A stretch of 64,000 bases of DNA, taken from positions 267 through 64,266 of the forward strand of contig JBLHKV010000001.1 of the NCBI GenBank assembly GCA_047618115.1. The letters are read 5' to 3'. Position numbers and translations under genes: made by a program. Source of the stretch: Halieaceae bacterium (GTDB lineage: Bacteria > Pseudomonadota > Gammaproteobacteria > Pseudomonadales > Halieaceae). The notes under the pieces are model-generated. The model was not told the origin of the DNA, did no database searches, and saw only the letters and a program-made list of their open reading frames with translations. Shown here one piece after another: positions 1-64,000 of this stretch (positions are counted from its first letter, which is position 1; the number at the start of each line of letters is the position of its first letter).

Positions 1-474
1 TGCGGCGATCAATTCGACCAGGGTTTCACTGGCGAAACCTGGGTGCTTCGCTTCTTCAGCAAGACGATGTAGCAGTACCTGCAGATTCCGCTCCCGAATA
101 TCCAGGCCAGCGAGCAGCCCTCGATCCGTCCACTCCAGCTCGCAGTCCAGCCAGGTATTGGTGCGCTGGGGATCGAATTCGCAGACAAGCGATTCCTGCT
201 CACAGCAGCCATCACTGACTGACTGCATGGACTCTCCCGGTGGCACCATGAAAATGTTGCCAATGCGCTCAAAACTTCGAGCGCCTGAGCGGCCGGGATA
301 ACGCCCCCGCGCGTTACCTGGGCGGGGAGTGAGGCACAAATCGACGCGGTAGCTGTCCTTTTCCTCAGAGATGCTATCCACGGGCTCAGCAAATTTGAAC
401 CTCACTAGTTGAGCAGTCGCTATGGGCGCGACCAGCTCACCTTCTACGGTCATGACATGTTTTTCAGGAGACAT
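1..474 (-). CDS. AraC/XylS-family transcriptional regulator, N-terminal (non-HTH) part; 3' end runs off the window
   Basis: Hand translation of the minus strand from the ATG at 474 gives an uninterrupted 158-codon frame down to position 1 (MSPEKHVMTVEGELVAPIATAQLVRFKF..YRVDLCLTPRPGNARGRYPGR..IGNIFMVPPGES..LLAGLDIRERNLQVLLHRLAEEAKHPGFASETLVELIAA). It is absent from the supplied track because it is open at the window edge. Track ORF 9..392 is a different frame. The family call is by resemblance only; the HTH would lie outside the window. Confidence 0.55.
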   Translation of the reverse strand, partial: MSPEKHVMTVEGELVAPIATAQLVRFKFAEPVDSISEEKDSYRVDLCLTPRPGNARGRYPGRSGARSFERIGNIFMVPPGESMQSVSDGCCEQESLVCEFDPQRTNTWLDCELEWTDRGLLAGLDIRERNLQVLLHRLAEEAKHPGFASETLVELIAA

Positions 475-589
475 AATATCTGCCAAATTTAATAATCAAC
501 GTTGTTGGCTATAAAGTGTAGCACCGATACTTGCAATCGGGCAAAAAAAGTCTCTGATGCTGCCGCTGCACTAACGGCTTATTGATGCA

Positions 590-937
590 CTAGTCATCTG
601 CTGTTGCACGGACAATCGTGAGATGTCGCGCCGATTCGGCGTGAGCTGGTTCGTCATCTCCCTGGATCTCTACCGCCAACGATATGTGCGCCAGACTGAG
701 GACCAGGTCCATCAGACGCAGTTCCTTTTCATCAAGCTGGTCGAGCGACTTTTGGTCGAGCAGATCAAGTGCGGCGGGGACTAAATCCTTACCAGCATTG
801 AAAAAACTGACCCGCTCGCTCTCTTCACTTTTGAGTCGCTGCTGCAGGCGATTATTGGCTCCTTTGATCAGCCAATAGTCAATAAAAGATTCCAGCGCTT
901 CGAAGCCGACTGGCAGGCGTGGGCTCGAATGACTCAT
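590..937 (-). CDS. hypothetical protein (115 aa), translationally coupled to the Rieske oxygenase
   Basis: Track ORF. Its ATG overlaps the oxygenase stop by 4 nt (ATGA at 934..937). Acidic sequence with no motif I recognise. Confidence 0.5.
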   Translation of the reverse strand: MSHSSPRLPVGFEALESFIDYWLIKGANNRLQQRLKSEESERVSFFNAGKDLVPAALDLLDQKSLDQLDEKELRLMDLVLSLAHISLAVEIQGDDEPAHAESARHLTIVRATADD

Positions 938-2133
938 TGCTCAGCAGTTCCATTTTTCAGCTCGGCTTTATAGGCTTGTACCCGCTGGTCGACCTGGTTA
1001 AATAAATGCCTGCACAGCACCTCCTGGGATTGGAAGTGCAGGTGTGACAATGCGCCGCTGGCTAACCCTCGATGACCAGCTTCAATCACAGCACGATCCT
1101 CGCAGTGAATATCCAGTGCAGTGGCCATGGCATATTCGCGGGCAAAACGCTCGGAGGCGGTGTCGTCCTCGCCATTCCAGTACAAGCGAATAATGCTGCG
1201 AGTTTTATTGGCAGCAATGGGCACAATAAGCTGGGAGAACGGTGTCATCGCCGCGCCCAGGATAAACAGGTTGGGGAAGATGCCGAAATATTCCTTGTCC
1301 TGAAGATTGTAGCCGGCCTGCATTGCATGGCGGGCACCTTTACCAAATGCAAATGCCTGAAACGGCCGTAGTTCGGCATCCGGATTGGACCAAATAGTTT
1401 GGCTGCGATGCGGGTCGTAGAATCTATACCGAACCGGATAGCCATAGGGATTCTGCGGGCCACCGGCGGCCTCTCCTGAGCGCGGGTGAATAAATCGGAG
1501 GTGGTAGTTCTCCTGAAAGTTGTCATAGGTCAGCTTCCAGTTGGCATCGACCTCATAGATGTATTCGGAATAGTTGGTGGCTTTTGCATGGGGTAGTTTT
1601 TCCAGCTCCGGCACCAGCGGGCCGAGGTATTCCTTGAGCGTTTGCTGTGGCGACTTGTCCAGATTGATAAAAATAAAGCCGGCACAGACGCCAACAGATA
1701 CAGCAGGCAGGGAGCAGTTTGAGGGATTGGTATAAAACTTGTCAGCTTCGGGGGCCGAGAGCAGCTTGCCCTCATTGGAAAAAGTCCAGGCATGGTAGGG
1801 GCAGGTAAAACGGGAGCGCTTACCACTGTCGACCTGTACCAGCTCAGTGCCCCGGTGGGGGCAGACATTGTGAAACGCTCGAACTTCGCCATCCCGATCG
1901 CGGGTAATCAGCAAAGAAGTATTACCCGCTTCAAAGGGACGGACGATAAAACTGCCTGGATCAGAAATTTCACAGCTATGACCGATCTGAATCCAGCTGC
2001 GCTTAAAAATGGCCTCCCGCTCCAGCTCAAAGTATTCGGGCTGGTAATAGGGTTCTGTTGGGATGGGGTCGGTGCCGACAAACGCCAGGTCTTCTTTGGG
2101 TACGGGCTCGAAATGTTGGTTTTTTACAGTCAT
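934..2133 (-). CDS. Rieske [2Fe-2S] non-haem-iron oxygenase, catalytic alpha subunit (no beta subunit adjacent)
   Basis: 399 aa. Rieske motif C-x-H-x17-C-x2-H (NVCPHRGTELV...RFTCPYHAWTF). Mononuclear-iron region NFQENYHLRFIHP. Confidence 0.9.
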   Translation of the reverse strand: MTVKNQHFEPVPKEDLAFVGTDPIPTEPYYQPEYFELEREAIFKRSWIQIGHSCEISDPGSFIVRPFEAGNTSLLITRDRDGEVRAFHNVCPHRGTELVQVDSGKRSRFTCPYHAWTFSNEGKLLSAPEADKFYTNPSNCSLPAVSVGVCAGFIFINLDKSPQQTLKEYLGPLVPELEKLPHAKATNYSEYIYEVDANWKLTYDNFQENYHLRFIHPRSGEAAGGPQNPYGYPVRYRFYDPHRSQTIWSNPDAELRPFQAFAFGKGARHAMQAGYNLQDKEYFGIFPNLFILGAAMTPFSQLIVPIAANKTRSIIRLYWNGEDDTASERFAREYAMATALDIHCEDRAVIEAGHRGLASGALSHLHFQSQEVLCRHLFNQVDQRVQAYKAELKNGTAEQ

Positions 2134-2207
2134 CGCAGTATCCCCACCGGTGTTCTTTGTTTCTTTGTGTTGCCGCAGTCTTGCTAAAAATTACAACACC
2201 CTCGTCG

Positions 2208-2233
2208 TTTTTACAACACAGGTGTTGTAAAAA
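2208..2233. promoter_or_regulatory. perfect 12+12 bp inverted repeat (TTTTTACAACAC ag GTGTTGTAAAAA); candidate TetR operator
   Basis: Checked base by base: positions 2208-2219 pair perfectly with 2222-2233. The extra half-site TTACAACAC at 2191-2199 is an exact copy of 2211-2219, 20 bp upstream. The repeat lies in the 218-bp divergent spacer between the Rieske oxygenase (start 2133, minus) and the TetR gene (start 2352, plus). Confidence 0.6.
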
Positions 2234-2351
2234 TAGCGTGGTACTGAGATTATTTAATGGAATCTGTACATATTCTTTTGCGGTGTACGGAAAACAAGGC
2301 GCCGCCTACTGTAAATCAGTGTTTCCAAAAAAATTCTGAGAAGGTTTTTAT

Positions 2352-2939
2352 ATGTCAGCACCAGATAGAACAAGCCAACGCCGCAATAAATGTTTTGATG
2401 AGACCCATCGGAGCATGATTAAAACCTCGGCCGGCCTGATCGCCGAGAAGGGGATAGAGTCTCTCTCAATAGCGGCCTTGGCCAGGTCGATGAGTATCAA
2501 CCGAACCACCGTGTACTACCACTTCGACAGTAGAGAAAAGCTGATCGATGAAGTGAAGACCTGGTCCTCCGATCAGCTCGCTCAAGCCTTTCGGCAGGAT
2601 ATGACGCGCCAGGATCGCATAGAGCATATCTATCACTTTGTGCTGGACAATCCCGAGCTGATCAAGCTGTGGCTGGACGACCTGATGTCTGTGGGTGATA
2701 TACGCCAACTGTACCCGCACTGGAATGAGCTCGTGAATGGGATCCGGGAACATTTTCTGGGCTCGGACCTTGAGGGGACTATTGACCCGGAGGTCTTCTG
2801 CGTCAACTTGCTGACTAGTGCCTTTGTTGGGCCCAGAGTCTTCAAGCACAGCGTTTGCCCGACCGCCGACAATGAGGCGGTGGTCCAGCGCTTCAAGGCA
2901 GAGAGCATGCGCATGTTAGCAAGCCTGTCTCTCGCCTAA
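2352..2939 (+). CDS. TetR/AcrR-family transcriptional regulator
   Basis: 195 aa. The N-terminal HTH region SIAALARSMSINRTTVYYHFDSREKL is typical of TetR. The gene is divergent from the oxygenase gene. Confidence 0.85.
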   Translation: MSAPDRTSQRRNKCFDETHRSMIKTSAGLIAEKGIESLSIAALARSMSINRTTVYYHFDSREKLIDEVKTWSSDQLAQAFRQDMTRQDRIEHIYHFVLDNPELIKLWLDDLMSVGDIRQLYPHWNELVNGIREHFLGSDLEGTIDPEVFCVNLLTSAFVGPRVFKHSVCPTADNEAVVQRFKAESMRMLASLSLA

Positions 2940-2998
2940 GTGCGGTTATCCGGCGGCAATAGCATTTTAAGACCTAAAGAAGCAATAAGAGGTGGACT

Positions 2999-3919
2999 AT
3001 GAGGTTGGGGTTTTCAATGCCGCATATGCTGCGGATAAAGGCAATAACTCAGCCCTGGGAAGCGCATGTGACTGGAGCAGATCAGACACGCCTAGCGAAG
3101 CTGGCGGAAAAACTGGGTTACGAGATGATAGCGGTACCCGAACACTTCCTTGTGCCGCAGGAACACCGGGAGCTGTCCGGGCCGCATTATTTTAATGCCT
3201 CCAGTGCCATGGCTTACTGGGCTGGTGCGACCGAGAAAATTCGGGTCAACAGCTGTATCTCTATTTTACCTTTGCAGAACCCCATCATCACAGCCAAAGC
3301 ACTTGCCACTATGGACTGGCTCTCCAGTGGTCGTGTCACCATTACGTTTGCAGTCGGCTGGTTGAAAGGTGAATTCGATGCTATGGGTGTCGACTACCAT
3401 CAGCGCGGTGAGATCAGTGAGGAATATATCCAGGCTATCATCGAGCTGTGGACTAAAGAGAAACCCGAGTTCGAGGGCAAATACGTTTCCTTCCGAGACG
3501 TTGCCTTCGAGCCCAAGTGCTTCCAAAAACCGCATCTCCCTATCTGGTTTGGAGGTGATGCTGATGCCGTATTAAAGCGCACTGCACGCTATGCCACCGG
3601 TTGGTGGCCCTTCCTCACCAAACCCGAAGATATCCCAGCCAAGATCGACTTTATTAAGTCGCAGCCGGACTACAAAGGCAAGTTGACCGATATTTTCTAT
3701 GGTTTTGCTACCTCTCGTGTTGGAGATGGCCACGTTGTGCAAACAGACCCGCGCGCCAGACCCGGCATGACCAAGCAAGAAATTATCGACCGCCTCTGTT
3801 GGCTCATGGATATGGGTGTCACATGGAGTTCAGTGCCGATACCGCGAGTGAAGCACATAGAGGACTATTGTGATTACACGCAGTGGGTTGCCGAAGAAAT
3901 CATGCCTGTGGTTAAGTGA
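2999..3919 (+). CDS. luciferase-like (LLM class) flavin/F420-dependent oxidoreductase
   Basis: 306 aa. MRLGFSMP..LAKLAEKLGYEMIAVPEHF..SGRVTITFAVGW..PIWFGG.. is the pattern typical of LLM TIM-barrel oxidoreductases. Confidence 0.8.
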   Translation: MRLGFSMPHMLRIKAITQPWEAHVTGADQTRLAKLAEKLGYEMIAVPEHFLVPQEHRELSGPHYFNASSAMAYWAGATEKIRVNSCISILPLQNPIITAKALATMDWLSSGRVTITFAVGWLKGEFDAMGVDYHQRGEISEEYIQAIIELWTKEKPEFEGKYVSFRDVAFEPKCFQKPHLPIWFGGDADAVLKRTARYATGWWPFLTKPEDIPAKIDFIKSQPDYKGKLTDIFYGFATSRVGDGHVVQTDPRARPGMTKQEIIDRLCWLMDMGVTWSSVPIPRVKHIEDYCDYTQWVAEEIMPVVK

Positions 3920-3992
3920 GGGGGAAACGACCGCTGTGATCCGCCAAAACTTTAGACCCATGACCTTGATGAGATAACTGACCCTGCACGGG

Positions 3993-4792
3993 ATGGAGAC
4001 CACAATGTACAAACTTGGCATTCACCACATGAGCGCGCTGGAAGCGGATCCGCTCTCCTTCGTTTCCCTTGTCGCAGAAGCGGGCTGCAATGAAATATCC
4101 GTATTCACGCAAGCACCCGGGTCCAGCTCAAGATTTCCTCTGGTGACAACGCAAAACCTTGTCGGCATGAAGGCGAGATTGGAAGACAACGGTATATACG
4201 TTACCAATGTCGATGCATTCATCATTAGCCCGACACAGATATCGCAGCCTTCAGGCCTGCCCTGGAACTTGGTGCCGAACTGAGTGCCCGCGGTGCGGTG
4301 ACTATCGTCTACGACGCTGATGAATCTCGTGCAATCGATTCCCTAGGAGCCCTGTGTAACGTGGCAGAGCCGCTGGGCCTGAAGATCGCCATCGAATTCG
4401 TGGCCGTCACTCCTGCCTGGAATACGCTGGCGAGCGCAGCGGAGCTGGTGACCAAAATCGGACACCGCAACCTCGCCCTGGATATCGATATTTTACATCT
4501 AGCGCGTTCGGGAGGGACGCCAGCAGATGTGGCAGCACTTGAATCTCGCCTGATTGCACACGCACAACTCAGTGATGTTGCAGACCTCACGGCTACCGCT
4601 GATTACGGCGAGGAGGCTGCAGCCAACCGTGTTACTCCCGGTGATGGCGTATTCCCACTGGATGCATTCCTGCGAGCACTGCCCAAGGGAACCCCGCTGG
4701 AACTGGAAGTTCCCCAGCCACCAGACCGGCCCGCTATAGAGCGCCTTCGACATGTAGTAACCGCTACACGGCAGCTGCTAGACGCCCTGTAG
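3993..4792 (+). pseudogene. xylose-isomerase-like TIM-barrel (sugar phosphate isomerase/epimerase family) gene split by a 1-nt frameshift near 4229-4232
   Basis: Track ORFs 3993..4283 and 4298..4792 are the two halves of one protein of about 266 aa. Frame 0 reads ..NVDAFIISP and then nonsense to a stop at 4283. The next frame opens after the TAG at 4226-4228 and reads DTDIAAFRPALELGAELSARGAVTIVYDADE.. into the second ORF. The joined protein is collinear with the intact paralog at 47778..48596 (ELGAR region; R-x-PGDG-x-PL motif). Confidence 0.7.
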
Positions 4793-4838
4793 AAGTGATA
4801 CAAAAAATGCATGTTTCACAACGTTGACGCCGCTGCTT

Positions 4839-5984
4839 TCAGGACTTGACCGGGATTGCAAAGCGCTCGCAATAATCCTTATACCGCTCGCGAATTTGCT
4901 CCTTGTTTAGCCCGTAATCCTCTAACGAATAGGCATGACTGCCGTGCTTACCCTTGGGGTTGTCCTGAATATAGCGATTCATTGCAGTTTCGGCTTCTGC
5001 GGTGAAAGGCTCATCGAAGTGCTGGTAGACCTTTCTAATTTCCTCAATCGGGTCGCGCATAACATCCGCGTATTGAATGTCGCAGATTGAATCCCAGCCG
5101 TGCTTTTCCTTGTAGGCCAAGGTGCGCGCAATCATTACATCAAAAGTTTCCAGTAAACTTTGCCCGATGACCTTGGGGTCGACATCGTCACTGAACATCG
5201 GGCGCACGGTATTGACCAGACTGCAGGCAGATCCGACAACATCGACAGGGTCGCGGTGCGTCATAACCAACTGGGCGTCGGGGTAGATTGTGGTGAGTTC
5301 CTTGAGATAGAGCGGGTGCCATGGATTTTTCAGTGTCCAGCGGCCGCCGGTCTGAGCTTGTAATAACTGCAACAGGCGCTTGTGATATTGGAAGGCTGGC
5401 AGATAGTCCGCTTCGTGGAGAAACCATTGATGGTAACTCGGAATATCGTACATCGAGTCATAGTATTGTGCGACGAACGAAGGCGACATCGAAAACTGGC
5501 ACTCGGTCGGGCTGTCGGCGTCCTCGTGATGAATGGCTGAAATATGGGGCGCATATTTAAGCGACATTTCAATCTGTGCCTGGCTGGCCTCGTAGCGCGG
5601 CCCCCCATGCAGTTCAGATGTTTGGGGCGGCGGCACCGAATCAAACGCCTCCCAGCGCAGAAAAGACCGGCGGGAAGGATCGGCACTTAGAAGGTTGATC
5701 GCCAGTGTCGTACCCGTGCGCGGCAGGCCGAACACAAACAGGGGCTTTTCAATTGGCCGCTCCAGCACATGCGGATGCCGCGCCAGATAATCCTCTACCT
5801 TCATACGGTTTGCCAGCGTTGCGATCAGATTAGCCTGCACGCTCTGTGTTCCGCGATCAGTGAGCTTCGCCTCACTATTAAGCGCATCGACGAGGCGACC
5901 CAGCGCCTCCAGAATACCGTCATCGCCAAGCTGGCTCAGACCGGTTTGCTGCTGCGCGGCGGCGATTAGTTCGTCAACTTGCAT
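4839..5984 (-). CDS. PAPS-type sulfotransferase family protein (paralog 1 of 3)
   Basis: 381 aa. 5'-phosphosulfate loop GLPRTGTTLAINLL. 3'-phosphate region LVMTHRDPVDVVGSACS. No signal peptide. Confidence 0.85.
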   Translation of the reverse strand: MQVDELIAAAQQQTGLSQLGDDGILEALGRLVDALNSEAKLTDRGTQSVQANLIATLANRMKVEDYLARHPHVLERPIEKPLFVFGLPRTGTTLAINLLSADPSRRSFLRWEAFDSVPPPQTSELHGGPRYEASQAQIEMSLKYAPHISAIHHEDADSPTECQFSMSPSFVAQYYDSMYDIPSYHQWFLHEADYLPAFQYHKRLLQLLQAQTGGRWTLKNPWHPLYLKELTTIYPDAQLVMTHRDPVDVVGSACSLVNTVRPMFSDDVDPKVIGQSLLETFDVMIARTLAYKEKHGWDSICDIQYADVMRDPIEEIRKVYQHFDEPFTAEAETAMNRYIQDNPKGKHGSHAYSLEDYGLNKEQIRERYKDYCERFAIPVKS

Positions 5985-6266
5985 AGTATTTTCCCCGATC
6001 AGTTATGCGCTTTGGAGGAACGCTACGACCATAGTGACACGGAATCCGGATACCTGATTTTTGCACGGCCACCCAGGGCCTGACAATGTTAATCGGCTTC
6101 GAAATCGGGCCGGCTATCGACATGCGGCCATGTGTCCCGGTCGATGCACTGCGGCCTGTAGTCGACACAGTTATTGATTGTGACGAGGGCTCACGTTTCC
6201 TACACTGGGAGATCTCTGGGTCGCGCAAAGCCACGACTCTTATTTACGATCTCACTGGAGGTAATA

Positions 6267-7076
6267 ATGTCCAAGGGTTTATTTGATCTGAGCGGTAAAG
6301 TCGCACTGGTTACCGGGGGCAACAGCGGACTTGGCCTGGGCTTTGCCCGGGGCATCGCCAAACAGGGTGGAGATGTAGTGATATGGGGCCGATCTCAGGA
6401 AAAGAATACTATCGCAGTCGATGAGCTGCAGGCACTGGGCGTGCGCGCTTCCGCACGCGCTGTCGATGTCTCCTCACAGGACGAGGTTATCGCCGGCTTT
6501 GAAGCACTGATGGCTGAATATGGACGGATCGATACCGTGATCGCCAATGCGGGCATGCCACCCAACACGCGCTCCATTCTGAGCACCAGCAAGGAGGACT
6601 ACCTAACCCTTCTGGGCACCAATATGCACGGGGCTTTTTACACACTGCAAGAGGGTGCCAAGTTGATGGTCACTCGAGCCGAAGCCGGTGAACCCGGGGG
6701 CTCACTGATTTTCTGTGGCAGTCTGTCAATTTTTCAGGGCGTACCCGGTATCGGCCCCTATGCTGCAGCCAAAGGCGGCATCAGCGCGGCACTGCGCTGT
6801 ATGGCAGTGGAACTGGGTCAATTTGGTATTCGCGCCAATACCATTGCCCCAGGATACGTCAAGAGCGGTTTTGCAGGCGGCACCCAGGACGGAAAAATTC
6901 TGCCTGAAGAGGAATGGAATGATATCGACAAGCTCTTTGCCGGAAAAGGCGCCATCAAGCGGCCCGGTTTCCCGGAGGATTTTGAAGGCGTTGCCGCCTA
7001 TCTCGCCAGTGATGCCTCCCGCTGGCACAGCGGGGATACCATTGTGATCGACGGTGCATCCCTGATACACATTTAA
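6267..7076 (+). CDS. short-chain dehydrogenase/reductase (SDR)
   Basis: Start re-called to the ATG at 6267, preceded by GGAGG (6258-6262). MSKGLFDLSGKVALVTGGNSGLGLG (TGxxxGxG). The track ORF 6174..7076 carries an unsupported N-terminal extension. Confidence 0.9.
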   Translation: MSKGLFDLSGKVALVTGGNSGLGLGFARGIAKQGGDVVIWGRSQEKNTIAVDELQALGVRASARAVDVSSQDEVIAGFEALMAEYGRIDTVIANAGMPPNTRSILSTSKEDYLTLLGTNMHGAFYTLQEGAKLMVTRAEAGEPGGSLIFCGSLSIFQGVPGIGPYAAAKGGISAALRCMAVELGQFGIRANTIAPGYVKSGFAGGTQDGKILPEEEWNDIDKLFAGKGAIKRPGFPEDFEGVAAYLASDASRWHSGDTIVIDGASLIHI

Positions 7077-7101
7077 CAAGCTGTTTGCCGGAGAATTCAC
7101 C

Positions 7102-8112
7102 ATGCGAAGTATGCTCAATATCCACGAGGTGGGCGATGCCCGCCTCGATCAGGTCGCCACACCCACACCGGGAAGCAAAGATGTTCTGGTCGACATAAAA
7201 GCCTGTGGTATCTGCGGCAGTGATCTTACCTACATCAAGGTTGGGGGAATCATGCGCCCACCAGGTGGTGTGACACCACTGGGGCATGAAGCCGCAGGTG
7301 TAATCGCCTACGTAGGTGCAGACGTGGAAGGTGTCAGCGTGGGCCAGCGCGTGATCATCAACCCGATGATGACCCCCAGCATGATAGGCAGTGGCGGCCC
7401 GGAAGGTGCCTTTACCGAACAGCTGCTGGTAAGTGACGCCCGTATCGGCGACAGCCTGCTGCCCATCCCCGACGATCTTCCCTACGATATCGCCGCACTG
7501 ACCGAGCCACTGGCGGTGGCCCTGCACGGCGTCAACCGGGCCGAGGTGAAACCCGGCGACAAAGTGGTCGTCTTCGGTTGCGGGCCCATCGGGCTAGGCA
7601 TGGTTTTATGGCTGCTTGAGCGCGGTGTTACAGATGTCGTTGCGCTGGATCTTTCAGAAGACCGGCTGGCCCGTGCGAGAGCCCTGGGTGCCCAGGCCGC
7701 ACTAAACCCTACCGAAGTAGATTTACGCGAGGAGCTGATGAAACTGCACGGCGTCGGCAGGGTCCTGAACCGCGATGCTGTAGGAACCGATGCCTTTATC
7801 GATGCCGCCGGCGCACCTAATATTCTCGCAGATGTCATCCGCATGGCGAAGTTTCACGCCAGGATGGTTGTGACCGCCGCGTACCTCGCGCCAATAGAAA
7901 TCCCGCTAGGCTCGATGCTGACCACGGAGATGACCATCACCACCGCCATGGGCTACCCCACTGAAATGCCTGAAGTTGTGGCTGCCCTGCCAAGACTGAA
8001 AGACAAGCTGGCACCCATGATCAGCCACCACTTCCCCCTGGAACAGGTCGTCGAGGCTTTGGACGTGGCGAGAGATCCCTCGTCTGCAAAAGTGATGATT
8101 GATATCGGCTAA
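7102..8112 (+). CDS. zinc-dependent medium-chain alcohol dehydrogenase (MDR)
   Basis: 336 aa. CGICGSDL and GHEAAGVI zinc/catalytic motifs. GCGPIGLG Rossmann motif. Confidence 0.9.
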   Translation: MRSMLNIHEVGDARLDQVATPTPGSKDVLVDIKACGICGSDLTYIKVGGIMRPPGGVTPLGHEAAGVIAYVGADVEGVSVGQRVIINPMMTPSMIGSGGPEGAFTEQLLVSDARIGDSLLPIPDDLPYDIAALTEPLAVALHGVNRAEVKPGDKVVVFGCGPIGLGMVLWLLERGVTDVVALDLSEDRLARARALGAQAALNPTEVDLREELMKLHGVGRVLNRDAVGTDAFIDAAGAPNILADVIRMAKFHARMVVTAAYLAPIEIPLGSMLTTEMTITTAMGYPTEMPEVVAALPRLKDKLAPMISHHFPLEQVVEALDVARDPSSAKVMIDIG

Positions 8113-8146
8113 AGTTTTAGCACTGGGACCAACGAGCAAGAAGCGG

Positions 8147-9961
8147 TCAAATTATTCCGCTGAAATCTTTGCGGGGATACTCGACACAACCGAAGTCCGC
8201 GTATTCCTTCTCATCCCAGAAATCGCTGCTGAGCGCATAATAGAGCAGCTGCACGTAAAGTTCGCAGCGCTCCCGCTCCGTCTCGATTGCAGTATCCTCT
8301 TTCAACCGCTTTTTAATATCGGCAATATAAACCGCCTCGGCGGTCATTCGGACCCCGCCACTGCGTGTGGAATCAAAAACGATTTTACCGCCAACGCGCT
8401 CTTCCCAGGGAGCCCACTGCACAGCGCCAGGCTCTTCGCCACCCGAGGGTATGCCTGATCGGGCGAAGTTGGCCCAGTAGGTCACCATGGTGTCACTGAG
8501 CTCGTCCCAGCTAGGCTGATCACTCGCCCTTGCGTATCTGGGCAGGGTCGACACCGCATCCGGACCAAACAGAAACACCACTTCTATGCCGTGGGCCGCA
8601 CCGTACAAATCTGCCATCGGGGAGCCCCAGCGGGCCGGCTGTTCCGACCAGTCAAAGCGGTATGCATAGACTTTTCCGGGCTGGCTGCGACTCAAAACAC
8701 GAGCTGGCTCATTGACGCCAACCGCCTGCCACTGATCAGAAAAATAACTCGCAATGCGATTGTAGTCCTTACTGTCTTTAATTCTGGGAAACAGGCCGAG
8801 GTATTTATCGATAAAACGCGGGGAAGATGACAGGAAAAATTTGTACTCATCACGATTGCTCCCCAGAATAATGGGAACACTATTGTATTTAGACGGGTCG
8901 GAAAATATTTCGAAAAGCGACTCCCTGGGCAGAACAATACCATCGCGAATATTGGTCGGTGTGGTATAGCCAAGGCTACCCCTGCGATCAACGCTGGCAA
9001 ACAGTTCTTTGGGCGACTTGTTCTGCAGATAATCGACCAGCTCCTGATCTTCCATCCCATCCTGCAACTGCCTGGCCCCCTCGCGACCCCTCGACAGCTC
9101 GTCGGTGACAAACAACTTGTTAATAAACTCGCGGAAGCTATAGCTCAGGCCGGGTTGCGGATCGTCGATATAGTTTTCGGCTCTCGCCTGCGGTATCGAA
9201 TTCAAAGTGCCACTTTGCGCAATAGCCTTGTGGAACAGCCCACTTGCCTGCGGGGTGGCGAGCAGCGCAATGACGTCAAATGCCCCCGCACTCTGGCCAA
9301 AGATCGTGACGTTCTCCGGGTCTCCCCCGAACTGAGAAATGTCCTGCTGAACCCATTGCAGCGCCGCCACCATGTCAAGCAGGGCGAAATTGCTTGATTC
9401 GTCGAGCTCTTCGGGAGCTGTATTACGCAGGGCTGGATGACTGAACCAGCCCAGTATTCCAAGCCGATACTGAATTGATACCACGATGACATTTTCGCGC
9501 ACCGCAAACCGATAGGGATCGGCTGGACTGCTGCCACCAAGCGTATTTGCACCACCGTGGATCCATACCATGACAGGTAACTTCGCCACCGCCAATTGCT
9601 CCGGACTTAACCCCGGCGACCATACATTCAGATACAGACAGTCCTCGTCGCCAAAAACAATACGAGGCTTGAGCCACGCAAAAGGTAGAAGCTGGGAACA
9701 CATGGATGAGTGCGACAAAGCCTCTAGTGCGCCACCCCATGGCTTAACCGGCCGGGGAGCCCGCCAACGCAGATCGCCCACCGGGGGACTGGCGAAGGGG
9801 ATGCCCAACCAGGCGAAAATGCCCGTGTCATGTTCGTAACCGACGACATCTCCCGCGCTGAGGTGCCGCAGCGCGAGCTCACTGGATCGCGGGGAAGACA
9901 GCAAAGTGAAGCCGGCGCCCAGCAGCAAAAAAAATGCTACAACGAGGAGAATTCTTTTCAT
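8147..9961 (-). CDS. exported type-B carboxylesterase/lipase
   Basis: Start re-called to the ATG at 9961 (MKRILLVVAFFLLLGAGFTLLSS signal peptide). EDCLYLNVWSP and the nucleophile elbow FGQSAGA are present. Confidence 0.9.
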   Translation of the reverse strand: MKRILLVVAFFLLLGAGFTLLSSPRSSELALRHLSAGDVVGYEHDTGIFAWLGIPFASPPVGDLRWRAPRPVKPWGGALEALSHSSMCSQLLPFAWLKPRIVFGDEDCLYLNVWSPGLSPEQLAVAKLPVMVWIHGGANTLGGSSPADPYRFAVRENVIVVSIQYRLGILGWFSHPALRNTAPEELDESSNFALLDMVAALQWVQQDISQFGGDPENVTIFGQSAGAFDVIALLATPQASGLFHKAIAQSGTLNSIPQARAENYIDDPQPGLSYSFREFINKLFVTDELSRGREGARQLQDGMEDQELVDYLQNKSPKELFASVDRRGSLGYTTPTNIRDGIVLPRESLFEIFSDPSKYNSVPIILGSNRDEYKFFLSSSPRFIDKYLGLFPRIKDSKDYNRIASYFSDQWQAVGVNEPARVLSRSQPGKVYAYRFDWSEQPARWGSPMADLYGAAHGIEVVFLFGPDAVSTLPRYARASDQPSWDELSDTMVTYWANFARSGIPSGGEEPGAVQWAPWEERVGGKIVFDSTRSGGVRMTAEAVYIADIKKRLKEDTAIETERERCELYVQLLYYALSSDFWDEKEYADFGCVEYPRKDFSGII

Positions 9962-10010
9962 TTCTATGCCATAGAGTCCGTGTGGTTTCGCTACAATGTC
10001 AGAGCTTTGG

Positions 10011-10790
10011 CTATCGCGGCTGCATGCGAATAGCACCATCAAGACGAATGGTTTCGCCGTTCATATAGCCATTGCGAATCAGTTCCAGCGCCATGCTGGC
10101 ATATTCGTCTGCCGATCCCAGACGAGGCGGGAATGGCACCATTGCGCCCAGTGATTGCTTCATCTCCGGTGTTGCCCTCGCCATGGCCGGCGTGTCAAAA
10201 ATCCCAGGCTGGATAGTGTTGACGCGAATCCCCTCGCGGGACAGGTCCCGGGCGATGGTCAGCGTCATGCCAACGATTGCGGCCTTGGAAGCGGAGTAGG
10301 CCGCCTGACCCATCTGCCCGTCAGTAGCGGCAGCCGAGGCGGTGTTCACCATTGTCCCGCGCTCACCGTCTATCGGTTCAAGTTCCATCATCCCCGCCGC
10401 CGCCCGGGTGATACAGCGGAAGGTACCGACCGTATTGAGCTTCAACACCCACTCGAACTTATCGGAGGGGAAAATACTAATTTCGCCGGTTTCTTTGTCC
10501 CGCTTGACGGTGCGAATGGCATTACCACCACCGGCGCAGCAGATGAGTACCCTCTCCTGCCCCTGGGCCGCCCGCGCTTGGACAAAGGCCTGATCAACAC
10601 TTTCATCGGACAGCACATCACACTTGCAAAAAGTTGCACCGACCTCCTCCGCAACGCTTTCGCCAATCTCCTCGTTGAGATCAAATATTGCAACCTTAGC
10701 TCCTGCTGCGCGCAGCGCCTTGACTGAAGCCAATCCCAGGCCAGAAGCACCACCGGTAACGATAGCTGAGGTTGAGGAATCAATTTTCAT
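10011..10790 (-). CDS. SDR, 3-hydroxyacyl-CoA dehydrogenase type II / 17beta-HSD10-like
   Basis: Start re-called to the ATG at 10790 (GGAG 7 nt upstream). MKIDSSTSAIVTGGASGLGLASVKALRAAGAKVAIFDLN. The subfamily assignment is by resemblance only. Confidence 0.85.
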   Translation of the reverse strand: MKIDSSTSAIVTGGASGLGLASVKALRAAGAKVAIFDLNEEIGESVAEEVGATFCKCDVLSDESVDQAFVQARAAQGQERVLICCAGGGNAIRTVKRDKETGEISIFPSDKFEWVLKLNTVGTFRCITRAAAGMMELEPIDGERGTMVNTASAAATDGQMGQAAYSASKAAIVGMTLTIARDLSREGIRVNTIQPGIFDTPAMARATPEMKQSLGAMVPFPPRLGSADEYASMALELIRNGYMNGETIRLDGAIRMQPR

Positions 10791-10934
10791 ATTATTCTCC
10801 GTCATTAAGCGATTAAACTGGGGCCTGCTTGAATTTTTTACCCCGTGACGTTTATATCCCAACCGCCAATACTATGCAACAGTGTTGTTGATCTATATAC
10901 TACTGAGGTTATAACACCGCAGGAGCGCACGAGC

Positions 10935-12161
10935 ATGACAGCAATAATGAAGGGGATCCGGGTCCTCGAAGTGGCCCAAATGACCTTTGTTCCCGCGGCA
11001 GGAGCCATACTCGCCGACTGGGGTGCCGATGTCATCAAGATCGAGCACCCGCAACGAGGTGACTCCCAACGTGGCTTTGTCAACATGGGCGGTATCAAGG
11101 TCAATCCCAAGCGCAGCCCATTCGTGGAGCACCCTAACCGCGGTAAGCGCAGCGTAGGCGTTGATATTACCAAGCCAGAAGGTATGGAAGTGATCTACGA
11201 ACTGGCCAAAACGGCCGACGTTTTTCTTACCAACTACCTCCCTGGCAAACGGCAGAAGCTAAAATTCGACATTGAGCACATCCGGGCGGCTAACCCAAAC
11301 ATCATCTATGCTCGCGGTAGCGCCTATGGCGACAAAGGGCCCCAGCGCGATGTTGGCGGCTTCGACGGTACGGCGTTCTGGAATCGCAGTGGCATTGCTA
11401 CCGCCATGTCACCGGAGGAATTAAACGGCACGATCTCCCAGGGTATTCCCGCTTTCGGTGACTCGATTGGCGGCATGAATATCGCTGGCGGCATATCCGC
11501 GGCACTATTCCACCGGGAACGCACGGGCGAGGCACTGGAGATTGACGTTTCCCTGTTGAGTTCTGCATGGTGGGCGGCGGGCACATCTATCGACATGGGC
11601 CTCGACTGTGGACAAGTTATGCGTAACCGCATGCCTTCTTCTGGTGGCAATCCTGGCAACCCGTTCATGGGTAACTACACCACCTCGGACGGCGGCATCA
11701 TCAATATGTGCACACTGACTCCAGGGCCACACCTACGCAGCGTGTTTGAACACATCGGCCTCCCCGAGGCAGCCGATGATCCGCGTTTCTCCACCGCGGA
11801 AGCCCTGATGGAAAACTGGGAGCCCGCCAGCGACCTCATCCGGGATAAATTTGCTGAGAAGACCTTCGACTACTGGCGTGAGCATCTCAATACGATGACT
11901 GGCCAGTGGGCGCCGGTTCTGGATTTACTACAGATCGCCGAGGACGAACAGGCCCTGGCCAACGACATGCTGTTTGAAGTTGAAGCGAGTGACGGCGGCG
12001 AACCTATCAAACTTGTGCGCGGACCGATTCAGTTCAATCACGAACCGGTAAAGACGACTCGCGCACCGGAAGCATCAGAACACACTGAGATCGTGCTGAT
12101 GGAAATGGGTATGGATTGGGATAAAATCGAAAGCCTGAAGGAAATAGGCGCGATTGCCTGA
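10935..12161 (+). CDS. family III CoA-transferase (CaiB/BaiF type)
   Basis: Start re-called to the ATG at 10935 (AGGAG at 10921). MKGIRVLEVAQMTFVPAAGAILADWGADVIKIE is the hallmark N-terminus. Confidence 0.88.
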   Translation: MTAIMKGIRVLEVAQMTFVPAAGAILADWGADVIKIEHPQRGDSQRGFVNMGGIKVNPKRSPFVEHPNRGKRSVGVDITKPEGMEVIYELAKTADVFLTNYLPGKRQKLKFDIEHIRAANPNIIYARGSAYGDKGPQRDVGGFDGTAFWNRSGIATAMSPEELNGTISQGIPAFGDSIGGMNIAGGISAALFHRERTGEALEIDVSLLSSAWWAAGTSIDMGLDCGQVMRNRMPSSGGNPGNPFMGNYTTSDGGIINMCTLTPGPHLRSVFEHIGLPEAADDPRFSTAEALMENWEPASDLIRDKFAEKTFDYWREHLNTMTGQWAPVLDLLQIAEDEQALANDMLFEVEASDGGEPIKLVRGPIQFNHEPVKTTRAPEASEHTEIVLMEMGMDWDKIESLKEIGAIA

Positions 12162-12199
12162 ATTCTCGGCCTTAACTATTAAAAACTTGCGAGAGAACG

Positions 12200-12490
12200 A
12201 TGAAACCTGGAACAAAACTCAAGAGCACAGTATGCGACACTGAAGTCATGGTCATTCGCAGTACCGATGCTGTCGTCGAGTGCGGCGGAGCACCGATGGC
12301 AGAGGATAAACCAGACAATGGCGGCGACCTGGACCCGGAATTTGCCAACGGCTCCCAGATGGGTAAGCGCTACGTCGATGAGCAGGGCACGATTGAGCTG
12401 CTCTGCGTAAAGCCCGGCAAAGGGTCACTGTCGATCGCAGGTGCTGCGCTGGCAGTCAAGGATGCAAAACCACTGCCCTCCTCCGACTGA
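12200..12490 (+). CDS. hypothetical small protein (96 aa)
   Basis: Track ORF sitting tightly between the CoA-transferase and the acyl-CoA ligase. No recognisable motif. Confidence 0.5.
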   Translation: MKPGTKLKSTVCDTEVMVIRSTDAVVECGGAPMAEDKPDNGGDLDPEFANGSQMGKRYVDEQGTIELLCVKPGKGSLSIAGAALAVKDAKPLPSSD

Positions 12491-12500
12491 GGCCAGCGCT

Positions 12501-13997
12501 ATGAATATTACCCTGTTGCTACAGATGGCCGCAAACACTGCCCCCGATCGAGTCGCCCTTGTCTGCGATGGCAGGCGCTGGACTTACGGCGAATTAATGT
12601 CCACAGCGCGCGGCGCCGCTGACTATCTGTCCAGCAATAATTGCTCCTATGTCGCCCTGCTCGATGAAAGCAGCGAAGCAGCACCCATTGCACTGTTCGG
12701 TGCTGCTATAGCAGGAGTTCCCTACGTCCCTCTCAATTATCGTCTGGCAGATACAGATCTTGCCGCCCTGCTCGCCCGCATTGAACCTGCAAGCGTCATT
12801 GGCGACATCGACAGGATGGCACGCCTGGAGATTGGGTGCGGGCATACCTGCATTACCCGCGCCGATTTTGTGGCCGCATCCGAAGCAGCGGCAACGACCG
12901 AAGAAAAAGAACCGGCCGAAGGAGAAGGCATCGCGGCGCAAATTTTCACCAGTGGCACAACGGCCGCTCCCAAGGCTGCCCTGCTGCGACACTCCAATTT
13001 GATGGGATATATTCTCGGCACTGTAGAGTTCTGCTCTGCCAGCGAGGAAGATTCCCAACTGGTGTGTGTCCCTCCCTACCACATCGCCGGTATCTCAGCG
13101 CTGCTGAGCTCGATTTATGCTATGCGGCGAATCGTCATGCTACCGGCCTTCGAGCCCGACAAATGGCTGGAGCTTATTGCCTGTGAAAGTGTCAGCAATG
13201 CTTTCGTGGTTCCAACCATGCTGTCCCGCATTATCGAGCGCCTCGATGCAGGAGTAACAGCCGACCTTTCCACACTGCAATCCATCGCCTACGGTGGTGG
13301 ACGCATGCCCACAGAACTGATCGAGCAGGCTCTGGCGCTGTTTCCGGAAACCAACTTTACCAACGCCTACGGCCTGACCGAGACCAGCTCTACCATCGCA
13401 TTACTGAGCCCGGCGGATCATCGGCTTGCACAGAGCTCCTCTGATCCGGCCATCAGGGCACGACTGGGCTCCGTCGGGCAGCCATTGCCCACGGTTGAAA
13501 TTGAAATTCGCGATGAAGATGGACGCCAATTACCCGCGGAAGAGCGAGGTGAAATTTATGTCCGGGGTGAGCAAGTCTCAGGCGAATACCGTGGCCGCAG
13601 TGCACTGGATGCCCAGGGCTGGTTTCCCACCCGGGATGCTGGCTGGCTGGATGAGGATGGATACTTATTCCTGAGTGGTCGCACCGACGACGTCATTGTG
13701 CGTGGCGGCGAGAATATCTCTCCGGGTGAAATAGAGGATGTGCTCATCTCTCATCCTGCCATTGCCGATGCAGCGGCGGTAGGCGTTTTCTCTGAGGAAT
13801 GGGGTGAAATCGTGGGCATTGCCGTCGTAGCCAAACCCAACCAGAAAGTACCTGGGGACGATGAGTTGCGCGCACTGATTAAAGACCGGTTGCGCTCTTC
13901 GCGCGTCCCGAAAAAGATCAAGATTCTATCCGAACTACCCTACAATGAAATGGGCAAATTATTGCGACGAGAAATTCGCACCATGTTTCAAGAATGA
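12501..13997 (+). CDS. AMP-dependent acyl-CoA synthetase/ligase
   Basis: Start re-called to the ATG at 12501 (MNITLLLQMAANTAPDRVALV). AMP-binding motif IFTSGTTAAPKAA. Also GYLFLSGRTDDVIVRGGENISPGEIE. Confidence 0.9.
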   Translation: MNITLLLQMAANTAPDRVALVCDGRRWTYGELMSTARGAADYLSSNNCSYVALLDESSEAAPIALFGAAIAGVPYVPLNYRLADTDLAALLARIEPASVIGDIDRMARLEIGCGHTCITRADFVAASEAAATTEEKEPAEGEGIAAQIFTSGTTAAPKAALLRHSNLMGYILGTVEFCSASEEDSQLVCVPPYHIAGISALLSSIYAMRRIVMLPAFEPDKWLELIACESVSNAFVVPTMLSRIIERLDAGVTADLSTLQSIAYGGGRMPTELIEQALALFPETNFTNAYGLTETSSTIALLSPADHRLAQSSSDPAIRARLGSVGQPLPTVEIEIRDEDGRQLPAEERGEIYVRGEQVSGEYRGRSALDAQGWFPTRDAGWLDEDGYLFLSGRTDDVIVRGGENISPGEIEDVLISHPAIADAAAVGVFSEEWGEIVGIAVVAKPNQKVPGDDELRALIKDRLRSSRVPKKIKILSELPYNEMGKLLRREIRTMFQE

Positions 13998-14035
13998 TAG
14001 GCAACCCCACGGTAAGTTAACGAGGTGACAGAAAC

Positions 14036-14293
14036 ATGAAAGACATGATGACCTCCCAGGATCCCGACTGTCCGTTCGAGTTCAACTTTGACGCCGCCAC
14101 TTTCAAAGCCGGGGATATCGTGAGCTACCGAGTGCCGGAAGCCTTCGATGAAATGCCCTTTGTCGGCGAATTACTCGAAGTGCATGAGACCTATGTGATC
14201 CTGCAACACTACGGCGAAACTTCGGAGCATTCCCGCCCCATGCATGGCACACGTGAAGATCGCCCGGTGGTCAGCAAGGCCGAAGCGCTATGA
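14036..14293 (+). CDS. hypothetical small protein (85 aa), translationally coupled to the P450
   Basis: Track ORF. Its stop overlaps the P450 ATG (ATGA at 14290..14293). No recognisable motif. Confidence 0.45.
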   Translation: MKDMMTSQDPDCPFEFNFDAATFKAGDIVSYRVPEAFDEMPFVGELLEVHETYVILQHYGETSEHSRPMHGTREDRPVVSKAEAL

Positions 14294-15504
14294 AAAGTAA
14301 TTCCGCCGACAAGCCAATCTCTTTTGACCCTTACCAGAGCGAACTCGCCAGAGATCCCTACCCCATGTACAGGCGGATGCGCGATGAAGCGCCTCTGTAC
14401 TACAACGAGGAATACGATTTTTATGCCTTGAGTCGAGCCGTCGATGTGAAAGCCGCGCAGATGGACCATGAAACCTTCAGCTCTGCGCGCGGCGGCATCC
14501 TTGAGCTGATTCAAGCGAACATGGAACTGCCACCCGGCATCTTTATCTTTGAAGATCCACCTTTACACACGGCGCATCGCAGCATCGTATCCCGCTTGTT
14601 CTCACCGCGCAGAATGCGGGATCTAGAACCCATGATTCGCGACTTCACGACAAGCACACTGGATAAACTCATCGGCAGGCAGGAGATAGATTTTATCGCC
14701 GATATCGGAGCCCAGATTCCCATGCGAGTTATCGGCGCTCTGCTGGGGATTCCAGAGGAGGATCTACAGACCATTCGCCAGGCCGCAGACGACAGACTCA
14801 CCACCGAAGAGGGGAAACCCATTGATTACGAAACGACGCCGATCGGTGAGATGAGCGAGTTCGAGGGCTATATCGACTGGCGCATGGATAATCCGTCCGA
14901 TGATGTAATGACAGAATTTCTAAATGTCGAATTCGTCGATGACACAGGGAGTACACGCAAATTGCGGCGGGAAGAGATTCTTTCTTTTTGCAATGTGCTG
15001 GCGGGTGCCGGCAATGAGACCACGAGCCGGCTGATGGGCTGGAGTGCAAAACTTCTCGCCGACCATCCCGACCAGCGCAGTGAATTGGCCGCAAATCCTG
15101 CACTGATTCCAAACGCTATCCAGGAAATACTACGGTTTGAACCCGTGGGCCACTCCACTGCCCGGTATGTCACAAAGGACGTCGAATACTATGGCACAGC
15201 GGTACCTGCCGGCAGTGCAATGATGCTCGTACTGGCCTCGGCAAATCGTGACGAGCGGCAAATTTCAGACCCTGAGCGCTTTGATATTCATCGCGACAGG
15301 ACCACCCATATGACTTTTGGCTACGGCATTCACGCCTGCCCCGGGAACGCATTGGCGCGCCTGGAGGGGATGATTTTCCTTGAGGAAATGTTAAAGCGTT
15401 TCCCCGAGTGGGATATCGACATGGGCAGGGCTGAACTCAGTTGCACATCCACGGTACGTGGTTGGGAAACGTTACCCGCCTTCGTCAGGGCAAAATCCGC
15501 CTGA
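14290..15504 (+). CDS. cytochrome P450
   Basis: 404 aa. Haem-thiolate loop FGYGIHACPGNALARLE. ExxR motif in QEILRFEP. Confidence 0.95.
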   Translation: MKSNSADKPISFDPYQSELARDPYPMYRRMRDEAPLYYNEEYDFYALSRAVDVKAAQMDHETFSSARGGILELIQANMELPPGIFIFEDPPLHTAHRSIVSRLFSPRRMRDLEPMIRDFTTSTLDKLIGRQEIDFIADIGAQIPMRVIGALLGIPEEDLQTIRQAADDRLTTEEGKPIDYETTPIGEMSEFEGYIDWRMDNPSDDVMTEFLNVEFVDDTGSTRKLRREEILSFCNVLAGAGNETTSRLMGWSAKLLADHPDQRSELAANPALIPNAIQEILRFEPVGHSTARYVTKDVEYYGTAVPAGSAMMLVLASANRDERQISDPERFDIHRDRTTHMTFGYGIHACPGNALARLEGMIFLEEMLKRFPEWDIDMGRAELSCTSTVRGWETLPAFVRAKSA

Positions 15505-15878
15505 CCGATAAAAGCTGCCTACATTACAGTATATTGCCTTTCTCCAGGACATCCTGGGGTTCTAGTGTTGAATTGCGTGGAAGGACGCTGACCCGACTGC
15601 TTGAGGAAGGCCAATTGGGCACGTTGAGAAATGTTTCACTGCCACCTCGAGTAAGCAGAACAACCTCCACCGTACCAGTGCCTCCCGACACAGCTGGGAT
15701 GAACACATCGACCCCGGTCAACACATTCAGGCCGTCAATGAACAACTCGTCGCTCAACGCGCCCTGCTCACCGCAGAATTCTCGCTGGCGGAATATCACC
15801 AACCCCGTTGAATCATCCGCCCTGGGCAAAAGGGAACATCAACTTTCATCGTTATTATCCTTTGCGATCAGCGTTTTA

Positions 15879-15898
15879 AGTACCCGCGAGTACCCGCG
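15879..15898. repeat. perfect tandem duplication AGTACCCGCG x2
   Basis: 15879-15888 is identical to 15889-15898. It lies inside the 570-bp non-coding stretch 15505..16075. Confidence 0.9.
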
Positions 15899-15932
15899 CC
15901 ACCACTATTGACACACTCGGCCTCATTTACTA

Positions 15933-15949
15933 TGTTACATAGCGTATCA
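15933..15949. promoter_or_regulatory. inverted repeat TGTTAC-n5-GTATCA followed by TATAT; candidate operator upstream of the SDR-SnoaL-TonB receptor genes
   Basis: Same architecture and spacing as the perfect site TGATAC-n5-GTATCA at 21773..21789. Both are followed by the identical run GTATCATATAT. Statistical support is weak (see findings). Confidence 0.35.
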
Positions 15950-16075
15950 TATATATTTACTATCTATGAGAGCCAATAAACACCGGAAATCAAAGTCACC
16001 ACCCGACTAAGGCCAGCCTCATCACTCGCAGGTTCAAAGCCCTACACCCGACCCTCAAACCAAGGTGAGCTAGAA

Positions 16076-16849
16076 ATGCAGACCAACGACCAAGGTGCTT
16101 TCGGTTTTGCGGGACGTGTCGTTCTGGTAACCGGGGGGGGCAGCGGCATCGGTGCAGGCATTGCCGAGATGCTTGCAGAGGCTGGCGCCACCGTCGTGAT
16201 TGCCGATATCAACGCGGTGCAGGCACAGCGTCAGGTAGACGCCCTACTCCAGGTTGGGCACCAGGCCGGTCATGTCCAGGTCGATCTGGCCGAAGAAGAC
16301 TCAATTGTGCGGGCCTGTGATGAGGTTGTCGCCACCTACGGCTCACCCTGGGCACTGGTAAACAATGCGGGATTACAGGACCGCCAACTACTTTTAGACG
16401 GTACCGCGGCAGAGTGGGACCGTGTTAACGCTGTGAACGCACGGGGTCCGTTTCTGATGACACGGGAGATCGCACGAGCGATGGTAGACCGAGGTGAAGG
16501 GGGACGGATCGTCCATATCGCCTCAGCTGCCCTGATCGGTTCGCTGACCAGAGGGCACGCAATCTACGCCGCCTCCAAGTCTGCGCTGCTCGGCCTCATG
16601 CGCGCCAGCGCACTGGAACTCGCCGAACATGCCATCACTGTTAACACCATCCTGCCCGGGGGAGTCGCAACTCCCGGGGCAATAGGAGCAAAGGGGCCAA
16701 CGCCGGAAGGTCCAGGGCGGCGGAGACCACCACTGGGCATGTGCGAGCCGCGCGATATCGGGGCAGCGGTGCAGTTCCTTGCCTCTCCTGCCGCGAGATC
16801 GATTACCAATCAGGCCTTCGCAGTGGATGGGGGTTGGTCGGTAACATGA
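16076..16849 (+). CDS. short-chain dehydrogenase/reductase (SDR)
   Basis: 257 aa. VVLVTGGGSGIGAGIAEMLAEAGATVVIADIN. Catalytic YAASK. Confidence 0.9.
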   Translation: MQTNDQGAFGFAGRVVLVTGGGSGIGAGIAEMLAEAGATVVIADINAVQAQRQVDALLQVGHQAGHVQVDLAEEDSIVRACDEVVATYGSPWALVNNAGLQDRQLLLDGTAAEWDRVNAVNARGPFLMTREIARAMVDRGEGGRIVHIASAALIGSLTRGHAIYAASKSALLGLMRASALELAEHAITVNTILPGGVATPGAIGAKGPTPEGPGRRRPPLGMCEPRDIGAAVQFLASPAARSITNQAFAVDGGWSVT

Positions 16850-16925
16850 ATGCAGGTAGCCGATCCCAACGAATCGCGGGGTAAACCTATACGAAAACCC
16901 GAGTAATTACTCCCGGAGGTTCCGA

Positions 16926-17375
16926 ATGCACGAGACCCAACTTAACGACCATGTGGCCATTTGCGAAACCAAGGCGCGATATTGCCGCACACTGGACACC
17001 AAAGACTGGGAAGGCTACACAGACGTCTTCACTGAACATTTGGTGCTCGATACCACCCCCGCCGGCGGTTACGAGGTGCATGGTCGCGTGGACGCAGTGC
17101 GACTAGTTCAGGAATCGCTGGATAACGCCAACACTGTACACCACGTCCACTCTCCCGAGATTCGCATCGATAAAGATACCGCGGAAGTCATTTGGGCAAT
17201 GCAGGACCGTGTGGTCTGGAGCCCAGGGAAAGCCGAGAAAATGGGCAACCAGGGGCATACTGGCTACGGCCACTACCACGAACGCTATGTCCGATGCCCA
17301 GATGGTCGCTGGCGCATCTCCCATCTGCGGCTGACACGATTGCACGTCGATGTGCACCCGGGTACGACGACGTAA
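16926..17375 (+). CDS. SnoaL-like / NTF2-fold protein
   Basis: 149 aa. LNDHVAICETKARYCRTLDTKDWEGYTDVF is typical of SnoaL_4-type proteins. Confidence 0.75.
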   Translation: MHETQLNDHVAICETKARYCRTLDTKDWEGYTDVFTEHLVLDTTPAGGYEVHGRVDAVRLVQESLDNANTVHHVHSPEIRIDKDTAEVIWAMQDRVVWSPGKAEKMGNQGHTGYGHYHERYVRCPDGRWRISHLRLTRLHVDVHPGTTT

Positions 17376-17454
17376 CAAACAATATTATTCTGAATTTCAA
17401 AGCAGATCATTTAAAGAACCAGGCATCGCCACTGCGAAAATGGAGTAGCTGATC

Positions 17455-19995
17455 ATGAACAATTCCAATATCCAACGCGCGCTTTCGATTAGCGCTGCAT
17501 ATGCACTCAGTCTTACCGTTCCATTGAGCACACACGCCGCTGCGGAGCGCGCCGTTTTAGAAGAAATTGTGGTAACTGCAAGGCGGATTGAGGAGAACAT
17601 CCAGGATGTTCCCATCTCTATTGCTGTTTACACCCAGGCACAACTCACCGACCTTAATGTCACAAGTGCAGTGGATCTCGCAACTATCACACCCTCGGTT
17701 GCAGCCAATCCCTCTTTCGGCTCCGAGAACGCCAGCCTTGCCATTCGGGGTTTTAATCAGGATATCGATACGGCACCGTCTGTCGGCGTCTACTTTGCCG
17801 ACGTTATCGTACCGCGTGGCGCGACCCAGGGAACCGGATCCCGTGATGTTCTCCTGCCGGGAAGCATGTTCGACCTGCAGAACATTCAGGTACTGAAGGG
17901 GCCTCGGGGCACCCTATTCGGTCGTAACACAACTGGCGGTGCGGTTTTGCTGGTGCCACAGAAGCCGAGCAATGTACTGAGCGGCTACGTGGAAACTTCA
18001 GTCGGCAACTACGATATGCAGCGTCTCCAGGCCATGGCCAACGTGCCGCTGGGTGATAGTGCCGGTCTGCGTATAGCCGCCGACCGGCAGCGGCGGGATG
18101 GCTACCTTGAAAATACCTTGAATTCCGGATCGAAGGATTTTGAAGACCTCAACTACGAGGCTCTGCGCGTCAGCCTGGTCTGGGATATCACAGAAAATCT
18201 CGAGAACTACACAGTAGCGTCGCACTACAAATCTGATACCCACGGGACTCTGACCAAACTGATCGCCTGTAATCCAACCGGCTATGACCCAGTTAACATC
18301 GTTACAGGCCTTCCCAATTTTATCGGCGGTCTCTCCTGCGGCCAGCTCGACTCGGAGGCATCGCAGGGCGCGGGCTTCCACGACGTAGCCACCCCCGCCA
18401 GGGGCACCTCACTCATCGAGCAGTGGCAGGTAATCAACACTACAACCTGGAATCTGGATGAGACGCACAGAATCAAAAACATCCTCAGTTATGGCGAGTA
18501 CCAGAACACCCAGCACACGCCGTTGTTTGGCACAAACTGGCAGGTCGAGACGCTGCCCCCGCCCTACCCTGCGCTCTTCTTCCGCGATGTCCCGCAAGTC
18601 TTTACCGGTATCAACGCGGCGCCGGGGCGCCATTCTGCAGATCAGTCCACCTACACTGAGGAATTACAGTTACAGGGCTCTTCACTGCAAGAGCGCCTCA
18701 CGTACCAGATCGGGGTCTATTTCGAGTGGAGCGACCCGGAAAGTGACTCAGGCAACCAGTCGGCCACACTGTTGATTTGCGAAGACTTTGCCAGGCTTGA
18801 ATGCATCGATCCACTCGGGAGCGCTTTCACGCCTCTGGCCGGAATGCCAATCAACATTGGCGCTGCCGGAGACGGCATAGGCCAGACCACGTTCCGTAAT
18901 CAAGGCCTCTACGCGCATTCAACCTATGACTTCACCGACCAGCTGAAGCTGACAACTGGCATTCGCTACACATGGGATGAACAGAAAAGTGATCGCTATG
19001 GCTTCACAACAGTGTTCCCAGTCACACCGCCTTATGCTGGCGCGCCAACCACGAATTGTACGGATATTTCGACACAGCCAACCTGCAAGCAATCCCGGGA
19101 ATCAAAGTCCGACAAACCCACCTGGCTGGTCGGACTAGACTATTTCCCCGTCGACGACGTGATGATTTATGGGAAGTATGCTCGCGGCTACCGTGCTGGT
19201 GGCATCGTCTCCCGGGGGCCCTTTGATTACAGCACATTCGACGCCGAAAAGCTGGATAGTTACGAGCTGGGGCTCAAAACCAGTTTCCTGGGGGCCGTTA
19301 GAGGAACGTTCAATGTAGCGATCTTTTATAACGAGCTTTCCAATCAGCAGTTTCAGATCGGCTTTGGACCCGGTATTGATGAGAACGGCAACGCCTCCAC
19401 CGTCGCACCGACAACCGGTATCGTGAATGCGGGCGAGTCGACGATATATGGCGCGGAGATCGAGGCCTCATTAATACCCATGGAGGGGCTCATCCTAAAC
19501 TTGAGCTATACCTTTCTCGATACGGAAATCAAACAGCTCGACGAAATAGCGACCATCGATCCGCTTTACCAGGCAGACAATGATGCTATTGAACCCGGAT
19601 CTCCGATCTTCCAAACACCGAAAAATCAACTCAATCTATCAGCAAATTATGAGCTGCCACTGGATGAAGGCTTTGGCCGTATCTCCCTGGGGCTAACATA
19701 CGTCTATATAGATGACCGGTTGACCACCTACACGTATCAGGACCCCGAAGTATTGGCTATCTACGGCGGGGATCTGGGTCAGCTCTCCAGCATTGAGCTC
19801 TGGAACGCCAATCTGAACTGGAACAATGCGGCTGGGCTGCCCATAGACTTGTCCTTTTTCGTCACGAACCTGCTCGATGAAGAGTATTACGGATATGTGC
19901 CCGGCCTGGGAGCCAACGGGCTTGAGACTGCGGTACTTGGGCAACCGCGCATGTACGGCCTGCGTTTGCGGTATCGACTTGGGGATGGTCCATAA
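17455..19995 (+). CDS. TonB-dependent outer-membrane receptor
   Basis: 846 aa. Signal peptide ..LTVPLSTHAAA. Plug region LEEIVVTARRIEENIQDVPISIAVYT and IQVLKGPRGTLFGRNTTGGAVLL. Long beta-barrel-like C-terminal part. Confidence 0.9.
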   Translation: MNNSNIQRALSISAAYALSLTVPLSTHAAAERAVLEEIVVTARRIEENIQDVPISIAVYTQAQLTDLNVTSAVDLATITPSVAANPSFGSENASLAIRGFNQDIDTAPSVGVYFADVIVPRGATQGTGSRDVLLPGSMFDLQNIQVLKGPRGTLFGRNTTGGAVLLVPQKPSNVLSGYVETSVGNYDMQRLQAMANVPLGDSAGLRIAADRQRRDGYLENTLNSGSKDFEDLNYEALRVSLVWDITENLENYTVASHYKSDTHGTLTKLIACNPTGYDPVNIVTGLPNFIGGLSCGQLDSEASQGAGFHDVATPARGTSLIEQWQVINTTTWNLDETHRIKNILSYGEYQNTQHTPLFGTNWQVETLPPPYPALFFRDVPQVFTGINAAPGRHSADQSTYTEELQLQGSSLQERLTYQIGVYFEWSDPESDSGNQSATLLICEDFARLECIDPLGSAFTPLAGMPINIGAAGDGIGQTTFRNQGLYAHSTYDFTDQLKLTTGIRYTWDEQKSDRYGFTTVFPVTPPYAGAPTTNCTDISTQPTCKQSRESKSDKPTWLVGLDYFPVDDVMIYGKYARGYRAGGIVSRGPFDYSTFDAEKLDSYELGLKTSFLGAVRGTFNVAIFYNELSNQQFQIGFGPGIDENGNASTVAPTTGIVNAGESTIYGAEIEASLIPMEGLILNLSYTFLDTEIKQLDEIATIDPLYQADNDAIEPGSPIFQTPKNQLNLSANYELPLDEGFGRISLGLTYVYIDDRLTTYTYQDPEVLAIYGGDLGQLSSIELWNANLNWNNAAGLPIDLSFFVTNLLDEEYYGYVPGLGANGLETAVLGQPRMYGLRLRYRLGDGP

Positions 19996-20000
19996 AGGCG

Positions 20001-21275
20001 CTAGGCCCGTGTTAAATCAACATGCAGATCTGCCAATCCACGGATGATGTAGCTTGGTTCATATTTTAATATGCGATCATCAGGCGTTCCGTGCTGCTCC
20101 TCATTAAGAGAAATATGGGATGTCTGTGCCAGGAAATGCTCCAAAATAACGACCACTTCCGCCCTGGCCAGAGGCGCGCCGGCACAGGTATGCGCACCAC
20201 GACCAAAGGCCAGATGTTCACGAATGCGTGGTCGGTTAAACTGGAACTCATTGGGATTTTCCCAGCGGCGGGGATCACGGTTGGCCGCTGCCAGTCCCAC
20301 TATAATGCGTTTGCCGGCCGGTACGAGGACATCACCAATTTTGGTATCCCTAACCGCCAGCCGAAATGTCGCCTTGGTCGAGCCTTCCAGGCGCAATACT
20401 TCTTCCAGTAATCCCGGAATCAAACTTGGGTCTGCTCGCAGAGCATCCTGAAGCCCTGGCGTATCGGTAATAAAACGCGTCGCATTACTGAGTAGCTTCG
20501 CACTTGTGTCTTGTCCCGCCCCAAACATAAAAGTGGACAATTTAACCAGTTCGACCAAATCCGGCAGGGACCCATCAGGATAAGTAAAAGCGGCTAGCTC
20601 GCTCAGAATATCCTCACCTGGCTTATCGCGGCGGGCTTGAAGATACTCGAAGAAGAACATACCCATAAATTCCAACGGCGAAGGACCTTCCGTCTCCGTA
20701 CTTTCCATATCACCCGGCGGTGGTGCCGCATCTATGACTTCCCTAAATTTGTCTCTATCTTCCGAAGGCACACCCAGTAGATCTGCAACAACCATCGTGA
20801 CATAGGGTGTGGCAATGCCATTCACCATTTCGCAATGACCATCCGCAACGGCCTCTCTTACCAGTCGGTCAGAGTAGCGGGTCATAAACCCCTTGTTAGC
20901 CTTCAACCTAGTCGGAGTGAACAAGCGGTTAACAATGGAGCGCACTTTGGAATGCAACTCGCCATCGTAGGCGACTACCAGACCGTAGGGGTCAATTTCC
21001 GCCCGATGAGCCTCCAATTGCTCGGAAATATCGCTCCCCACAGGTTCAAATGGCAGCAGTTGTGCGGCGCCAGAAGTGCTAATGACAGATGAAAAATCTT
21101 TATTGTTTCTCAGTACTTCCACTGATTCTTCATAGCCAGTGACAAAAAGCACATCATGGGTTTTCATCTGGTAGACAGAACCCTGAGCCCGAATTTCTTC
21201 AAAGTATTCATAGGGATTTAGCAGTACAGAGAGATCCGTAAAGTAATCACGCTCAATAAACTTAGTGCTAGTCAT
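20001..21275 (-). CDS. cytochrome P450
   Basis: 424 aa. Haem loop FGRGAHTCAGAPLARAE. ExxR in EEVLRLEG. Confidence 0.95.
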   Translation of the reverse strand: MTSTKFIERDYFTDLSVLLNPYEYFEEIRAQGSVYQMKTHDVLFVTGYEESVEVLRNNKDFSSVISTSGAAQLLPFEPVGSDISEQLEAHRAEIDPYGLVVAYDGELHSKVRSIVNRLFTPTRLKANKGFMTRYSDRLVREAVADGHCEMVNGIATPYVTMVVADLLGVPSEDRDKFREVIDAAPPPGDMESTETEGPSPLEFMGMFFFEYLQARRDKPGEDILSELAAFTYPDGSLPDLVELVKLSTFMFGAGQDTSAKLLSNATRFITDTPGLQDALRADPSLIPGLLEEVLRLEGSTKATFRLAVRDTKIGDVLVPAGKRIIVGLAAANRDPRRWENPNEFQFNRPRIREHLAFGRGAHTCAGAPLARAEVVVILEHFLAQTSHISLNEEQHGTPDDRILKYEPSYIIRGLADLHVDLTRA

Positions 21276-21291
21276 GCTTTACTCTCCCGCG

Positions 21292-21327
21292 ATGCAACTT
21301 ACCTGGAATGCGACTTACCTGGAATGC
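21292..21327. repeat. 16-bp tandem repeat, 2.25 copies (ATGCAACTTACCTGGA / ATGCGACTTACCTGGA / ATGC)
   Basis: Read directly from the sequence; one mismatch between the units. It lies 17-52 nt upstream of the P450 ATG (21275, minus strand), in the ferredoxin-P450 spacer. Confidence 0.9.
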
Positions 21328-21383
21328 TATATGCCCAAGGGTTGGAAACCATCCACATGGTGCGCTAATTTCCAGACGCCGTT

Positions 21384-21701
21384 TTAACCTTCTTCAGCAA
21401 CAGTGACCCGCATTCGATCGTGTTTATCCGTTAATCGAATCTGGCAGGAAAGACGGGAATAGCCATTGCGATTCTCCGAACCAAATAGCAGCCCATCTTC
21501 ATCCTCAGTCAGGGGTGGCAGTTTTGCCATGGAAGTGGGATCAATGTGAACATGGCAAGTGGCGCAGGAACAAATCCCGCCACAAATGGCCAGGAGCTCA
21601 TCTATTCCCCCATCACATAAAGCCTGCATCAGCGTTATTCCCTCAGAGAACTCCACAGGTTTTGCCTCACCATTTCTCTGGGTAACAATAATTTCTGGCA
21701 T
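21384..21701 (-). CDS. [2Fe-2S] ferredoxin, adrenodoxin/putidaredoxin type
   Basis: 105 aa. Cys ligand pattern C-x5-C-x2-C (CGGICSCATCH) plus a distal Cys in SRLSCQI. Directly upstream of the P450. Confidence 0.9.
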   Translation of the reverse strand: MPEIIVTQRNGEAKPVEFSEGITLMQALCDGGIDELLAICGGICSCATCHVHIDPTSMAKLPPLTEDEDGLLFGSENRNGYSRLSCQIRLTDKHDRMRVTVAEEG

Positions 21702-21772
21702 TGAGAGCCTCCTGAAATTGCGTGGCTGCGAAGTGCTGTAGCAGTGCCTGTTAATCGACTGAATATTTTATG

Positions 21773-21789
21773 TGATACTACGTGTATCA
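21773..21789. promoter_or_regulatory. perfect 6+6 inverted repeat TGATAC tacgt GTATCA; candidate operator of the adjacent TetR
   Basis: Lies in the 200-bp divergent spacer between the ferredoxin-P450 genes (minus) and the TetR gene (plus). A related site is at 15933..15949. Confidence 0.45.
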
Positions 21790-21901
21790 TATATTTTTTC
21801 ATGTACCTGTCAACGAAAATACCAGTGATCTCAGATATTTAGTGAGAATACTCCGTCTGGAAATAGGTATAATTCCGCAACCTAACAAACAATCGATAGC
21901 A

Positions 21902-22474
21902 ATGATAAACCGAGCCGAAGCGCCCACACACGATAAAACCGACGCCAGAAAGATCCGCTCGCGGGATGCGCTCTATGCCGCCTTTCTTAATTTGCTGGAA
22001 CAAAAGCCCCTGGAACAGCTATCCATCCGCGAAATCGCCGCAGCGGCTGATGTGGGGCACGCTACTTTTTATCGTCATTACCGTAGTAAAGAAGCTCTGC
22101 TGGATGATCTGGCCGCAGACGAGATACGTCGAGTGGTCGACCTATCCCTGGAAGTTATGTACATTGCCGATAACAAGGCAGCATGCCTCGCACTGTGCAG
22201 CTACGTGTACGAACACCGCACCTTATGGACTACCCTATTAACCGGGGGAGCGACTGCGACGGTAAGAGAAGAATTACTGCGCATATCCCGCGAAGTGGCA
22301 GCAGAAACACCGGCGACCCCCAAGGCCCAATTACCCAAAGAGCTCAGTGTTATTCTGACAGTCACCGCGATGATAGAAACTCTTTCCTGGTGGTTAAACC
22401 AGGATGAACCCCTACCCGCTGAGAAAGTGGCCAGCTATATCGATCAGATAATTACATCCGACGCCTTCGTTTGA
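21902..22474 (+). CDS. TetR/AcrR-family transcriptional regulator
   Basis: Start re-called to the ATG at 21902 (MINRAEAPTHDK..). HTH region LSIREIAAAADVGHATFYRHYRSKEALL. Confidence 0.85.
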   Translation: MINRAEAPTHDKTDARKIRSRDALYAAFLNLLEQKPLEQLSIREIAAAADVGHATFYRHYRSKEALLDDLAADEIRRVVDLSLEVMYIADNKAACLALCSYVYEHRTLWTTLLTGGATATVREELLRISREVAAETPATPKAQLPKELSVILTVTAMIETLSWWLNQDEPLPAEKVASYIDQIITSDAFV

Positions 22475-22556
22475 CTGGCTGAAGTTTCTGAGTGCCACTT
22501 ACTGCACGATTAGTACATCGCTAGTTGAGGCGTAATTTGGCTATGGCTTTCGGCAA

Positions 22557-22597
22557 GTGGAAAATGGGAGAACTGATCCTCTAGGTCCCATTTTCAC
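22557..22597. terminator. putative stem-loop between convergent genes
   Basis: 10-bp perfect stem (22560-22569 GAAAATGGGA pairs with 22586-95 TCCCATTTTC), plus 2 more pairs after a 1-nt bulge. The loop is 16 nt. There is no clean U-tract on either strand. Confidence 0.35.
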
Positions 22598-22652
22598 CCG
22601 TTGGATCAGAGTTTACTGCCAAGAGCCTTAGACGACTCCCAGCACATATGTC

Positions 22653-24179
22653 CTATTTGAGGATGTTCGATTGATCGCCAGCCGTCTGTATATCTTTGGC
22701 GTCCTCTTCCAGGATAAATCCGGACTGGAGTGCAGACTGAGTTGCGTCATTCCACGCCGATCTAAAGTTTTCATGGGTTTGGTAAGTTTCGAGCAGTTGT
22801 GCTTCAGTAAATGGCACGGTGATACCAAACAGAAAACAAAACACGCCGGTTCCGCCACTCAGCTGACCTAAGCCGTTGATTCGTGCCACAGGGGCATCGA
22901 CCGCAGGGGTGCGAATACCGCCAAGTACGTTGCCGAATTCGTCCTCTTTGTACACAAGTGGGCTGATACTTACAGTCTCTAGGCGCGACGCGTTGGAAGG
23001 TACTGTGCCATCGACCAGCCAGTTATTCAGTGATCGGATTAAGGCTCGCATGACAAAAGTTGCCGGCCCGGTGTTGATTGGCGTTGCACAGCTGAAGCCG
23101 TCGCTGGGGTCCGACGTTGGATTGCGCATGGATTCGAACCACTCTGCGACCGTCTCTGGCTCTCCCGTATCGTCCTGTGCCTGCATTAATCCATATTGGT
23201 CGAAGTGCGCGGTTCCAGCCACTTCCCATAAACGAAACAATGGGCCGTCGTCTTGGCGGGACACCACACTGCCTTGATCATTCTCATTGGCAAAGACCAT
23301 AACGGGATCGGTGAGATCATCTCGAATGTAAGAGGGCGAAGGAGCTGCCACGGTCTCCAATGGAGACTGGGTCAGTGGCGAACCCGCCCCACTGCGGCTA
23401 TGCACCACAAAGGCGTCGTACACGTCTGCCAGCGGGTGCGCGGCGTTGATATACGTTATGAGACGTCCAGCGGACTGAGATTCTCCTGCAGCCATCACGC
23501 GCTTCGGTATTAGTCCTCCCAGCAACAAGGAAAACTGGTCTCGAACGGCTTGTCCCGCTTGGGAAAATATATCGTAAGAGTAACTGTCACCGGGGTGAAG
23601 TAAGCTTTCGTATCGAACTGGATCTCCCGCAGCTCTGCAACCCGGCCCCGCCATTGGACAGGTGAGCTGTCCTAGCCCGACGGCCTGCGCTGAGACTCCC
23701 ACCCAGGAGTAGCCTTCTCGAATGAGCTCCACATGCATATGTTGCCAGTCGGGGCTTGCGTCTACGCCTCCGCTAACGTTGAACCACTCCACAACAACGG
23801 AACCGTTGAACTTACTGGGATCGATCGGTCGATTCACGACCATCCGTGTTTTATAGAAGGCGGGTGAAAAAGGTTCAACTGACCATTTCCCGTCGCTAAG
23901 GATTGGGTCTACGGGTGTGTAGGCGTCGGCGGTCCCTTCGAAAAAGAATTCTAATTGCTCGTAGCCAACGTCTCCCAAATTAAACGCAGCGTGTCCGAAG
24001 ACCACAGGTATGCCATTTCCTCCGCTGGCAATCGTGACGGACGCTGCCGCAGCTTTTCCGCGCGCCTTCTGAGGATCGGCTGGAGATAACGAATCGCCGC
24101 TATCCGAGCAGGCGCTTAGAAATAGCGCTAGTGCCGCTGCGTAAAAAGAGAACGTGATCATCTTGCTAGTAATATTCAT
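22653..24179 (-). CDS. lipoprotein, alpha/beta-hydrolase-like (function unknown)
   Basis: Start re-called to the ATG at 24179. MNITSKMITFSFYAAALALFLSAC carries a lipobox (LSAC). A possible nucleophile elbow is AAGESQSAGRL. I cannot name the family. Confidence 0.7.
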   Translation of the reverse strand: MNITSKMITFSFYAAALALFLSACSDSGDSLSPADPQKARGKAAAASVTIASGGNGIPVVFGHAAFNLGDVGYEQLEFFFEGTADAYTPVDPILSDGKWSVEPFSPAFYKTRMVVNRPIDPSKFNGSVVVEWFNVSGGVDASPDWQHMHVELIREGYSWVGVSAQAVGLGQLTCPMAGPGCRAAGDPVRYESLLHPGDSYSYDIFSQAGQAVRDQFSLLLGGLIPKRVMAAGESQSAGRLITYINAAHPLADVYDAFVVHSRSGAGSPLTQSPLETVAAPSPSYIRDDLTDPVMVFANENDQGSVVSRQDDGPLFRLWEVAGTAHFDQYGLMQAQDDTGEPETVAEWFESMRNPTSDPSDGFSCATPINTGPATFVMRALIRSLNNWLVDGTVPSNASRLETVSISPLVYKEDEFGNVLGGIRTPAVDAPVARINGLGQLSGGTGVFCFLFGITVPFTEAQLLETYQTHENFRSAWNDATQSALQSGFILEEDAKDIQTAGDQSNILK

Positions 24180-24385
24180 TGTTATGGTCCATTGCGATCG
24201 GCGGGTCAAATGCTTACGCGAGTATATGGTTACTTCCTTTTGGCAGTATAGCCGCTCCCAGCTCCGCTTTATCGTAACGAAATCAACGAGACTGACCCCT
24301 TGATCTACTTGATCTTTTTTGGGATCGTATTGGATCGACGACCACATCGATATATACAGTACCGCCCAGTAGTTGGAGCGCACAC

Positions 24386-26542
24386 CTACTGCACGACCAC
24401 ACCAACTTCCTTGAAGTTTTGCACGAGAGTCAGATTGGCAGGATTCAAGAGTCCGTCGCGCTGCCCATTCACGGTCAGCCGAATGGCGTAAGTGCCCGGC
24501 GCCGGGAAGGTGATCGTGCGGTTGACGTTGACCAGCGGCTGCGGCTTTTCGACGACCGTCGCCGGGTCCGCGGTGCCGGCCACGGTCCAGTTATACTGAA
24601 CGACCTGACCGGTCATCGGCGGCATCTCGATCCTGGCGGCCAGGTTCACTGGCTGATTCACACCGACCACCGCGCGAGCGCCGCCATTGGCTGTGAGGTT
24701 CATCACCGGCTGCAGGCCGTGTCGGTCGGCCGCCTGCGCTGCAGGGACAACCTGGCCATTACGGAGGGTGTAGCTTGTCGAATGCGGCGGCGCGATGCCC
24801 TTCTCGGCCCAGGCCATCAGGTCCTGCATCGACTGCTGGAAGATGCCCGGCTCACCGGCGCCCTTGGCATGGCGACCGTTATCATGGAGGTAGAAGCGCA
24901 TCATGTCGTTGGCCCTGGCAGGTCCCAGGGTCTTCTGAATCCGCTCGGCGTAGCCCACGTTGAAAATAGGCCAGGACAGATGGTCCGCCATGCCTTCCAG
25001 AACCATCACCTTGGTCTTGATATCTCCGGTTTCGATACGGCCGCCCATCGTACGGTAGTTGGAGTACGAGAGCACACTGATGTCCTTCCGCTGGGGGTAT
25101 TTGGCCGACCCGTCGGCATGCCGGTACTGGTCGTGACTACGAACCCCGGGGATGTTGCTGTGGCGCGGGTAGTAGTACATTGCCAGGATGAATCGATTGT
25201 TGATCCGGATCTTGCTGCCGACCCTCAGAGCGTTGAGCAGGACCCGGCTATTAGTAATGGGCGACGTGCCCCCGAAAATATCCTTGTTGGTGCCGATCAG
25301 CGTCAGCGTGCCCGTAGCTGTATCAAGTTTGCCCATAAGGCTGAACCGACGCTTATTGTCTGTAGGGACCCCCACCGCTCGGGCCGGGTCGATCAGGCGC
25401 GTCTTGCCGTCTGCGGCATAGACCCAATACTCCAGATAGTTGTCGCCGGTAGTACCCAGTGCTGGGAACGTCGCCGGATCGAACTGGATCGCGGTCGGCG
25501 CGCCCGCCATGTCGTGGGTGATGCCAGTGATCGTCGCCCAGCCGTCGACATGGGCGGCCCTCAGGTAGTTCGGCGGGTTGGCTCCTGCGTGGCCGGGCCT
25601 GGACCAAAAATCGTCCTCATAGCTTGGGTCCGCGAGGCGGATGTCGATCGGGTCGACGAGGGGCGTGAGCATGGTGAAGTGCTTGCCGATGATTGCGAGA
25701 GGGTATCCGGCGGCGAGAAACTCGTTCAGTACTGACTTCTCCTCCTCATTGAGCCCGGCATAGATGTCGCCCGTGCCGCCCGGGACGGCAGCCGCGGCGA
25801 TTGCGTCGCGCTTCGCTTGGGGAATCGCCATCGTATAGTGCGCCTGCCAGTAGAAAGAGTGGTACGGGGCATCGCCGCTGGTCCCGATACACTGCGGCTG
25901 CACGCCGTCCCATACGCCTGTCACGTTCTCGGCCGCGGCCATCGCCACCGTGCCACCACCGCTGCATCCCCAGAAGTAGCTGTAGGTTTTGGCGGTGTTG
26001 CCGTAGAGCTTGTTGGCATAGGCTTTGGCGACCTTGGTGGCGGCAGCCTCGTGGCGATGGCTCGCGACGGCGTTGGGTACGCTGGCGCTCATCCAGTTCA
26101 CGGAAAAGGCGCCGTTGGTGAAGGCCATCCGATTGTCGACAACGCCTCCCCCGGTCGGATGCTGACCTTCGAAGGAGCGGTTCTGCCAGAATTGCTTTGC
26201 CGGGAACCTCAAGACGTAGTTCTGCTGAAAAGTGGTCGGACTTTGGCGCACGCCGGCGGGCAGGGCTTCCACGGTCTTCGTGGCGGGGAAGTGCCCCGTG
26301 ACCTGGGTGTAGGGAATCAGCGGACCGTCGGGTACCTGCAAGGTCAACTGCTCCGTTGCCGCGATGACGAACGTGTTTTCGTTGTAATCCGGATCGGTGC
26401 AGGTCCCATCGATGAGCAACTGCGGCTCGACACCGGTGTCCCTGTTCATCTGGCTGGCGGGGGCGAACTGGCATGGAGCCGCTACAGCGGGCAATGCAGC
26501 CAGGCCCAGCACGAATGCACTAGCAGCGGCAGCAAATTGCAT
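24386..26542 (-). CDS. exported tannase/feruloyl-esterase-family hydrolase with a C-terminal PKD/Ig-like domain
   Basis: Family motif YFWGCSGGG. Signal peptide MQFAAAASAFVLGLAALPAVAAP if the start is ATG 26542 (the track start 26614 is also possible). C-terminal ..YNWTVAGT..ITFPAPGTYAIRLTVNG. G+C is strikingly high compared with the flanks. Confidence 0.8.
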   Translation of the reverse strand: MQFAAAASAFVLGLAALPAVAAPCQFAPASQMNRDTGVEPQLLIDGTCTDPDYNENTFVIAATEQLTLQVPDGPLIPYTQVTGHFPATKTVEALPAGVRQSPTTFQQNYVLRFPAKQFWQNRSFEGQHPTGGGVVDNRMAFTNGAFSVNWMSASVPNAVASHRHEAAATKVAKAYANKLYGNTAKTYSYFWGCSGGGTVAMAAAENVTGVWDGVQPQCIGTSGDAPYHSFYWQAHYTMAIPQAKRDAIAAAAVPGGTGDIYAGLNEEEKSVLNEFLAAGYPLAIIGKHFTMLTPLVDPIDIRLADPSYEDDFWSRPGHAGANPPNYLRAAHVDGWATITGITHDMAGAPTAIQFDPATFPALGTTGDNYLEYWVYAADGKTRLIDPARAVGVPTDNKRRFSLMGKLDTATGTLTLIGTNKDIFGGTSPITNSRVLLNALRVGSKIRINNRFILAMYYYPRHSNIPGVRSHDQYRHADGSAKYPQRKDISVLSYSNYRTMGGRIETGDIKTKVMVLEGMADHLSWPIFNVGYAERIQKTLGPARANDMMRFYLHDNGRHAKGAGEPGIFQQSMQDLMAWAEKGIAPPHSTSYTLRNGQVVPAAQAADRHGLQPVMNLTANGGARAVVGVNQPVNLAARIEMPPMTGQVVQYNWTVAGTADPATVVEKPQPLVNVNRTITFPAPGTYAIRLTVNGQRDGLLNPANLTLVQNFKEVGVVVQ

Positions 26543-26757
26543 AAGCTTCGACCAAGCAAACAAACGCTCGACCGAAGCTTTCGCGCGAGGGGGTTCAGCG
26601 AGATATTCAACCATGATATTTATCCTTTCCCATTCCTCGACAGCTGGGCATTGCCCTATGCTGCCACACCAAACGCCGCTGCGACTCGAATCATGAAGTG
26701 TAGTTCATTCGATAATCATTGTGCGCCGTCACAACATTCATCGCCACGCAACTCAGG

Positions 26758-29154
26758 TTATCGATCTATACGATAATGGACCGACTCCAGAGTTCCCTGG
26801 AAAGGGAAAGGCGCACGGTACTCTTTGGAAACAGCGGTGCGCTGGTCACGCCCAATATCGAGCCCCTCCCAGGTGCTTTTGGGCACCGGCCGCAGAAACG
26901 GCGCGCTGCCAATGACTTTTCCATCGACAAGTAAGGTCATTTTCCCAGTTCTCAACCCTCGATGTGAGAAACTTCCATCACTGCTCGCTTCGCCGTTTTT
27001 CTCACTCTGTTTATCGTTTTCATCCCGGCTGAATTTTGCCTGCAACTCTATACGACCTTTCGGCAAAGGCTGACTGGAGCGCACCTGCGTGTACTCACCA
27101 CCAATATTGGCACCGTAGTAAAGGTGGTTATCTTTTATGAAGAACGTGTAGCCCACATCGTAGCCCCCCATAGCGGCAAGCACGCCCTCCTGCTCGGTGC
27201 TGTCTCGATCAGCGTTAGCAACAAGAGTGAAGTTACGTCCATAGAGGAGAGGGGCATGGATATTATGAATGGTGTCGGCGCCAGGATTGTAGTCGTAGCG
27301 CTTATAGTTAACGGACCCCATTCGAGCGAGAGAGCGAAAGGCTCGCTTGATTATCGGCTCGTCATGGATCGGTAATACGTTGTAGCGCTCCGCAGCCTCC
27401 CACCATTTCTTTTCGAGGACTTTCACCTTCTCGGGAAATTGTGCGGCAAGGTTGTTGTTTTCCGAAAAATCTTCATTCAAGTTATACAATTCCCAATCGA
27501 CGGAATCATAGGGCTGCCCCGGTTTTATTCGGGTGACTATCTTCCAGCCATCTGCAACATAGGCGCGATTAGCCTCCAACTCATAGTACTGTTCTGTTTT
27601 CCGACTCTTGTGGGGTGATTCATTAAACGTATAGGCCATTGAGGTTCCCTCAATCGGCCGCAGTGACTCACCGCGGAATGAAGCAGGCATGTCGATGCCG
27701 ATTGCTTCAAGAATAGTCGGGGTAATATCGTTTATATGATGAAACTGTGGGCGTATCTCACCGCCCTCCTCTATTCCCTGCGGCCAATGAATAATCAACG
27801 GGTCGCGAACTCCACCACCATGCGTGGTTGCCTTGGCCAACTTGAAAGGTGTATTGCTGACCTGAAGCCAACCGTGGGGATAATTGGGGTGCGTTTCCGG
27901 TCCGCCAATCTTGTCGATGTCGCGCATATTTTTTTCGGTGGTGTCTGCTATCCCATTAAAGTAACGGGTTGCCATTGTAGTGCCGACGGTACCTGTCTCC
28001 TTGCTCGCCCCGTTATCTGAAGTGACGACGATAATCGTGTTGTCCAGCTCTCCCGACTCTTCCAGATAAGCAATCAACTTGCCGATTTGCTGATCGGTAT
28101 TGTCGAGATAGGCCGCGTAGTTTTCCTGCAATCGCGCAGACACAAGCCGCTCGTCATCCGCAAGCTCGGACCACGGCTTTACCTTTGGATAGTGGGGTGT
28201 GAGCTCAGTATTCTCCGGAACAATTCCCAGCGCCTTCTGCTTCGCTAACCTCTTGCTCCTAATGACATCGTAACCCTCGTCGTAACGGCCTCGGTATTTT
28301 TCCCTGTCCCGGGGCAGTGTGTGGTGAGGCGCATGAGTGGCCGTCGTTGCGTAATAGAGAAAAAATGGCTTGCTTCGACTCGCAGCTCGCTGTGCCCTGA
28401 GCATGTCGATCGCCTGCTCTGTTATCGCATCTGGAAAGTAAAAGCTGCCATCCTGCGGGACATCGATCACACGATTACCCTCGTAAACGTACGCGGGATT
28501 CCACTGATTGCTCTCGCCATCAAGTATGCCCCAGAACTGTTCAAACCCACGCTGCATCGGCCAGGAATCGAACGGCCCGGCCGCCGACAGATGTGCCGAG
28601 TTCGTCAAATGCCATTTACCGACCATAAACGTGTTGTAGCCGTTTTCACGCAGGACCTCAGGCAAGGTCATCACGTCACTGCGAATCTCGCCGCGATAGC
28701 CTGGAAATCCGCTGTTCATGTTTGCCAGCCATCCCACACCTGCTGAATGATGGTTCAAGCCGGTCAGGAGAGCCGCCCGAGAAGGAGAACAAACTGCCGT
28801 CGTCGTAAAATTGTTGTAGCGCAGCCCTTCAGCCGAGAGTCTATCGATACCGGGTGTGTTGATTTCAGATCCAAACGCACCAAAATCTGCAAACCCGGTA
28901 TCGTCAAGTATGATGACCAACACATTGGGGGCACTTTCAGGTGCCGAAGGCTCTTGCTCCCAAACAGGCTCTGCGTAACGGCTGGAAGTAGGCTTGGCGC
29001 CTTCGTTTAAAGAAAATGCCAGCTCCGCCCTTACAACAAGAGAACAAAATAAAACGGCCAGCAGTGCGACAGAGAAACTGGTTCCGCTCCTTCCGTTGTT
29101 AGCGCCCGTGGCGACCACCGCCTTGCGAGTAAGATCAAACATATCCTGTGGCAC
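26758..29154 (-). CDS. exported Cys-type (formylglycine) sulfatase, long form (798 aa)
   Basis: CSPSRAALLTGLNHH (C-x-P-x-R). GTG start at 29154 with GGGAGGA 7 nt upstream. Hydrophobic N-terminus. A C-terminal extension of about 250 aa ends in a lectin/ConA-like-looking segment. Confidence 0.93.
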   Translation of the reverse strand: MPQDMFDLTRKAVVATGANNGRSGTSFSVALLAVLFCSLVVRAELAFSLNEGAKPTSSRYAEPVWEQEPSAPESAPNVLVIILDDTGFADFGAFGSEINTPGIDRLSAEGLRYNNFTTTAVCSPSRAALLTGLNHHSAGVGWLANMNSGFPGYRGEIRSDVMTLPEVLRENGYNTFMVGKWHLTNSAHLSAAGPFDSWPMQRGFEQFWGILDGESNQWNPAYVYEGNRVIDVPQDGSFYFPDAITEQAIDMLRAQRAASRSKPFFLYYATTATHAPHHTLPRDREKYRGRYDEGYDVIRSKRLAKQKALGIVPENTELTPHYPKVKPWSELADDERLVSARLQENYAAYLDNTDQQIGKLIAYLEESGELDNTIIVVTSDNGASKETGTVGTTMATRYFNGIADTTEKNMRDIDKIGGPETHPNYPHGWLQVSNTPFKLAKATTHGGGVRDPLIIHWPQGIEEGGEIRPQFHHINDITPTILEAIGIDMPASFRGESLRPIEGTSMAYTFNESPHKSRKTEQYYELEANRAYVADGWKIVTRIKPGQPYDSVDWELYNLNEDFSENNNLAAQFPEKVKVLEKKWWEAAERYNVLPIHDEPIIKRAFRSLARMGSVNYKRYDYNPGADTIHNIHAPLLYGRNFTLVANADRDSTEQEGVLAAMGGYDVGYTFFIKDNHLYYGANIGGEYTQVRSSQPLPKGRIELQAKFSRDENDKQSEKNGEASSDGSFSHRGLRTGKMTLLVDGKVIGSAPFLRPVPKSTWEGLDIGRDQRTAVSKEYRAPFPFQGTLESVHYRIDR

Positions 29155-29157
29155 GCT

Positions 29158-30306
29158 TCAGTCCTCCCTGCCAGGGTCTACCGGGTGGACCTTGAGGTAG
29201 TCCGCGAAATACGGCTCGAGATCCTTTTTACTATAGCCCCACTCTTCCAGCGAGTAAGAGTGCTTGCCAAAGCGGTTCTGCGGGTTTTCCTGCAGCCATT
29301 GTTGCATTCCGGATTCCGCCGCTTGCGTCCACTCATCCCCCAGCCAGCGATAAACTTTTTTCAACGCTGCGACAGGATCTTGCATCAGGTCGTCGTAGTA
29401 CAAGTTGTAAATATCGTCCGGGCGCTGTTTAGCCATCTCCAGCGGGCGCCGCAGATGAAGAGAGAGTTGCAGCGGCCATTTACAGCGCATGTAGTCCGCA
29501 TCGACGCTTTTGTTAAACAGCTTCAGCGCGTTAGCGCGCATGCTGAATGAACTGGCAAAAGCCGCATAGGGGTCGCGGTGAGTCCAGATCACCTTCGCGT
29601 CGGGGAAGGTGCTGAATACATAGGGGATAAACACGGAGTCGGAAGGCATCTTCAACACCCAACGCCCCGGGTTCCTGGTTTGAAGTACCTGCAGCGCCCG
29701 CTTGCGGTGTTCGTAAGCTGAGCTCATGTCGCAATCCAGCAACCAGTCCGCATAGATGGGAGTCGGCGTCATCGCCATAAACATCATGGAACGGAAATCC
29801 TGGGCGAGCAGGTGGACGCATTCGGTGGGACCGTCTGCGGGTTCGAAGTGGGTTTTCACCCCGTCTGGGTTTTGCTTGATGATCTGCTCGTCAAAAGACT
29901 TTTCGGCCACGCAACGCTCGTCGCTGCGCAGCGCTCCGGGCGCGGCGGGTGGCGCCACGTTATTGGCTTCCCAGCGCAGCATGGAGCGGTTGGCCGGATC
30001 CGCGTCCATCAGGTAACTGGTCATGGTAGTACCGGTGCGCACCAGGCCGAGGATAATTACCGGCCGCTTGATGGGGTTCTCCAGCACATCCGGATGCTGG
30101 CGGATGTGCTCGTCAACGCGCATTCGATTGACCAGTGCGCCAACGTAGCGGCCTTTCAGCCTCTGCTCTCCCTGCTCGGTCAACAACTGCGAGCGAGCGT
30201 GATCACGAAGGAGAATCCCCAACCCCTCCTGCCAGGTATCCCTTTCCGGGTCGGGTAGCTGTGCAGTCTCGCGAGCGGACCGCACAATTTCGTCAAATGT
30301 CAGCAT
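29158..30306 (-). CDS. PAPS-type sulfotransferase family protein (paralog 2 of 3)
   Basis: Start re-called to the ATG at 30306 (GGAGG 6 nt upstream, inside the preceding gene). GLVRTGTTMTSYLM and IWTHRDPYAAFASSFS. No signal peptide. Confidence 0.85.
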   Translation of the reverse strand: MLTFDEIVRSARETAQLPDPERDTWQEGLGILLRDHARSQLLTEQGEQRLKGRYVGALVNRMRVDEHIRQHPDVLENPIKRPVIILGLVRTGTTMTSYLMDADPANRSMLRWEANNVAPPAAPGALRSDERCVAEKSFDEQIIKQNPDGVKTHFEPADGPTECVHLLAQDFRSMMFMAMTPTPIYADWLLDCDMSSAYEHRKRALQVLQTRNPGRWVLKMPSDSVFIPYVFSTFPDAKVIWTHRDPYAAFASSFSMRANALKLFNKSVDADYMRCKWPLQLSLHLRRPLEMAKQRPDDIYNLYYDDLMQDPVAALKKVYRWLGDEWTQAAESGMQQWLQENPQNRFGKHSYSLEEWGYSKKDLEPYFADYLKVHPVDPGRED

Positions 30307-31333
30307 GCTTGCCTCCGCCTCTCTCTGGTGTGGCGCATACCGCGCGCAGCGCATACCAGTCCATCGCATCATTTACTGTCTCGGCTACTGGTCTGGGATT
30401 CCAGTGCAAATCGCGACGGGCCTTACTGTTATCCATTTCCTTAAACGCAGCAGATAAAAACACTGCGTCTTTACTCAACATCGAATCTTTAATAGCAAAC
30501 AGCTTGATAAATACCTCGGCCACACTAGTGACAGCAACGGCGACTCCATGCGGGATGAAGCGCAAAGCTTCATGCTCGCCCCATGTAGTGGCCAGCCCGT
30601 AGAGATCGCGGTTACTAATGTACTCGTTCGCAATAATGTAACGCTCACCAATGTGACCATTTGTCTCTGCTGATATTGCCGCCGCTGCCACATCGCGAAT
30701 ATCCACCATTGGCGCACTGGTATCCATAGCGCGCGTTGCCTTCCCCGAACCCGCTTGCCACAGCGCTCCACCGTGAGGCGTGGGCTGATAGTCTTGAGGG
30801 CCATACGTATTTGCTACACACAGAGCAACACCCGGCAGCCCTTTGTGTTCGCAGTAGTCCATAAAGCGCTCCTCTGCTTGGAGGCGAGCGAGAATGTAAG
30901 CTGAAGCCTTGTCGCGCCAGTTAAATTCAATCTCTTCGGTAACCGCACCATTGGCGTTAAATCCCAGCGTACCCATGGTGCTGGTGAAGATAAAATGCTG
31001 AATGCCGCAAGCCAGCGCTGCATCCATCGCATTCACTAACCCATCCACATTGTTCTGATAAAGAGGCGTTGGATCTGACAACCAGAAACGCGCGTCCACA
31101 ACACTGTAAAAAACCGAGCTGCAGCCCTGCATTGCGACGCGCAGGGATTCCGGGTCCAACACATCACCGTAGTAAATTTCTACCGGCAAATCCTGCACGG
31201 CTTCTACGCTGCTGGTCTTGCGCAACAGCACGCGGACTTTGCGCCCGGCGCTGACTAACGCTCTGGCCGTGTGACTACCTACAAAGCCACTTGCGCCCGC
31301 TACCAGTACTGGCTTCTCGTCCGGGGTTTTCAT
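30293..31333 (-). CDS. extended-SDR NAD-dependent epimerase/dehydratase family, 3beta-hydroxysteroid dehydrogenase/isomerase-like
   Basis: 346 aa. PVLVAGASGFVGSHTARALVSAGRKVRVLLRK. Its ATG overlaps the upstream sulfatase stop (ATGA at 31330..31333). Confidence 0.8.
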   Translation of the reverse strand: MKTPDEKPVLVAGASGFVGSHTARALVSAGRKVRVLLRKTSSVEAVQDLPVEIYYGDVLDPESLRVAMQGCSSVFYSVVDARFWLSDPTPLYQNNVDGLVNAMDAALACGIQHFIFTSTMGTLGFNANGAVTEEIEFNWRDKASAYILARLQAEERFMDYCEHKGLPGVALCVANTYGPQDYQPTPHGGALWQAGSGKATRAMDTSAPMVDIRDVAAAAISAETNGHIGERYIIANEYISNRDLYGLATTWGEHEALRFIPHGVAVAVTSVAEVFIKLFAIKDSMLSKDAVFLSAAFKEMDNSKARRDLHWNPRPVAETVNDAMDWYALRAVCATPERGGGKHADI

Positions 31334-33705
31334 TTCGCAGGCAGTTTGAGCTTTACCTCAACCTTGTTAATCTGGCCGTTAAACACACCCTCGTGACTGT
31401 AATCCGGTGAAACTGGAACGTTAGTATCGCGCCCCGTATCGAAGGTCTCGCCATTTCCAGCCAGCATTTTCGGACGCTTGGCGATGCGGCCATTGGCCAC
31501 TTTTTTGCCATCAACAAAAATACTCATTGACCCTCCGGTGGCGTCGGTACTATTAAAATCAAACTTGATTCGATGCCGCCCGGGAGAGAGCGGATGTACG
31601 GCAGCAACTCTGGATTGAGCACCGGGCAGTGGTAAGCCGGATACAGAGGCGTAAGCTACCGGTTTGCCTGCGTCCAGGTAAAAGCTCCAACCGCCAAACT
31701 TACTGCCTGCTGCTGTTATGACACCTCTGCCGCCCTCCGCCGGTATTTCCACATCGGCCTCGAGACTGAATGGAAGGTAAAACATGGGCGGCGCGACACC
31801 GAACTGCAGTTGGATGCCCTCACCCCAATAAACGTAATGCATGCGCGGCATTTCCCCGGAGGCACTGGCAGCCGCCCTTCCCCGTATCTGGCCACCCGCA
31901 TCCTGTAGCGGATAAACATTGTACTTGCGAGCTTCCCTATCAAATATTCCCTGCAGCTCTTTCAGCTTTTGCGGATGGCTAGCTGCGATATTAGTGCTCT
32001 GACTAAAATCTTCGCGCAGATTGTACAATTCCCAGGTGTAGGTAGAGGTATCTGTCGGTTGCTGCACTGGCATATCCCAGGACATATTGCGCGGGGTCGT
32101 ATTCGCCAGCCAGCCGTCGTGATAAATCCCGCGGTTCCCGTGAATTTCGTAGTACTGGGTAACGCGGGTTGACGCTGCACCCGCATTGTCGAAGCTGTAA
32201 AACATGCTGACACCATCGATCGGTTGCTGCTCAACCCCATCGACTCGATCCGGCGCTTTCACACCTGCCGCTTCTAACAGCGTTGGCATCACATCGATCA
32301 CATGATGGTACTGACTTCTCAATTGATCCTGCTGCGTGATACGCGCCGGCCAGGAGATAACCATTCCGTTGCGCATACTGCCCAGATGCGAAGCAATTTG
32401 TTTGAACCAGGGGAAAGGCGTATCTGTGGCAAGGGCCCATCCGATCTGATAACCCTGGTAGGTGTCCTCACCTCCAAGAACATCCAGGTGATCGGCCAGC
32501 CAGTTCACGTCAATTCCATGCACGCCAGTGGAAAGATCAATCATCTCATTCACGGTACCGGCAACACTGCCTTCGCCACTGGAACCGTTATCGCCCTGGA
32601 GGAAAAGCACCAGAGTGTTATCCGCAAGGCCCATTCGTTCCAGCTCATCCATAAGGCGACCGAACTGAGCGTCCTGATAGGCCAGCTGGGCTGTGTAGAC
32701 TTCCATGAAGCGCGCGAACACTTTTTGTTGTTTTATGGTCAGGCCGTCCCAGGCCGGAACCTGCTCCGGCCGGGGTGCAAGTAGCGTATCGGTGGGAATC
32801 ACACCCATTGATTTCTGGCGCTCCAGAATAATCTCTCGCTCTACATCCCAGCCGTGGTCGAACTTCCCGTGAAATCGGGCAATCCAGTCGGCGGGTGCCT
32901 GGTGAGGAGCGTGCGCAGAACCGGGAGCGTAGTAAATAAAGAATGGCTTGTCGGGGGCAGCGGCTTTCTGATTGTGAATCCAGTTGATGGCTTTGTCCGC
33001 TAACTCTGCATCTAACAAATATCCCTGTGGACGATTCGGGTCCGCAACCGGGCTAATACCTTCGTACAGTGCCGGTTGCCACTGGTCGGAATCACCCGCG
33101 ATAAACCCATAAAAATATTCGAACCCGCGCCCCGTAGGCCACTGATCAAAAGGCCCCGCGGGAGATCTTTCGCGTTGAGGTATATTGTGATCCTTGCCGA
33201 ACATGGCAGTGCTGTAGCCGTTGTCGCGCAAAATTCTGGCTACAGTCGCTGCAGAAGGAGGGATATGTGCGGTATAGCCAGGAAAGGATGTGGGAATGTC
33301 CACCAACGTGCCCAAGCCTACGGCGTGGTGATTGCGGCCTGTTAGCAGAGCGGCTCTTGTGGGGGAACAAAGTGCAGTGGTGTGGAACTGATTGTACAGC
33401 AACCCGCGCTGCGCCAATCGGTCCAGAGTCGGTGTCGGGGCGGGCCCACCAAAGGTACTGGTCGAAGCAAAACCAACGTCATCAGTCATCACCAGCAGAA
33501 TGTTTGGTGCATTTTTCGGGGCTTTTATCTCCGCAAGATTGAACGGCGTAGATTCAGTTTCACTGGGTTCAAGATTCCCCCGAAAGGTGTTGTACGGAAT
33601 CGGTAGAACACTTCGGCCAACAGACTCTGGTACCTGGGAGTAGGCGGGAAACCCGACAAAAAACGACTGCAGTAAAAACGCGGCAACCAGTGCTGAAAAT
33701 CTCAT
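31330..33705 (-). CDS. exported Cys-type (formylglycine) sulfatase, long form (791 aa)
   Basis: CSPTRAALLTGRNHH. Start re-called to the ATG at 33705 (MRFSALVAAFLLQSFFVGFPAYSQ signal peptide; GGAG 7 nt upstream). C-terminal extension as in 26758..29154. Confidence 0.93.
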   Translation of the reverse strand: MRFSALVAAFLLQSFFVGFPAYSQVPESVGRSVLPIPYNTFRGNLEPSETESTPFNLAEIKAPKNAPNILLVMTDDVGFASTSTFGGPAPTPTLDRLAQRGLLYNQFHTTALCSPTRAALLTGRNHHAVGLGTLVDIPTSFPGYTAHIPPSAATVARILRDNGYSTAMFGKDHNIPQRERSPAGPFDQWPTGRGFEYFYGFIAGDSDQWQPALYEGISPVADPNRPQGYLLDAELADKAINWIHNQKAAAPDKPFFIYYAPGSAHAPHQAPADWIARFHGKFDHGWDVEREIILERQKSMGVIPTDTLLAPRPEQVPAWDGLTIKQQKVFARFMEVYTAQLAYQDAQFGRLMDELERMGLADNTLVLFLQGDNGSSGEGSVAGTVNEMIDLSTGVHGIDVNWLADHLDVLGGEDTYQGYQIGWALATDTPFPWFKQIASHLGSMRNGMVISWPARITQQDQLRSQYHHVIDVMPTLLEAAGVKAPDRVDGVEQQPIDGVSMFYSFDNAGAASTRVTQYYEIHGNRGIYHDGWLANTTPRNMSWDMPVQQPTDTSTYTWELYNLREDFSQSTNIAASHPQKLKELQGIFDREARKYNVYPLQDAGGQIRGRAAASASGEMPRMHYVYWGEGIQLQFGVAPPMFYLPFSLEADVEIPAEGGRGVITAAGSKFGGWSFYLDAGKPVAYASVSGLPLPGAQSRVAAVHPLSPGRHRIKFDFNSTDATGGSMSIFVDGKKVANGRIAKRPKMLAGNGETFDTGRDTNVPVSPDYSHEGVFNGQINKVEVKLKLPAK

Positions 33706-33761
33706 AAACACTCCAGGAATTTTGCTTGTTGACACCTAACCTCACACCGAGACTGGCCGCC

Positions 33762-34505
33762 CTAACTAAACTGATAGGACTCGAGAAAATCGCCGAAGGC
33801 TCTTACCAACCGCGCTGCGTCCGCACCGTTGATTACCCGATGGTCATAACTCAACGACAGCGGCAGCAGTTTGCGCAGCTCCGGCTTCTCCTCTGCATCA
33901 GGCACGAAGCGCTCCTGAGTGCGAGTGATACCGAGTATCGCCACTTCCGGGGCATTGATGATCGGCGTAAAAGCAGTACCACCAATATGTCCCAACGATG
34001 ACAGGGTAAAACAACCGCCCGACATTTCCGTCATGGCCAGACCCTTGCCGCGTGCTTTGTCAGAAAGCGCAACAATATCTTCGGCAATTTCATCAAGATT
34101 TTTTTTATCACAATCGCGCACTACGGGAACCAGCAAACCGCCGGGCACATCAACCGCAAAACCAATATGGTAGTACTGTTTGGTGTAGAGCGTTGTTCCA
34201 TCGGCACTGAGTGAACTGTTGTACTGCGGGTATTGCTGCAGAGCCGACACAGCGGCCTTCATCAGCACCGGTAACAAGGTTCTCTTGCGCTCCAGGTTGG
34301 CAACATTCCATGCCTTGCGGCGTTCTTCAAAGCTGCTGATATCAACATCATCATGATGTGTCACATGCGGAATGGAATTCCAGTTGCGGTGCATAACACG
34401 GCCAACATGTTGCTGGACGCGCCCCAGCTTTGCAGCTTCAACCGGGCCATAGACAGAAAAGTCTTCTTCTGGCCAAGGCAGCGAGGGCGGTGTTTTCTCG
34501 CTCAT
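33762..34505 (-). CDS. stand-alone 2-oxoacid dehydrogenase E2-type acyltransferase catalytic domain (no lipoyl or E1/E3-binding domains)
   Basis: 247 aa, collinear with E2 cores (..IPHVTHHDDVDIS..HIGFAVDVPGGLLVPVVRD..GGCFTLSSLG..PEVAILG..LSLSYDHRVINGADAARL). The catalytic His is present. The Asp of the DHRxxDG motif is Asn here. Confidence 0.85.
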   Translation of the reverse strand: MSEKTPPSLPWPEEDFSVYGPVEAAKLGRVQQHVGRVMHRNWNSIPHVTHHDDVDISSFEERRKAWNVANLERKRTLLPVLMKAAVSALQQYPQYNSSLSADGTTLYTKQYYHIGFAVDVPGGLLVPVVRDCDKKNLDEIAEDIVALSDKARGKGLAMTEMSGGCFTLSSLGHIGGTAFTPIINAPEVAILGITRTQERFVPDAEEKPELRKLLPLSLSYDHRVINGADAARLVRAFGDFLESYQFS

Positions 34506-34536
34506 CGCGAAGTCTCCTTCACTGTCCCGGCAGCCA

Positions 34537-35790
34537 TCAAATGCGCTCGATGATCATCGCAGGTGCCATACCACCCGCAGCACACATGGTTATAAGCCCA
34601 TAGCGCCCACCGGTGCGCTCCAGTTCATCCAGCGCCGTACCTATTAAAATTGCTCCGGTTGCAGCGATAGGATGACCCAGCGCCATAGAGCCGCCATTCA
34701 CATTCACCTTTTCACGGTCGAGATCGAGGTCGCGAATGAACTTCTCGACCACCACGGCAAAGGCTTCATTCACTTCCCAAATATCAATATCCTCTTTACT
34801 CAAGCCGGCCTTTGCGAGCACTTTTTCAGCCGCAGGCACGGGGGCGTTAAGCATTAGCGTTGGATCGTCGCCGACATTGGCCATGGCAACAATACGCGCA
34901 CGCGGCTTCAGCCCGTGTTTTTCTGCGTAGTCTTTCGAGGCCAGTACGATGGCAGCCGCGCCATCGACAACACCAGAGGAGATACCAACGTGGTGCAGCG
35001 GCTTGATCTCCAGGTCCGGGTATTTTTGCTTGATCAATTCGACATAGGTTAAGCCATCGGGCTGCGACGGCATGTTGTAGAACATTTCGAATGCGGGTTT
35101 GAGTCCGGCCATACTCTCCAGCGTGGTTTCCGGGCGGGGATATTCCTCGTGATCCAGAAGTACATTGCCATCGTCGTCGCGCACGGTAATTGTTGATTTG
35201 TCGAAGCGGCCCTCTTCAATCGCTTTCGCCGCACGTCGTTGGCTCTCTACACCCAGCACTTCAAGTTCTTCGCGCGTGATTCCCTCCATCGCGGCAACCG
35301 CATCTGCACAGACTCCCTGGTTTGACTGCGGATGCACTGCCTGCAACCTCGGGTTACCCACGCCCATGCCGAGGGAGCCAACGCCAGCTTCACGCTGCTT
35401 CATACCGAACATAGTGACATAGGAGAGCATCTCCGAGCCTCCGGCAATCACCAGATCTTCCATACCCGACATGATCTGGCCGGCGGCAAGACTGGTGGCG
35501 GTGAGGCCACTGCCGCAGAAACGATTAAGCGTTACCCCGCTTGCACGGATATCGTAGCCCGCATCTAGCGCCGCCATGCGGCCGACGTCTCCCGCCTGCA
35601 GGCCAATCTGGCCCGAAACTCCCCAAATAACATCGTCTACATCTGCCGTATTGAGCCCGTTGCGCTCCTGAACAGCCGTGAGCACGGTTGCAGCGAGGTG
35701 TTCCGGGTGCATCTGTGACAGTGCGCCCTTGCCCATCTTGCCAAGCCCTCGCGGGGTGCGGACCGCATCGATGATATACGCTTCAGACAT
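34537..35790 (-). CDS. acetyl-CoA C-acyltransferase (degradative thiolase)
   Basis: Start re-called to the ATG at 35790 (GGAGAG upstream). NRFCGSGL active-site Cys. GHPIAATG. C-terminal MCAAGGMA. Confidence 0.92.
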   Translation of the reverse strand: MSEAYIIDAVRTPRGLGKMGKGALSQMHPEHLAATVLTAVQERNGLNTADVDDVIWGVSGQIGLQAGDVGRMAALDAGYDIRASGVTLNRFCGSGLTATSLAAGQIMSGMEDLVIAGGSEMLSYVTMFGMKQREAGVGSLGMGVGNPRLQAVHPQSNQGVCADAVAAMEGITREELEVLGVESQRRAAKAIEEGRFDKSTITVRDDDGNVLLDHEEYPRPETTLESMAGLKPAFEMFYNMPSQPDGLTYVELIKQKYPDLEIKPLHHVGISSGVVDGAAAIVLASKDYAEKHGLKPRARIVAMANVGDDPTLMLNAPVPAAEKVLAKAGLSKEDIDIWEVNEAFAVVVEKFIRDLDLDREKVNVNGGSMALGHPIAATGAILIGTALDELERTGGRYGLITMCAAGGMAPAMIIERI

Positions 35791-35949
35791 AAGACTCTCC
35801 ATAGGTAAAATGACCTCGCAATGGCGCAAGCCAAACGAGAAAAACTATACACCCACGATAACCCTTATTCAACATTGTTGTTTATAATGAAACCAAAACG
35901 CGGCATAGTGGTTATCCAGCATCTGACTGTGTGGACGACAGGAGCTTCA

Positions 35950-37176
35950 ATGAATAATAAACACGCTGTGATAGTCGGGGCCAGCCATGCCTCAGCACAG
36001 TTGGCCGGCAGCCTGCGCCAGGGCGGGTGGGACGGTAATATTTCTATTGTCGGTGACGAGGCTATCCCGCCCTACCACCGCCCACCACTGTCCAAAGCCT
36101 ATCTCTCTGGAGAAAAGCACAGTGACGAACTATTAATACGCCCCGCAACATTTTATAAAAAGACGGATATTGACCTAGTGCTGGGAACACGCGTCACTGC
36201 AATCGATCCACAAAAAAAGACGATTGCGCTACATGATGGCGGGAGTATTCCCTACGACAAACTGGCGCTTACCACTGGCGCCCGGGTGCGCAAACTGGAG
36301 CTTCCCGGCCACGAACAGGAAGGTATTTTTTACCTTCGTGATTTGAACAATGTAGATCAGATCAGGACCTTCACCGGCCCGGGTAAGTCAGCGGTGATTA
36401 TTGGCGGCGGCTATATAGGCCTGGAGACCGCCGCGTCAATGAGAAAGCTCGGCATGCAGGTGACAGTACTGGAAGCCATGCCCCGTGTTCTACAACGGGT
36501 CACCGCACCAGAAGTCTCCGCGTTTTACAGCCGAGTGCATGGTGAAGAAGGCGTTAAGATCATTACCGACGCTGCGGTACAGGCTCTGGAGGGGAACGGG
36601 ACAGTAACGGGCGTCGCGCTAGCAGACGGCACCCGTCTGGAGGCTGACATTGTCGTTATTGGTGTCGGCGTTATACCGAACACCGAACTCGCCGAGAGCG
36701 CGGGGCTAGAGGTGGACAACGGTATCGTGGTTGACGAATTCGCTCGCACCTCAGATGCGGATATTGTTGCCGCCGGGGACTGCACTAACCATTTCAATCC
36801 ATTATATGCGCGTCGCCTGCGCCTTGAGTCCGTTCAGAATGCGACGGACCAAGCCAAGACTGCAGCCAATACCTTGTGCGAAAAACTGGAAGCGTACAAC
36901 GCACTACCCTGGTTCTGGTCGGATCAATATGACTTGAAACTGCAAATCGCAGGTCTTTCGCAGGGATTCGACAGCGTAATCATGCGCGGAACGGCCGATA
37001 GCGGGCGCAGCTTCGCAGCGTTTTATTTCAGTGGCGATCAGCTACTGGCGGTCGACGCGGTAAATCGCCCCAAGGAATTCATGTCCGTGCGCCGGGCTCT
37101 CAGCCAGGGTCAGTCCGCCGACCCAGAAATACTGGCCGATGACTCGGCCGATATTCGCCAGGCCTTCACACCATGA
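35950..37176 (+). CDS. FAD-dependent ferredoxin-NAD(P)+ reductase (putidaredoxin-reductase type)
   Basis: Start re-called to the ATG at 35950 (AGGAG at 35940). AVIVGASHASAQLA.., PPYHRPPLSK, second dinucleotide fold AVIIGGGYIGLE. Confidence 0.88.
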   Translation: MNNKHAVIVGASHASAQLAGSLRQGGWDGNISIVGDEAIPPYHRPPLSKAYLSGEKHSDELLIRPATFYKKTDIDLVLGTRVTAIDPQKKTIALHDGGSIPYDKLALTTGARVRKLELPGHEQEGIFYLRDLNNVDQIRTFTGPGKSAVIIGGGYIGLETAASMRKLGMQVTVLEAMPRVLQRVTAPEVSAFYSRVHGEEGVKIITDAAVQALEGNGTVTGVALADGTRLEADIVVIGVGVIPNTELAESAGLEVDNGIVVDEFARTSDADIVAAGDCTNHFNPLYARRLRLESVQNATDQAKTAANTLCEKLEAYNALPWFWSDQYDLKLQIAGLSQGFDSVIMRGTADSGRSFAAFYFSGDQLLAVDAVNRPKEFMSVRRALSQGQSADPEILADDSADIRQAFTP

Positions 37177-37276
37177 TTTTTAATCTGATTGGATGAACTC
37201 CCATGCCATTAATAACATTCATTCAACACGACGCAAACGAGCAGAAAGTGCACGTAAAATTGCCGGAGGGTCAGAT

Positions 37277-39214
37277 ATGACTATTGCCCGAACATTTAGC
37301 GTTTTTCTATCGAGCGCACTGGCTTTTGCCGCGCAAGCGGGCACCTCCAACAACGAGGTCGATCAACACCAAACCGGAACCAAGTATTCCGCACTGCAAC
37401 AAATCAACCGGGGTAATGTTGCCGACCTCGAGTTGGCGTGGGAATACCACACCGGTGAAGTACCCCCGAAAGATACCGCCGACAACCTGATAGCCTTCGA
37501 AGACCAGCCCAGCCTTATTGCAGGCAACCTGATCGTTTGCACAACTTCCCGCCGAATCATCGCGCTGGATCCCGCCACCGGAAAAGAGCGCTGGGCTTTC
37601 GACCCCAGGGACCGCAAGGTCGGCATGCGCAAATGTCGCGGCATCGCCAGTTGGGTTGACAAAGAAGCCCCGACAGGCAGCGACTGCAAAACCCGCATTT
37701 TTCTGGGTACGTCTGACAACCGGCTCGTCGCTATCGATGCCACCAATGGAAAAGCGTGCAGCAGCTTTGGTCAGCAGGGAATGGTCGATATTCCGTTGAG
37801 CAAGCCGGAAATATTTCCCGGCGAAGTTGTAGCCTCATCGCGACCGGCGGTGGTGAACGATGTCGTTGTAGTTGGCTCCGCGGTAGCCGATAACCAGCGA
37901 GTAGATGCACCCAGCGGTAGAGTTTCGGCGTTTGACGCCCGCACGGGCAAAGCAAAGTGGCAGTTCGACCCGCTTCCCCGCGATCCAAACGATCCCGCAG
38001 CGCAGAGCTGGGAGGCAGGAACTGCCGAAGGCTTTGGCGGCGGCAACGCATGGGCTGCCATGGCCGCTGATCAGGCGCTTGATCTTGTCTATCTGCCAAC
38101 GAGTAGTGCCTCGGGAGATTTCTATGGCGAGGGCCGCGCCGGCGACAACCACTACTCAACTTCTGTGGTTGCGTTGAAAGGCGCAACTGGCGAGGTTGCC
38201 TGGCACTATCAACTGGTGCACCACAATGTGTTTGACTACGACATCCCTTCACAACCCCTGCTGATAGACTGGCCGCAGGGCGACGGATTCGTCCCCGCAC
38301 TGGTGCAAAACACCAAGATGGGCTTGGTGTTTGTTTTCAACAGAGAAACCGGTGAGCCGCTGCTGCCAATCGAGGAGCGCGCGGTACCGCAGGTGGGTGT
38401 TGTCGCTGGCGAGAAGCTATCGCCTACCCAACCCTTCCCCGCGAACATGCCGTCACTTATGCCGGAAGGCTTCACTCCCGACGACGCCTGGGGTTTTACC
38501 TTTATCGACGAGTGGTTTTGTGAACGGCAAGTAAAGGAACTCAACTACGGCCCAATCTATACGCCCGTGAGTGAGCGCGGCACTGTATTCTGGCCGTCCG
38601 CCGGCGGCGGGCCCAACTGGGGTGGCGGCGCCTACGACCCGGACAGCCACATCATGGTGGTGCCGTCCAACAGGGTGCCCATGGCGATCACCTTGATTCC
38701 CGCTGGGCAGGCGGCGCCTGTCACCGGCGACACTAATAAAACTGACATTACCAAGGGCTTCAATTTCCCCATTGCGGGTTCGGCCTATCACTACAAAATA
38801 ACCCCGCTGATGTCCCCACTGGGCGCGCCCTGCTCCAAGCCGCCATGGGCAGTTCTCACGGCCCTGGATCTGGTTAAGAGAAAAATTTTGTGGGAAGCGT
38901 CGCTCGGAGATATCGGCAAAATGACCGGGCTGCCGTTCTCACTGGAGTACGGTACACCCGGGGCCGGCGGCCCACTGACGACCGCAGGGGGTTTGGTCTT
39001 TATCGGCTACACACTGGACGACACCTTCCGCGCCTTCGACCTGCACACGGGCGAGGTTTTATGGCAGACGGATTTACCCGCGGCGGGCACCGCTATCCCG
39101 GTCACGTATGAAGTTGCTGGCGAACAGTATGTTGTGATCCCGGCTGGCGGCCACAGCATGTACCAGTCGACTCTGGGCGATTCCGTTATGGCCTACCGAC
39201 TGCGCAAACCCTGA
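37277..39214 (+). CDS. exported PQQ-dependent (quinoprotein) dehydrogenase
   Basis: Start re-called to the ATG at 37277 (GGAGGG upstream; signal peptide MTIARTFSVFLSSALAFAAQA). Repeated propeller motifs: ALDPATGKERWAFD, AFDARTGKAKWQFD, ALKGATGEVAWHY, AFDLHTGEVLWQTD. Confidence 0.85.
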   Translation: MTIARTFSVFLSSALAFAAQAGTSNNEVDQHQTGTKYSALQQINRGNVADLELAWEYHTGEVPPKDTADNLIAFEDQPSLIAGNLIVCTTSRRIIALDPATGKERWAFDPRDRKVGMRKCRGIASWVDKEAPTGSDCKTRIFLGTSDNRLVAIDATNGKACSSFGQQGMVDIPLSKPEIFPGEVVASSRPAVVNDVVVVGSAVADNQRVDAPSGRVSAFDARTGKAKWQFDPLPRDPNDPAAQSWEAGTAEGFGGGNAWAAMAADQALDLVYLPTSSASGDFYGEGRAGDNHYSTSVVALKGATGEVAWHYQLVHHNVFDYDIPSQPLLIDWPQGDGFVPALVQNTKMGLVFVFNRETGEPLLPIEERAVPQVGVVAGEKLSPTQPFPANMPSLMPEGFTPDDAWGFTFIDEWFCERQVKELNYGPIYTPVSERGTVFWPSAGGGPNWGGGAYDPDSHIMVVPSNRVPMAITLIPAGQAAPVTGDTNKTDITKGFNFPIAGSAYHYKITPLMSPLGAPCSKPPWAVLTALDLVKRKILWEASLGDIGKMTGLPFSLEYGTPGAGGPLTTAGGLVFIGYTLDDTFRAFDLHTGEVLWQTDLPAAGTAIPVTYEVAGEQYVVIPAGGHSMYQSTLGDSVMAYRLRKP

Positions 39215-39245
39215 TTTACAAATTAGACAACCGAGACAACCAGCA

Positions 39246-40613
39246 ATGAGCGAAGCCGCTAGTTCTCCAGCCAACATCGCCCCTTATCCGTCACCTGCGG
39301 TAGGCTGGTATGCAACGATTATTCTCGCCCTGCTCTACTGGCTTTCCATTCTGGATCGCTTCATCATTTCGCTGCTGGTTGACCCTATCAAGCGAGACAT
39401 GGGCATTACCGACATACAGTTCAGCCTGCTGCATGGTTTTGCCTTCGCCATTACTTTTTCGCTGTTCGGATTGGTGGCCGGCTCAATGGCAGATCGTTTC
39501 AGTCGACGTTGGGTGATATTTGCCAGCGTGTCTATCTGGTCGCTAGCCACTGCGGCCTGCGGTGTGGCGCAAACGTTCTGGCACTTGTTGCTGGCGCGCG
39601 TTGGCGTAGGCGCCGGTGAAGCAGGATTGAACCCGAGTGCGACTTCCATGCTCGCTGATCTATTCCCACGCGACAAACTGACTTCAGCCACAGCCGTTTA
39701 CACCATCGGTGCCACTGTTGGTTCGGGTACGGCCTACCTCTTCGGCGGCTATATTGTTGATCTGGTTTCACAGGTCGATATCTATACCCTGCCGCTCATC
39801 GGCGAGATTCGCTCCTGGCAGGCCGTGTTTTTTATTGTCGGGGTGCCGGGTGCATTGCTCTCATTTATTATTTTCACGTTCCCAGAACCGGCGCGCAGAA
39901 ACCGCATGGAGGTGACAGACAACGCCAACGGCCGCAGAAGTTTATTCGACTCATACGGTAAGTTGATAACGTTTATGCGCACTCACCCGCGCTTTTTCGC
40001 CTGCCACTACAGCGGGTTTATGTTCGCCTCCTTTATTTTGGTAGGCGGAGCCGCCTGGTATCCTGCGCACATGGCCAGGACTTTCGGCTGGGACGCAGGC
40101 CAAATTGGACTGACCCTTGGCCTCACACTGGTAGCCTCGGGGATTTCCGGAAAACTGATTTGCGGCTATAGCGTAGACGCCATGTATCGTCGCGGCCGTC
40201 GAGATGCCCAACTGCGTTGGTATGCTATCTGTCTGCTCATCGGCGCACCTATAGGCATACTCGCCACCACCAGTGGAAACCCCTGGGTTTTCCTGGCCGG
40301 AACCGGCGTGTTTTTGATCCTCCTGTCGTCGCTGCCAACCTGCTACTCTTCCGCCCTTAACCTCGTTACACCCAACGAACTGCGTGGTGCCGGGATTGCC
40401 TTTTTCTCAGCGACAGCTGGACTTATCGGCATGGCTGTTGGCCCGTTTCTGATCGCGTTCATATCCGATCGCTTTCTGGACGGCCCGTCTAGCATAGGTA
40501 TGGCGATAGCAATCATGATGGCAATATTCTGCCCTCTGGCTGCAGCTATTCTTGGGCTAGGATGTCGCGCGATGCGTGAGGTGGCCGCTGTCGCAGAACA
40601 GAATGATACTTGA
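39246..40613 (+). CDS. MFS transporter
   Basis: 455 aa, about 12 hydrophobic segments. MFS loop motif GSMADRFSRRW. Confidence 0.88.
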   Translation: MSEAASSPANIAPYPSPAVGWYATIILALLYWLSILDRFIISLLVDPIKRDMGITDIQFSLLHGFAFAITFSLFGLVAGSMADRFSRRWVIFASVSIWSLATAACGVAQTFWHLLLARVGVGAGEAGLNPSATSMLADLFPRDKLTSATAVYTIGATVGSGTAYLFGGYIVDLVSQVDIYTLPLIGEIRSWQAVFFIVGVPGALLSFIIFTFPEPARRNRMEVTDNANGRRSLFDSYGKLITFMRTHPRFFACHYSGFMFASFILVGGAAWYPAHMARTFGWDAGQIGLTLGLTLVASGISGKLICGYSVDAMYRRGRRDAQLRWYAICLLIGAPIGILATTSGNPWVFLAGTGVFLILLSSLPTCYSSALNLVTPNELRGAGIAFFSATAGLIGMAVGPFLIAFISDRFLDGPSSIGMAIAIMMAIFCPLAAAILGLGCRAMREVAAVAEQNDT

Positions 40614-40641
40614 GTGCTGCAGGCGAACTTACTCTGCCGGG

Positions 40642-41445
40642 TTAATTGTCGCCGAAGATTTTTTTCGTAGCTTGGTCGATGGCCAGAATCCGGCCACGGC
40701 GAACCGCCGCAGAACTGGGCGCGTAGCCCGCCTCGTCATCTTCTAAGCCCCAGTTGTGGACGGGGCCGTGTGACAGTCGTTCCAGCGCTACCCTTGCTAC
40801 ATCTTCAGGCTTGGCCAAATTTTCCGGAACGGGCTGGCCCATTTTCGCGAGGGTTTCACGAAATGCCGGTGTATCAGTCTGGCCTAGAATCAGATTTAGC
40901 ACATCAACGCCATGCGGCTGTAGCTCTGCCCACAATCCTTCGCCAAAACAAAGACCAAACGCTTTAGTAGCGCAATATACTGTCATGAAGCTGGAACCAC
41001 CGTAGCAGGCACCAGAACCAACCAGAATAATGCCGCCGCGCTTACGGTCACGCATGAGTCCGCCAAGGTGATGACAGCAGCTCACCACAGTCAGTACATT
41101 ACGATTCACCAGCCCAACCCAATCCTCTAACCGGGAGTCGAGAAAACGGGTATTAATGCTGTCCGCCCCGGCATTCGCTATAAAGAGGCCCACTTCCCGG
41201 CCACCAACAACTGTAACTATAGATTCTGTTGCATCGAGGGCGGCCAGATCCATGCTAGCTGTCACACAATCCACTCCATACGTGTTCTTAAGCTCTTGCG
41301 CCAGTACATCCAGCGCCGACAAACGCCGAGAGAGCAAAATACAATGTATACCTTCAGCGGCGACTCTATGCGCAAAAGCCCTTCCGGTACCCTCGGAGGC
41401 ACCGGCTATGAGGGCCCATGGGCCATATTTTTCAGCGCTCTTCAT
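40642..41445 (-). CDS. short-chain dehydrogenase/reductase (SDR)
   Basis: Start re-called to the ATG at 41445 (GGAGAA upstream). WALIAGASEGTGRAFAHRVAAEGIHCILLSRR. Confidence 0.85.
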   Translation of the reverse strand: MKSAEKYGPWALIAGASEGTGRAFAHRVAAEGIHCILLSRRLSALDVLAQELKNTYGVDCVTASMDLAALDATESIVTVVGGREVGLFIANAGADSINTRFLDSRLEDWVGLVNRNVLTVVSCCHHLGGLMRDRKRGGIILVGSGACYGGSSFMTVYCATKAFGLCFGEGLWAELQPHGVDVLNLILGQTDTPAFRETLAKMGQPVPENLAKPEDVARVALERLSHGPVHNWGLEDDEAGYAPSSAAVRRGRILAIDQATKKIFGDN

Positions 41446-41478
41446 AGGGGTTCTCCGGCGCGTACAAAGCAAAAAGTA

Positions 41479-42798
41479 CTACTTAATGCCTTCCTGAGCG
41501 TGATGCGCAAACATTTTCATCAGATCACCTGACACTATTCGACGCTGCCCCTCTGCATCATCCAGCGGCTTTTCACCACCGAAGGATACCGGCGTAGTGT
41601 CTACGCCATCGGCTTTTGCCTTGGCCCGCAACGCACCGACAGTTAAGTCCGCGCGCTTATTGCTTGAAAACGGATCGAAGTTGAACCAGTTCATCGCGTT
41701 ACCGTGGGTAATTTTGTTGATCTGCTTGTCGGTGAGGTGAGTGATCGTCTTCCACAGGTGCTCGGGCACTTCCGGCCAAAGAGTATCCGAATGGGGATAA
41801 TCCGTTTCAAACGCCACCAGATCCTCGTTCATAAACTCGAGATTCTTAAGTCCGTAGGCATCGTCAATAAAACACACCATGAAGTGTTTCTTGAAGATAT
41901 CACTGGGCTTCAAACCCTGGAAATTGCTGTTGGTCCACGCTTTGTGGCGGGCGTGACTGAAATCTGCGCGTTCCATGAAATATGGAATCCAGCCAAGACC
42001 GCACTCGGACAGCGCGATTCTCATGTTCGGATAGCGCTCGAGAGCTGACAGGTTCAGCCAGTCGGCAGCACCGATCGCGCTGGACATAGGCATGGTAGTG
42101 ATCCACGCCTCAATGGGTGTTTCCATTGAGGCGTGCGGTACCGGATTGCCGGCGCCGATATGCAGACACATGGTGATATTGTGATCCGTAATGGCCTTCC
42201 ACATAGGCTCCCAATATTCATTATGGACGCTGGGAAGACCCTGGGAAGTAGGGTTCTCATTGAGGGAAACGGCAGTGCAACCTTTGGCAGCAATGCGCTT
42301 GATCTCCGCTACCGTCGCCTCCATATCCCAGGTTGGCAGAATTGCGCAGGGAATAAATCGGCCGGGATAGGCACCGCACCACTCATCGATGTGCCAGTCG
42401 TTATAGGCGCGCAAATGTATCAGCGATAAACTCTTGTCGGCCGCTTTGTGGAAACGGCCACCATCGAAGCCGACGACTGTGCCAAAATTCAGGGATGCGG
42501 CCACGCCATTCACGTTCATGTCGTCGATACGGGCATCAACGTTATAAACACCCTTTCGCATTTGCTCCAGGGAGTTCGGCTCCATGCCATACTCTTCCAT
42601 CGGGCGACCTACCACCGCGTTGAGGCCGACCGAAGGCATGAACATATCCTGGTAAGTCCAGAACGCCTTGCCGTTCTCATCGGTGCCAAACTTCGGTGCC
42701 GTGGCCAAATCTTTCTTCGACAGGTGCTTGTCAAACATATCCGGCGGCTCGGTAATATGATCATCTACGCTGACAATCACCATGTCGTTCATTTCCAT
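41479..42798 (-). CDS. amidohydrolase-2 (ACMSD-like) superfamily metal-dependent hydrolase/decarboxylase
   Basis: Start probably the ATG at 42798 (GGAGGA 7 nt upstream). VSVDDHITEPPDMF near the N-terminus, ..CLHIG.., ..FETDYPHSD. Confidence 0.8.
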   Translation of the reverse strand: MEMNDMVIVSVDDHITEPPDMFDKHLSKKDLATAPKFGTDENGKAFWTYQDMFMPSVGLNAVVGRPMEEYGMEPNSLEQMRKGVYNVDARIDDMNVNGVAASLNFGTVVGFDGGRFHKAADKSLSLIHLRAYNDWHIDEWCGAYPGRFIPCAILPTWDMEATVAEIKRIAAKGCTAVSLNENPTSQGLPSVHNEYWEPMWKAITDHNITMCLHIGAGNPVPHASMETPIEAWITTMPMSSAIGAADWLNLSALERYPNMRIALSECGLGWIPYFMERADFSHARHKAWTNSNFQGLKPSDIFKKHFMVCFIDDAYGLKNLEFMNEDLVAFETDYPHSDTLWPEVPEHLWKTITHLTDKQINKITHGNAMNWFNFDPFSSNKRADLTVGALRAKAKADGVDTTPVSFGGEKPLDDAEGQRRIVSGDLMKMFAHHAQEGIK

Positions 42799-42868
42799 CC
42801 TGCTATCCTCCGCGGCCACATCGTGCCGTTTTCATTGCTCTAGATATGAGCGGCCCTATAACCGGGCC

Positions 42869-43591
42869 TTACAATGCGATTTCGATCTTTTCGAGCGGTT
42901 GCTCTACCGCTTGACTGAAATCGCGAATTTCACCAACCCGCTGCGCCTGCCTGGCTCGTTCAGGTTGAAACGTATAACAATTAGGGGGCATTGTTGTGGC
43001 GTCAGACTGTTCATCCAATGGTATAGATCGACCGCTCGCCAGAATATTACCCCAGCGCAGTAGCCTCGCAGCCTCGCGCAGCGCTGGATCCAATGACTGT
43101 ATCCATGCCCGCATATCAAACAGGCTGGTGCCTGCCAGTTCATCAGGTTCGATAATACTCAGTTCTGCCTCAACCCAACTGAGTAACACCTCACCTTCCA
43201 TACGCACCTGCGCCCAACGCTTGCCATCGATATGATCTGAAACGAGGATGTCGTAGACGGTGGGCTTGTTATCAAAGACATGGTTTGCCGCCAGTAGGAT
43301 CAGATCATACAAATGCGTACAGTTCGTATTTTTCTCACCGCGGCTTGAAAATTCAGCCAGTGGTAAACCGCTGAAGGTTTCGTGGAGCTTTAATTCTGCA
43401 CCGGGACAGGTGGTCCATGGCGCTCGATGCATCTGTGGCTCAACCGAGGTAGCCATCTCACCGTCGTGGCGCACCAGTACGCTCATGCAGTGAAAATCAT
43501 CTTCAACATCACAGCAAACGCTATCGGGCCCGGGCGTGATGCGGAATCGTCTTCTGAAACCCGGGAGATCGTCGAGTGGTGAGTTCTCCAC
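42869..43591 (-). CDS. DUF2889-like protein
   Basis: FRRRFRITPG..CCDVEDDFHCMSVLVRHDG..QMHRAPWTTCPGA matches my recollection of DUF2889. The track ORF extends to 43768 but overlaps the upstream gene, so I place the start at the in-frame GTG at 43591, 2 nt after that gene's stop. The start is uncertain. Confidence 0.6.
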   Translation of the reverse strand: MENSPLDDLPGFRRRFRITPGPDSVCCDVEDDFHCMSVLVRHDGEMATSVEPQMHRAPWTTCPGAELKLHETFSGLPLAEFSSRGEKNTNCTHLYDLILLAANHVFDNKPTVYDILVSDHIDGKRWAQVRMEGEVLLSWVEAELSIIEPDELAGTSLFDMRAWIQSLDPALREAARLLRWGNILASGRSIPLDEQSDATTMPPNCYTFQPERARQAQRVGEIRDFSQAVEQPLEKIEIAL

Positions 43592-43595
43592 TTTC

Positions 43596-44756
43596 TTAAT
43601 CCCTCGCCAACAACAGGGCTGTTGCCAGTGGCCCGCCGCCGGACGTGGCAACGGCCAAGCGCGGATCACCGGGAATCTGGCGGTCGCCGCCCAGCCCTCG
43701 CAGCTGCACCACAGCTTCATGTGCAAAACCGAAACCGTGTAGCCGACCCCCTCCCAACTGACCGCCAAACGTATTCAGCGGCAGCTCGCCGTCGAGTGCG
43801 ATCCTCTGCCCTCCTTCAATAAACTTGCCGCCTTCTCCGCGTGGGCAGAAGCCCAGTGCTTCCAGCCAGGCGATGGCCTGGAAACTGAAGCCATCGTAAA
43901 GCTGCACCGTATCAACATCCGCAGGTGTGTAGTCTGTTTGCGTCCAGAGATGTTCTCCGGTGGGGTAACAGGCCATCCACTCTGCCTGGTCCCAACTGTG
44001 TCTCTCCACTGCGCCTGCCATCGCGGCAATGCGAACTGGAGTACAGGTGACTTCGTCCACCGCTTCTCCTGCGGACACAATCAGCACAGTAGATGCGTCC
44101 GTATAGCGGTCACAGTCATACAGACAAAGTGGCGATGAGATCATGCGCGCAGACATGTATTCATCCATGCTCAAAGGCTCGCGCACCAGGGCACGCGGGT
44201 TGAGCATCGCATTGGCCCGCCCGGTGAGAGCAATCTGCGCCATCTGTTCGCGGGTTAATCCATATTTTTTGAAGTGGCCCATGGCGTACTGTGCGGTCCA
44301 GTTGGCCGCGGAAATAGCATTGAAAGGGGCTAGCCACTGTGAATATCCGTCCACACGGTCACGCCGCTGCACTGGGTATTCTTCCGGGCGGTCCAGGGCC
44401 GCCGCCTCGTACACGGTGCGGTAACAGATGACATGTCGCGCCTGGCCGGTGCGCACAGCGGCTGCCGCTGCTGTAACCGCACCTAACTGCGAGCTAATCT
44501 CCATACCGCCGGCGTACCAGGTGACGTTAAGTCCCAGAGCGTCAATCAACTCATCGCTACCAACCGGAGAAAAGCCCAGCATTGCTGCGACCCGACCGGG
44601 GTACGTCGAAACCCCGTCGATCTGGTCGATCGTCAGCCCGGATTCGGCCAGCGCTTCTTTCACTGCATCCACGGTGAGCAATAGTGGAGCGCGCTGCACC
44701 TTCCTGCCAACTTCAGACTGTCCAATTCCAGTTATAAAGGCTTCGTTTGCAGTCAT
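43596..44756 (-). CDS. thiolase-fold protein, SCP-x / lipid-transfer-protein (Ltp) type
   Basis: Start re-called to the ATG at 44756 (1 nt after the DUF35 gene stop). MTANEAFITGIGQSEVGRK.. with thiolase-like N- and C-terminal halves. Paired with a DUF35 protein, as in BbsAB- or Ltp2/ChsH2-type systems. Confidence 0.8.
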   Translation of the reverse strand: MTANEAFITGIGQSEVGRKVQRAPLLLTVDAVKEALAESGLTIDQIDGVSTYPGRVAAMLGFSPVGSDELIDALGLNVTWYAGGMEISSQLGAVTAAAAAVRTGQARHVICYRTVYEAAALDRPEEYPVQRRDRVDGYSQWLAPFNAISAANWTAQYAMGHFKKYGLTREQMAQIALTGRANAMLNPRALVREPLSMDEYMSARMISSPLCLYDCDRYTDASTVLIVSAGEAVDEVTCTPVRIAAMAGAVERHSWDQAEWMACYPTGEHLWTQTDYTPADVDTVQLYDGFSFQAIAWLEALGFCPRGEGGKFIEGGQRIALDGELPLNTFGGQLGGGRLHGFGFAHEAVVQLRGLGGDRQIPGDPRLAVATSGGGPLATALLLARD

Positions 44757-44757
44757 A

Positions 44758-45162
44758 TCAAGTGATTCTTTCAAACAGGGGCAGATAGATGTCGTCATGC
44801 TGCTCAAAGGTCACGCGAACCCTGTCGCCTACATCAACCTCTTCAGCCGGACAGCCAACAATATTTGTGGTGAGAAATACACCGGGTACACCATCGAGTG
44901 TTACACGTGCGATAACAAAGGGAACGTCCATTCCCGGGCGCCATTGCTGATAATTGAGCGTGAAAGTTTCTACCGCACCAGTACCGGCTACCACTTCAGG
45001 AGCGACATTTTCTGAAAGACAGTTGCGGCAAATCGGCCGCGGAGGGTGGATAAACGCCTCGCAATCGCGGCAACGCATAATGCGCAGTTCGTTGTCTGCT
45101 CCCCCCGTCCAGAACGCACGGTTATCGGCATCGAGTCTTGGTAAAGCTCGTGTCACCGTCAT
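44758..45162 (-). CDS. DUF35 OB-fold / zinc-ribbon acyl-CoA-associated protein
   Basis: 134 aa. Rubredoxin-like CRDC..x11..CRNC, followed by an OB-fold-like segment. Confidence 0.85.
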   Translation of the reverse strand: MTVTRALPRLDADNRAFWTGGADNELRIMRCRDCEAFIHPPRPICRNCLSENVAPEVVAGTGAVETFTLNYQQWRPGMDVPFVIARVTLDGVPGVFLTTNIVGCPAEEVDVGDRVRVTFEQHDDIYLPLFERIT

Positions 45163-45204
45163 TTTATTCCACCCTCCGGGGCCCGCTTTATTTCCTCGCA
45201 GCCG

Positions 45205-46017
45205 TCAGGAAGACGGCATCAAAGCGGATAGATCAATCTGGCCCAATGTCATTCCCCCAGTGAACCCTCCATCCACCGGCAAAACAACCCCGTTTACATA
45301 GCTAGCCGCATCACTGTTGAGGCAAATCAGCGGCCCCGCCTGTTCGTCGGGAGTAGCCCGGCGGTTGATCGGCTGGATGAAGGTGTCGAGAACTTCAGCT
45401 TTAGTGGCCGATTCAAAGTGAGTCATCATTGGCGTATCGGTTGGAGCTGGCAGCGTGCAGTTAATACGAATACCGCTTTTTATCAAGGTCGATGAGGCCA
45501 ACATGGTCCACACAATAATGCCCTCTTTGGACAGGGCGTAGGCATTGCCCACTGTTTCTGTGTTTTCCTCGCACCACTGCATGATATTGTCGAAGCCTTC
45601 GACACCCACAAATGCCATCAACTCTGGAATCTTGCGGCTCCACCCCATACCACCGGTGGAGGAGATGCTGGCAATCGCGCCCCCGTCCGTCATCAAGGGG
45701 ACTATTTTCTCAGTCAGGTGGCGAGTACCGGCGTAATTGACTTTCATCACATCCATCGGCGGAGCCGTTTGCGGTAGCCCCGCACAATTGAACAGCGCAT
45801 CGACTTTGCCGGCAAGACTGGCCACGGCTGCGTCTATCATGTCGGCTTCGCGCAAATCAACCTGGGTAAAGGAGGCAAGATTAAGCTCGCTCTCCTTGAA
45901 ATCGAAACCGTGTACCTCGGCGCCCAGGTCCAACAACTGACGAGCAGTAGCCTCGCCCATTCCCGAGAAGCAGCCACTGACAACTACTCGCTTGTTTTTA
46001 TAACCAAGAAAATCCAT
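45205..46017 (-). CDS. SDR resembling Comamonas-type 3alpha-hydroxysteroid dehydrogenase/carbonyl reductase
   Basis: Start taken as the ATG at 46017. RVVVSGCFSGMGEATARQLL, DALFNCAGLPQT, AYALSK, RINCTLPAPTDTPMM and ASYVNGVVLPVDGG are collinear with my memory of HsdA. The subfamily call is moderate. Confidence 0.8.
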   Translation of the reverse strand: MDFLGYKNKRVVVSGCFSGMGEATARQLLDLGAEVHGFDFKESELNLASFTQVDLREADMIDAAVASLAGKVDALFNCAGLPQTAPPMDVMKVNYAGTRHLTEKIVPLMTDGGAIASISSTGGMGWSRKIPELMAFVGVEGFDNIMQWCEENTETVGNAYALSKEGIIVWTMLASSTLIKSGIRINCTLPAPTDTPMMTHFESATKAEVLDTFIQPINRRATPDEQAGPLICLNSDAASYVNGVVLPVDGGFTGGMTLGQIDLSALMPSS

Positions 46018-46192
46018 CGATAAGAACCCTGTCAAAATGGTTTGAGTGGGACCACAGCAACCCCTTTGGAAGGCAACTATTATACATCAATGGTGTTCAT
46101 TAGCAATTTCCCGGTGGCGCCCTGCAACAGTCCGCACCGGCCTCTCCTGCAACGCTCAGAATGAAAATAGCACGTCTGTGACATCTTGTGGA

Positions 46193-46411
46193 TCAAGCAG
46201 GTGTTAAATCCAGATGCATGTTAGCCAGGTCCCGAATAATGAAGCTGGGTTCGTATTCAAGCGTGTGTTTACCTGGCGCGCCATGCTTCTCTTCGTTGAG
46301 ACTAATATTAGAAGTTTGCAGCAGGAATTGCTCCAGAATTACTTTAACTTCCGCCCTTGCCAGCGGTGCGCCGGCGCAGGTATGCACACCCCTACCAAAT
46401 GCCAGGGCTAA
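46193..46411 (-). pseudogene. 3'-terminal remnant of a cytochrome P450 gene (haem loop to stop only)
   Basis: ..LAFGRGVHTCAGAPLARAEVKVILEQFLLQTSNISLNEEKHGAPGKHTLEYEPSFIIRDLANMHLDLTPA. 46 of 63 residues are identical, by hand alignment, to the C-terminus of the intact P450 at 20001..21275. The frame is closed by a TAG about 50 nt upstream of the homology, and the missing ~350 codons are absent. Confidence 0.8.
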
Positions 46412-46491
46412 ACCCGATTGAGGTTTGTTCGCCCTTTTGATTCGTCGCTATAATTTGTGGTATTTAAAACACCCCAAAATAATATTGTTGA

Positions 46492-47727
46492 TCAAAGACC
46501 GTAGCGCCGGGAAACGCCTTCAAAACGCGCTTTGAGTTGACGGATTCTTTCCTCTGGCGACACAAGCTGCGAATCCGCAGGTAGCACTTGTGCCACTGCC
46601 GAGAATTCAATGAGTTGAGTGTAGAAGGTCGTAGAATGCTTACTCATTAAACTGCGATAGGTGATATTACCGCGCTCAAACCCCTGAGTGTCTATCCAAT
46701 TGTTATAACCAGGATCGCGGTGGCAAAGAATCAAACGGACTTTACCATCGCTATCAACAGCTGCACGACTGGGGGTATAACTTATCGGGCGATAGAGATA
46801 ATCGAGACTATTCATAAAAACCCCATTGTTAGACATCATCCAAAAATCATCGTGGGAATCAAATTCGATCAACAGCGCCTCTTCCTCGCCCAGCTGCCAA
46901 CAAAGGTGGGCAACAGCACGACCGCGTTTTTTATCATCATCACCAATGCCACCTGCGGGATCAGCGGGAAACGCATTCACGTTTACTGGGTCCACAAAGG
47001 GGCTGTACTTGTTGGGGTGGTCTGGCCAGTCATTCATTAACCCTTCTACAAATTGCCCGGCCCAGCCCATCGCTTCAATCATAGTTGCAGTCGTGGGCAA
47101 GGGTTTTGGTTCCTGCATTGCGACGCGTTCGATGTGCAGCTGCGCTGGCAGCTCATCCCAGCGGTCAAATCCCTGACGCAAAAATAATTTACGGGTATCG
47201 GCCGTCGTGGGCATCCAGTTAACTCCCTGTTCATTTCCGCCAATAAACAACTCGAAGCTACCATCGGCATCTGTAATCAGTTGATGGCCGAACAAGTTCG
47301 CCTCTGGAACATCTCCAAAGGGCTCATGCAAACTGGGAATCTGCGTACCCGGCTGCATTTCTGGTCGCTGCCCCTGTAAAGTGAAGTTTAGAAAACGAGC
47401 CGTGCCCTGATTACCCGAGATACGATAGACAGATTCGCCATCAATCCACGCCTGCCAATAGGATATATCTGCCGCGTCGCCTCCAAGCTTTCTTGTTGGT
47501 GTACAAAACGGATGTAAAACAGGATAGCGTGTATCGCGGGTTTCCAGGGCGAGATCAAAAGCCTGCCCGAGATTTTGTGTCAAAAAGCGGAAGGCATCAA
47601 CGCGATGAATCGGTGAGGCAGGGTTAACGTCTTTAAAAACTTTCTCGCCCGCCTCTTCCAATTGTCGACAAAAGGTCTGCCAAGCCTCGCGCAATGCAGC
47701 ATCACAGGGGCCGTCGTCGAAAGCCAT
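46492..47727 (-). CDS. conserved hypothetical protein (411 aa; possibly DUF1214-like)
   Basis: Long ORF with AGGAGA 7 nt upstream of the ATG and coding-like composition. The family guess is low confidence. Confidence 0.7.
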   Translation of the reverse strand: MAFDDGPCDAALREAWQTFCRQLEEAGEKVFKDVNPASPIHRVDAFRFLTQNLGQAFDLALETRDTRYPVLHPFCTPTRKLGGDAADISYWQAWIDGESVYRISGNQGTARFLNFTLQGQRPEMQPGTQIPSLHEPFGDVPEANLFGHQLITDADGSFELFIGGNEQGVNWMPTTADTRKLFLRQGFDRWDELPAQLHIERVAMQEPKPLPTTATMIEAMGWAGQFVEGLMNDWPDHPNKYSPFVDPVNVNAFPADPAGGIGDDDKKRGRAVAHLCWQLGEEEALLIEFDSHDDFWMMSNNGVFMNSLDYLYRPISYTPSRAAVDSDGKVRLILCHRDPGYNNWIDTQGFERGNITYRSLMSKHSTTFYTQLIEFSAVAQVLPADSQLVSPEERIRQLKARFEGVSRRYGL

Positions 47728-47750
47728 ATCTACATCTCCTGGTTACAATA

Positions 47751-47780
47751 ATATTCGCGGCCCTAATACTCGCGGCCCTA
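47751..47780. repeat. 15-bp tandem repeat x2 (ATATTCGCGGCCCTA / ATACTCGCGGCCCTA)
   Basis: Read directly from the sequence; one mismatch. The last 3 nt (47778-47780) are the TAG stop of the TIM-barrel gene. Confidence 0.9.
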
Positions 47781-48596
47781 TCCGCCAGCGCAGTCTAGCA
47801 ATAGCTGCTCAAGATTATGCACGCTGCGCTGCACGGCCTGAAGATGCCCTTCCCTATCGATTCTTGGACCGAGCAGCTCCAGATCAAAAGTACCCTGGTA
47901 GTCCTCCTGAAATAGCCAATCGATCAGTCGGGCTAAAGGCACATCCCCATCTCCAGGAACCGCCCTACCCGGGAGATTCCGATCTCCACAGACGTAATCG
48001 CTAACCTGAACAAGATCGCAGATGGGCACAGCCCGCGCAATCAGGTTTTTAAGATCAGCTTCGGTCCAGCATCCAACCAGGTCTATACAGACACCGATAC
48101 CTGCCATCTCGGCCAGGCTAATGGTATCTCGCAGTGAATGGGCAATATGCAGATCGGCATACACTGGTGGAGCGTTTTCAATCATCAGGGCAATACCGGC
48201 AGCACGCGCCTGTGCGGCACAGGGTGCGACCGCCGCAGAGAAAACCTCAGCCGCCTGCTCCCACACTAAATCGCCATGGCCACCCGTTGTCATATAGATT
48301 GAACGCGCTCCAAGCTCACTCGCCATTTCAATTTGTGCTGACAGGTTTTTCCGCGGTTCTATCCACGTACTGGTATCGGATGTAAGAGGTGTTTGCGACG
48401 AAAATGGATGCACAACGGTCTCTAACTGATAGCCGCCCTGTGCAAGAGCGCTCTTGACGATATTGATATCCGCCGCATCAACCTGGGGGCCCACCAGACT
48501 GACTCTGGATACCTGCAGACTTGGCCAGTGCGCCAATTGCTGCTCCAGCGTCTCATCCATAAAACAAATATTGTTGACTGAAATATTGGGATGCAT
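47778..48596 (-). CDS. xylose-isomerase-like TIM-barrel protein (sugar phosphate isomerase/epimerase family)
   Basis: 272 aa. ..ASELGARSIYMTTGG.., ..LMIEN.., ..GRAVPGDGDVPLARLIDWL... Paralog of the frameshifted gene at 3993..4792. Confidence 0.8.
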   Translation of the reverse strand: MHPNISVNNICFMDETLEQQLAHWPSLQVSRVSLVGPQVDAADINIVKSALAQGGYQLETVVHPFSSQTPLTSDTSTWIEPRKNLSAQIEMASELGARSIYMTTGGHGDLVWEQAAEVFSAAVAPCAAQARAAGIALMIENAPPVYADLHIAHSLRDTISLAEMAGIGVCIDLVGCWTEADLKNLIARAVPICDLVQVSDYVCGDRNLPGRAVPGDGDVPLARLIDWLFQEDYQGTFDLELLGPRIDREGHLQAVQRSVHNLEQLLLDCAGG

Positions 48597-48625
48597 AGTT
48601 TAATTTACCTGATCAATATGTCCGG

Positions 48626-48654
48626 GTTGCTTGCCGGTAATACTCGCAAGCAAC
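48626..48654. other. intercistronic stem-loop (9-bp perfect stem GTTGCTTGC / GCAAGCAAC, 11-nt loop)
   Basis: Read directly. It lies in the 85-nt spacer between the sulfotransferase stop (48682) and the TIM-barrel start (48596). No U-tract. Confidence 0.5.
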
Positions 48655-48681
48655 TAAAGTTAGTGACGGGCTAGTGAAGCG

Positions 48682-49851
48682 TTAGTCACGCTTTTCCACA
48701 TCAAGCCCGAAACGCTCACGATAAGGCGCAAATTCTTCGTTAAGTTCATTGATGTCCGCCCCAATCATAGCGCTGGAGTAAACGAACTTTCCGTAGCGAT
48801 CGCCCCTATTATTTTTTAGATACTCACGCATGGCTTGCTCCGCTGCAGCCGTCATCGGCAGACCGCAAAATTCGTAAAACCTGGTAATGGTGCCGATCGG
48901 ATCCGTGACAATATCGCGATAGCGCACATGATAAATACGGGGGTCATCAACCAGCGGATTGGACAGGGTCTGTTTGATTCCCGCCCGCGTGGCCGCAAGA
49001 TGGATGGCGGCCTGCTCATCGATATTCACCTGGCCGGCAAAGGCTTTCGTCAGCGTTACGGCCATGCCAATACGGGAGGCCGTAACCTGGACCGGATCAC
49101 GATGAGTCCAGATTAATCTGGCATCAGGGTAGCTTGCAAAAAAAGCCTCTAGCCGCGGCCCATGAAAGCCCTTCAACGCCCAGCGTTTTTTGGGTCGCCC
49201 ATGCTGGCAATGCTGGAGCATCATTTTGTGGATACGGTACTGCGCCAAATCGTCGGTAGGCAGTCCACCCACATACATACCAATGGGCGCCCGCCACCAG
49301 GCAGTGGGCGTCATCACCCGAAAGTCAAAAGCCCAGGTACGTTCACACTCAGGAAGGCCATCACCCAGCATGTCGTTATACGGATGAATCGTTAGCCACG
49401 CCGGCGCAATGTCGTTAATTTCCCGCCAATCGGCATCCGCTATAGCGTGACGCGGGTCATCGGCCTGCGCCAATCCCGGTGGCGGCGACGGGTACATCAC
49501 TTCCCAAAAACGCAGGGACCGCGCATCCGGGTCCACCGACAACAAAGCGTGCAGAAGTGTCGTTCCTGAACGAGGCTCACCTGTGGCAAAAATGGGTTGT
49601 TGTATAACCTCCTCTGCGAGGCCGGGGTAAATTTTGTGATCATCAAAAAACTGCAAACGAGAGGTAAGCAGTCCATGACACACCTGGGCTGCAGCGCGCT
49701 CGCCAGCTTCATCCATATGAATTTTTCGCAGCTGATCCAGACCAAGTGAAAATCGCTCTTTGAAGCTCGGATCCCCATAGTCCTGCAGCCCCAATCCGGT
49801 CTCGGCTTTGCGTAGCAAGGTGTCGGCATCGAGGATCGATTGAACTACCAA
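48682..49851 (-). CDS. PAPS-type sulfotransferase family protein (paralog 3 of 3)
   Basis: 389 aa. GEPRSGTTLLHALL and IWTHRDPVQVTASRIG. The track start at 49851 is a TTG, 5 nt after the LLM stop. The N-terminus is collinear with the other two paralogs. Confidence 0.85.
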   Translation of the reverse strand: MVVQSILDADTLLRKAETGLGLQDYGDPSFKERFSLGLDQLRKIHMDEAGERAAAQVCHGLLTSRLQFFDDHKIYPGLAEEVIQQPIFATGEPRSGTTLLHALLSVDPDARSLRFWEVMYPSPPPGLAQADDPRHAIADADWREINDIAPAWLTIHPYNDMLGDGLPECERTWAFDFRVMTPTAWWRAPIGMYVGGLPTDDLAQYRIHKMMLQHCQHGRPKKRWALKGFHGPRLEAFFASYPDARLIWTHRDPVQVTASRIGMAVTLTKAFAGQVNIDEQAAIHLAATRAGIKQTLSNPLVDDPRIYHVRYRDIVTDPIGTITRFYEFCGLPMTAAAEQAMREYLKNNRGDRYGKFVYSSAMIGADINELNEEFAPYRERFGLDVEKRD

Positions 49852-49856
49852 CGCTC

Positions 49857-50975
49857 TTATTCCCCGCAGAGCTTCAATAGCTCATCTTCGGCTTCCCGCA
49901 CTTTGGCAGCGGAAAGGGCACTGTACTTGAGCCCGGCCATGCCACCGTAATCGAGAATTTTAGGCACTCGCAGACCGGCATCGACATAGCCTTTGATTTG
50001 TCTGGCTACCTGTTTTGGGGTGCCATGTGGAATGACGGCGAGAATTGACTCAGGCTCTACCTTGGCCAGCATATCAAGAACTCTCTCCCGGGTTAGCACA
50101 CCGGGATCAATATCCTGGTAACCACCCCAGCTCTCCCCCATCGGGTGCTTGAAGCCAAACGTCTTGAGTGCCGCCGCAGAAATTTGCAGAATCCAGGCTT
50201 TGACCAGAGGCGCCTCAAGTATTTCTGCCAGCTCGCTGTCATCGCCGATCAAACAGGTCATGATAAAAGCCGGTACGATGGCCATCGGGTCCCGGCCCGC
50301 CTGTTCTGCTGACTCGCGGATTACCTGTAGTTTCTCGGCATATTCTTCCGGCGACCAGGCCCCGGCTGGCCACCAGCCGTCGGCATAGCGTCCGGTAAGT
50401 TTAAGCATGCGCGGACCACTGGCGCCGATCCATATTTTTGGGAACTGTCCCTCATAGGGCTCGGTATCCAGGCGCGCGTGGTGCAGTTTGAAAAACTGCC
50501 CAGAGAAATCCACCGGCCCCTCGCTGTCCCACAACAACCGAATAACTTCAAGAGCCTCCTCAAATCGACTCACAGGTTTGGAAAAGTCGAAACCGTATGG
50601 CACTGTGTTTTCAGTTTCACCACTGCCAAGACCTAAAATAAACCGACCGCCGGAAAGGTGGTCGATGGTCAGCGCTGTCTGCGCCAGTGACGACGGATGG
50701 CGGCGAACTGTATCTACCACGCTCGTAGCAATCGGCACGTTGCTGGTCAGCACTGCAGCGGCTGAGGCAACAGCAAGACCGTCCAGATTCCGATGCGGAG
50801 AAGGTGACAACGTTGCCAGGTCTGTGAATTCGGGCGTCCAGATCGAATCGGGCCAAAAGCTGACCATGTGATCTGGCAGCCAGATGGAGTGATAACGACC
50901 GCTATCAAGATTGTCGAGGACACTGAAATCCAGAGGCAGCGTGGTGCGTAAAAATGCAGCGGGTTGGACCTTCAT
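49857..50975 (-). CDS. luciferase-like (LLM class) flavin-dependent oxidoreductase
   Basis: 372 aa. ..LTIDHLSGGRFILGLGSGE.., ..PKIWIGASGPRMLKLTGRYADGWWP... AGGAGAG upstream of the ATG. Confidence 0.85.
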   Translation of the reverse strand: MKVQPAAFLRTTLPLDFSVLDNLDSGRYHSIWLPDHMVSFWPDSIWTPEFTDLATLSPSPHRNLDGLAVASAAAVLTSNVPIATSVVDTVRRHPSSLAQTALTIDHLSGGRFILGLGSGETENTVPYGFDFSKPVSRFEEALEVIRLLWDSEGPVDFSGQFFKLHHARLDTEPYEGQFPKIWIGASGPRMLKLTGRYADGWWPAGAWSPEEYAEKLQVIRESAEQAGRDPMAIVPAFIMTCLIGDDSELAEILEAPLVKAWILQISAAALKTFGFKHPMGESWGGYQDIDPGVLTRERVLDMLAKVEPESILAVIPHGTPKQVARQIKGYVDAGLRVPKILDYGGMAGLKYSALSAAKVREAEDELLKLCGE

Positions 50976-51121
50976 CGATGAGCTCTCCTGGGCGCAAACA
51001 ACACCTTATAGCGAGTTACTGGCAAAAGCTCTACTACGGGTTCGCTATCCAGCGACGATCCAGTAGCTATACCTGCTAGCCAGCGAGAAATACTTACGCT
51101 AATATACACCATTGGTGATTA

Positions 51122-51910
51122 ATGGCAATTTGCGGGAATATCAGTATGGCCCTCTACACAACGATTCATTTACACAATGTGCCGGGAGATAAAGAGACAG
51201 CCTACGCCCAGTGGTTCGACACAGATCATCAATCAGCGCTTGCCCATCTGAGGGGCTTTATGCAGGCGGAGCGGTACGAGGTGGACGAAGTCCAGATCAT
51301 GCCGGATATACACCAGCCATGGCGTTTTATGAGCCTGTACGAATTCGACCTGCCCTCCCCTGAAATCGACATTCCGGCACTGGGCCCGCTGATAGCGTCG
51401 GCGCGGGACGACGGTATGATCGCCGACGACGAAACCGAGCGCCTGTATTCTTACCGTCTTTACAGCGACTGGAAAGCCAGCCCAAACTGGCAGCGAGACC
51501 AGCCCTTTTCCGGCGTCAGCGTCCTTCTCGGGAACTATGTAGCCGGCCGCGGTGCCGAGTATCATAAGTGGTACGACGAAGTACACAGCGGCGAAGTCAT
51601 CAATGTTCCTGGTCACGTGGCGATGAAACGCGGTGAACTCTCACCCGTACAGATCGAGCCAAAGCACTATTGCCCGGGCGATCAACTCATTCTCTGTGCC
51701 AACCAGACCGACAACTTAACGTTCACCGTCCGCGATTTTAGCGCGAGGGCACGCGGTGTTAGTCCCAGCGGGATTGCCATGCAGCCTCGATCCACGTCGG
51801 GTTCATTCGCAAGAACCGTACATTATTTCCACAAAGTGAGCGGCACCGATTTCTGGCCGGGCGGGATTGCCTACGCGGGGGATCTTACGCCCTATCAAGA
51901 CAACAATTGA
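51122..51910 (+). CDS. two-domain protein made of tandem EthD-like (dimeric alpha/beta-barrel) modules
   Basis: Both halves carry the same signature (YAQWFDTDHQSALAHLRGFMQAERYEV and YHKWYDEVHSGEVINVPGHVAMKRGEL). The single-domain protein at 59636..59968 also carries it. The start could instead be the ATG at 51146. Confidence 0.65.
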   Translation: MAICGNISMALYTTIHLHNVPGDKETAYAQWFDTDHQSALAHLRGFMQAERYEVDEVQIMPDIHQPWRFMSLYEFDLPSPEIDIPALGPLIASARDDGMIADDETERLYSYRLYSDWKASPNWQRDQPFSGVSVLLGNYVAGRGAEYHKWYDEVHSGEVINVPGHVAMKRGELSPVQIEPKHYCPGDQLILCANQTDNLTFTVRDFSARARGVSPSGIAMQPRSTSGSFARTVHYFHKVSGTDFWPGGIAYAGDLTPYQDNN

Positions 51911-51984
51911 GCGCTCGCCGCAACCTCAACCTTTTTACGCTAAACAACATGCTGCTTCGGCGCTTGAGAAATTGAAGGAAAAAC

Positions 51985-52722
51985 ATGGCTAAAGTTATTG
52001 TTATCACAGGCGCAGGTGTTGGGCTGGGGCGAGAACTTGCGCGATCGTTTGTCAACCAGGGAAACAACGTTGCATTGCTGGGCCGCACAGCGGCCAAAGT
52101 AGAGGCCGTTGCAGAAGAGCTCGGAGACAAGGCGTTAGCTGTGACCTGCGACGTAGCCGACCCGGACTCGGTACGCGCTGCTTTCGCGGCAATCGCCAAA
52201 AAACACAAGACTATCGATGTGTTAATCAACAACGCCGCAATCTTCGAGCCATTCAAAATCGTCGATGCATCAGATCGGCAAATTATGAGCACTGTAACTG
52301 CCAATCTCGCTGGCCCCATGCTCTGCACACGGTCGGCAGTGCCCATGATGAAATCCGGCGCCCACATCATTAATGTCAGCAGCGAATCAGTTGTTGGCCA
52401 AATGCCTCACCTGTCCGTCTACCAAAGCTCAAAGGCGGGTCTGGAGCGTTTTTCCGAGAGCCTGTATCGGGAACTGGAGCCAGAAGGAATAAGAGTGTCG
52501 ATCGTTCGGGCAGGCGGCATGTACGAAGAAGGCAAAACCTGGGATGTGGACATGCAGGCCAAAATTGATTTTCACCAGGCTGCCACGGCAATCGGAATAG
52601 ATCTGATTGGGCGTCCTATCTCGCAATTTTCCTCAGTGCGTCAGTTGTTTCATACGCTTGTTGATCTGCCGGCGGACTTGCAGGTAGAGCTAATTAGTCT
52701 GCACGCGCGAGCAGCCGACTAG
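51985..52722 (+). CDS. short-chain dehydrogenase/reductase (SDR)
   Basis: 245 aa. KVIVITGAGVGLGRELARSF. Catalytic YQSSK. Confidence 0.9.
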   Translation: MAKVIVITGAGVGLGRELARSFVNQGNNVALLGRTAAKVEAVAEELGDKALAVTCDVADPDSVRAAFAAIAKKHKTIDVLINNAAIFEPFKIVDASDRQIMSTVTANLAGPMLCTRSAVPMMKSGAHIINVSSESVVGQMPHLSVYQSSKAGLERFSESLYRELEPEGIRVSIVRAGGMYEEGKTWDVDMQAKIDFHQAATAIGIDLIGRPISQFSSVRQLFHTLVDLPADLQVELISLHARAAD

Positions 52723-52807
52723 GCGGAATTTAAATGAAGATGGACGAGAACTTTAATTTTATTTAAATCACTGACAGTTGATAACCCGGTTATCGAGAGG
52801 GAAACAC

Positions 52808-54277
52808 ATGAAACAATTAGCAACGGCCCTGCTCTACATTGACGGCAAGATACGCCCTGCCGAAGGTGGTAAGACGTTCGATAACATCTGTCCCTGGACG
52901 GCTGAAATTGCAGGCCAGGCCGCCGATGCATCAGCGGCAGACGTTGAGGAGGCCATTGCCGCCGCGCGTCGCGCTTTCGATGAAACTGATTGGTCACGCC
53001 AACACAACCAGCGTCACGAACTCGTTAAGCGTTACATGGCATTGCTGCGTGCCAATCATGATCGACTGATGGACATTGCGCGGATAGAAGCTGGAGCTGC
53101 CATTGGCGCCGCCAATCGCGCGCATGTTGACTTCGCCCTCAACGGTGGGGACGACCTGGTTGAGTGTTTTAATAGAGTAAAGTGGGAGGAAGATCGCGGG
53201 CGCCGAGAGGAACATGGCGGCGTCAGCGAACGCATCGTTATGTACGAACCGTTGGGCGTCGTGGCGGCGATCACCCCGTGGAATGTGCCCCTGTATGTGA
53301 ACATCGGCAAGGTTATTGCAGCTCTGCTGGCGGGATGCACGATAGTACTCAAACCCGCGCCCGACACCCCCTTGATGGGTTCAATCATGGGCGAGTTGGC
53401 TGAGGAAGCCGGCATTCCGCCGGGCGTATTGAATGTAGTGACCTCGGCCGATCCGTCCATGGCTGGAGAAATGCTGGTGGCCGACCCGCGTGTGGACGTG
53501 ATCTCTTTCACTGGCTCCACGGCAGTGGGCAAACGGATTATGGAGCGCGGTGCAGCGACACTAAAACGTATCTTCCTGGAGTTAGGCGGCAAATCCGTGA
53601 AAATCATCCTCGATGATGCTCCCGACTTCCCGGTAAAATGCATGATGTCCATGGCGATATTTCATGCTGGCCAGGGCTGCGCCCTGCCCACTCGCCTGTT
53701 AGTACCACGCAGCCGCTACACCGAAGCAGTGGAAGCATTGCAAATATCCTACGGCGGGCTTGCAAGTCGCTGGGGTGACTTCGACGATCCCGAAAGCATC
53801 ATGGGGCCAGTAGTTTCCAGGAAACAGCTGGAGCGCGTCATGGGCTACATAGAGCTAGGGCACAAAGAAGGTGCGCGCCTGATTGCAGGCGGTAAAACCT
53901 GCCCCGAAAAAGGCACTGGCTTTTTCATCGAGCCAACCTGCTTTGTCGATGTCACCAACGATATGCGTATCGCGCAGGAAGAAATTTTTGGACCGGTGCT
54001 GGTGGTAATACCTTTTGAAGACGACGAAGATGCTATCCGCATTGCCAATGACAGCAGCTATGGCCTGGGCGGCGCCGTAATATCTGCCGACCGGGAACGC
54101 GCAATGCATGTTTCCAAAAGCATTCGCGCCGGCAGTATTAGCATTAACGACGGCATGAGCATCACAGGCGACCTGCCATTTGGTGGCGTCAAGGGCAGTG
54201 GCGTGGGCCGGGAGTGGGGACGCGAGGGCATCGAAGAGTTTCTGGACAGCAAAGCAATCGCGATTGGCGTTACCTAA
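52808..54277 (+). CDS. NAD(P)+-dependent aldehyde dehydrogenase
   Basis: Start re-called to the ATG at 52808. FLELGGKS and the catalytic-Cys region FHAGQGCALPTR. Confidence 0.92.
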   Translation: MKQLATALLYIDGKIRPAEGGKTFDNICPWTAEIAGQAADASAADVEEAIAAARRAFDETDWSRQHNQRHELVKRYMALLRANHDRLMDIARIEAGAAIGAANRAHVDFALNGGDDLVECFNRVKWEEDRGRREEHGGVSERIVMYEPLGVVAAITPWNVPLYVNIGKVIAALLAGCTIVLKPAPDTPLMGSIMGELAEEAGIPPGVLNVVTSADPSMAGEMLVADPRVDVISFTGSTAVGKRIMERGAATLKRIFLELGGKSVKIILDDAPDFPVKCMMSMAIFHAGQGCALPTRLLVPRSRYTEAVEALQISYGGLASRWGDFDDPESIMGPVVSRKQLERVMGYIELGHKEGARLIAGGKTCPEKGTGFFIEPTCFVDVTNDMRIAQEEIFGPVLVVIPFEDDEDAIRIANDSSYGLGGAVISADRERAMHVSKSIRAGSISINDGMSITGDLPFGGVKGSGVGREWGREGIEEFLDSKAIAIGVT

Positions 54278-54313
54278 GGAATCCCGAGGAAGCTATAGCT
54301 TCTTGCCGCTGGC

Positions 54314-55993
54314 TCACGTGCCAGCGGCGTGTTTCGCAGCAACATAAGCCCAGGTAAACGCTGGCCCGAGACTACACCCTGCCCCGGGGTACATTCGTCC
54401 CATCACTGAACCTGTTGCCACTCCTGTGGCATAAAGGCCAGGAATCACAGAGCCGTCATCGCGCACTACTCTGCTGTGCTCATCTGTGAGTACACCGCCA
54501 AAGGTACCTACGTCTCCGGGCACGACCGGTATCGCATAGAATGGCCCCTGCTCTAGTGTGCCCAGTGTCTGTGATGACTCGCGCAGTGGATCTCCCAACC
54601 AATTGTCGTAGGCACGATCACCGCGTTTGAAGTCTTCGTCTTTACCTTTGAGTACAAAGCCATTGAACCGCTCGATGGTGGCGCTGAGAGCATCGGGCTC
54701 GACCTCAATCTCTTTTGCGAGATCGATAATCGAAGCGGCTTTTTTCAGGTAACCTTCGTCGTACCATTGCTGTGGTAATCTACTTCCGGGCATGTGGCCA
54801 ACGAACATATATTTACTCATGTACTGGCTGTCAACTATCGCCCAACTTGGAATGGCCGCTACTTGCTTGTTGCGCTCTAAAATCCCCTTGCAGTACGCCA
54901 CATACGATCCGCCCTCGTTCATGTAGCGCACTCCGGTTCGATCGACAAGAATTGCGTGCGGCGCCGCTGTGAGGCCCTGAACACCCGGCTTGAACTCTTC
55001 GTTCTCTGCACCAGGTGGCATAGTCGCCTGGTAACCCACAAACTCTTCAATTTGCGCAGGGGCAGCACCCTCGCTCAGCATTGCCTTGATCATCTCACCG
55101 GTATCACCCGGAGCGGCATTGCTCCAGGCGGGAGACGTGCCGGGCTGGTAACGCTCGCGCATTTGCGCGTTGTGTGCGAAGCCACCGGTATTGACCAGCA
55201 CACCAAGCTCGGCAGCAACGCGCAATGTGCGACCATTTTGCCGTGTCACCACTCCCGTCACTTTGCCATTCTCAAGAATCAACTCGTTAACGGGCGACTC
55301 GGTGCGCACATCGACTCCCGCTTTAAGAACCTGTTGCAGCAACCGCCCCTGCAGAGCCGCTCCACCTCCCAGATAATGCTTGCCTGTCAGCTTGGCAATT
55401 ATTCCTCGAAAAATAATTTTCAGCAGCGTGCGTTTGGATTTCCAGGAACGCTTCATATGCGGCAGTTGGCGCATTTCCTCTATGGAACCCGGTAGGTCGC
55501 CCGGCAATTTGATGAAGCTGGGGCGAAGTCTATTTTTCCATTCGCCCAACTCGTTCACGTTGAACAGTTTGGCGACAACAGTGCGTCCAGGAACTGATCC
55601 TCCCGGAGCTTCATCGTAATAATCGGGCCAGGATGACGGTCGGTCCAACTCAATCCCCTGTGCCAGCAGGAAGTCGAGCATCTGCGGCGCTTCGTTAAGG
55701 AAAACTCGCCGTCGTTCCGGAGTGGCGGCCGGGGCATCTTCCTGGTCACCCGTCACTGCATCGAGATAGGTCGCTGCACTTTCATAGCTGTCTGCAACCC
55801 CATCGCGCGCCATAAACGGATTGTTAGGGATCCACATGACGCCGCCGGACCTGGCAGTGGTGCCACCAATCAACTCGGTTTTCTCCAGAATTAACACTCG
55901 TTTACCTGCCGAGTGCAGATACAGGGCGGCGGCCATGGAGCCTGCTCCACTGCCGGCGATAACAAAATCAAAACTCTCGTCATAATCACTCAT
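54314..55993 (-). CDS. FAD-dependent oxidoreductase, 3-ketosteroid delta1-dehydrogenase (KstD)-like
   Basis: 559 aa. FDFVIAGSGAGSMAAALYL..ILEKTELIGGTTARSGGVMWIPNN closely follows the KstD/fumarate-reductase flavoprotein N-terminus. Confidence 0.85.
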   Translation of the reverse strand: MSDYDESFDFVIAGSGAGSMAAALYLHSAGKRVLILEKTELIGGTTARSGGVMWIPNNPFMARDGVADSYESAATYLDAVTGDQEDAPAATPERRRVFLNEAPQMLDFLLAQGIELDRPSSWPDYYDEAPGGSVPGRTVVAKLFNVNELGEWKNRLRPSFIKLPGDLPGSIEEMRQLPHMKRSWKSKRTLLKIIFRGIIAKLTGKHYLGGGAALQGRLLQQVLKAGVDVRTESPVNELILENGKVTGVVTRQNGRTLRVAAELGVLVNTGGFAHNAQMRERYQPGTSPAWSNAAPGDTGEMIKAMLSEGAAPAQIEEFVGYQATMPPGAENEEFKPGVQGLTAAPHAILVDRTGVRYMNEGGSYVAYCKGILERNKQVAAIPSWAIVDSQYMSKYMFVGHMPGSRLPQQWYDEGYLKKAASIIDLAKEIEVEPDALSATIERFNGFVLKGKDEDFKRGDRAYDNWLGDPLRESSQTLGTLEQGPFYAIPVVPGDVGTFGGVLTDEHSRVVRDDGSVIPGLYATGVATGSVMGRMYPGAGCSLGPAFTWAYVAAKHAAGT

Positions 55994-55996
55994 GGT

Positions 55997-57370
55997 TTAG
56001 TCCAGTTGCGCCTCGGCGGATTCGATTTCTGATTTCAGCCACATAACTTCGCTGAAATTCTCTCCACCGGATGCCTCTAGCAGTTGTTGGTGCGCATGTA
56101 TTTTGGCCTTTAGCGATCGCTGGTTTTTAGAGTCGGCCTGCAGTGCGGTATCGATGAGATGCAGTGCCTCCAGCGGTCGCTTTTCTGCCAGATAATTTTC
56201 AGCGCGCGCTGCCAATGCGTCGGCGCCGCCCGCCAGCTCTGCGATATCTGCTGCGACGGCAGTGGCCGGAACACCGTACAGTGAAGTGGTTGCGTCATAG
56301 TGGAACCAGCCTGCGTACTCTTCCCAGATCGCACGTACGCACCAGGAAAGTTTACCGTGGGCCTGCCCCACTTTAAGTTCTTCGGGTAGAGAGACTTCAC
56401 GCATCAGGGTCTGAACATCCTTGCCCGCCTGCATGCCTTCAATGGTGTAGTCGTGCACGTGGACAACAGCAGCGCGCACACTTTGTAGTGCGTCCTGAAT
56501 CTCCGCTGCTCCGCGAACAACTTCGTGACCAGTGACAATCACTTCCGGCTGCAACGCGGCCACAAAGTCCAGAGACTTGATAAAACGTTTTGCGGAACGA
56601 ATCTTGTCGCCACGAATCGTGTAAAGGTTTGGCATGTTGGCAAACACGGGACCGAACAGGTTGCCGGTAATTACTGTTTTATCCTGTGGCATCCAAACGA
56701 CGACCCCATCCTCACTTTCGCCGCCTGACACCGCATACAACTCCAGCTGCCGACCACCCAGCTCCAACCGATAGTCATCTCTGAAGGTGATATCAGGCGT
56801 TACTTCACGAAGAATGCTCTTAACGTCCCCCCGTGTACCCAGCACAGAGGCCCATAACTTGCTGGAGCGTCTCTTGTAGAAATCATCGAGTATTTGCCAG
56901 TACTCTCGACACTGTGTGTATTGTTCCTGGGTGATAACACGAGTTTCCGGATCGCGAATCTCATGGACACCGCCAAAGTGGTCGCCGTGACACTGGGTGA
57001 TTATCAGAAATTCCACCGGCTGTTTACTAACACTCTGGAACCGCTGCCGGTGTTCCTCGCCATTGCCCGGCATGCCGCTATTAATCACGACATTGCCTTG
57101 GGGCGTGGTCACCAGAATGCTATCGCTGATATCCTTGGATACCCACAGATGATCGTTCACTTCGACCAGCTGTTCTTCGCGCATGGCATTCCCCGTGAGC
57201 GCTCCGAGCGGGGTCATGCCGGCTGCCTTTTCGTCAATGTCAGACATTGTGTTCTCCTGGTTATTTTTTTCCGCTATCCATTCAGCTTCCTCTCTATCGG
57301 CCTGTGTAACCGCACAGCCGCACAAAGCAACTGATAAAAGGCAGGCTGAAAATTTTTGCAGACGGTGCAT
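55997..57370 (-). CDS. lipoprotein MBL-fold hydrolase, type III alkyl/aryl-sulfatase (SdsA1/Bds1)-like, without the SCP2-like C-terminal domain
   Basis: Start re-called to the ATG at 57370. Lipobox in MHRLQKFSACLLSVALCGC. Metal motif ITQCHGDHFGG. Downstream, NMPNLYTIRG, WCVRAIWEEYAGWFHYD, LAGGADALAARAENYL and a helical tail are collinear with my memory of the SdsA1 MBL + dimerisation domains. The protein ends where the SCP2-like domain would begin. Confidence 0.65.
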   Translation of the reverse strand: MHRLQKFSACLLSVALCGCAVTQADREEAEWIAEKNNQENTMSDIDEKAAGMTPLGALTGNAMREEQLVEVNDHLWVSKDISDSILVTTPQGNVVINSGMPGNGEEHRQRFQSVSKQPVEFLIITQCHGDHFGGVHEIRDPETRVITQEQYTQCREYWQILDDFYKRRSSKLWASVLGTRGDVKSILREVTPDITFRDDYRLELGGRQLELYAVSGGESEDGVVVWMPQDKTVITGNLFGPVFANMPNLYTIRGDKIRSAKRFIKSLDFVAALQPEVIVTGHEVVRGAAEIQDALQSVRAAVVHVHDYTIEGMQAGKDVQTLMREVSLPEELKVGQAHGKLSWCVRAIWEEYAGWFHYDATTSLYGVPATAVAADIAELAGGADALAARAENYLAEKRPLEALHLIDTALQADSKNQRSLKAKIHAHQQLLEASGGENFSEVMWLKSEIESAEAQLD

Positions 57371-57383
57371 TTCTGAATTTTTC

Positions 57384-58451
57384 CTAAGCAAGGTTTTTCA
57401 TTAACAGATCGGCAAGCCCGAGCTCATAGCTGTCGTGACGCCTGCCTAAATGTTCGTTCAGCAATGCGCGCTTAAGAAACAAATGACAGTCGTGCTCCCA
57501 GGTCATACCAATTCCTCCGTGCAGTTGCAGAGATTCTTCTGCCACTGCGGCAAAAGCTGAACAGGCCAGCTGCTTCGCTGCGCGGGCCTTCATTTCAACA
57601 CGCTCATTCACCATCACATCGCCTGTGGCGTCCACGGCACTTGCAATGCTGTCCTGTAACAATGCCAGCGCTCCCTCAGTTGCCGCTTGCAGATCGGCAC
57701 ATCGATGTTTCAGGGATTGGAACAACGCCAGGGGGCGCCCAAACTGCTCTCGGGTCTGCAAATATTCCACAGTCATTTCCAGCAGCGCCGCAGCGCCTCC
57801 GACAGAATCTGCGGCAAGTGCAAAGTCACGGAGGATCAACAGTTGCTGGCTCATTTGCTGCGCCGCTTCACCTTCGGCAAGTACAAACTGTGGATCCAGC
57901 ACAAGGTCAGTGACCTGCAGATCATACAGCCGTCGGGTGACATCCCAGGTAGGGCGAGGCGTTAGCGTAACGTCGGCTTGCTTTAGATCAACTAAAGCGA
58001 CGCAGCCAGCACCTGCAGTTTCTATCAGCACGTGACCGGCACGATCCGCACTAGGAATAGCTTCGGCGGTACCGCTAAGTGTTAATTCCCCGTTGTCTCT
58101 AGCCGCAATAGTAAAGAACGACTCTCCCAGCGAAGCTGTCACGCGCCGCTCGCCAGACATCATGCTACCCAGCCACTCTTCATGCTGAGCCAATGGACTG
58201 CGCGATACTGCATCTATTGCAAGTATTTGAGGTAAATAGGGAATGGTAGCCAGACCGCGGCCAAGCTCACCGTGCAGAGCGGAAGCACCTGCCAGACCCA
58301 TACCAAGACCACCCAGCTCTTCAGGTGCAGACACCATCAGCCAACCGAGATCCGCTATCAGCGACCAGCTTTCGTCCTCGGCCGCTGCAAGGCCCAAACC
58401 ATTAACCACCTGGCGGGCGGAATCGTTTAGTTGAATGAGTTCGGAGTCCAT
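57384..58451 (-). CDS. acyl-CoA dehydrogenase family protein, short subunit (355 aa)
   Basis: ACAD-like C-terminal half (..LQLHGGIGMTWEHDCHLFLKRA..). 4 nt downstream of a full-length ACAD. Confidence 0.8.
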   Translation of the reverse strand: MDSELIQLNDSARQVVNGLGLAAAEDESWSLIADLGWLMVSAPEELGGLGMGLAGASALHGELGRGLATIPYLPQILAIDAVSRSPLAQHEEWLGSMMSGERRVTASLGESFFTIAARDNGELTLSGTAEAIPSADRAGHVLIETAGAGCVALVDLKQADVTLTPRPTWDVTRRLYDLQVTDLVLDPQFVLAEGEAAQQMSQQLLILRDFALAADSVGGAAALLEMTVEYLQTREQFGRPLALFQSLKHRCADLQAATEGALALLQDSIASAVDATGDVMVNERVEMKARAAKQLACSAFAAVAEESLQLHGGIGMTWEHDCHLFLKRALLNEHLGRRHDSYELGLADLLMKNLA

Positions 58452-58455
58452 TACC

Positions 58456-59658
58456 CTACCCCTTCAGTTGCCAGCTACGCGGCTCTCGCGGCATGCCCAG
58501 CATTCTCTCTGCAATGATATTGCGCTGAATCTCGTCACTGCCCCCGGCAATTGACCAGTTGTAGGAATTCATGAAATCGACTGTCCAGTTACCGGTTTCC
58601 TGCGTTGCTCCGCGCATAAAACCAGTATTGTACTGCCCCTCAAGGCCCGCAACGCGTTTGCCCAGCGAAACGAACTCGCGAAGCGTTCGCGCGTAATACA
58701 ATTTGACGATCGACGCATCTCCCGGGGCTTCTTGACCCGCTATTCGCTTAAGCAAATAGCGATCAGCCAGCGCACATGCGGCGTCAACACGCGCAATCAG
58801 TTTACCAAGATCACGACGCAGGGCTGTATCGTCCAACCGCTCACTTATGCGCATCTCGTCCACGATCAATGGCAGGGAGTAACGCATGCGCTGACTCAAC
58901 TCCACCAACGTTAGCCCACGTTCTGACGCCAGTGTTGCCTGCGCGACGGCCCAACCTGCCCCCTGCTCTCCTACCCGGTCAGCAACCGGCACTTCGACAT
59001 CGTCAAAGAAGATCTCCGCAAATTCATCGTCGCCGGTGATTTGTGAGATTGGCCGTACCGTGACACCTTTGGCCTGCATATCGAGCAATAAATAGGTGAG
59101 CCCTGCCTGTGGGCGATCGCCCTTGTCAGTGCGCGCCAGCAACAAACAACGGTCGGCGTACTGCGCCATCGTCGACCAGGTTTTCTGGCCGTTGATCACG
59201 TACCTATCGCCGCGCAACTCAGCTCGGGTTGTAACGGAGGCGAGATCGGACCCGGCATTGGGTTCTGAAAAGCCCTGACACCAAATTTCACCCGCCTGAA
59301 TCCCCGGTAGATAACGCAACTGTTGTTCGGTAGATCCACACTCAAACAGCGTACACGCAGCATGATAAAGAGCGACAAAATAGAGGATCAACCGAGGAGC
59401 ATCGGCACGGGCAACTTCTTCATAAATGATTTTTTGTTGCGCTAGTGAGCGCCCTCCCCCAGGCCAACCTTCAGGCCAGTGCGGTGTGGCATAACCGGCA
59501 GCGACTAACTGGCTAAACCAATCCTTTTGCCCATTAAAAAAAGCTTCTTGCTCAGTATTGGTCATAGCGCCGCGCCAACCCGAGTCGACATTGCGAGCCA
59601 ACCAGTCACGGACTTCCAGCCTTAAAGGATCTGTATTACTTTGCGTGCTCAACGCCAA
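58456..59658 (-). CDS. acyl-CoA dehydrogenase, long subunit (400 aa)
   Basis: WCQGFSEPNAGSDLASV and the C-terminal IAGGSDEIQRNIIAERMLGMP. The track start at 59658 is a TTG that overlaps the upstream gene by 23 nt, so the start is uncertain. Confidence 0.88.
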   Translation of the reverse strand: MALSTQSNTDPLRLEVRDWLARNVDSGWRGAMTNTEQEAFFNGQKDWFSQLVAAGYATPHWPEGWPGGGRSLAQQKIIYEEVARADAPRLILYFVALYHAACTLFECGSTEQQLRYLPGIQAGEIWCQGFSEPNAGSDLASVTTRAELRGDRYVINGQKTWSTMAQYADRCLLLARTDKGDRPQAGLTYLLLDMQAKGVTVRPISQITGDDEFAEIFFDDVEVPVADRVGEQGAGWAVAQATLASERGLTLVELSQRMRYSLPLIVDEMRISERLDDTALRRDLGKLIARVDAACALADRYLLKRIAGQEAPGDASIVKLYYARTLREFVSLGKRVAGLEGQYNTGFMRGATQETGNWTVDFMNSYNWSIAGGSDEIQRNIIAERMLGMPREPRSWQLKG

Positions 59659-59968
59659 TGACCTCGTAAACCGCTGCGTAGCTATTTGGCCTGTCGATGG
59701 AATCAGACATGGTTAAAACTCCGGATTGGGCTTTATCCACAAGGCTTGCCAAGACAGCGTCGATGTCGTCGGTCTCGATTTCATACTCCACCATACATGA
59801 GTAAGTTGTGCGGTCTCCCAGCGTTCTGGCCAAACGAGAACGCTTTGCTGATTCGATTCCATCCAACGCAACCAACTCCGGAAGGTGCACATCCTCATAC
59901 CATTGATTGTACTCGTCCTCTCTTCCCTCAACGGGATCACTCATTACCACCATCTTGTAGTGAGCCAT
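59636..59968 (-). CDS. EthD-like dimeric alpha/beta-barrel protein (110 aa)
   Basis: MAHYKMVVMSDPVEGREDEYNQWYEDVHLPELVALDGIESAKR. Same signature as both halves of 51122..51910. Confidence 0.65.
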   Translation of the reverse strand: MAHYKMVVMSDPVEGREDEYNQWYEDVHLPELVALDGIESAKRSRLARTLGDRTTYSCMVEYEIETDDIDAVLASLVDKAQSGVLTMSDSIDRPNSYAAVYEVIGVEHAK

Positions 59969-59969
59969 G

Positions 59970-60821
59970 CTATTCCTCGCCTGCAGAGTGTGTTTTTGTT
60001 TCCTGCCCGAAAAGGGGAGCGCGCTTCTCCTGGATAGCCTTCACCGCCTCCCTGTGATCGGCGGAGCGAATGGTTTGCGCCTCATAGGCAAGCCCTTTAT
60101 CAAGGATGGCATGAGTGACGCGCTTCAGTTCCTCATTGAGAATAACCTTGGTGTAACGAATCGCCTGTTGCGCACCGGCCAGCAGACGATTGCAATAGTC
60201 ATCCACCCCAGCGTCAAGCTCTGTTAGTGGAAGGCAGTAATTGATGAGGCCGATCTCAGCCGCTTTTGATGCTGTCAGTAATTCGCCGGTAAGCAAGAAT
60301 TCCTTTGCGCGACACAAGCCTATCCGCTGCGGCCAGATGGCTGCGCCTCCATCACCGGCCACCAGGCCAACCGATACGTGTGGGTCGCCGATTTTTGCAA
60401 TGTCTGCCGCAAAGATCATGTCGCAGTACAGAGCTAGTGTGGCACCAAGGCCAACTGCATGTCCGTTCAAACGACAGACAAGAGGCTTTTCCAAATCCAA
60501 TATGGAAAAAATTATGCGTTTGGCCAGACGCACTTCTTCATCAAAGAGATCAGGGTTTTGCGCATTGTTGCGCAAATGATCCATGTCGCCACCTGCGGAA
60601 AAAGCGCGTCCTTTGCCGGTAAGCACCACCACATCACTGTGTTCGTCGGTGGCGGCAAACGTAAACACTTCCGCCAACTCCTCGTGCAATCGAAGGTTAA
60701 TGGCATTCAGTGCATCGGGTCTGTTCAGCGCAATGGTCAACAATCTTCCGCGTCGCGACAGTGCCAAAGTGTCGTAGCCCGGAACCGGCTGCGTGTTTTG
60801 TTCGCTCACTTTATCGCTCAT
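59970..60821 (-). CDS. enoyl-CoA hydratase/isomerase (crotonase) family
   Basis: 283 aa. VVVLTGKGRAFSAGGDM and the oxyanion-hole region GHAVGLGATLAL. Confidence 0.9.
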   Translation of the reverse strand: MSDKVSEQNTQPVPGYDTLALSRRGRLLTIALNRPDALNAINLRLHEELAEVFTFAATDEHSDVVVLTGKGRAFSAGGDMDHLRNNAQNPDLFDEEVRLAKRIIFSILDLEKPLVCRLNGHAVGLGATLALYCDMIFAADIAKIGDPHVSVGLVAGDGGAAIWPQRIGLCRAKEFLLTGELLTASKAAEIGLINYCLPLTELDAGVDDYCNRLLAGAQQAIRYTKVILNEELKRVTHAILDKGLAYEAQTIRSADHREAVKAIQEKRAPLFGQETKTHSAGEE

Positions 60822-60877
60822 TTAGCCCAGTCGTTCCTTATTTCTATTGCAGTAAGTGTGCAGCGCGCCGTTAGTAC

Positions 60878-61795
60878 TTATGCATCGCCAGTGTCAGCAA
60901 AACAGTGCTGGGCAACCGCCTCGGCCTGTCCCCCACGACCGCCCAATTCACTGAGTAAAGCCTTGATGCGATAGGTCCATAGATGCAGGGACATTTCCAG
61001 GGTCATGCCCATGGCTCCCATCATCTGATGGAGATCGTAGTTGATCTTGTTAGCGCTGTCTTGAGCTTGAAATGCTGCCAGCGCCGCATCACCCGCATCG
61101 CCAGTCCAGGCGGCCTTCAGGGCAAGACGTCGCACACCCCCAACCAACACCGCGCATTCCGCCATACGATGACGCAGAGCCTGAAAACTGCCCAACTCCC
61201 TGCCAAACTGTTTGCGCACACTTAAATGTTCGACTGTTGCGTCGATGCCGGCCTGCATTAACCCAGCAATCTCCGCTGCACATGCCACCCTGATCCAGGT
61301 GCGCACCAGCTCAGATTGCTCTGAGGACAATGCTTTTACAGATAGCTTGCCCGTCACTCGCCCCATGGGATAAGCGTAAAGGGATTCAACCGACTCAACG
61401 TCACTCGGCTCTGGATGAGCGATGCCAATGGCGTCGCCATCGATGACAATCAGGGTTTTGGCGCTATCCACAAAACGTCCGGGACGCCCATTTTCGACGA
61501 CCGCCAATGGACGCGGCAATGCTATATCCAGGTGTGGGCGCAGCAGCATCGACAGAGCCGTTTCAACGGTGCATGGCGCCCTGGCAATTCGCTCTACCGC
61601 AAGCGCCGCCGTCACCGCTCCCATTTCGGGAATGGAGGCTATATCGAAATAGCCGCCGTTTTCCAACTCCTGTTCGAGCTCAGGGCTTTCCAGAGCAAAG
61701 CCTTCAAACTCTGTGGGTACATGTTCGAACTGTCGGCCGAGGCGATCAATAGCATCGAGAACGGCGCCCTGATCAGAATCCAGTGTGAAATCCAT
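60878..61795 (-). CDS. acyl-CoA dehydrogenase family protein, short subunit (305 aa)
   Basis: ACAD-like helical C-terminal domain (..RKQFGRELGSFQALRHRMAE..). Its ATG shares 1 nt with the upstream ACAD stop (TGATG at 61793..61797). Confidence 0.78.
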   Translation of the reverse strand: MDFTLDSDQGAVLDAIDRLGRQFEHVPTEFEGFALESPELEQELENGGYFDIASIPEMGAVTAALAVERIARAPCTVETALSMLLRPHLDIALPRPLAVVENGRPGRFVDSAKTLIVIDGDAIGIAHPEPSDVESVESLYAYPMGRVTGKLSVKALSSEQSELVRTWIRVACAAEIAGLMQAGIDATVEHLSVRKQFGRELGSFQALRHRMAECAVLVGGVRRLALKAAWTGDAGDAALAAFQAQDSANKINYDLHQMMGAMGMTLEMSLHLWTYRIKALLSELGGRGGQAEAVAQHCFADTGDA

Positions 61796-62931
61796 CAGCG
61801 CGGCTCCCGTGGTAATTCAAGTAACTCTGTGGCGATGAGGTTCAACTGAATCTCAGCTGCGCCCGAAGCGATACCGGCGACGATGGCACGTTGATGATGC
61901 GCCTGCAGCATAGCGTCACCACCCGCCAGGGCGTCGGGAACATGTTCCACCACAAACTCGGCCACGAGACGCTCCGCATTAACTGTCCCAAACCGCACTG
62001 CACTGGCCTCCGGCCCGGGGATCTGCCCGTGACAACGCTGGTCAATAATATTGTAGCTGCCAAGGCGCGAGGCCTCGCAGGCTGCATGCGCCCGCGCCGC
62101 CTGATCTATCGCGCTACCGCCAAAGCGATCTTCACGTTTAAGTACAGCCACGGCTCGGTGCAACATGCGCGATGCCAGTGCAAAGCGCGGAATCCCCACT
62201 CGCTCCAACGCCAGAGCTTCACGCACGATACTCCAGGCTTGACCCTCTTTACCGAGCATTGATGTAATCGGCACTTCCACATCGTCAAAGAACACTTCGT
62301 GAATGTCACCCTGACCTATGATGCTGGGGATTTGTCTGACCGTGATACCCGGGGTCTCCATGGGTATCAGCAAAATAGAAATTCCTCCCTTGCCCTGGGA
62401 AGTGCGAGCCAGCAGGAAACAGGTATCTGCCCGGCCCGCGTAGGAGGTCCAAATCTTTTGTCCATTGACTCGATAAATGTCACCGTCGAGTTCTGCGCGG
62501 GTGCGCAGGGAAGCCAGGTCGGAGCCGGCTTCAGGCTCGGAGAAGCCCTGGCACCAGAGCGTCTGCCCCTGAGCCATGGGCGGAATATAGCGTGCCTGCT
62601 GTTCCTCAGAACCAAAGCGCATGAGGGTCGGGCCGATCCAGTTTACGTTCATATACTGGCCGCCACGCGGCTCACCCGCCGCCCACATCTCCTCCGCGAG
62701 GATGAAAGAAGCCCAGGGGTCGGCGTCCCGGCCACCCCATTCTTTCGGCCAATGGGGAACCAGCAGGCCCGCCTCGGCCAGAGCGCCACAAAACTGCTTC
62801 GAGAAAGTGGATTGTGCATCCGATCCCGGACCATGGGCCACTTGCTCCCAATCCGTGGGCAGGTTGTTTTCGAGAAATGTTCGAACGCTTGAGCGAAAGG
62901 CCCGCTGTTCTTCGTTCCAGTCAAAATTCAT
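61795..62931 (-). CDS. acyl-CoA dehydrogenase, long subunit (378 aa)
   Basis: WCQGFSEPEAGSDLASL. C-terminal IASGAAEIQLNLIATELLELP. Confidence 0.9.
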   Translation of the reverse strand: MNFDWNEEQRAFRSSVRTFLENNLPTDWEQVAHGPGSDAQSTFSKQFCGALAEAGLLVPHWPKEWGGRDADPWASFILAEEMWAAGEPRGGQYMNVNWIGPTLMRFGSEEQQARYIPPMAQGQTLWCQGFSEPEAGSDLASLRTRAELDGDIYRVNGQKIWTSYAGRADTCFLLARTSQGKGGISILLIPMETPGITVRQIPSIIGQGDIHEVFFDDVEVPITSMLGKEGQAWSIVREALALERVGIPRFALASRMLHRAVAVLKREDRFGGSAIDQAARAHAACEASRLGSYNIIDQRCHGQIPGPEASAVRFGTVNAERLVAEFVVEHVPDALAGGDAMLQAHHQRAIVAGIASGAAEIQLNLIATELLELPREPR

Positions 62932-62973
62932 CGGGTACAGCTCCTGTGCAGAGTCAACGGGGGCGACAAGCGC

Positions 62974-63786
62974 TTATGTGTCTTCACTTTTATCGCCCAG
63001 CTTCTTAATATAGCGGTCGATACCTGCAAGGTAGTCCGGGTTGAGCATCAGCGCACTATTGGCCATGCGCTCCACTTGCCTGGCTTGGGCGAGGCCTACG
63101 TCGTGGGCGAGTTCGATAGCAATCTTGGCGGTACCCATCTGCTCACTGTGTTGCTTGGCGAGGTGGCGACAGAACTCCATGGCTTCTTCTTCGAAAGTTT
63201 CGTCAGCATACACCTCGTGTACCAGACCCATCACGTAGGCCCGATCTGCATCGGCAGGGAGATTCGCCATGATGAGATAACGACTCCAGTGCGTTCCAAT
63301 AATACGTGCCAGGCGGCTAACTCCATTGGACGCAGGCAGAACCCCAAATTTGCCCTCGGGGAAGGCGTAGCTGGCACTCTTTGCAGCCAGACGAAAATCG
63401 CAGGACAGTGACAGTTCTAAACCACCGCCCACACAGGGCCCCTGGTGAGCCACGACGATTGGCTTCTCTATGTGCTCCATCTCATCGTAAATCCGGTGCA
63501 TCCCGTGCAGCCGCAGCCTGTGCTTTTCACGGATAGCCCCACCACTTAGCGCAGGAGCTTCGGGCTCACCCGAGCGGTCGTGAAGATCCGCTCCAGTACA
63601 GAAATAACGACCCGTAGCCCGAATGAGCATAACCTTAAGCGTTGGAGTATCGCGCAACTTGTGCACAGCGTCCTCCAACAAGGCCATGGTTTGCCCACTG
63701 AGCGCATTGAGCTTGTCAGGACGATTCAGGGTGGCGATAAGAATCGCGCCCTCTTCTTCTACCAACAGGTGTGGAGCTTCCGACAT
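62974..63786 (-). CDS. enoyl-CoA hydratase/isomerase (crotonase) family
   Basis: 270 aa. LIRATGRYFCTGADL and QGPCVGGGLELSL. Confidence 0.9.
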   Translation of the reverse strand: MSEAPHLLVEEEGAILIATLNRPDKLNALSGQTMALLEDAVHKLRDTPTLKVMLIRATGRYFCTGADLHDRSGEPEAPALSGGAIREKHRLRLHGMHRIYDEMEHIEKPIVVAHQGPCVGGGLELSLSCDFRLAAKSASYAFPEGKFGVLPASNGVSRLARIIGTHWSRYLIMANLPADADRAYVMGLVHEVYADETFEEEAMEFCRHLAKQHSEQMGTAKIAIELAHDVGLAQARQVERMANSALMLNPDYLAGIDRYIKKLGDKSEDT

Positions 63787-63800
63787 CGTGATTTTCTCCC

Positions 63801-64000
63801 TTAGCCGCGAGTTCTTGGCAGTCCCAGATTGCGCTCGGCAATCTGGCTCCGATGCACCTCGCTGGTGCCGCCGTAAATTGTGGTGCCCTGAGCGTGACGA
63901 TAGGCCAGGTTGAGTTCCCCGGCCGCACCCTCGCGCTTTGCCAGCGAATCCGGTGCCGTCAGGTCCAGCAGATCTCTGGAATCAGATAAAAACTTCTCGG
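63801..64000 (-). CDS. acyl-CoA dehydrogenase, C-terminal end (5' part outside the window)
   Basis: Hand translation of the minus strand ends ..AQGTTIYGGTSEVHRSQIAERNLGLPRTRG-stop (TAA at 63801-63803). This is the canonical ACAD C-terminus. It is not in the track because it is open at the window edge. Confidence 0.8.
   Translation of the reverse strand, partial: EKFLSDSRDLLDLTAPDSLAKREGAAGELNLAYRHAQGTTIYGGTSEVHRSQIAERNLGLPRTRG

Follow-up and report, generated by a model that had tools for sequence, protein, structure and literature searches.

Sulfotransferases recur within lipid-catabolic gene clusters of diverse bacteria and may carry out a cryptic sulfation step in degradation

The window analyzed here is a 64,000-nucleotide stretch of a MAG contig from a marine Halieaceae bacterium. 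It carries genes for three intact PAPS sulfotransferases of the Stf1/Stf9 type (ST1, ST2, and ST3), for two CxPxR sulfatases, both exported, and for a short alkylsulfatase-like protein of the MBL family; these lie among approximately 34 oxidative and beta-oxidation genes as identified with Pfam and NCBIfam (Table 1). This gene content bears out a first-pass annotation that had placed six sulfate-ester genes inside a lipid-catabolic island, although the "about 45" oxidative and beta-oxidation genes counted there were too many. Other components that it had listed were also recovered, including two P450s, a ferredoxin and a reductase, KstD-like and 3beta-HSD-like proteins, ACAD pairs, crotonases, a thiolase, a DUF35 and SCPx pair, a CoA-transferase, a ligase, a TonB receptor, an MFS transporter, a PQQ dehydrogenase, and three exported alpha/beta hydrolases.

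Table 1. Features of the window, with the profile matches and motifs that identify them.
Feature	Position	Strand	Evidence
AraC-family regulator, N-terminal part, cut by window edge	1-486	-	Full-length homologs carry HTH_18/HTH_AraC
Small partner ORF of Rieske oxygenase	590-937	-	
Rieske ring-hydroxylating oxygenase alpha subunit	934-2133	-	Rieske 3e-19, Ring_hydroxyl_A 3e-28
TetR regulator	2352-2939	+	Pfam
Luciferase-like monooxygenase LLM1	2999-3919	+	Pfam
Xylose-isomerase-like TIM barrel, two frames	3993-4283 and 4298-4792	+	Pfam
ST1 (Stf1/Stf9 type)	4839-5984	-	Sulfotransfer_3 3e-40, PRTGTT, THRDP...S
SDR1	6174-7076	+	Pfam
Zn-dependent polyol-type alcohol dehydrogenase (ZnADH)	7102-8112	+	Pfam; CGICGSD and GHE zinc motifs
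Exported carboxylesterase	8147-10042	-	COesterase 5e-96
SDR2	10011-10862	-	Pfam
Family III CoA-transferase	10845-12161	+	Pfam
Acyl-CoA ligase	12441-13997	+	Pfam
P450a, SDR3, SnoaL_4 protein, 2Fe-2S ferredoxin, second TetR	within 14290-22474	mixed	Pfam
TonB-dependent receptor	17455-19995		Pfam
CYP150-like P450b	20001-21275		Pfam
Two exported alpha/beta hydrolases (Abhydrolase_10; tannase-like with PKD domain)	22653-26614	-	Pfam, signal-like N-termini
Formylglycine (type I) sulfatase 1, 798 aa, exported	26758-29154	-	Sulfatase 2e-65, CSPSR
ST2	29158-30306	-	Sulfotransfer_3 2e-37, VRTGTT, THRDP...S
NAD-dependent 3beta-HSD/epimerase-like protein	30293-31333	-	Epimerase 2e-25, 3Beta_HSD 1e-16
Formylglycine (type I) sulfatase 2, 801 aa, exported	31330-33735	-	Sulfatase 3e-60, CSPTR
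Stand-alone 2-oxoacid-dehydrogenase acyltransferase (E2) domain, thiolase, ferredoxin reductase	within 33762-40613	mixed	Pfam
Exported PQQ alcohol dehydrogenase; MFS transporter, weak OATP similarity	within 33762-40613	mixed	Pfam
SDR4, Amidohydro_2, DUF2889-like protein, SCPx-type thiolase	within 40642-46035	-	Pfam, NCBIfam
DUF35 (ChsH2-type OB fold), SDR5 of PRK12428	within 40642-46035	-	Pfam, NCBIfam
DUF1214 protein of ST3 operon	46492-47727	-	Pfam
Xylose-isomerase-like TIM barrel of ST3 operon	47778-48596	-	Pfam
ST3	48682-49851	-	Sulfotransfer_3 8e-28, PRSGTT, THRDP...S
LLM2, first gene of four-gene operon	49857-50975	-	Pfam
Conserved protein of 262 aa, SDR6, aldehyde dehydrogenase	within 51122-55993	mixed	Pfam, NCBIfam
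KstD-like FAD dehydrogenase	54314-55993	-	Pfam, NCBIfam
Short MBL/alkylsulfatase-like protein	55997-57391 (ORF)	-	Lactamase_B 3e-12, Alkyl_sulf_dimr 1e-16
Two long/short ACAD pairs and two crotonase-type enoyl-CoA hydratases	57384-63786	-	Pfam

The Rieske alpha subunit is of the Ring_hydroxyl_A and not the KshA type, and it is found again with its small partner ORF near sulfotransferases in L031, L044, L045, L059, and L080 (L numbers denote compared loci). Core ring-cleavage genes had been reported as absent from the window; this holds for the core 9,10-seco steroid genes, but the Rieske subunit is to be added to that account. P450b matches CYP150A6 (6dcd, 3e-115), whereas P450a matches CYP130, Vdh, and CYP125 at about 1e-55 to 1e-61. 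SDR5, initially labeled 3alpha-HSD/CR-like, scores 296.8 bits against the PRK12428 subfamily (cut-off 242), the KstD-like flavoprotein scores 648 bits against a KstD model with a cut-off of 789, and the 3beta-HSD-like protein is both HpnA-like and SdmB-like, in each case below the cut-off. The second ORF of the split TIM barrel covers profile positions 98-240 only, suggesting that this gene is frameshifted or mis-assembled. Homologs of SDR2, the CoA-transferase, and the ligase are 63-88% identical in syntenic module loci (L020, L033, L041, L045, L047, L051, and L055-L058), and the pairing of thiolase and E2 domain is kept in L033, L045, and L087. The block that includes the SCPx-type thiolase and DUF35 protein is kept at 53-83% identity in L041, L058, L064, and L087, the region that ends with the KstD-like gene is syntenic with L084 and L085 (66-83% identity), and the second ACAD pair, together with a hydratase, borders the ST3 operon in L168 and L169 (68-79% identity). 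Among substrate classes, a lipid resembling a steroid, a bile alcohol, or a terpenoid, or some other alicyclic isoprenoid, is plausible.

Along its whole length, ST1 aligns with the crystallized Stf9 of M. avium (2z6v, 5e-73) and with Mtb Stf1 (2zq5, 4e-52). PAPS-binding and putative catalytic positions with at least 95% conserved residues (the R-T/S-G-T-T loop, Glu161/162/168, Lys219/227, and HRDP..S) are all kept in ST1, ST2, and ST3, and none of the three has an N-terminal signal sequence. These features support the prediction that all three are real, intact, cytoplasmic enzymes, in agreement with the earlier description of them as intact, free of signal peptides, and equipped with both PAPS regions. 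Their position in a lipid-catabolic locus has a precedent in Mtb, where the cholesterol catabolic cluster contains Stf1 (Rv3529c). Nevertheless, the known functions of the family are biosynthetic, as in sulfomenaquinone formation and in Stf3, which sulfates a P450-hydroxylated isoprenoid, and a homologous domain ends a Planktothrix polyketide synthase. The sulfotransferases might thus have an ordinary biosynthetic role, such as making a sulfated envelope lipid, and only happen to neighbor catabolic genes.

A survey of 80 genomic loci found using the window's sulfotransferases bears on this alternative. Homologs of the window's catabolic genes are present in 76 of these loci, indicating co-conservation of the kind that the first-pass annotation presupposed. 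The loci derive from Cellvibrionales, Sphingomonadales, Nevskiales, Steroidobacter, Verrucomicrobia, Myxococcota, and Acidimicrobiia, and synteny with the same catabolic genes spans at least six orders and several phyla. Since the arrangement recurs across genera, chance does not account for it. The most common conserved neighbor is a short (~415 aa) MBL/alkylsulfatase-like gene lacking SCP2, located within 5 kb of the sulfotransferase in 50 of the 80 loci, and the usual module order is MBL-ZnADH-SDR | AraC-ST. Genes similar to SDR1 and ZnADH lie within 5 kb in 59 and 43 of the 80 loci, respectively (counting all blastp matches with E <= 1e-10, including those with as little as about 25% identity), and an AraC regulator separates SDR and sulfotransferase in 36. 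In the window, SDR1 and ZnADH constitute the module's dehydrogenase pair, divergent from ST1, with close module homologs that are 45-83% and 61-80% identical, respectively. The exported carboxylesterase next to them occupies the position at which syntenic loci of related genomes (L020, L033, L051, and L057) have the short MBL gene. The truncated AraC protein at the left edge, whose full-length homologs share 29-64% identity with it, is predicted to be the regulator of this conserved module.

Three or more sulfotransferase clades can be distinguished, with separate sets of partners: MBL, TIM barrel/DUF1214, and Amidohydro_2/CoA-transferase. A biosynthetic role is highly improbable: the same catabolic synteny recurs, the sulfotransferases belong to three conserved modules and share AraC control, genes are translationally coupled, and no biosynthetic genes lie near the sulfotransferases in the loci compared. 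Rather, the placement of these genes in dozens of bacteria suggests that sulfation functions as a step in degradation. With a confidence just short of even, we assign the window to a widespread regulon that would degrade an alicyclic lipid and in which Stf-type sulfotransferases would serve as pathway steps.

The neighborhood of sulfotransferase and MBL genes suggests a functional coupling. Partner MBL proteins are about 410-420 aa long and carry no signal peptide, which would place them in the cytoplasm with the sulfotransferase, and their genes are often translationally coupled to it. The division into periplasmic desulfation and cytoplasmic sulfation that had been drawn from the window does not, therefore, extend to the conserved pair. 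In a reverse lookup, both of two module-type MBL genes had a sulfotransferase within 5 kb, with one pair only 4 nt apart. Among 52 adjacent pairs, the pairwise identities of the two proteins correlate (r = 0.82). Two large sulfotransferase clusters, accounting for 47 of the 52 pairs, each pair exclusively with MBL clusters and a metal-motif type of their own, although both sulfotransferase clusters are found within Novosphingobium. By these measures, sulfotransferase and MBL subclades co-diverge.

An AlphaFold model of the window's MBL protein (pLDDT 84.6) has as its top 13 PDB fold matches only alkylsulfatases or uncharacterized YjcS homologs, with the inverting sec-alkylsulfatase Pisa1 ranked first, followed by SdsAP and SdsA1. 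Across 169 members of the MBL family, the sulfate-binding segment HNLxTxRGxxxR of Pisa1 and SdsA1 retains its Thr and its two Arg without exception or almost so, and its Asn in 144 members. In contrast, the zinc site is partly degenerate: the first His of HxHxDH is replaced by Gln and a Glu ligand by Asn in all 169 members, and the Asp-His pair is also gone in 38. Given this alteration, the MBL proteins may lack hydrolase activity altogether, or may do no more than bind a ligand. The window's own MBL protein lacks an SCP2 domain and has the motifs TQCHGDH and PNLYTIRGDKIR. Translation from ATG 57370 yields 457 aa with a lipoprotein-like signal (N-terminus MHRLQKFSACLLSVALCGC), whereas an alternative in-frame ATG at 57247, which is the start in the public gene call, yields 416 aa, is preceded by a perfect AGGAG-N6 Shine-Dalgarno sequence, and fits the N-termini of homologs. 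Thus, of the signals assigned to the sulfatases and the MBL protein in the first-pass annotation, those of the two sulfatases stand (hydrophobic, signal-like N-termini) and the MBL lipobox is uncertain. No sulfotransferase adjoins the MBL gene in the window, nor does one lie within 10 kb of its orthologs in L084 and L085.

Collectively, these observations lead us to propose, at somewhat less than an even chance, that sulfation is a cryptic catabolic step. A cytoplasmic sulfotransferase would convert a hydroxyl of an alicyclic lipid intermediate, either native or generated by an esterase, a P450, or a monooxygenase of the luciferase-like or Baeyer-Villiger type, into a sulfate ester. A dedicated partner, usually the short SCP2-less MBL protein, would then remove the sulfate by C-O bond cleavage, either inverting a secondary alcohol overall or forming an alkene by elimination. 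Neither outcome is easily reached with unactivated or tertiary alcohols. The adjacent ZnADH and SDR would then act on the product. We infer the identity of the sulfotransferase product with the MBL substrate, the chemistry of the second step, and the substrate class. Elimination and inversion had both been raised as speculations in the first-pass annotation, and both gain support from the frequency of the MBL neighbor, the co-divergence, and the Pisa1 match. Olefin synthase/CurM, sorghum LGS1, and aziridine formation provide precedents for sulfate as an enzymatic leaving group; we found no literature reports of sulfation serving catabolism in this way. PAPS is costly, and epimerization through a ketone needs just two dehydrogenases, both of which the module has; these points, like the altered MBL metal site and the separation of MBL and sulfotransferases in the window, count against coupled steps.

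The same pairing of sulfotransferase and cytoplasmic sulfatase-like protein would also be required if sulfate were a temporary handle, added to a hydrophobic intermediate for solubility, cytoplasmic trapping, or hydroxyl masking and later hydrolyzed off by the MBL protein. CoA thioesters act similarly in the same pathway, and the P450s, ACAD pairs, and SCPx/DUF35 genes imply lipophilic substrates. However, three or more sulfotransferase clades with their own partner sets fit several distinct chemical steps better. To our knowledge, structurally characterized MBL relatives cleave the C-O bond, and if the MBL proteins do so, removal of the tag at a secondary carbon would still alter configuration. 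We consider a handle unlikely. Far less likely is that the enzymes run in reverse, as sulfuryl shuttles that pass sulfate from an imported ester to PAP or another acceptor and so save activated sulfate for assimilation. The sulfotransferases and a possible sulfate-ester importer (the MFS protein) are cytoplasmic-side components, and genes of the TauD family, which includes alkylsulfatase dioxygenases, lie near the sulfotransferase in L174 and L168. Yet PAPS has a group-transfer potential that makes transfer from an alkyl sulfate to PAP thermodynamically unfavorable, none of the loci examined shows a link to cys genes, and the conserved MBL partner would be left unexplained.

In the coupled-step proposal, the TIM-barrel protein, the DUF1214 protein, or both would act as the partner in the ST3 operon. 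This operon (LLM-ST-TIM barrel-DUF1214) is conserved gene for gene in two other orders, with identities of 77/64/56/67% in Hydrocarboniphaga and 83/75/54/71% in Pseudomaricurvus HS19. A Sphingobium plasmid combines the sulfotransferase, Baeyer-Villiger-type monooxygenase, TIM barrel, and DUF1214 families with ZnADH, as distant homologs (sulfotransferase 27-31% and DUF1214 25% identical).

ST2 has a different setting in the window. Its junctions of -14 and +3 nt couple it translationally to the HSD-like gene upstream and sulfatase 1 downstream, and the tannase-like and Abhydrolase_10 genes form the tail of the operon. The first-pass annotation had inferred a locus for imported sulfated sterols, bile-alcohol sulfates, or related sulfated lipids that are desulfated in the periplasm; the sulfotransferases would then be accessory, acting in re-sulfation, inducer control, or detoxification and export. 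The coupling of both exported sulfatases with ST2 and the HSD-like gene, the exported esterases, the PQQ dehydrogenase, the TonB receptor, and the MFS protein with weak OATP similarity are consistent with this, as are signal-like extensions in 7 of the 39 closest MBL homologs listed, which suggest that the window's MBL clade may be exported. However, type I sulfatases adjoin a sulfotransferase in only 1 of the 80 sulfotransferase loci, and none of 80 metagenomic loci found with the window's sulfatases contains a sulfotransferase, MBL, or HSD gene, so the sulfatases do not qualify as conserved partners and their operon with ST2 is specific to this Halieaceae lineage. ST2 orthologs with 58-82% identity adjoin MBL, mostly with an AraC regulator, and the 82%-identical ortholog lies beside AraC and MBL, not sulfatases. 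The regulon also occurs in soil and freshwater taxa without exported type I sulfatases, and co-expression of a cytoplasmic sulfatase-like partner argues against sulfation for export. Import of sulfated lipids as the basis of the locus is therefore unlikely, and use of sulfated sterols or bile-alcohol sulfates would at most be an accessory trait of this lineage, added to a widespread regulon in which exported sulfatases are mostly missing. The co-transcription of ST2 with exported sulfatases is left unexplained by coupled sulfation and C-O cleavage. In this lineage the regulon has also gained the exported type I sulfatases, esterases, PQQ dehydrogenase, and TonB receptor, which together probably free the substrate of sulfate and acyl conjugates while it is in the periplasm. 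The two sulfatases are 37% identical to each other, and both resemble AtsA-type arylsulfatases of P. aeruginosa (1hdh, 6e-85).

Annotation of the non-overlapping open reading frames (ORFs) of the window (~56 genes) with Pfam and NCBIfam indicated that the first-pass annotation was essentially right in listing three sulfotransferases (ST1, ST2, and ST3), two type I sulfatases, and one metallo-beta-lactamase-fold alkylsulfatase-like protein (MBL), but that it had overlooked the alpha subunit of a Rieske oxygenase. The oxidative and beta-oxidation genes, previously put at ~45, numbered ~34 in our count. The window also encodes two TetR-type regulators and a truncated AraC-type one, transport proteins (a TonB receptor and an MFS transporter), and, as exported enzymes, three alpha/beta hydrolases and a PQQ dehydrogenase. 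GC content was even along its length (~0.54), and tRNA and Rfam scans of the window returned no match. NCBIfam did not name the STs, the MBL, the Amidohydro_2 protein, the DUF1214 protein, or a 262-aa protein at the equivalog level.

Coordinates of sulfate-ester genes and other features of the window
Feature	Position	Strand	Annotation
Rieske oxygenase alpha subunit	934-2133		Ring_hydroxyl_A type, not KshA type
TIM-barrel gene, xylose-isomerase-like	3993-4792	+	split in two frames, 3993-4283 and 4298-4792
ST1	4839-5984	-	sulfotransferase
Type I sulfatase 1	26758-29154		CSPSR
ST2	29158-30306	-	sulfotransferase
Type I sulfatase 2	31330-33735		CSPTR
MFS transporter	39246-40613	+	weak Pfam match to OATP family
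DUF1214 protein	46492-47727	-	DUF1214
ST3	48682-49851	-	sulfotransferase
262-aa protein	51122-51910	+	no Pfam or NCBIfam match
MBL + Alkyl_sulf_dimr protein	55997-57391	-	Pfam

The window STs scored 139, 130, and 99 bits against the Pfam Sulfotransfer_3 model (cut-off of 27 bits), and their mutual identity is only 30-32%. Each carries a 5'-phosphosulfate-binding loop of the form xR(T/S)GTT (PRTGTT, VRTGTT, and PRSGTT) and the 3'-phosphate-binding region THRDP(x6)S, in agreement with the PAPS-binding regions reported in the first-pass annotation, and none has a signal peptide, as had also been reported. The loop residues, one Glu, one Lys, and HRDP..S, which are at least 95% conserved among 93 family members, are kept in all three. 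Residues 3-379 of ST1 align to residues 30-410 of the crystal structure of Mycobacterium avium Stf9 (2z6v; 5e-73), and ST1 also matches crystallized M. tuberculosis Stf1 (2zq5; 4e-52). ST1, ST2, and ST3 are thus predicted, from their sequences, to be PAPS-dependent sulfotransferases of the Stf1/Stf9 type.

A search with an ST alignment against one genome per GTDB species identified 80 loci. These were from Halieaceae, Porticoccaceae, and other Cellvibrionales, with many from Novosphingobium, Sphingobium, and Sphingomonas and further loci from Steroidobacter, Nevskiales, Phenylobacterium, Verrucomicrobia, Myxococcota, and Acidimicrobiia. When all ORFs in these loci were compared with the window proteins, homologs of the window's catabolic genes were present in 76 of the 80, which bears out the association of STs with catabolic genes. 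Within 5 kb of the ST, 50 of the 80 loci have a short MBL/alkylsulfatase-like gene, 36 have the AraC regulator, and one has a type I sulfatase. An SDR1-like gene (59 loci) and a ZnADH-like gene (43 loci) were found within the same distance; these two counts take in remote family matches with identities as low as ~25%.

The recurrent unit has the order MBL <- ZnADH <- SDR / AraC -> ST. It is often flanked by ligase, CoA-transferase, and SDR2 genes, and other frequent flanks are DUF35-SCPx-DUF2889-Amidohydro_2, SDR5, and KstD-like genes. All of these flanking genes are also present in the window, with 53-88% identity to the copies in syntenic loci. The window version of the synteny is ST1 / SDR1-ZnADH ... 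SDR2 / CoA-transferase-ligase, with an exported carboxylesterase in the position expected for the MBL. Because synteny is conserved, both chance co-location of the STs with catabolic genes and a purely biosynthetic role for the STs were set aside.

Other genes recur near these STs. A small VOC/Glyoxalase_4 protein (~155 aa) is encoded immediately 3' of the ST in 28 loci (e.g., L027, 11165-11629; L023, 11178-11642). The window has no VOC/glyoxalase-type protein, CMD-family protein, or 349-aa hypothetical protein of the kinds encoded in other module loci. Genes for dioxygenases of the TauD family, to which type II alkylsulfatases belong, are present near the ST in L174 (4497-5357) and L168 (1-354). 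Predicted promoters and terminators in the ST2 operon were no more numerous than in shuffled sequence.

The MBLs that partner STs are ~410-420 aa and lack a signal peptide, and at several loci 0-22 nt separate the ST gene from the MBL gene that comes after it. Two module-type MBLs, looked up independently, both had an ST within 5 kb. Pairwise identities of STs and MBLs were positively correlated across 52 adjacent pairs (r = 0.82). Two large ST clusters comprise 47 of these 52 pairs, and each pairs only with its own MBL clusters. Both ST clusters occur within Novosphingobium, which indicates that STs and MBLs were inherited and duplicated as pairs.

We examined the partner MBLs in an alignment to SdsA1 and Pisa1 and in an alignment of 169 members. 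The HxHxDH motif of known enzymes is QxHx(D/N)(H/Q) in all members, with Gln in place of the first His in 169 of 169, and the equivalent of the Glu ligand Glu299 of SdsA1 is Asn in every one of the 169. The His ahead of the NL(Y/L)T motif is likewise Pro in all members, and the bridging Glu and the last His are kept in all or nearly all of the 169. In the N-x-x-T-x-R-x-x-x-x-R segment both Arg are invariant, and Thr and Asn are present in 167 and 144 of the 169 members, respectively; we take these Asn/Thr/Arg/Arg residues to be those that bind sulfate in the Pisa1 structure. Asn-Gln takes the place of the Asp-His pair in 38 of the 169 members, and among adjacent ST-MBL pairs this variant is found only beside ST2-clade sulfotransferases. 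Known type III alkylsulfatases have been described with respect to their three-domain architecture and zinc ligands (PMC5426288). SdsA1, SdsAP, and Pisa1 (type III, SulfAtlas family S2) have the MBL domain, the dimerization domain, and the N-x-x-T-x-R-x-x-x-x-R segment in common with the short MBLs. In contrast to these three enzymes, however, the short MBLs have no SCP-2-like C-terminal domain (~415 aa versus 630-670 aa), have altered zinc ligands, and are mostly cytoplasmic and paired with an ST. Judging from these alignments, the short MBLs form a distinct alkylsulfatase-like subfamily.

The window MBL has both the MBL domain (Lactamase_B, 3e-12) and the dimerization domain (Alkyl_sulf_dimr, 1e-16), and it carries the N-L-x-T-x-R-G-x-x-x-R segment as PNLYTIRGDKIR. 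Its zinc motif is TQCHGDH, such that the complete binuclear ligand set (HxHxDH, Glu, Glu, His) is not present, and the protein stops after the dimerization domain at 416 aa, versus 630-670 aa for known type III alkylsulfatases, with a TM-score normalized to the target of only 0.44. Because these two defining features fail, we classify it as alkylsulfatase-like rather than as a member of that family. The best fold match of its AlphaFold model (pLDDT of 84.6) was the inverting sec-alkylsulfatase Pisa1, followed by SdsAP, YjcS, and SdsA1; the top 13 matches were all alkylsulfatases or uncharacterized YjcS homologs.

Two in-frame starts are available to the window MBL, in the region 57247-57391 (minus strand). 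Translation from the ATG at 57370 gives a lipoprotein-like signal. The downstream ATG at 57247 is preceded by a perfect Shine-Dalgarno sequence, agrees with the N-termini of homologs, and yields the short form used by a public gene call. In-frame signal-like extensions were present in 7 of the 39 closest homologs listed (66-82% identical), and export of the window MBL clade is therefore plausible. Given these recurring extensions, both exported and cytoplasmic isoforms may be made. Orthologs of the window MBL (68-70% identical) share the synteny MBL -> KstD-like / ALDH, SDR6, 262-aa protein, ferredoxin, SDR5, P450, DUF35, SCPx, with no ST within 10 kb, and no ST adjoins the MBL in the window itself. 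The nearest relatives of this clade are the partner MBLs of the ST2 clade (55-56% identity).

Neighbor-joining reconstruction of the STs resolved four groups: the ST2 clade, a 'module' clade with no window member, the ST1 clade, and the ST3 clade. Orthologs of ST2 (58-82% identical) are encoded beside an MBL, mostly along with an AraC regulator, and members of the ST1 clade neighbor CoA-transferase, Amidohydro_2, and SDR genes. The ST3 operon, LLM2-ST3-TIM barrel-DUF1214, is kept gene for gene in Hydrocarboniphaga and Pseudomaricurvus, beside a matching ACAD pair and hydratase. Distant homologs on a Sphingobium plasmid (tomato-root group) have the order ZnADH-ST-TetR-Baeyer-Villiger monooxygenase, and TIM-barrel, DUF1214, and 'steroid delta-isomerase' genes are near the ST. 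We conclude that there are three modules rather than one.

Conservation of the DUF1214 protein is unusually high, with 65-78% identity across its best 120 matches, including those in Halioglobus (73%), Pseudomaricurvus (72%), and Hydrocarboniphaga (68-70%). The only PDB fold matches of its predicted structure (pLDDT of 81) were structural-genomics entries without an assigned function (6ANS, 3U07, and 2P3Y), and a literature search for 'DUF1214' recovered nothing functional. The split of the xylose-isomerase-like TIM-barrel gene at 3993-4792 reflects a frameshift, pseudogene formation, or an error in MAG assembly.

Both type I sulfatases have a Sulfatase domain (221 and 205 bits) and signal-like N-termini, and they resemble AtsA-type arylsulfatases extended at the C-terminus by ~200 aa. 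No Pfam family for an FGE/anSME maturation enzyme was identified among the window ORFs; the gene for one may lie in another part of the genome. Junctions in the series sulfatase 2-HSD-ST2-sulfatase 1 are overlapping or nearly gapless (-4, -14, and +3 nt), and these genes are part of an eight-gene same-strand array that extends from thiolase to esterases. A metagenome scan with both sulfatases identified 80 loci (35-50% identity), and in none of these did the sulfatase have an ST, MBL, or HSD neighbor. For this reason, the type I sulfatases were rejected as conserved partners of the STs. The window lineage seems to have acquired the sulfatase-ST2 arrangement recently and on its own. The arrangement fits periplasmic stripping of sulfate and acyl conjugates, but it leaves the presence of the STs unexplained.

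The presence in the window of alpha2beta2-type ACAD pairs and of DUF35/SCPx, KstD-like, HSD-like, SnoaL, and CYP150-like genes fits an alicyclic steroid- or terpenoid-like lipid. Aerobic 9,10-seco steroid clusters (M. tuberculosis, Comamonas, and Sphingomonads) have similar ACAD pairs, DUF35 and SCPx, KstD-like proteins, HSD-like SDRs, a SnoaL-type protein, and P450s with redox partners. Unlike those clusters, the window encodes neither KshA/KshB nor HsaA-D/TesA-D-type ring-opening enzymes according to Pfam and NCBIfam, and its sole Rieske protein is of the Ring_hydroxyl_A type, which upholds the earlier statement that core ring-cleavage genes are missing. The KstD-like protein scored below the curated cut-off of NF009478 (648 versus 789 bits) and also resembles cyclohexanone-carboxylate desaturases, and the best P450 matches (CYP150A6, CYP130, Vdh, and CYP125) do not fix the substrate.

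The most economical reading of these observations is a two-step process of sulfation and C-O cleavage. An ST would sulfate a hydroxyl of a pathway intermediate with PAPS, and its partner would then remove the sulfate with C-O cleavage, which would invert a secondary alcohol. Given the weakened metal site of the MBL, elimination would be equally possible, and we speculate that it would be of greatest use with tertiary alcohols and others that cannot be oxidized. The MBL may not be a hydrolase. We place the likelihood of such cryptic sulfation a little short of even. Links to monooxygenases (LLM, Baeyer-Villiger type, and P450) and esterases suggest an origin of the hydroxyls within the pathway itself. 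The conservation, co-divergence, and mostly cytoplasmic location of the ST and alkylsulfatase-like pair argue against a futile cycle, sulfation for export, or an unrelated biosynthetic role. The main alternatives are a model in which the sulfate serves as a handle and the earlier proposal that the locus acts on sulfated sterols or bile-alcohol sulfates; we regard each of the two as unlikely.

Sulfation that makes a hydroxyl a leaving group, followed by elimination or ring closure, is described for the CurM/olefin synthase ST-TE, sorghum LGS1, and aziridine formation. This use of sulfation as activation is the mechanism proposed here, but those STs are all biosynthetic, and in none of them does an MBL carry out the second step, which is spontaneous or depends on a thioesterase or other enzymes. 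The sequence matches of ST1 did not include CurM-type ST structures. The CurM type is an ST domain within a PKS beside a thioesterase, whereas the window STs stand alone with no PKS or TE nearby. On Planktothrix agardhii plasmid p1 (L171, 8001-9131), a 2510-aa type I PKS ends in an Stf-type domain (28% full-length identity), which may be an off-loading or activating ST unlike the CurM type.

Closer relatives are known from mycobacteria. M. tuberculosis Stf1 (Rv3529c) and M. avium Stf9 are of the same family as ST1 and have the same full-length architecture and PAPS motifs. Rv3529c, annotated as a conserved hypothetical protein, adjoins an oxidoreductase and, like the window STs, is located inside a lipid (cholesterol) catabolic cluster. 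The window STs differ in being proteobacterial and in comprising at least three separate clades. The literature on Stf1 and Stf9 yielded no substrate, no proposed catabolic role, and no MBL partner; one cited study implicates Stf1 in the inhibition of TLR2 signaling. On a Mycolicibacterium madagascariense plasmid (L172, 8974-11966), genes for a sulfotransferase, an SDR, and a 345-aa hypothetical protein occur in a row, in the order of Rv3529c-Rv3530c-Rv3531c of M. tuberculosis, with P450, ferredoxin, SDR, FMN-monooxygenase, NTF2, and ALDH genes as neighbors. The mycobacterial hypothetical protein 3' of the ST-SDR pair has no Pfam match and no homolog in the window.

M. tuberculosis has four named sulfotransferases, and a second of these, Stf3, sulfates a lipid alcohol (isoprenoid) hydroxylated by the neighboring P450 CYP128. 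This sulfomenaquinone route, in which an alcohol made by a P450 is then sulfated, follows the same logic as the first step proposed here, and Stf3 is presumably homologous to Stf1. The sulfate ester is the end product of Stf3, whereas in the window system the conserved sulfate-ester-processing partner implies that it is an intermediate.

A catabolic precedent for esterifying a non-oxidizable hydroxyl before elimination is the anaerobic degradation of cholesterol by Sterolibacterium denitrificans, in which a tertiary side-chain alcohol undergoes ATP-dependent activation and elimination. That route differs in its use of phosphate from ATP, its unrelated enzymes, and its anaerobic pathway. The steroid-degradation literature searched made no mention of a sulfotransferase, and no paper searched linked an ST to proteobacterial steroid or terpenoid catabolism, to strain Chol11, or to tomatine-degrading Sphingobium. 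Likewise, our literature searches found no report of activating sulfation in catabolism.

Sulfotransferases are commonly seen as biosynthetic or conjugating enzymes. A broader and more tentative reading, which we consider somewhat doubtful, is that PAPS-dependent sulfation serves as catabolic activation in many lineages. Hydroxyls that are non-oxidizable or that have no neighboring activating group would be converted to sulfate esters, for example tertiary alcohols formed by Baeyer-Villiger or P450 attack beside quaternary carbons of steroids, hopanoids, and other terpenoids. The enzymes that then expel the sulfate would be cytoplasmic MBLs whose metal site is reduced, a new family of 'sulfo-lyases or inverting sulfatases', or, in a second module, the TIM-barrel and DUF1214 proteins. 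If true, this would be the sulfate counterpart of phosphorylation-elimination chemistry and would provide a function for Stf1 in the M. tuberculosis cholesterol cluster. A conserved catabolic role for STs would represent a new type of step in bacterial lipid and steroid degradation and would account for the removal of unactivated hydroxyls, and functions would follow for three uncharacterized families: short MBLs, DUF1214 proteins, and Stf1-type STs such as Rv3529c. For biocatalysis, a pair comprising an ST and an inverting sulfatase would be attractive as a means of dehydrating alcohols or inverting their configuration. Strains that carry the modules and can be cultured belong to Novosphingobium, Halioxenophilus, Pseudomaricurvus, Steroidobacter, and Solimonas.

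Several minor features of the window also recur in related loci. OATP proteins carry steroid sulfates and bile salts in animals, and MFS transporters with a weak or faint match to that family are encoded near MBL or ST genes in L085, L087, and L174. A stand-alone catalytic domain of a 2-oxoacid-dehydrogenase acyltransferase (247 aa), without a lipoyl or E1/E3-binding part, adjoins a thiolase in the window (33762-35829, minus strand), and this pairing is kept in all three related loci (L033, L045, and L087). Finally, the 262-aa protein is 71-75% identical in relatives and always adjoins SDR6 and the KstD-like gene (L084, L085, and L087).

Follow-up and report, generated by a model that had tools for sequence, protein, structure and literature searches.

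Sulfated sterols are made by marine diatoms (PMC5670183) as well as by invertebrates (PMC8145587). Class I sulfatases cleave the S-O bond, with the configuration being retained, and the enzyme of Pseudomonas aeruginosa accepts sec-alkyl sulfates too, while class III sulfatases cleave the C-O bond with inversion (PMC5870055). On the side of sulfation, the mycobacterial stf3–cyp128 operon makes sulfated menaquinone (PMC6469627), and in Mycobacterium tuberculosis Rv3529c adjoins the oxidoreductase gene Rv3530c in the cholesterol gene-cluster list (PMC6429209).

Here, a string of genes on the minus strand of a contig from an uncultured marine Halieaceae bacterium was analyzed; the whole stretch of DNA, which comprises 64,000 nucleotides, is called the window. 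Six genes form the block, and two more follow on the same strand:

34537..35790, minus strand: thiolase, first gene of the string, predicted cytoplasmic, acetyl-CoA C-acyltransferase of the PRK06025 subfamily
33762..34505, minus strand: stand-alone PDH-type E2 acyltransferase core, 247 aa (PF00198)
31330..33705, minus strand: sulfatase A, class I, Cys-type (CSPTR), predicted exported, PF00884, PAS-like, with a predicted C-terminal laminin-G/ConA-like domain
30293..31333, minus strand: HpnA-like extended SDR ("3β-HSD-like" in the initial annotation), predicted cytoplasmic
29158..30306, minus strand: Stf9-like PAPS-type sulfotransferase (Sulfotransfer_3, PF13469), predicted cytoplasmic
26758..29154, minus strand: sulfatase B, second class I sulfatase (CSPSR), predicted exported, PF00884, C-terminal domain as in sulfatase A
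24386..26614, minus strand: tannase/feruloyl-esterase-like hydrolase with PKD domain (Pfam Tannase, PKD), apparently exported, 143 nt downstream of the block
22653..24383, minus strand: Abhydrolase_10 hydrolase (PF20091, 438 bits), apparent lipoprotein (…LFLSACSDSG), with which the string ends on this strand

The block is best read as a mosaic operon for the sulfate-ester processing of hydrophobic alcohols, a tentative reading to which we assign a probability of roughly 45%. It lies in a lipid/alicyclic-compound catabolic island.

In the ORF list, the six genes correspond to 34537-35829 (thiolase), 33762-34505, 31330-33735, 30293-31333, 29158-30372 and 26758-29154, and the junctions were read from the sequence. 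The thiolase starts with the ATG at 35790, preceded by GGAGAG, and stops with the TGA at 34539-34537. A gap of 31 nt leads to the E2 core (ATG at 34505, SD GAAGGAG), and 56 nt separate the TAG of the latter (33764-33762) from the ATG of sulfatase A at 33705. Upstream of this ATG, a GTG at 33735 is a possible alternative start; the ATG is favored because the 98%-identical homologue P0121 has a length of 791 aa. Sulfatase A and the SDR overlap in the ATGA at 31333-31330, and the SDR (stop at 30295-30293) overlaps the sulfotransferase (ATG at 30306-30304, SD GGAGG at 30316-30312) by 14 nt. The start of the sulfotransferase is backed by 21 homologues that share it, beginning with M-(L/T)-F-D-E-I-V. 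Its TGA (29160-29158) is followed after 3 nt by the GTG start of sulfatase B at 29154, with the SD GGGAGGA at 29168-29162.

ORFs, sequence reading as well as Pfam and NCBIfam searches thus agree with the initial annotation on the six genes, their families and all junctions, and the six genes are certainly real. As both the genes and their junctions had been assigned correctly, they are likely to be organized in an operon-like manner. The stoichiometric co-expression that had been deduced from the tight coupling does not follow, however, because overlaps are routine on this contig. Gaps of ≤10 nt occur in 17 of 41 same-strand neighbor pairs, with a median of 31 nt (longest-ORF starts, except for sequence-read starts in and beside the block), and the tight junction geometry of the block is ordinary for the contig. 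Upstream of the thiolase, in the divergent region common to the thiolase and ferredoxin-reductase genes, a consensus scan revealed a promoter-like -35/-10 pair (TTGAAT-17-TATAGT, 35844..35872, minus strand), a weak hit in a region where such sites are rarer than after shuffling. The 143-nt gap between sulfatase B and the tannase-like gene revealed no terminator-like site, and a membership of the latter in the operon is probable. The six genes probably form one transcription unit together with the two downstream, apparently exported esterase-like genes.

The block is a lineage-specific mosaic and not a conserved unit. Its conservation in related genomes is confined to two pairs, thiolase–E2 core and sulfatase A–SDR. 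The former, in part with a TetR gene in between, is present at the loci L012, L016, L019 and L051. Here, L019 displays thiolase–TetR–E2–sulfatase A–SDR and L007 E2–sulfatase A–SDR, and in L012 and L016 thiolase–TetR–E2 precedes the SDR, with no sulfatase present. Neither the sulfotransferase nor sulfatase B adjoins the SDR at any of 41 SDR loci. Sulfotransferase relatives with 81-85% identity are found in sulfotransferase–SDR–dehydrogenase–MFS operons, or beside a NAD_binding_2 dehydrogenase and a TonB-dependent receptor (TBDR), and sulfatase B relatives with 75-76% identity have no adjoining sulfotransferase. Three modules, which occur separately elsewhere, can be distinguished: the thiolase with the stand-alone PDH-E2-type acyltransferase core, the putatively exported PAS-like sulfatase A with the HpnA-like extended SDR, and the Stf9-like PAPS sulfotransferase with the second sulfatase of the same architecture. 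Since these modules are not syntenic elsewhere, a functional unity of all six genes is putative.

The thiolase (Pfam Thiolase_N/Thiolase_C) reaches 744 bits against PRK06025, the cutoff being 568. The E2 core contains the catalytic 2-oxoacid_dh domain only (PF00198, 233 bits, residues 22-244), without a lipoyl or subunit-binding domain; the DHRVING motif is present, and the Azotobacter vinelandii E2p core 1EAA is matched at E 2e-67. Among the matches listed, the closest three representative clusters are also stand-alone proteins of 252–256 aa, and the remaining ones are mostly full-length E2 proteins.

The SDR carries a GASGFVG motif and matches NAD_binding_10, Epimerase (90 bits) and 3Beta_HSD (PF01073, 61 bits), which agrees with the earlier view of a 3β-HSD/epimerase-like enzyme. 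However, its best NCBIfam score is that of HpnA (228 bits, cutoff 368), it stays below every curated NCBIfam cutoff, and YxxxR is found instead of YxxxK, invariant in 30 of 30 aligned family members. The sterol C4-demethylase reductase model SdmB scores 132 bits. Structurally, 3WJ7 is matched at E 8e-47, and cinnamoyl-CoA, dihydroflavonol, kavalactone and vestitone reductases are more distant PDB relatives (E 1e-9 to 1e-12). At the 41 SDR loci, the relatives are neighbored by acyl-CoA ligases, acyl-CoA dehydrogenases and CoA-transferases.

Both sulfatases belong to PF00884 (A, 205 bits; B, 221 bits), contain the Cys-type CxPxR motif and are homologous over their full length (35% identity over 750 residues). 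The closest solved structure is the P. aeruginosa arylsulfatase 1HDH, matched by residues 66-586 of sulfatase A at E 5e-60. Judged by eye, the N-terminus of sulfatase A (MRFSALVAAFLLQSFFVGFPAYSQ) is signal-peptide-like, as are those of sulfatase B, the tannase-like protein and the Abhydrolase_10 protein, while thiolase, E2 core, SDR and sulfotransferase display no such N-terminus. The extension of sulfatase A (residues about 596-791) was modeled by AF2 with a pLDDT of 90, and Foldseek matched the model to CBM40, laminin-G, pentraxin and botulinum-toxin Hc domains. This model confidently predicts a laminin-G/ConA-like jelly roll, in line with the lectin/ConA-like segment proposed earlier; some sulfatase homologues carry PF13385. 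The length of about 790–800 aa was also confirmed for both genes, although this form, described as longer than classical sulfatases, is common: more than 8,000 matches were scored, mostly of ~800 aa among the matches listed. Such homologues are called arylsulfatase wherever the source gives a name, and a protein identical to sulfatase B is annotated as arylsulfatase A-like enzyme in a Halieaceae MAG. A domain search of the derived gene set revealed no FGE or radical-SAM maturase among the window ORFs of ≥134 aa, in agreement with the initial annotation; for a 64.4-kb MAG contig, this absence is uninformative.

The sulfotransferase (PF13469, 130 bits) is similar to 2Z6V (E 2e-86) and to 2ZQ5 (E 4e-41), the structure of Stf1 encoded by Rv3529c. 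Across 24 sequences, its RTGTT and HRDP…S motifs do not vary. The Stf9-like family is usually found beside a NAD(P) dehydrogenase. At 11 of 27 loci, with both L005 sulfotransferases counted, a Zn-ADH or SDR gene lies within ~120 nt. Furthermore, an alkylsulfatase-like metallo-β-lactamase (MBL) fold gene is present within 3 kb at 13 of the 27 loci, in comparison to 3 of 41 control loci. A published account of the three together was not found. Most MBL-fold partners have no obvious signal peptide, and since their metal motif is degenerate (QxHxNQ or QxHxDH in place of HxHxDH), they may not be sulfatases. In the block, the roles of the trio are filled by non-orthologous proteins, namely the extended SDR and the class I sulfatases. 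The window contains two sulfotransferase paralogues and an MBL-fold protein as context genes outside the operon:

4839..5984, minus strand: sulfotransferase paralogue 1, 32% identical to that of the block, divergent from an SDR–Zn-ADH pair
48682..49851, minus strand: sulfotransferase paralogue 3, 30% identical to that of the block, between luciferase-like monooxygenase and TIM-barrel genes
55997..57391, minus strand: alkylsulfatase-like MBL-fold protein, HxHxDH replaced by QxHxDH, N-terminus resembling that of a lipoprotein

The window also encodes a TBDR, MFS transporters, TetR regulators, P450s with a ferredoxin reductase, an acyl-CoA ligase, a CoA-transferase, acyl-CoA dehydrogenase pairs, enoyl-CoA hydratases, a DUF35 (ChsH2-type OB-fold)/thiolase-like pair and a KstD-like flavoprotein (648 bits, cutoff 789). 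It further codes for a Rieske oxygenase that weakly matches VanA_C. Equivalogs of KshA, Hsa and Tes are absent from the island, which holds no equivalog-level steroid-ring genes, and neither ring-cleavage dioxygenases in the island nor PAPS-synthesis or CysQ genes in the window were found.

Mechanistically, sulfated and partly acylated hydrophobic alcohols would reach the periplasm, where the paralogous sulfatases A and B would strip the sulfate by S-O cleavage, probably differing in target position or in substrate, and the laminin-G-like domain may aid substrate binding. Acyl groups would be taken off by the esterase-like enzymes. The free alcohol would then enter the cell, the SDR would oxidize or reduce the exposed hydroxyl or carbonyl, and the resulting acyl-CoA units could be handled by the thiolase and the E2-type acyltransferase. 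The sulfotransferase might put sulfate back onto a hydroxyl group of an intermediate in the cytoplasm that the neighboring dehydrogenase produces or consumes, which would provide a handle or an activation step. If this cytoplasmic enzyme shared its target hydroxyl with the retaining sulfatases of the periplasm, the result would be a futile cycle. Sterol-, terpenoid-, alkyl- or phenolic-type alcohols could fit. The substrate class is not readable from the sequence, and nothing ties the block specifically to sterols. Phenolic sulfates would fit equally well, given the flavonoid and cinnamoyl-CoA reductases among the SDR relatives and the tannase/feruloyl-esterase-like hydrolase.

It had been proposed that a sterol 3-sulfate is desulfated and then oxidized and isomerized at C3 by a 3β-HSD/isomerase; in such a scheme, the thiolase would serve side-chain β-oxidation. 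The PF01073 and SdmB matches, the KstD-like flavoprotein, the ChsH2/Ltp-like pair and the paired acyl-CoA dehydrogenases would fit, as do the sterol sulfates of diatoms and the Rv3529c–Rv3530c neighborhood. This scheme is nevertheless unlikely: the SDR scores higher for Epimerase and HpnA than for 3β-HSD and carries YxxxR, its neighbors at 41 loci are generic acyl-CoA enzymes, the KstD-like protein stays under its cutoff, and, because canonical steroid-ring genes are absent, the scheme lacks specific support. Similarly improbable is an attack of the exported enzymes on sulfated or esterified phenolics (algal/seagrass phenolic sulfates, feruloyl-/galloyl-type esters), with a flavonoid/cinnamoyl-CoA-reductase-like SDR and a thiolase shortening the phenylpropanoid side chain. 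An arylsulfatase as closest solved structure, the downstream hydrolase, the plant reductases and the VanA_C match are in line with it, but these reductases are distant, Tannase is matched in part only (41 bits, residues 185-275), and aliphatic/alicyclic acyl-CoA enzymes dominate an island devoid of ring-cleavage dioxygenases.

Even less probable is that sulfation serves as activation, the sulfotransferase turning a non-oxidizable or wrongly configured hydroxyl into a sulfate leaving group, which a sulfatase-type partner removes by inversion or elimination before the adjacent dehydrogenase acts. The trio recurs across many unrelated contigs, its MBL-fold members mostly without obvious signal peptide, and class III sulfatases possess the inverting C-O chemistry; the partners in the block, however, are apparently exported class I enzymes whose retaining S-O cleavage would render this futile, the MBL-fold metal motif is degenerate, and PAPS is expensive as an activating agent in catabolism. 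Equally doubtful is that, by analogy to sulfomenaquinone in mycobacteria, the sulfotransferase and SDR make an own sulfated lipid or surfactant, recycled or regulated by the periplasmic sulfatases. The closest characterized relatives are indeed mycobacterial Stf enzymes, the stf3–cyp128 operon makes sulfated menaquinone, monooxygenase genes adjoin the paralogues in the window, and MFS genes adjoin sulfotransferase operons. This stands against catabolic surroundings (TBDR, TetR/AraC regulators, β-oxidation genes), the absence of lipid-biosynthesis and PAPS-supply genes nearby, and three sulfotransferase paralogues in one catabolic island. Finally, a compact run of unrelated co-transcribed catabolic genes, each with its own substrate, would suit a contig where tight junctions are the norm and synteny is kept for gene pairs only. 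This is improbable too, as the recurrence of sulfotransferase, dehydrogenase and sulfatase-type proteins by non-orthologous replacement makes chance packing hard to invoke.

The sulfotransferase stays unexplained in the sterol scheme. The initial annotation correctly saw a real puzzle in its role, and nothing else about the block is of comparable interest.

Between positions 26758 and 35790, six genes follow each other on the minus strand. Their order and every junction detail of the initial annotation were reproduced by the ORF table and by direct reading of the junctions, and its family calls were confirmed by Pfam and NCBIfam.

Genes of the block and their junctions
34537–35790, minus strand: thiolase, ATG at 35790 and stop at 34537 (junction read from the sequence)
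33762–34505, minus strand: E2 core, ATG at 34505 after a 31-nt spacer, which contains GAAGGAG
31330–33705, minus strand: sulfatase A, ATG at 33705, 56 nt past the E2-core stop at 33762
30293–31333, minus strand: extended SDR, start overlapping the stop of sulfatase A as ATGA (31333–31330)
29158–30306, minus strand: sulfotransferase, ATG at 30306, 14 nt within the SDR gene and five bases past GGAGG
26758–29154, minus strand: sulfatase B, GTG three bases past the sulfotransferase TGA (29160–29158), its GGGAGGA within the preceding sulfotransferase gene

The start choices agree with homologous proteins, since a sulfatase A homologue of 98% identity (P0121) is 791 aa long and 21 homologues of the sulfotransferase begin at the same residues. 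The tight coupling that had been emphasized for this block is real, but it is not exceptional, as 17 of the 41 same-strand neighbour pairs of the window have gaps of 10 nt or less (median gap 31 nt). Downstream of sulfatase B, further genes follow after a gap of 143 nt, in which no terminator-like site was found:

22653–26614, minus strand: tannase-like + PKD hydrolase, then an Abhydrolase_10 hydrolase whose N-terminus is of the lipoprotein type, both apparently exported

The operon probably comprises eight genes rather than six. A promoter and terminator scan gave sites no more numerous than in shuffled sequence, an operator-like inverted repeat was not found upstream of the thiolase gene, and a search of the whole window against Rfam gave no match.

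Both sulfatases belong to the class I (S1, formylglycine-dependent) enzymes. The PF00884 profile is matched over its full length with 205 bits by sulfatase A and 221 bits by sulfatase B, and the C/S-x-P-x-R motif followed by xxxTG is present in both. The motif region reads CSPTRAALLTGR in sulfatase A and CSPSRAALLTGL in sulfatase B, and is of the Cys-type (CSPTR and CSPSR, respectively). Both regions align to the segment SPTRSMLLTG of PAS/AtsA from P. aeruginosa (1HDH), and in the deposited chain the residue preceding this segment reads alanine, which is the modified formylglycine site. 1HDH is also the closest solved structure (E 5e-60, residues 66–586). The enzymes share with PAS/AtsA the alkaline-phosphatase-type sulfatase fold as well as the Cys-type CxPxR, and by analogy S–O cleavage is expected for them. 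In contrast to PAS/AtsA, they add a signal-peptide-like N-terminus and a C-terminal laminin-G/ConA-like domain of ~200 aa.

For this extension (residues 596–791 of sulfatase A), the AlphaFold model has a mean pLDDT of 90.3, and Foldseek matches it best with CBM40, laminin-G, pentraxin and clostridial-toxin Hc domains (E ~3e-6, TM 0.5–0.6). Because of these matches the extension is regarded as a ConA-like jelly roll, and the lectin/ConA-like segment proposed previously is thereby borne out at the level of structure prediction. The two sulfatases are 35% identical over their whole length, including the extension. The length class stressed in the initial annotation is correct, but nothing about it is rare, since the long form is common (at least 8,000 scored homologues) and already widely annotated. 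The best homologues listed are mostly ~800 aa long and are termed arylsulfatase wherever the source names them, and PF13385 is present in several of those listed. The mycobacterial AtsA and AtsD are likewise long arylsulfatases of ~780 aa and thus of a similar length class, and they share one organism with Stf-type sulfotransferases. In M. tuberculosis, the gene of the formylglycine-generating enzyme adjoins atsA, whereas among the ORFs scanned in this window, which covers almost the whole of a 64.4-kb MAG contig, no FGE or anSME maturase was found, as had already been noted.

The sulfotransferase matches PF13469 with 130 bits. Its matches in the PDB are 2Z6V (E 2e-86) and 2ZQ5 (E 4e-41), which we take to be Stf9 of M. 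avium and Stf1 of M. tuberculosis, the latter presumably being the sulfotransferase Rv3529c. The domain, the 5'-phosphosulfate loop and the 3'-phosphate motif of a PAPS-dependent Stf-like enzyme can all be recognized in the sequence, and its PAPS-binding motifs, R-T-G-T-T and H-R-D-P…S, do not vary among 24 sequences. The enzyme belongs to a large and very conserved bacterial family of predicted PAPS enzymes, which counts 536 clusters at E ≤ 0.001, the best 120 of them being 62–90% identical. The sulfotransferase has in common with the mycobacterial Stf enzymes the Sulfotransfer_3 fold and the PAPS-binding motifs, as well as the pairing with an oxidoreductase or monooxygenase in a lipid-type context (PMC6469627, PMC6429209), Stf3 for example belonging to the cyp128–stf3 sulfomenaquinone operon (PMC6469627). 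Unlike there, the host is a gammaproteobacterium, the surroundings are catabolic and the gene is tightly joined to those of exported sulfatases.

Three Sulfotransfer_3 paralogues are present in the window, 30–32% identical to the nearest one, each with redox genes as neighbours:

4839–5984, minus strand: Sulfotransfer_3 paralogue with an SDR–Zn-ADH pair
29158–30306, minus strand: sulfotransferase of the block with the extended SDR
48682–49851, minus strand: Sulfotransfer_3 paralogue with a luciferase-like monooxygenase and a TIM-barrel protein

On the plus strand, a 96-aa ORF (3993–4283) lies just upstream of a 164-aa ORF (4298–4792), whose match to a xylose-isomerase-like TIM barrel is confined to the C-terminal part (profile positions 98–240), likewise in tblastn. 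The stretch 3993–4792 may be a frameshifted or split TIM-barrel gene, or an assembly error.

The SDR had been described as 3β-HSD-like. In Pfam, Epimerase scores 90 bits versus 61 bits for PF01073 (3Beta_HSD). The best NCBIfam model is HpnA (TIGR03466) with 228 bits at a cutoff of 368, and SdmB reaches 132 bits at a cutoff of 600. The closest structure is 3WJ7 (E 8e-47), and a literature search for a published paper on it gave nothing relevant. The catalytic motif reads Y-I-L-A-R, the arginine aligning with the lysine of 3WJ7, and YxxxR stands for the canonical YxxxK in all 30 aligned family members (loci L008–L046, 54–83% identical to the protein of the window). Thus, an identity as a 3β-HSD is not supported, with PF01073 scoring below Epimerase and HpnA and with YxxxR at the catalytic site. 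The SDR shares the extended-SDR fold, GxxGxxG and the S/T…Y catalytic positions with HpnA, 3WJ7 and PF01073, but it stays below the HpnA cutoff and carries YxxxR instead of YxxxK. Its neighbours, in 10 neighbourhoods sampled from 41 loci, are AMP-/acyl-CoA ligases, an acyl-CoA dehydrogenase, a MaoC-like hydratase, a CoA-transferase, SDRs and TetR; in contrast to HpnA and PF01073, it stands among acyl-CoA enzymes and not among hopanoid, sugar-nucleotide or steroid-ring genes. A nucleotide-sugar epimerase or dehydratase, which according to the initial annotation would speak against its own reading, is not supported either, as GalE scores 55 bits versus a cutoff of 262 and sugar-nucleotide genes are not found among these acyl-CoA-type neighbours.

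The E2 core matches PF00198 with 233 bits and, over the whole core, the E2p of A. vinelandii (1EAA, E 2e-67). Its active-site motif is intact (DHRVING, of the DHRxxDG-type), and judged by its sequence it would be a complete catalytic core. In contrast to A. vinelandii E2p, with which it shares this core and the DHRxxxG motif, the protein of 247 aa is the core alone, having neither lipoyl nor peripheral-subunit-binding (E1/E3-binding) domains, and among the ORFs of the window no E1 or E3 gene was found. It is paired instead with a thiolase, often with TetR between. The closest representative clusters are stand-alone proteins too (252–256 aa). The combination of a thiolase with a stand-alone E2p-type core is recurrent (33762–35790 in the window, and loci L012, L016, L019 and L051 of other genomes); elsewhere, a TetR gene usually lies between the two and a TonB-dependent receptor gene upstream, both of which are missing in the pair of the window.

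A genome scan with the SDR yielded 41 loci from Halieaceae, Pseudomaricurvus, Spongiibacteraceae, Nevskiales, Ketobacter and Sphingomonas, onto which the proteins of the window were mapped. Among genomes, the SDR and sulfatase A have their closest relatives in Halieaceae and other Cellvibrionales. The order E2–sulfatase A–SDR occurs in one Halieaceae MAG (L007), and thiolase–TetR–E2–sulfatase A–SDR in Pseudomaricurvus hydrocarbonicus (L019). Two further loci have thiolase–TetR–E2 ahead of the SDR but no sulfatase, directly in L012 and with an intervening molybdopterin oxidoreductase gene in L016. In none of the 41 loci does the SDR adjoin the sulfotransferase or sulfatase B, and a conserved six-gene unit is therefore rejected. 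Among the close relatives examined, SDR–sulfotransferase–sulfatase B is repeated only in short contigs identical to the window. Relatives of the sulfotransferase (81–85% identical) reside in sulfotransferase–SDR–dehydrogenase–MFS operons, one of them with AraC and MBL-fold genes upstream; another adjoins a NAD_binding_2 dehydrogenase and a TBDR gene, again with AraC and MBL-fold genes upstream. Relatives of sulfatase B (75–76% identical) are located beside an MFS gene or alone. Since relatives of its genes occur in other operons, the block is a lineage-specific join of modules. An MFS transporter weakly resembling organic-anion transporters (OATP-like) recurs: it is encoded in the window at 39246–40613, in L124 at 6552–7937, where a sulfatase B relative follows it directly, and in L051 at 5919–7313, in the vicinity of a sulfotransferase relative.

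At the level of the family, the sulfotransferase is associated with two kinds of partners. A Zn-ADH or SDR gene lies within ~120 nt in 11 of 27 family loci (12 adjacencies, both sulfotransferases of L005 being counted). A gene for an alkylsulfatase-like MBL-fold protein is present within 3 kb in 13 of the 27 loci, and within ~111 nt in seven, compared with 3 of 41 SDR loci from similar genomes, which served as the control. L060 and L061 are near-duplicates; counted once, they leave 12 of 26 loci. The metagenome scan with the sulfotransferase alignment gave mostly weak partial matches among those listed, and ~19 usable loci.

Family loci with an MBL-fold gene within 3 kb of the sulfotransferase
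L003, L004, L005, L048, L049, L054–L056, L060, L061, L064, L066, L122

These MBL-fold partners (~410 aa) share the MBL fold and the alkylsulfatase dimerisation domain with the class III alkylsulfatases SdsA1, Pisa1 and YjcS. In contrast to these, they have no SCP2 domain and a degraded metal motif, QxHxNQ or QxHxDH in place of HxHxDH. The matches to the class III enzymes are at E 2e-17 to 9e-10, those to SdsA1 and Pisa1 being weak. The comparison with the class III enzymes also bears on the MBL-fold gene of the window itself (55997–57391). Due to the weak match and the degenerate motif they may not be sulfatases, and the idea of a class III "inverting sulfatase" as partner is weakened. Most of them are without a signal peptide, whereas the sulfatases of the window look exported. 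In the block, the same three roles are represented by the extended SDR and the class I sulfatases, which are non-orthologous to the usual partners. That such replacements take these places speaks for sulfation, desulfation and redox reactions being functionally linked on a single substrate. Literature searches for a module of sulfotransferase, sulfatase and dehydrogenase brought up no relevant description. Near some of the sulfotransferase operons, GH79-like/GH3 glycoside-hydrolase and GFO/IDH/MocA genes are located (L048, 12617–14224; L122, 1550–3784; L005, 7479–8543), and a sugar-type or glycosylated acceptor is therefore possible.

The block is embedded in a dense catabolic island with a TBDR, MFS transporters, two TetR regulators, two P450s and a ferredoxin reductase, two luciferase-like monooxygenases, an acyl-CoA ligase, a CoA-transferase, two acyl-CoA dehydrogenase gene pairs, enoyl-CoA hydratases, an alkylsulfatase-like MBL-fold protein (55997–57391) and the three Sulfotransfer_3 paralogues. 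Some of its genes are steroid-like, but none reaches an NCBIfam equivalog cutoff:

54314–55993: KstD-like flavoprotein, 648 bits versus a cutoff of 789
43596–45162: DUF35 (ChsH2-type OB-fold)/thiolase-like pair, below equivalog level
57384–62931: two paired acyl-CoA dehydrogenase genes, below equivalog level

By their family resemblance, these genes suggest an alicyclic or isoprenoid substrate. The Rieske oxygenase of the window is closest to the GbcA/anthranilate types, and matches to Hsa or Tes were not seen in the window. A canonical 9,10-seco steroid cluster was rejected, as KshA/B, KstD and Hsa/Tes are not present at equivalog level in the window.

Taken together, our preferred reading, to which we assign a probability of roughly 45%, is a division of labor between the two sides of the membrane. 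The exported sulfatases and esterases would remove the groups from incoming sulfated, acylated hydrophobic alcohols, and the SDR, the thiolase and the E2-type acyltransferase would then act on the stripped products. The sulfotransferase and its dehydrogenase partner would act on a cytoplasmic intermediate. Class I sulfatases cleave the S–O bond with retention of configuration (PMC5870055), and because of this it would be chemically futile if a cytoplasmic sulfotransferase supplied class I sulfatases in the periplasm.

The initial annotation had proposed the desulfation of a sterol 3-sulfate and its subsequent conversion at C3. Sterol sulfates do occur in diatoms (PMC5670183), and Rv3529c, together with an adjoining oxidoreductase gene, is listed in the cholesterol gene cluster of M. 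tuberculosis (PMC6429209). Nevertheless, this scheme is unlikely, since specific support is lacking and two membership tests went against it. That the incoming substrates are phenolic sulfates instead is doubtful, too, and so is the view that the block reflects mere gene packing. The synthesis of a sulfated lipid of the cell itself, for which cyp128–stf3 offers a comparison (PMC6469627), is considered very improbable, and sulfation serving as an activation step appears just as remote.

A wider proposal, which we judge decidedly unlikely at present, goes beyond the preferred division of labor: PAPS-dependent sulfation could be a routine catabolic step for hydrophobic alcohols in marine and soil gammaproteobacteria, and perhaps in mycobacteria, with the sulfate ester as an obligatory intermediate. 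If true, an Stf-type sulfotransferase would be firmly coupled with an NAD(P) dehydrogenase and a protein of the sulfatase type. The sulfate would then serve as the group that leaves in an inversion or elimination, or would make the compound soluble, instead of being a decoration that is scavenged. The window would then represent a variant of this module, in which exported class I sulfatases and an extended SDR replace the MBL-fold protein and the Zn-ADH/SDR.

All families in the block are known, its parts are new members and the arrangement is a new variant. As a local arrangement of genes from known families, the block in itself is a modest finding. What deserves to be followed up is the recurring trio of sulfotransferase, dehydrogenase and sulfatase-like protein. 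Within catabolic islands, the sulfotransferase family is linked time and again with dehydrogenases and proteins of the sulfatase type. Ever since Stf-type sulfotransferases and the long sulfatases of the Ats type were first catalogued in mycobacteria, what they do has, to our knowledge, been an open question. With cultivable carriers of such modules, e.g., Pseudomaricurvus and Halioxenophilus, the role of the Stf/Ats-type enzymes would become open to experiment, and the answer bears on the marine turnover of sulfated lipids and sterols.

Follow-up and report, generated by a model that had tools for sequence, protein, structure and literature searches.

The window, the whole 64,000-nucleotide stretch of DNA analysed here, carries on its minus strand what the sequence indicates to be a genuine operon of four closely packed genes, LLM-ST-TIM-DUF (copy A; 46492-50975). 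Its first gene, LLM-A (49857..50975; PF00296, 1.5e-56), encodes a luciferase-like protein predicted to be an F420-type alcohol/ketone oxidoreductase. It is followed by ST-A (48682..49851; Sulfotransfer_3, 8e-28), a Stf-type PAPS-dependent sulfotransferase, TIM-A (47778..48596; AP_endonuc_2, 8e-17), a divergent xylose-isomerase-like TIM barrel, and DUF-A (46492..47727), a 411-aa DUF1214-like protein that matches PDB 6ANS, an "uncharacterized protein" (E 2e-44). The first-pass annotation described a three-gene module here; its three ORFs, with spacers of 5 nt and 85 nt, are present as described and the domain matches agree with the families named, but it overlooked the fourth gene. No terminator-like sites were found on the minus strand within the four-gene operon. 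A promoter-like site (TTGCCA-16-TATATT, 10/12 matches; 51101..51128, minus strand) lies ~125 nt upstream of LLM-A and is weak evidence; the count of such sites around copy A is not higher than the shuffled expectation.

Of 504 genomic loci carrying orthologs of ST-A, the best 80 were used to count neighbourhoods. All 80 had an LLM-A ortholog (69–89% identity) immediately upstream of the sulfotransferase, a TIM barrel followed the sulfotransferase at 69 and was missing at 11, and a DUF-A-type gene was found downstream at 72. The full LLM-ST-TIM-DUF order occurred in 66/80, LLM-ST-DUF in 6 and LLM-ST only in 5, with median intergenic gaps of -1, 13 and 13 nt across the cassette. The DUF1214-like protein accompanies this sulfotransferase family more steadily than the TIM barrel does. 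The best 80 of 504 included Cellvibrionales, sphingomonads, Steroidobacteraceae, Verrucomicrobia-labelled bins and 24 Actinomycetota. In three genera, order and strand were kept whilst the flanks were unrelated, and LLM identity between Cellvibrionales and Actinomycetota was 72%. The four-gene operon is nearly unaltered between marine Gammaproteobacteria and mycobacteria. Moreover, distance matrices were correlated for all six protein pairs (Mantel r 0.62–0.80), the observed value being reached in 0/999 permutations. Selection for keeping the functions together, as previously suggested from the window, is supported for copy A by this cross-genome conservation, to which a paralogous Zn-ADH-ST-DUF1214-TIM operon on N. 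aromaticivorans pNL2 adds.

A second instance of the module (copy B) had been proposed in the same window. Genes of the three families do lie together there: LLM-B (2999..3919, plus strand), a TIGR03619-family LLM (191.5 bits against a cutoff of 166.9), TIM-B (3993..4792, plus strand) and ST-B (4839..5984, minus strand; Sulfotransfer_3, 3e-40), a paralogous Stf-type sulfotransferase outside the copy A operon. TIM-B, however, has no intact ORF. A frame change near 4225-4232 splits it into 3993-4283 and 4298-4792, the C-terminal part matching AP_endonuc_2 (1e-15), which points to a pseudogene or else to a mistake in the assembly. When the remaining genes were placed at random, such clustering had P ~0.012. 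Despite this, orthologs of ST-B (63–82% identity, 7 loci) had no LLM or TIM neighbour and those of LLM-B (54–81%) no TIM or ST neighbour on 16 metagenome contigs, at least 8 loci having usable flanks. What does recur beside the ST-B orthogroup is an SDR (6174-7076 in the window) and the adjacent Zn-dependent alcohol dehydrogenase (7102..8112, plus strand; ADH_N and ADH_zinc_N), orthologs of the latter (66–82%) adjoining ST-B orthologs at loci L006, L008 and L128. Orthologous conservation in related genomes thus holds for copy A and fails for copy B. The latter is a juxtaposition particular to this genome, with ST-B and Zn-ADH/SDR as its only recurrent part, and not a second module instance.

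The relationships between the copies also differ from those first described. TIM-A and TIM-B had been called clear paralogs, yet BLASTP aligns only 95 residues (29% identity, E 2e-4), tblastn at E<=1e-3 gave no link, and the RxxPGDGxxPL motif cited for their paralogy is common to the family in general, occurring in PDB 3JU2 and 7VPF as well. A metagenome scan gave no close relatives of TIM-B; its nearest are TIM genes adjoining B-type ST modules in Novosphingobium (35% identity on pNL2, 31% in L123). The Zn-ADH of the window shares 40% identity with its counterpart in the pNL2 ADH-ST-DUF1214-TIM operon. TIM-B may be the decaying remnant of a B-type module of this kind. ST-A and ST-B are, as claimed, collinear full-length paralogs (29% identity, E 3e-42), but their PAPS motifs are similar rather than identical (GEPRSGTT vs GLPRTGTT). 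A third Stf-type paralog, ST-C (29158..30372, minus strand; Sulfotransfer_3, 2e-37), shares 33% identity with ST-B and 29% with ST-A; on its flanks lie two PF00884 sulfatases and a 3beta-HSD-like SDR.

The pairing of a Stf-type sulfotransferase with an oxidoreductase for secondary alcohols and a DUF1214-like protein recurs in distant paralogs. The N. aromaticivorans pNL2 operon reads Zn-ADH-ST-DUF1214-TIM-Gfo-SDR, that of Paraburkholderia ADH-DUF1214-ST-VOC-CysQ-CysD-CysN and that of Croceicoccus SDR-ST-SDR-DUFlike-VOC. In Tsukamurella, DUF1214like-SDR-ST adjoins CysC and CysD, the sulfotransferase being an ortholog of Mtb Stf1 (E 2e-171); PAPS-supply genes are part of some of these operons. 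In Sphingobium (SDR-ADH-alkylsulfatase-like MBL-ST) a sulfatase-like protein occupies the DUF1214 slot beside sulfotransferases of the ST-B type, and the window has an alkylsulfatase-like MBL gene too, at a distance of 5 kb from the cassette. Orthologs of the KstD-like, ACAD, EchA19-like, P450 and ALDH genes of the window recur close to the cassette elsewhere, and a START-domain protein is encoded downstream of it at locus L090. Steroid degradation by Halieaceae isolates has been reported (PMC5790920).

ST-A matches the solved Stf9 (2Z6V) and Stf1 (2ZQ5) at E 1e-34 to 1e-35 with ~26–27% identity, and its AF2 model (pLDDT 83.5) superposes on them with TM 0.79 and 0.73, respectively. The 5'-PSB (GxxRxGTT) and 3'-PB (HRDPxQxxASR) motifs were invariant in 81 ST-A orthologs. 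In TIM-A, E140, D/E172, Q197 and E240 are conserved; Gln is invariant in the family (69/69) at the position of the His in the nearest structures, and TIM-A lacks the canonical His metal ligand. DUF-A had no Pfam or NCBIfam match but is 25–26% identical (E 1e-25 to 1e-28) to proteins above the DUF1214 threshold, and 124 of 411 positions are >=97% conserved among its orthologs. We know of no activity for the DUF1214 fold, and DUF-A could be a binding or scaffold protein.

LLM-A was first taken for an FMN/NAD(P)H enzyme, an assignment that its relatives and gene neighbours do not favour. All of its best NCBIfam and PDB matches are F420-dependent LLMs, as are its nine nearest solved structures (Mer, fHMAD, Adf, FGD), and its GLGSGETEN aligns with GAGEAMNE of Adf and GTGERLNE of fHMAD, with a GxGxGE..N motif in common. 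In several non-actinobacterial genomes the cassette directly adjoins a complete set of F420 biosynthesis genes, as in L090, where CofD-CofE-CofGH-CofC-Fno lies immediately upstream; F420 genes were found within 10 kb at 8/56 non-actinobacterial loci. Moreover, 148/372 positions are >=97% conserved among LLM-A orthologs from F420-producing Actinomycetota and Proteobacteria, so a single cofactor is likely. LLM-A is therefore predicted to be of the F420-dependent alcohol/ketone hydride-transferase type and not an FMN monooxygenase.

Literature searches found no description of this four-gene operon or its function, nor, in agreement with the first-pass annotation, of a pathway combining these families. 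Among the closest known systems is cyp128-stf3 of M. tuberculosis, in which hydroxylation is followed by sulfation (PMC7404182). It likewise combines in one operon a Stf-type PAPS sulfotransferase and an oxidoreductase preparing the hydroxyl of a lipid, ST-A falling in the Stf1/Stf9 structural family. However, the partner is a P450 hydroxylase and not an F420-type LLM, TIM barrel and DUF1214-like genes are absent, and the product is a stable sulfated quinone, sulfomenaquinone. In a list of Mtb cholesterol genes, a hypothetical gene, an oxidoreductase and Rv3529c stand in succession (PMC6429209). Judged by the operon of the Tsukamurella Stf1 ortholog, this Stf1 locus (Rv3531c-Rv3530c-Rv3529c) would share the logic of oxidoreductase, sulfotransferase and DUF1214-like protein, the last presumably being Rv3531c; it differs in having an SDR instead of an LLM and no TIM barrel. 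Lipid ketones and alcohols are substrates of two F420 LLHTs, fPKR and fHMAD (PMC8498797). Together with Adf, these two are closest to LLM-A in structure and sequence, but at low identity (E 1e-19 level), LLM-A forming its own highly conserved orthogroup. The alcohol that fPKR (Rv2951c) makes from a lipid ketone is subsequently O-modified (PMC8498797), by methylation as opposed to the sulfation predicted for the cassette. In the CurM/OLS ST-TE, retinol dehydratase and LGS1 systems, PAPS-dependent hydroxyl sulfation is followed by sulfate loss, yielding an alkene or ring; structures of these proteins match the fold of the ST-A model, weakly (TM 0.3–0.5). Unlike CurM/OLS, the cassette has no thioesterase partner, and elimination by its DUF1214-like protein or TIM barrel is hypothetical. 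A Planktothrix type I PKS terminates in a full-length Stf-like domain. Lastly, Pisa1, an inverting MBL-type sec-alkylsulfatase, cleaves sec-alkyl sulfates with inversion (PMC3725421) and resembles the alkylsulfatase-like proteins of Sphingobium and of the window, which lie outside the conserved cassette; no physiological coupling of a sulfotransferase to a sulfatase was found described in the literature.

How the genes might act together allows several readings. One is that there is no functional unit, the genes being neighbours only through the abundance of large families in catabolic islands. This appears true of LLM-B in copy B, and the window is rich in these families (3 STs, 2 LLMs, 2 TIMs). 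For copy A we consider it negligible: because the arrangement is conserved over 80 genomes, it is far beyond chance, and chance neighbourhood is refuted by an adjacent LLM of orthologous identity at every one of the best 80 of 504 loci, the complete order at 66 of them, genes that overlap or nearly abut, their correlated evolution and the unrelated flanks. We regard as very improbable the version of the first-pass scheme in which an FMN-dependent monooxygenase, with an NAD(P)H:flavin reductase in trans, hydroxylates or oxygenates a substrate ahead of sulfation and TIM-barrel elimination. In its favour, the Pfam family is named "luciferase-like monooxygenase", LLM-A scores 131 bits against the NCBIfam F420-subfamily cutoff of 166.9, and F420 genes were not found around the cassette at ~20 Cellvibrionales loci. 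However, the FMN monooxygenases RutA, SsuD and LuxA match LLM-A 6–15 orders of magnitude worse than F420 enzymes, full F420 operons abut the cassette, and the conserved unit holds no recurrent flavin reductase gene. A route acting on a sugar, sugar phosphate or inositol-like polyol, with LLM-A FGD-like, the TIM barrel a keto-sugar isomerase, epimerase or inosose-type dehydratase and ST-A a sugar sulfotransferase, is improbable. It would fit the weak NCBIfam matches of the TIM family to hydroxypyruvate isomerase, 2-oxo-tetronate isomerase and IolO (sugar-acid and inosose enzymes), FGD among the relatives of LLM-A and the Gfo/Idh/MocA oxidoreductase of the pNL2 operon, but sugar transporters or kinases do not recur around the cassette, its neighbours are lipid- or steroid-type beta-oxidation genes, the gene after it in L090 encodes a START lipid-binding protein, and the TIM barrel is both its least constant member and without the canonical His ligand.

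A more serious contender, though still unlikely, is biosynthetic tailoring: LLM-A would reduce a ketone with F420H2, ST-A would sulfate the product, and the TIM barrel and DUF1214-like protein would modify or handle a stable sulfated lipid or quinone that keeps its sulfate. Known mycobacterial Stf enzymes give stable sulfated metabolites, Stf0 and Stf3 among them, which favours this reading. In cyp128-stf3 an oxidoreductase is documented to act ahead of the sulfotransferase (PMC7404182), a lipid ketone is reduced by fPKR before O-modification (PMC8498797), the cassette is self-contained with varying flanks, and the LLM-ST pair alone persists at 5 of the best 80 of 504 loci. However, the conserved unit has no exporter or lipid-carrier gene and its neighbours are mainly catabolic (ACAD, ECH, thiolase, KstD-like, P450). 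Moreover, an alkylsulfatase-like protein can fill the DUF1214 slot in paralogous operons, suggesting that the sulfate is removed again.

We tentatively favour, as a reading that may be correct, four cytoplasmic enzymes acting sequentially at a hydroxyl or keto position in a hydrophobic molecule (steroid-, isoprenoid- or lipid-like), with a transient sulfate ester. Against this reading count the high price of PAPS for a catabolic route, the stable products of Stf0 and Stf3, a possible binding or scaffold role of DUF-A, the TIM-A active site and the lack of this gene at 11 of the best 80 of 504 loci. The score of LLM-A below the F420-subfamily cutoff counts against it too, as does the lack of F420 genes in the window and at the ~20 Cellvibrionales loci; no Cellvibrionales sequences were among the top 120 matches to FbiC. 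Sulfation followed by elimination or isomerisation, as first proposed, stays plausible. We infer the step order, the substrate class and the catalytic roles as follows. LLM-A, as an F420 hydride transferase of the Adf/fHMAD/fPKR type, would interconvert ketone and secondary alcohol, and ST-A would move sulfate from PAPS to the hydroxyl so formed. The sulfate ester would then serve as an activated intermediate from which the DUF1214-like protein may eliminate or displace sulfate, with the Gln-variant TIM barrel as an accessory isomerase or dehydratase.

Copy A of the proposed module stands as an operon on the minus strand. The first-pass annotation had placed three ORFs here, and they are confirmed with their spacers of 5 nt and 85 nt: LLM-A (49857-50975), a luciferase-like oxidoreductase (LLM); ST-A (48682-49851), an Stf-type sulfotransferase (ST); and TIM-A (47778-48596), a xylose-isomerase-like TIM barrel. 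Their family labels also hold in Pfam (Bac_luciferase 1.5e-56, Sulfotransfer_3 8e-28, AP_endonuc_2 8e-17). More than 100 orthologs of ST-A, at 64-84% identity, occur in marine Cellvibrionales. In Halioxenophilus, Mangrovimicrobium and Pseudomaricurvus the ortholog always lies within a co-directional set made up of LLM, ST and TIM-barrel genes plus one for a protein of 409-411 aa that has no Pfam domain, whilst everything beyond these four genes differs between genomes. The counterpart of the fourth gene in the window is found at 46492-47727 and encodes DUF-A, a 411-aa DUF1214-like protein; we refer to the four genes as the cassette.

We surveyed the cassette by scanning one genome per species, which yielded 504 loci encoding relatives, and fetched the best 80. 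In these best 80 of 504 loci, an LLM-A ortholog of 69-89% identity is directly upstream of the ST in 80/80 (tblastn), and the median intergenic gaps are -1, 13 and 13 nt. The architecture is LLM-ST-TIM-DUF in 66 of them, LLM-ST-DUF in 6 and LLM-ST only in 5, the others (3) being different or truncated; the five LLM-ST-only loci have no replacement partner in common. Hosts among the same 80 comprise Cellvibrionales, Steroidobacteraceae, Solimonas/Hydrocarboniphaga, Salinisphaerales, Sphingomonas/Sphingobium, Acetobacteraceae and Phenylobacterium, joined by bins labelled Verrucomicrobia and by Actinomycetota (24/80), mostly Mycobacterium and Mycolicibacterium. Carriers within the Cellvibrionales include Pseudomaricurvus sp. 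HS19, Mangrovimicrobium sediminis, Halioxenophilus sp. WMMB6 and Haliea sp. E17. Bins with Verrucomicrobiaceae or Verrucomicrobia labels (loci L009 and L029, GCA_964500675.1; L027/L090) carry genes 65-79% identical to those of the window, and one Verrucomicrobia-labelled assembly carries orthologs of both ST-A and ST-B, the sulfotransferase of copy B; these labels may result from mis-binning.

The pairwise distance matrices of the four cassette proteins correlate with one another (r 0.62-0.80), a value reached in 0/999 permutations, and LLM-A retains a mean of 72% identity between Cellvibrionales and Actinomycetota. Taken together, these data point to the four-gene set being transferred and selected as one unit. 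Judging from sequence conservation, all four proteins are under strong constraint, with at least 97% conservation at 148/372 positions of LLM-A, 125/389 of ST-A, 50/272 of TIM-A and 124/411 of DUF-A. Clustering the flanking ORFs of the fetched loci revealed no universal fifth gene (regulator, transporter or PAPS supply); in high-GC loci, antisense shadow ORFs interfered with the naive ORF calling. The commonest flanking cluster was an SDR, found at 29 loci in variable positions. A promoter and terminator scan of the cassette region gave nothing above shuffled expectation. Carriage on plasmids was rejected, as PLSDB contains no LLM-A orthologs and only Rhodococcus LLMs of 35-39% identity. Recent horizontal transfer into this genome was likewise rejected, there being no compositional signal (GC 53.2% in the cassette vs 54.7% in the window). 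Divergent from the cassette is a 262-aa ORF (51122-51910, plus strand) without a Pfam or NCBIfam match; none of the 80 other loci has a homolog of it near the cassette.

The triad had been described as recurring in two copies; in orthologous loci it is kept at copy A, but at copy B it was recovered at 0/7 ST-B ortholog loci and at no LLM-B ortholog locus. Copy B comprises LLM-B (2999-3919, plus), TIM-B (3993-4792, plus) and ST-B (4839-5984, minus). One gene per family is indeed present, but the TIM-barrel gene is broken rather than intact: in three-frame translation the N-terminal part of ~76 codons and the remainder, which starts at DTDIAAFRPALELGAE, fall into different frames, with the shift near 4225-4232. 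The frame change adjoins a run of CCC, homopolymers there do not exceed 3 nt, and TIM-B is either a real pseudogene or the product of an assembly indel. As for paralogy between the copies, ST-A and ST-B are full-length paralogs as first described (29% identity, E 3e-42), and LLM-A and LLM-B align over 183 residues at 27%. The reading of TIM-A and TIM-B as clear paralogs did not survive: they align over just 95 residues (E 2e-4), tblastn gives no connection, and the RxxPGDGxxPL motif offered in its favour occurs too in unrelated family members in the PDB.

The ST-B orthogroup is also large. No LLM or TIM gene lies beside its members in Mangrovimicrobium, Spongiibacteraceae, Sphingobium, Porticoccaceae or two closer relatives (78% and 82%). 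On the SDR/ADH/carboxylesterase/CoA-transferase side the 82% relative shares synteny with the window; in place of TIM-B and LLM-B it has AraC, TetR and fatty-acid hydroxylase genes. None of the LLM-B orthologs (54-81%) found on 16 metagenome contigs has a TIM-like or ST-like gene as neighbour, and no close relatives of TIM-B occur in the metagenome collection scanned. On the neighbourhoods seeded on ST-B and LLM-B, with the TIM-B metagenome scan, copy B was rejected as a true second module. The recurrent neighbour of ST-B is instead a Zn-dependent alcohol dehydrogenase (Zn-ADH), with 66-82% orthologs of the window gene at 7102-8112 in three loci (L006, L008 and L128). An alkylsulfatase-like MBL protein also recurs beside ST-B orthologs in sphingomonads, and ATP sulfurylase and APS kinase genes are found near ST-B orthologs. 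If the remaining LLM and TIM genes were placed at random, a triad like copy B would arise with P about 0.012, the single events having P 0.17 (LLM proximity) and P 0.09 (TIM adjacency). Because TIM-B-type barrels adjoin B-type ST modules in two Novosphingobium replicons, the TIM-B/ST-B adjacency is possibly a decaying remnant of such a module; we read the position of LLM-B as incidental. In a Porticoccaceae MAG (L037, 7250-8167) an LLM-B ortholog (57%) lies immediately upstream of the LLM-A-ST-TIM-DUF cassette, the sole place outside the window where both LLM types were seen together.

LLM-A carries the sequence signature of an F420-type alcohol/ketone hydride transferase. Its best NCBIfam models are all F420-dependent LLM subfamilies, yet it scores below their cutoffs (131.3 bits vs 166.9 for the best of them, TIGR03619, a model that LLM-B passes with 191.5 bits). 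The nine PDB sequences that match it best all belong to F420 enzymes (Mer, hydroxymycolic acid dehydrogenase, Adf and FGD), with FMN monooxygenases far behind. In the alignment its GLGSGETEN falls on the GxGxGE..N segment of Adf and fHMAD, where Mer has GPGDKAT. Moreover, immediately upstream of the cassette in one locus (L090) lie CofD, CofE, LLM, CofGH, CofC, Fno, LLM and SDR genes, the CofGH scoring 1118 bits against a cutoff of 1018, and F420 genes occur within 10 kb of the cassette in 8/56 non-actinobacterial loci. Given the family ranking, the motif and these adjoining biosynthesis genes, it is unlikely that LLM-A is an FMN monooxygenase. Neither the window nor the neighbourhoods of the Cellvibrionales cassette loci contain F420 genes, and an FbiC homolog search named no Cellvibrionales among the best 120 of >8000 matches. 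We found no paper linking F420 with these families. Many Steroidobacteraceae-type FO synthases (L034 13256-16240; P0241-P0360) are ~1000 aa long and combine CofC (PF01983), CofG and CofH in one three-domain fusion of steps in F420 biosynthesis.

ST-A is, on motifs and model, a PAPS-type sulfotransferase of the mycobacterial Stf type. The three sulfotransferases of the window pass Sulfotransfer_3 (cutoff 27) with 98.6 (ST-A), 139.2 (ST-B) and 129.8 bits (ST-C, a third paralog at 29158-30372). TGxxRxGTT and HRDPxQxxASR, which from knowledge of the family we take to be the PAPS motifs (5'-phosphosulfate loop and 3'-phosphate binding), are at least 97% conserved in 81 ST-A orthologs. The AF2 model of ST-A (pLDDT 83.5, pTM 0.86) superposes on M. 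avium Stf9 (2Z6V) with TM 0.79 and on M. tuberculosis (Mtb) Stf1 (2ZQ5) with TM 0.73. ST-C lies on the minus strand (region 26758-33735) between two formylglycine-type sulfatases of ~800 aa each (26758-29154 and 31330-33735), and therefore sulfate-adding and sulfate-removing enzymes appear to share one operon. A 3beta-HSD/epimerase-like SDR (30293-31333) adjoins ST-C.

TIM-A is by Pfam score a bona fide AP_endonuc_2 member (62.2 bits, cutoff 31.1; the C-terminal part of TIM-B scores 58.5). It lacks the canonical Glu-Asp-His-Glu metal-binding set: E140, D/E172 and E240 are retained, but every ortholog (69/69) carries Gln at the His position, where the nearest structural relatives have the His of an HxSDW segment. 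From the 3JU2/7VPF alignment and the features of the family, this position is presumably that of the metal ligand. DUF-A gives no DUF1214 (PF06742) match even at E<=1, and its orthologs have only "faint" precomputed DUF1214 matches. By BLASTP it matches proteins of N. aromaticivorans pNL2 (1e-28) and Paraburkholderia (6e-26) that score 33.7 and 39.5 bits on PF06742, respectively, and on this homology DUF-A is a divergent relative of proteins passing Pfam DUF1214. Searched against 1.84 billion representatives at E<=1e-10, its family amounts to about 1,000 clusters, and its only PDB match is an uncharacterised entry (6ANS, 2e-44). The single-sequence AF2 model of DUF-A had a low pLDDT of 33, and our literature search found nothing on DUF1214 function.

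The same partnership, built from non-orthologous parts, is seen in annotated paralogs on large plasmids. The paralogous operons include those of N. aromaticivorans pNL2 (TetR / Zn-ADH, ST, DUF1214, sugar-phosphate isomerase/epimerase (TIM), Gfo/Idh/MocA, SDR), Paraburkholderia sprentiae (Zn-ADH, DUF1214, ST, VOC, CysQ, CysD, CysN), Tsukamurella (DUF1214-like, SDR and ST beside cysC and cysD), Croceicoccus (SDR, ST, SDR, DUF1214-like, VOC), N. resinovorum (ST facing an operon of SDR, VOC, DUF1214, NTF2 and F420-LLM) and Sphingobium (SDR, Zn-ADH, alkylsulfatase-like MBL, ST). Across nine independent non-PKS paralog contexts, a DUF1214-like gene is within three genes of the ST in 6/9, a TIM in 2/9 and an LLM in 1/9, and nearly all of these contexts have an SDR or Zn-ADH. 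Stf-type sulfotransferases are recurrently coupled to alcohol oxidoreductases, DUF1214-like proteins and genes for PAPS supply or recycling. The Tsukamurella ST is an ortholog of Mtb Stf1 (E 2e-171). Consecutive entries in a review of cholesterol genes are Rv3529c (Stf1), Rv3530c ("possible oxidoreductase") and Rv3531c ("hypothetical protein"), and Rv3520c, an F420-dependent oxidoreductase, is likewise among its mycobacterial cholesterol genes (PMC6429209). By analogy with the Tsukamurella operon, Rv3531c would be the DUF1214-like partner of Stf1.

Two further observations concern ST neighbourhoods on plasmids. On Planktothrix agardhii plasmid p3 (L122, 1-7155) a full-length Stf-like ST domain (34% identity to ST-B, E 6e-82) forms the end of a type I polyketide synthase; the genes after it encode an iron alcohol dehydrogenase and two members of the phytanoyl-CoA dioxygenase family. 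On Paraburkholderia sprentiae pl1WSM5005 a gene annotated as "ecdysteroid 22-kinase family protein" (L119, 1-490) is found upstream of the ADH-DUF1214-ST-VOC-CysQ-CysDN operon, adding a second type of hydroxyl-activating enzyme to that ST neighbourhood.

The window itself is a lipid- and steroid-type catabolic island. It encodes a KshA-like Rieske oxygenase, P450s and a KstD-like flavoprotein, together with a ChsH2-type OB-fold protein, an Ltp-like thiolase, IpdE/pimCD-like acyl-CoA dehydrogenases, EchA19-like hydratases, a CoA ligase, a CoA transferase, a TonB receptor and sulfatases. In other genomes, orthologs of several of them are again found near the cassette, in shuffled arrangement, and Halieaceae and Spongiibacteraceae isolates grow on cholesterol (PMC5790920). 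At 54314-57391, 5 kb from the cassette, an alkylsulfatase-like MBL protein without the C-terminal SCP2-like domain lies beside the KstD-like flavoprotein, a pair that recurs in one other locus (L026). In Sphingobium (L006 8709-11164 and L128 4676-7101) a protein of the same MBL type lies just upstream of the ST-B orthologs, the gene order being SDR, Zn-ADH, MBL, ST.

We infer a route in which LLM-A would set the redox state of a ketone/secondary-alcohol position, ST-A would sulfate the alcohol and the DUF1214-like protein would then remove the sulfate through elimination or displacement, with TIM-A in an accessory role as an optional isomerase or dehydratase. In some paralogous operons the role of the DUF1214-like protein might be filled by an alkylsulfatase-like enzyme. 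Single steps have precedent in cyp128-stf3 (PMC7404182), in fPKR and fHMAD (PMC8498797) and in the inverting sec-alkylsulfatases (PMC3725421). Retinol dehydratase, CurM/OLS and LGS1, in which sulfate serves as a leaving group, are all among the weak fold matches of ST-A, the likeness to the CurM ST being weak at TM 0.38. CurM/OLS couple the ST to a thioesterase that expels sulfate, whereas the cassette has no thioesterase, and we hypothesise that the DUF1214-like protein or the TIM barrel may take the sulfate-expelling role.

The main rival reading leaves the sulfate in place, the ester being a stable end product. Less likely are a carbohydrate or cyclitol substrate and, for the LLM, FMN-monooxygenase chemistry. 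Going beyond the inferred route, it is a speculative and rather improbable proposal that DUF1214-like proteins are an unrecognised sulfate-ester-processing class (lyase or inverting hydrolase), acting with an Stf-type ST and an alcohol/ketone oxidoreductase (F420-LLM, Zn-ADH or SDR) in a widespread sulfate-on/sulfate-off route. If true, secondary alcohols that are unactivated would be dehydrated, deoxygenated or inverted by this route in steroid/lipid catabolism, and it would also explain the orphan Mtb Stf1 locus (Rv3529c-Rv3531c) of the cholesterol regulon.

In summary, a compact and very strongly conserved operon joins four poorly understood elements, namely an orphan F420-type LLM orthogroup, an orphan Stf branch, a His-to-Gln TIM-barrel variant and the functionless DUF1214 superfamily. 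The suggestion that no described pathway combines the original three families is borne out by our literature search, which found no paper joining a sulfotransferase with an LLM and a xylose isomerase, nor one combining F420 with a sulfotransferase. Each enzyme family, and pairs of an oxidoreductase with an Stf, are already known; what is new is the four-gene set, its link to F420 beyond Actinobacteria, the Gln variant of the TIM barrel and the partnership with DUF1214. The partnership of ST, alcohol oxidoreductase and DUF1214-like protein is apparently also present at the Mtb Stf1 locus, within the cholesterol-catabolism gene set. These findings give rise to concrete hypotheses, open to test, on what Stf1 does, on DUF1214 and on a role of F420 outside Actinobacteria, and point to sulfate-ester chemistry as an overlooked step in bacterial steroid/lipid breakdown in soil and sea.
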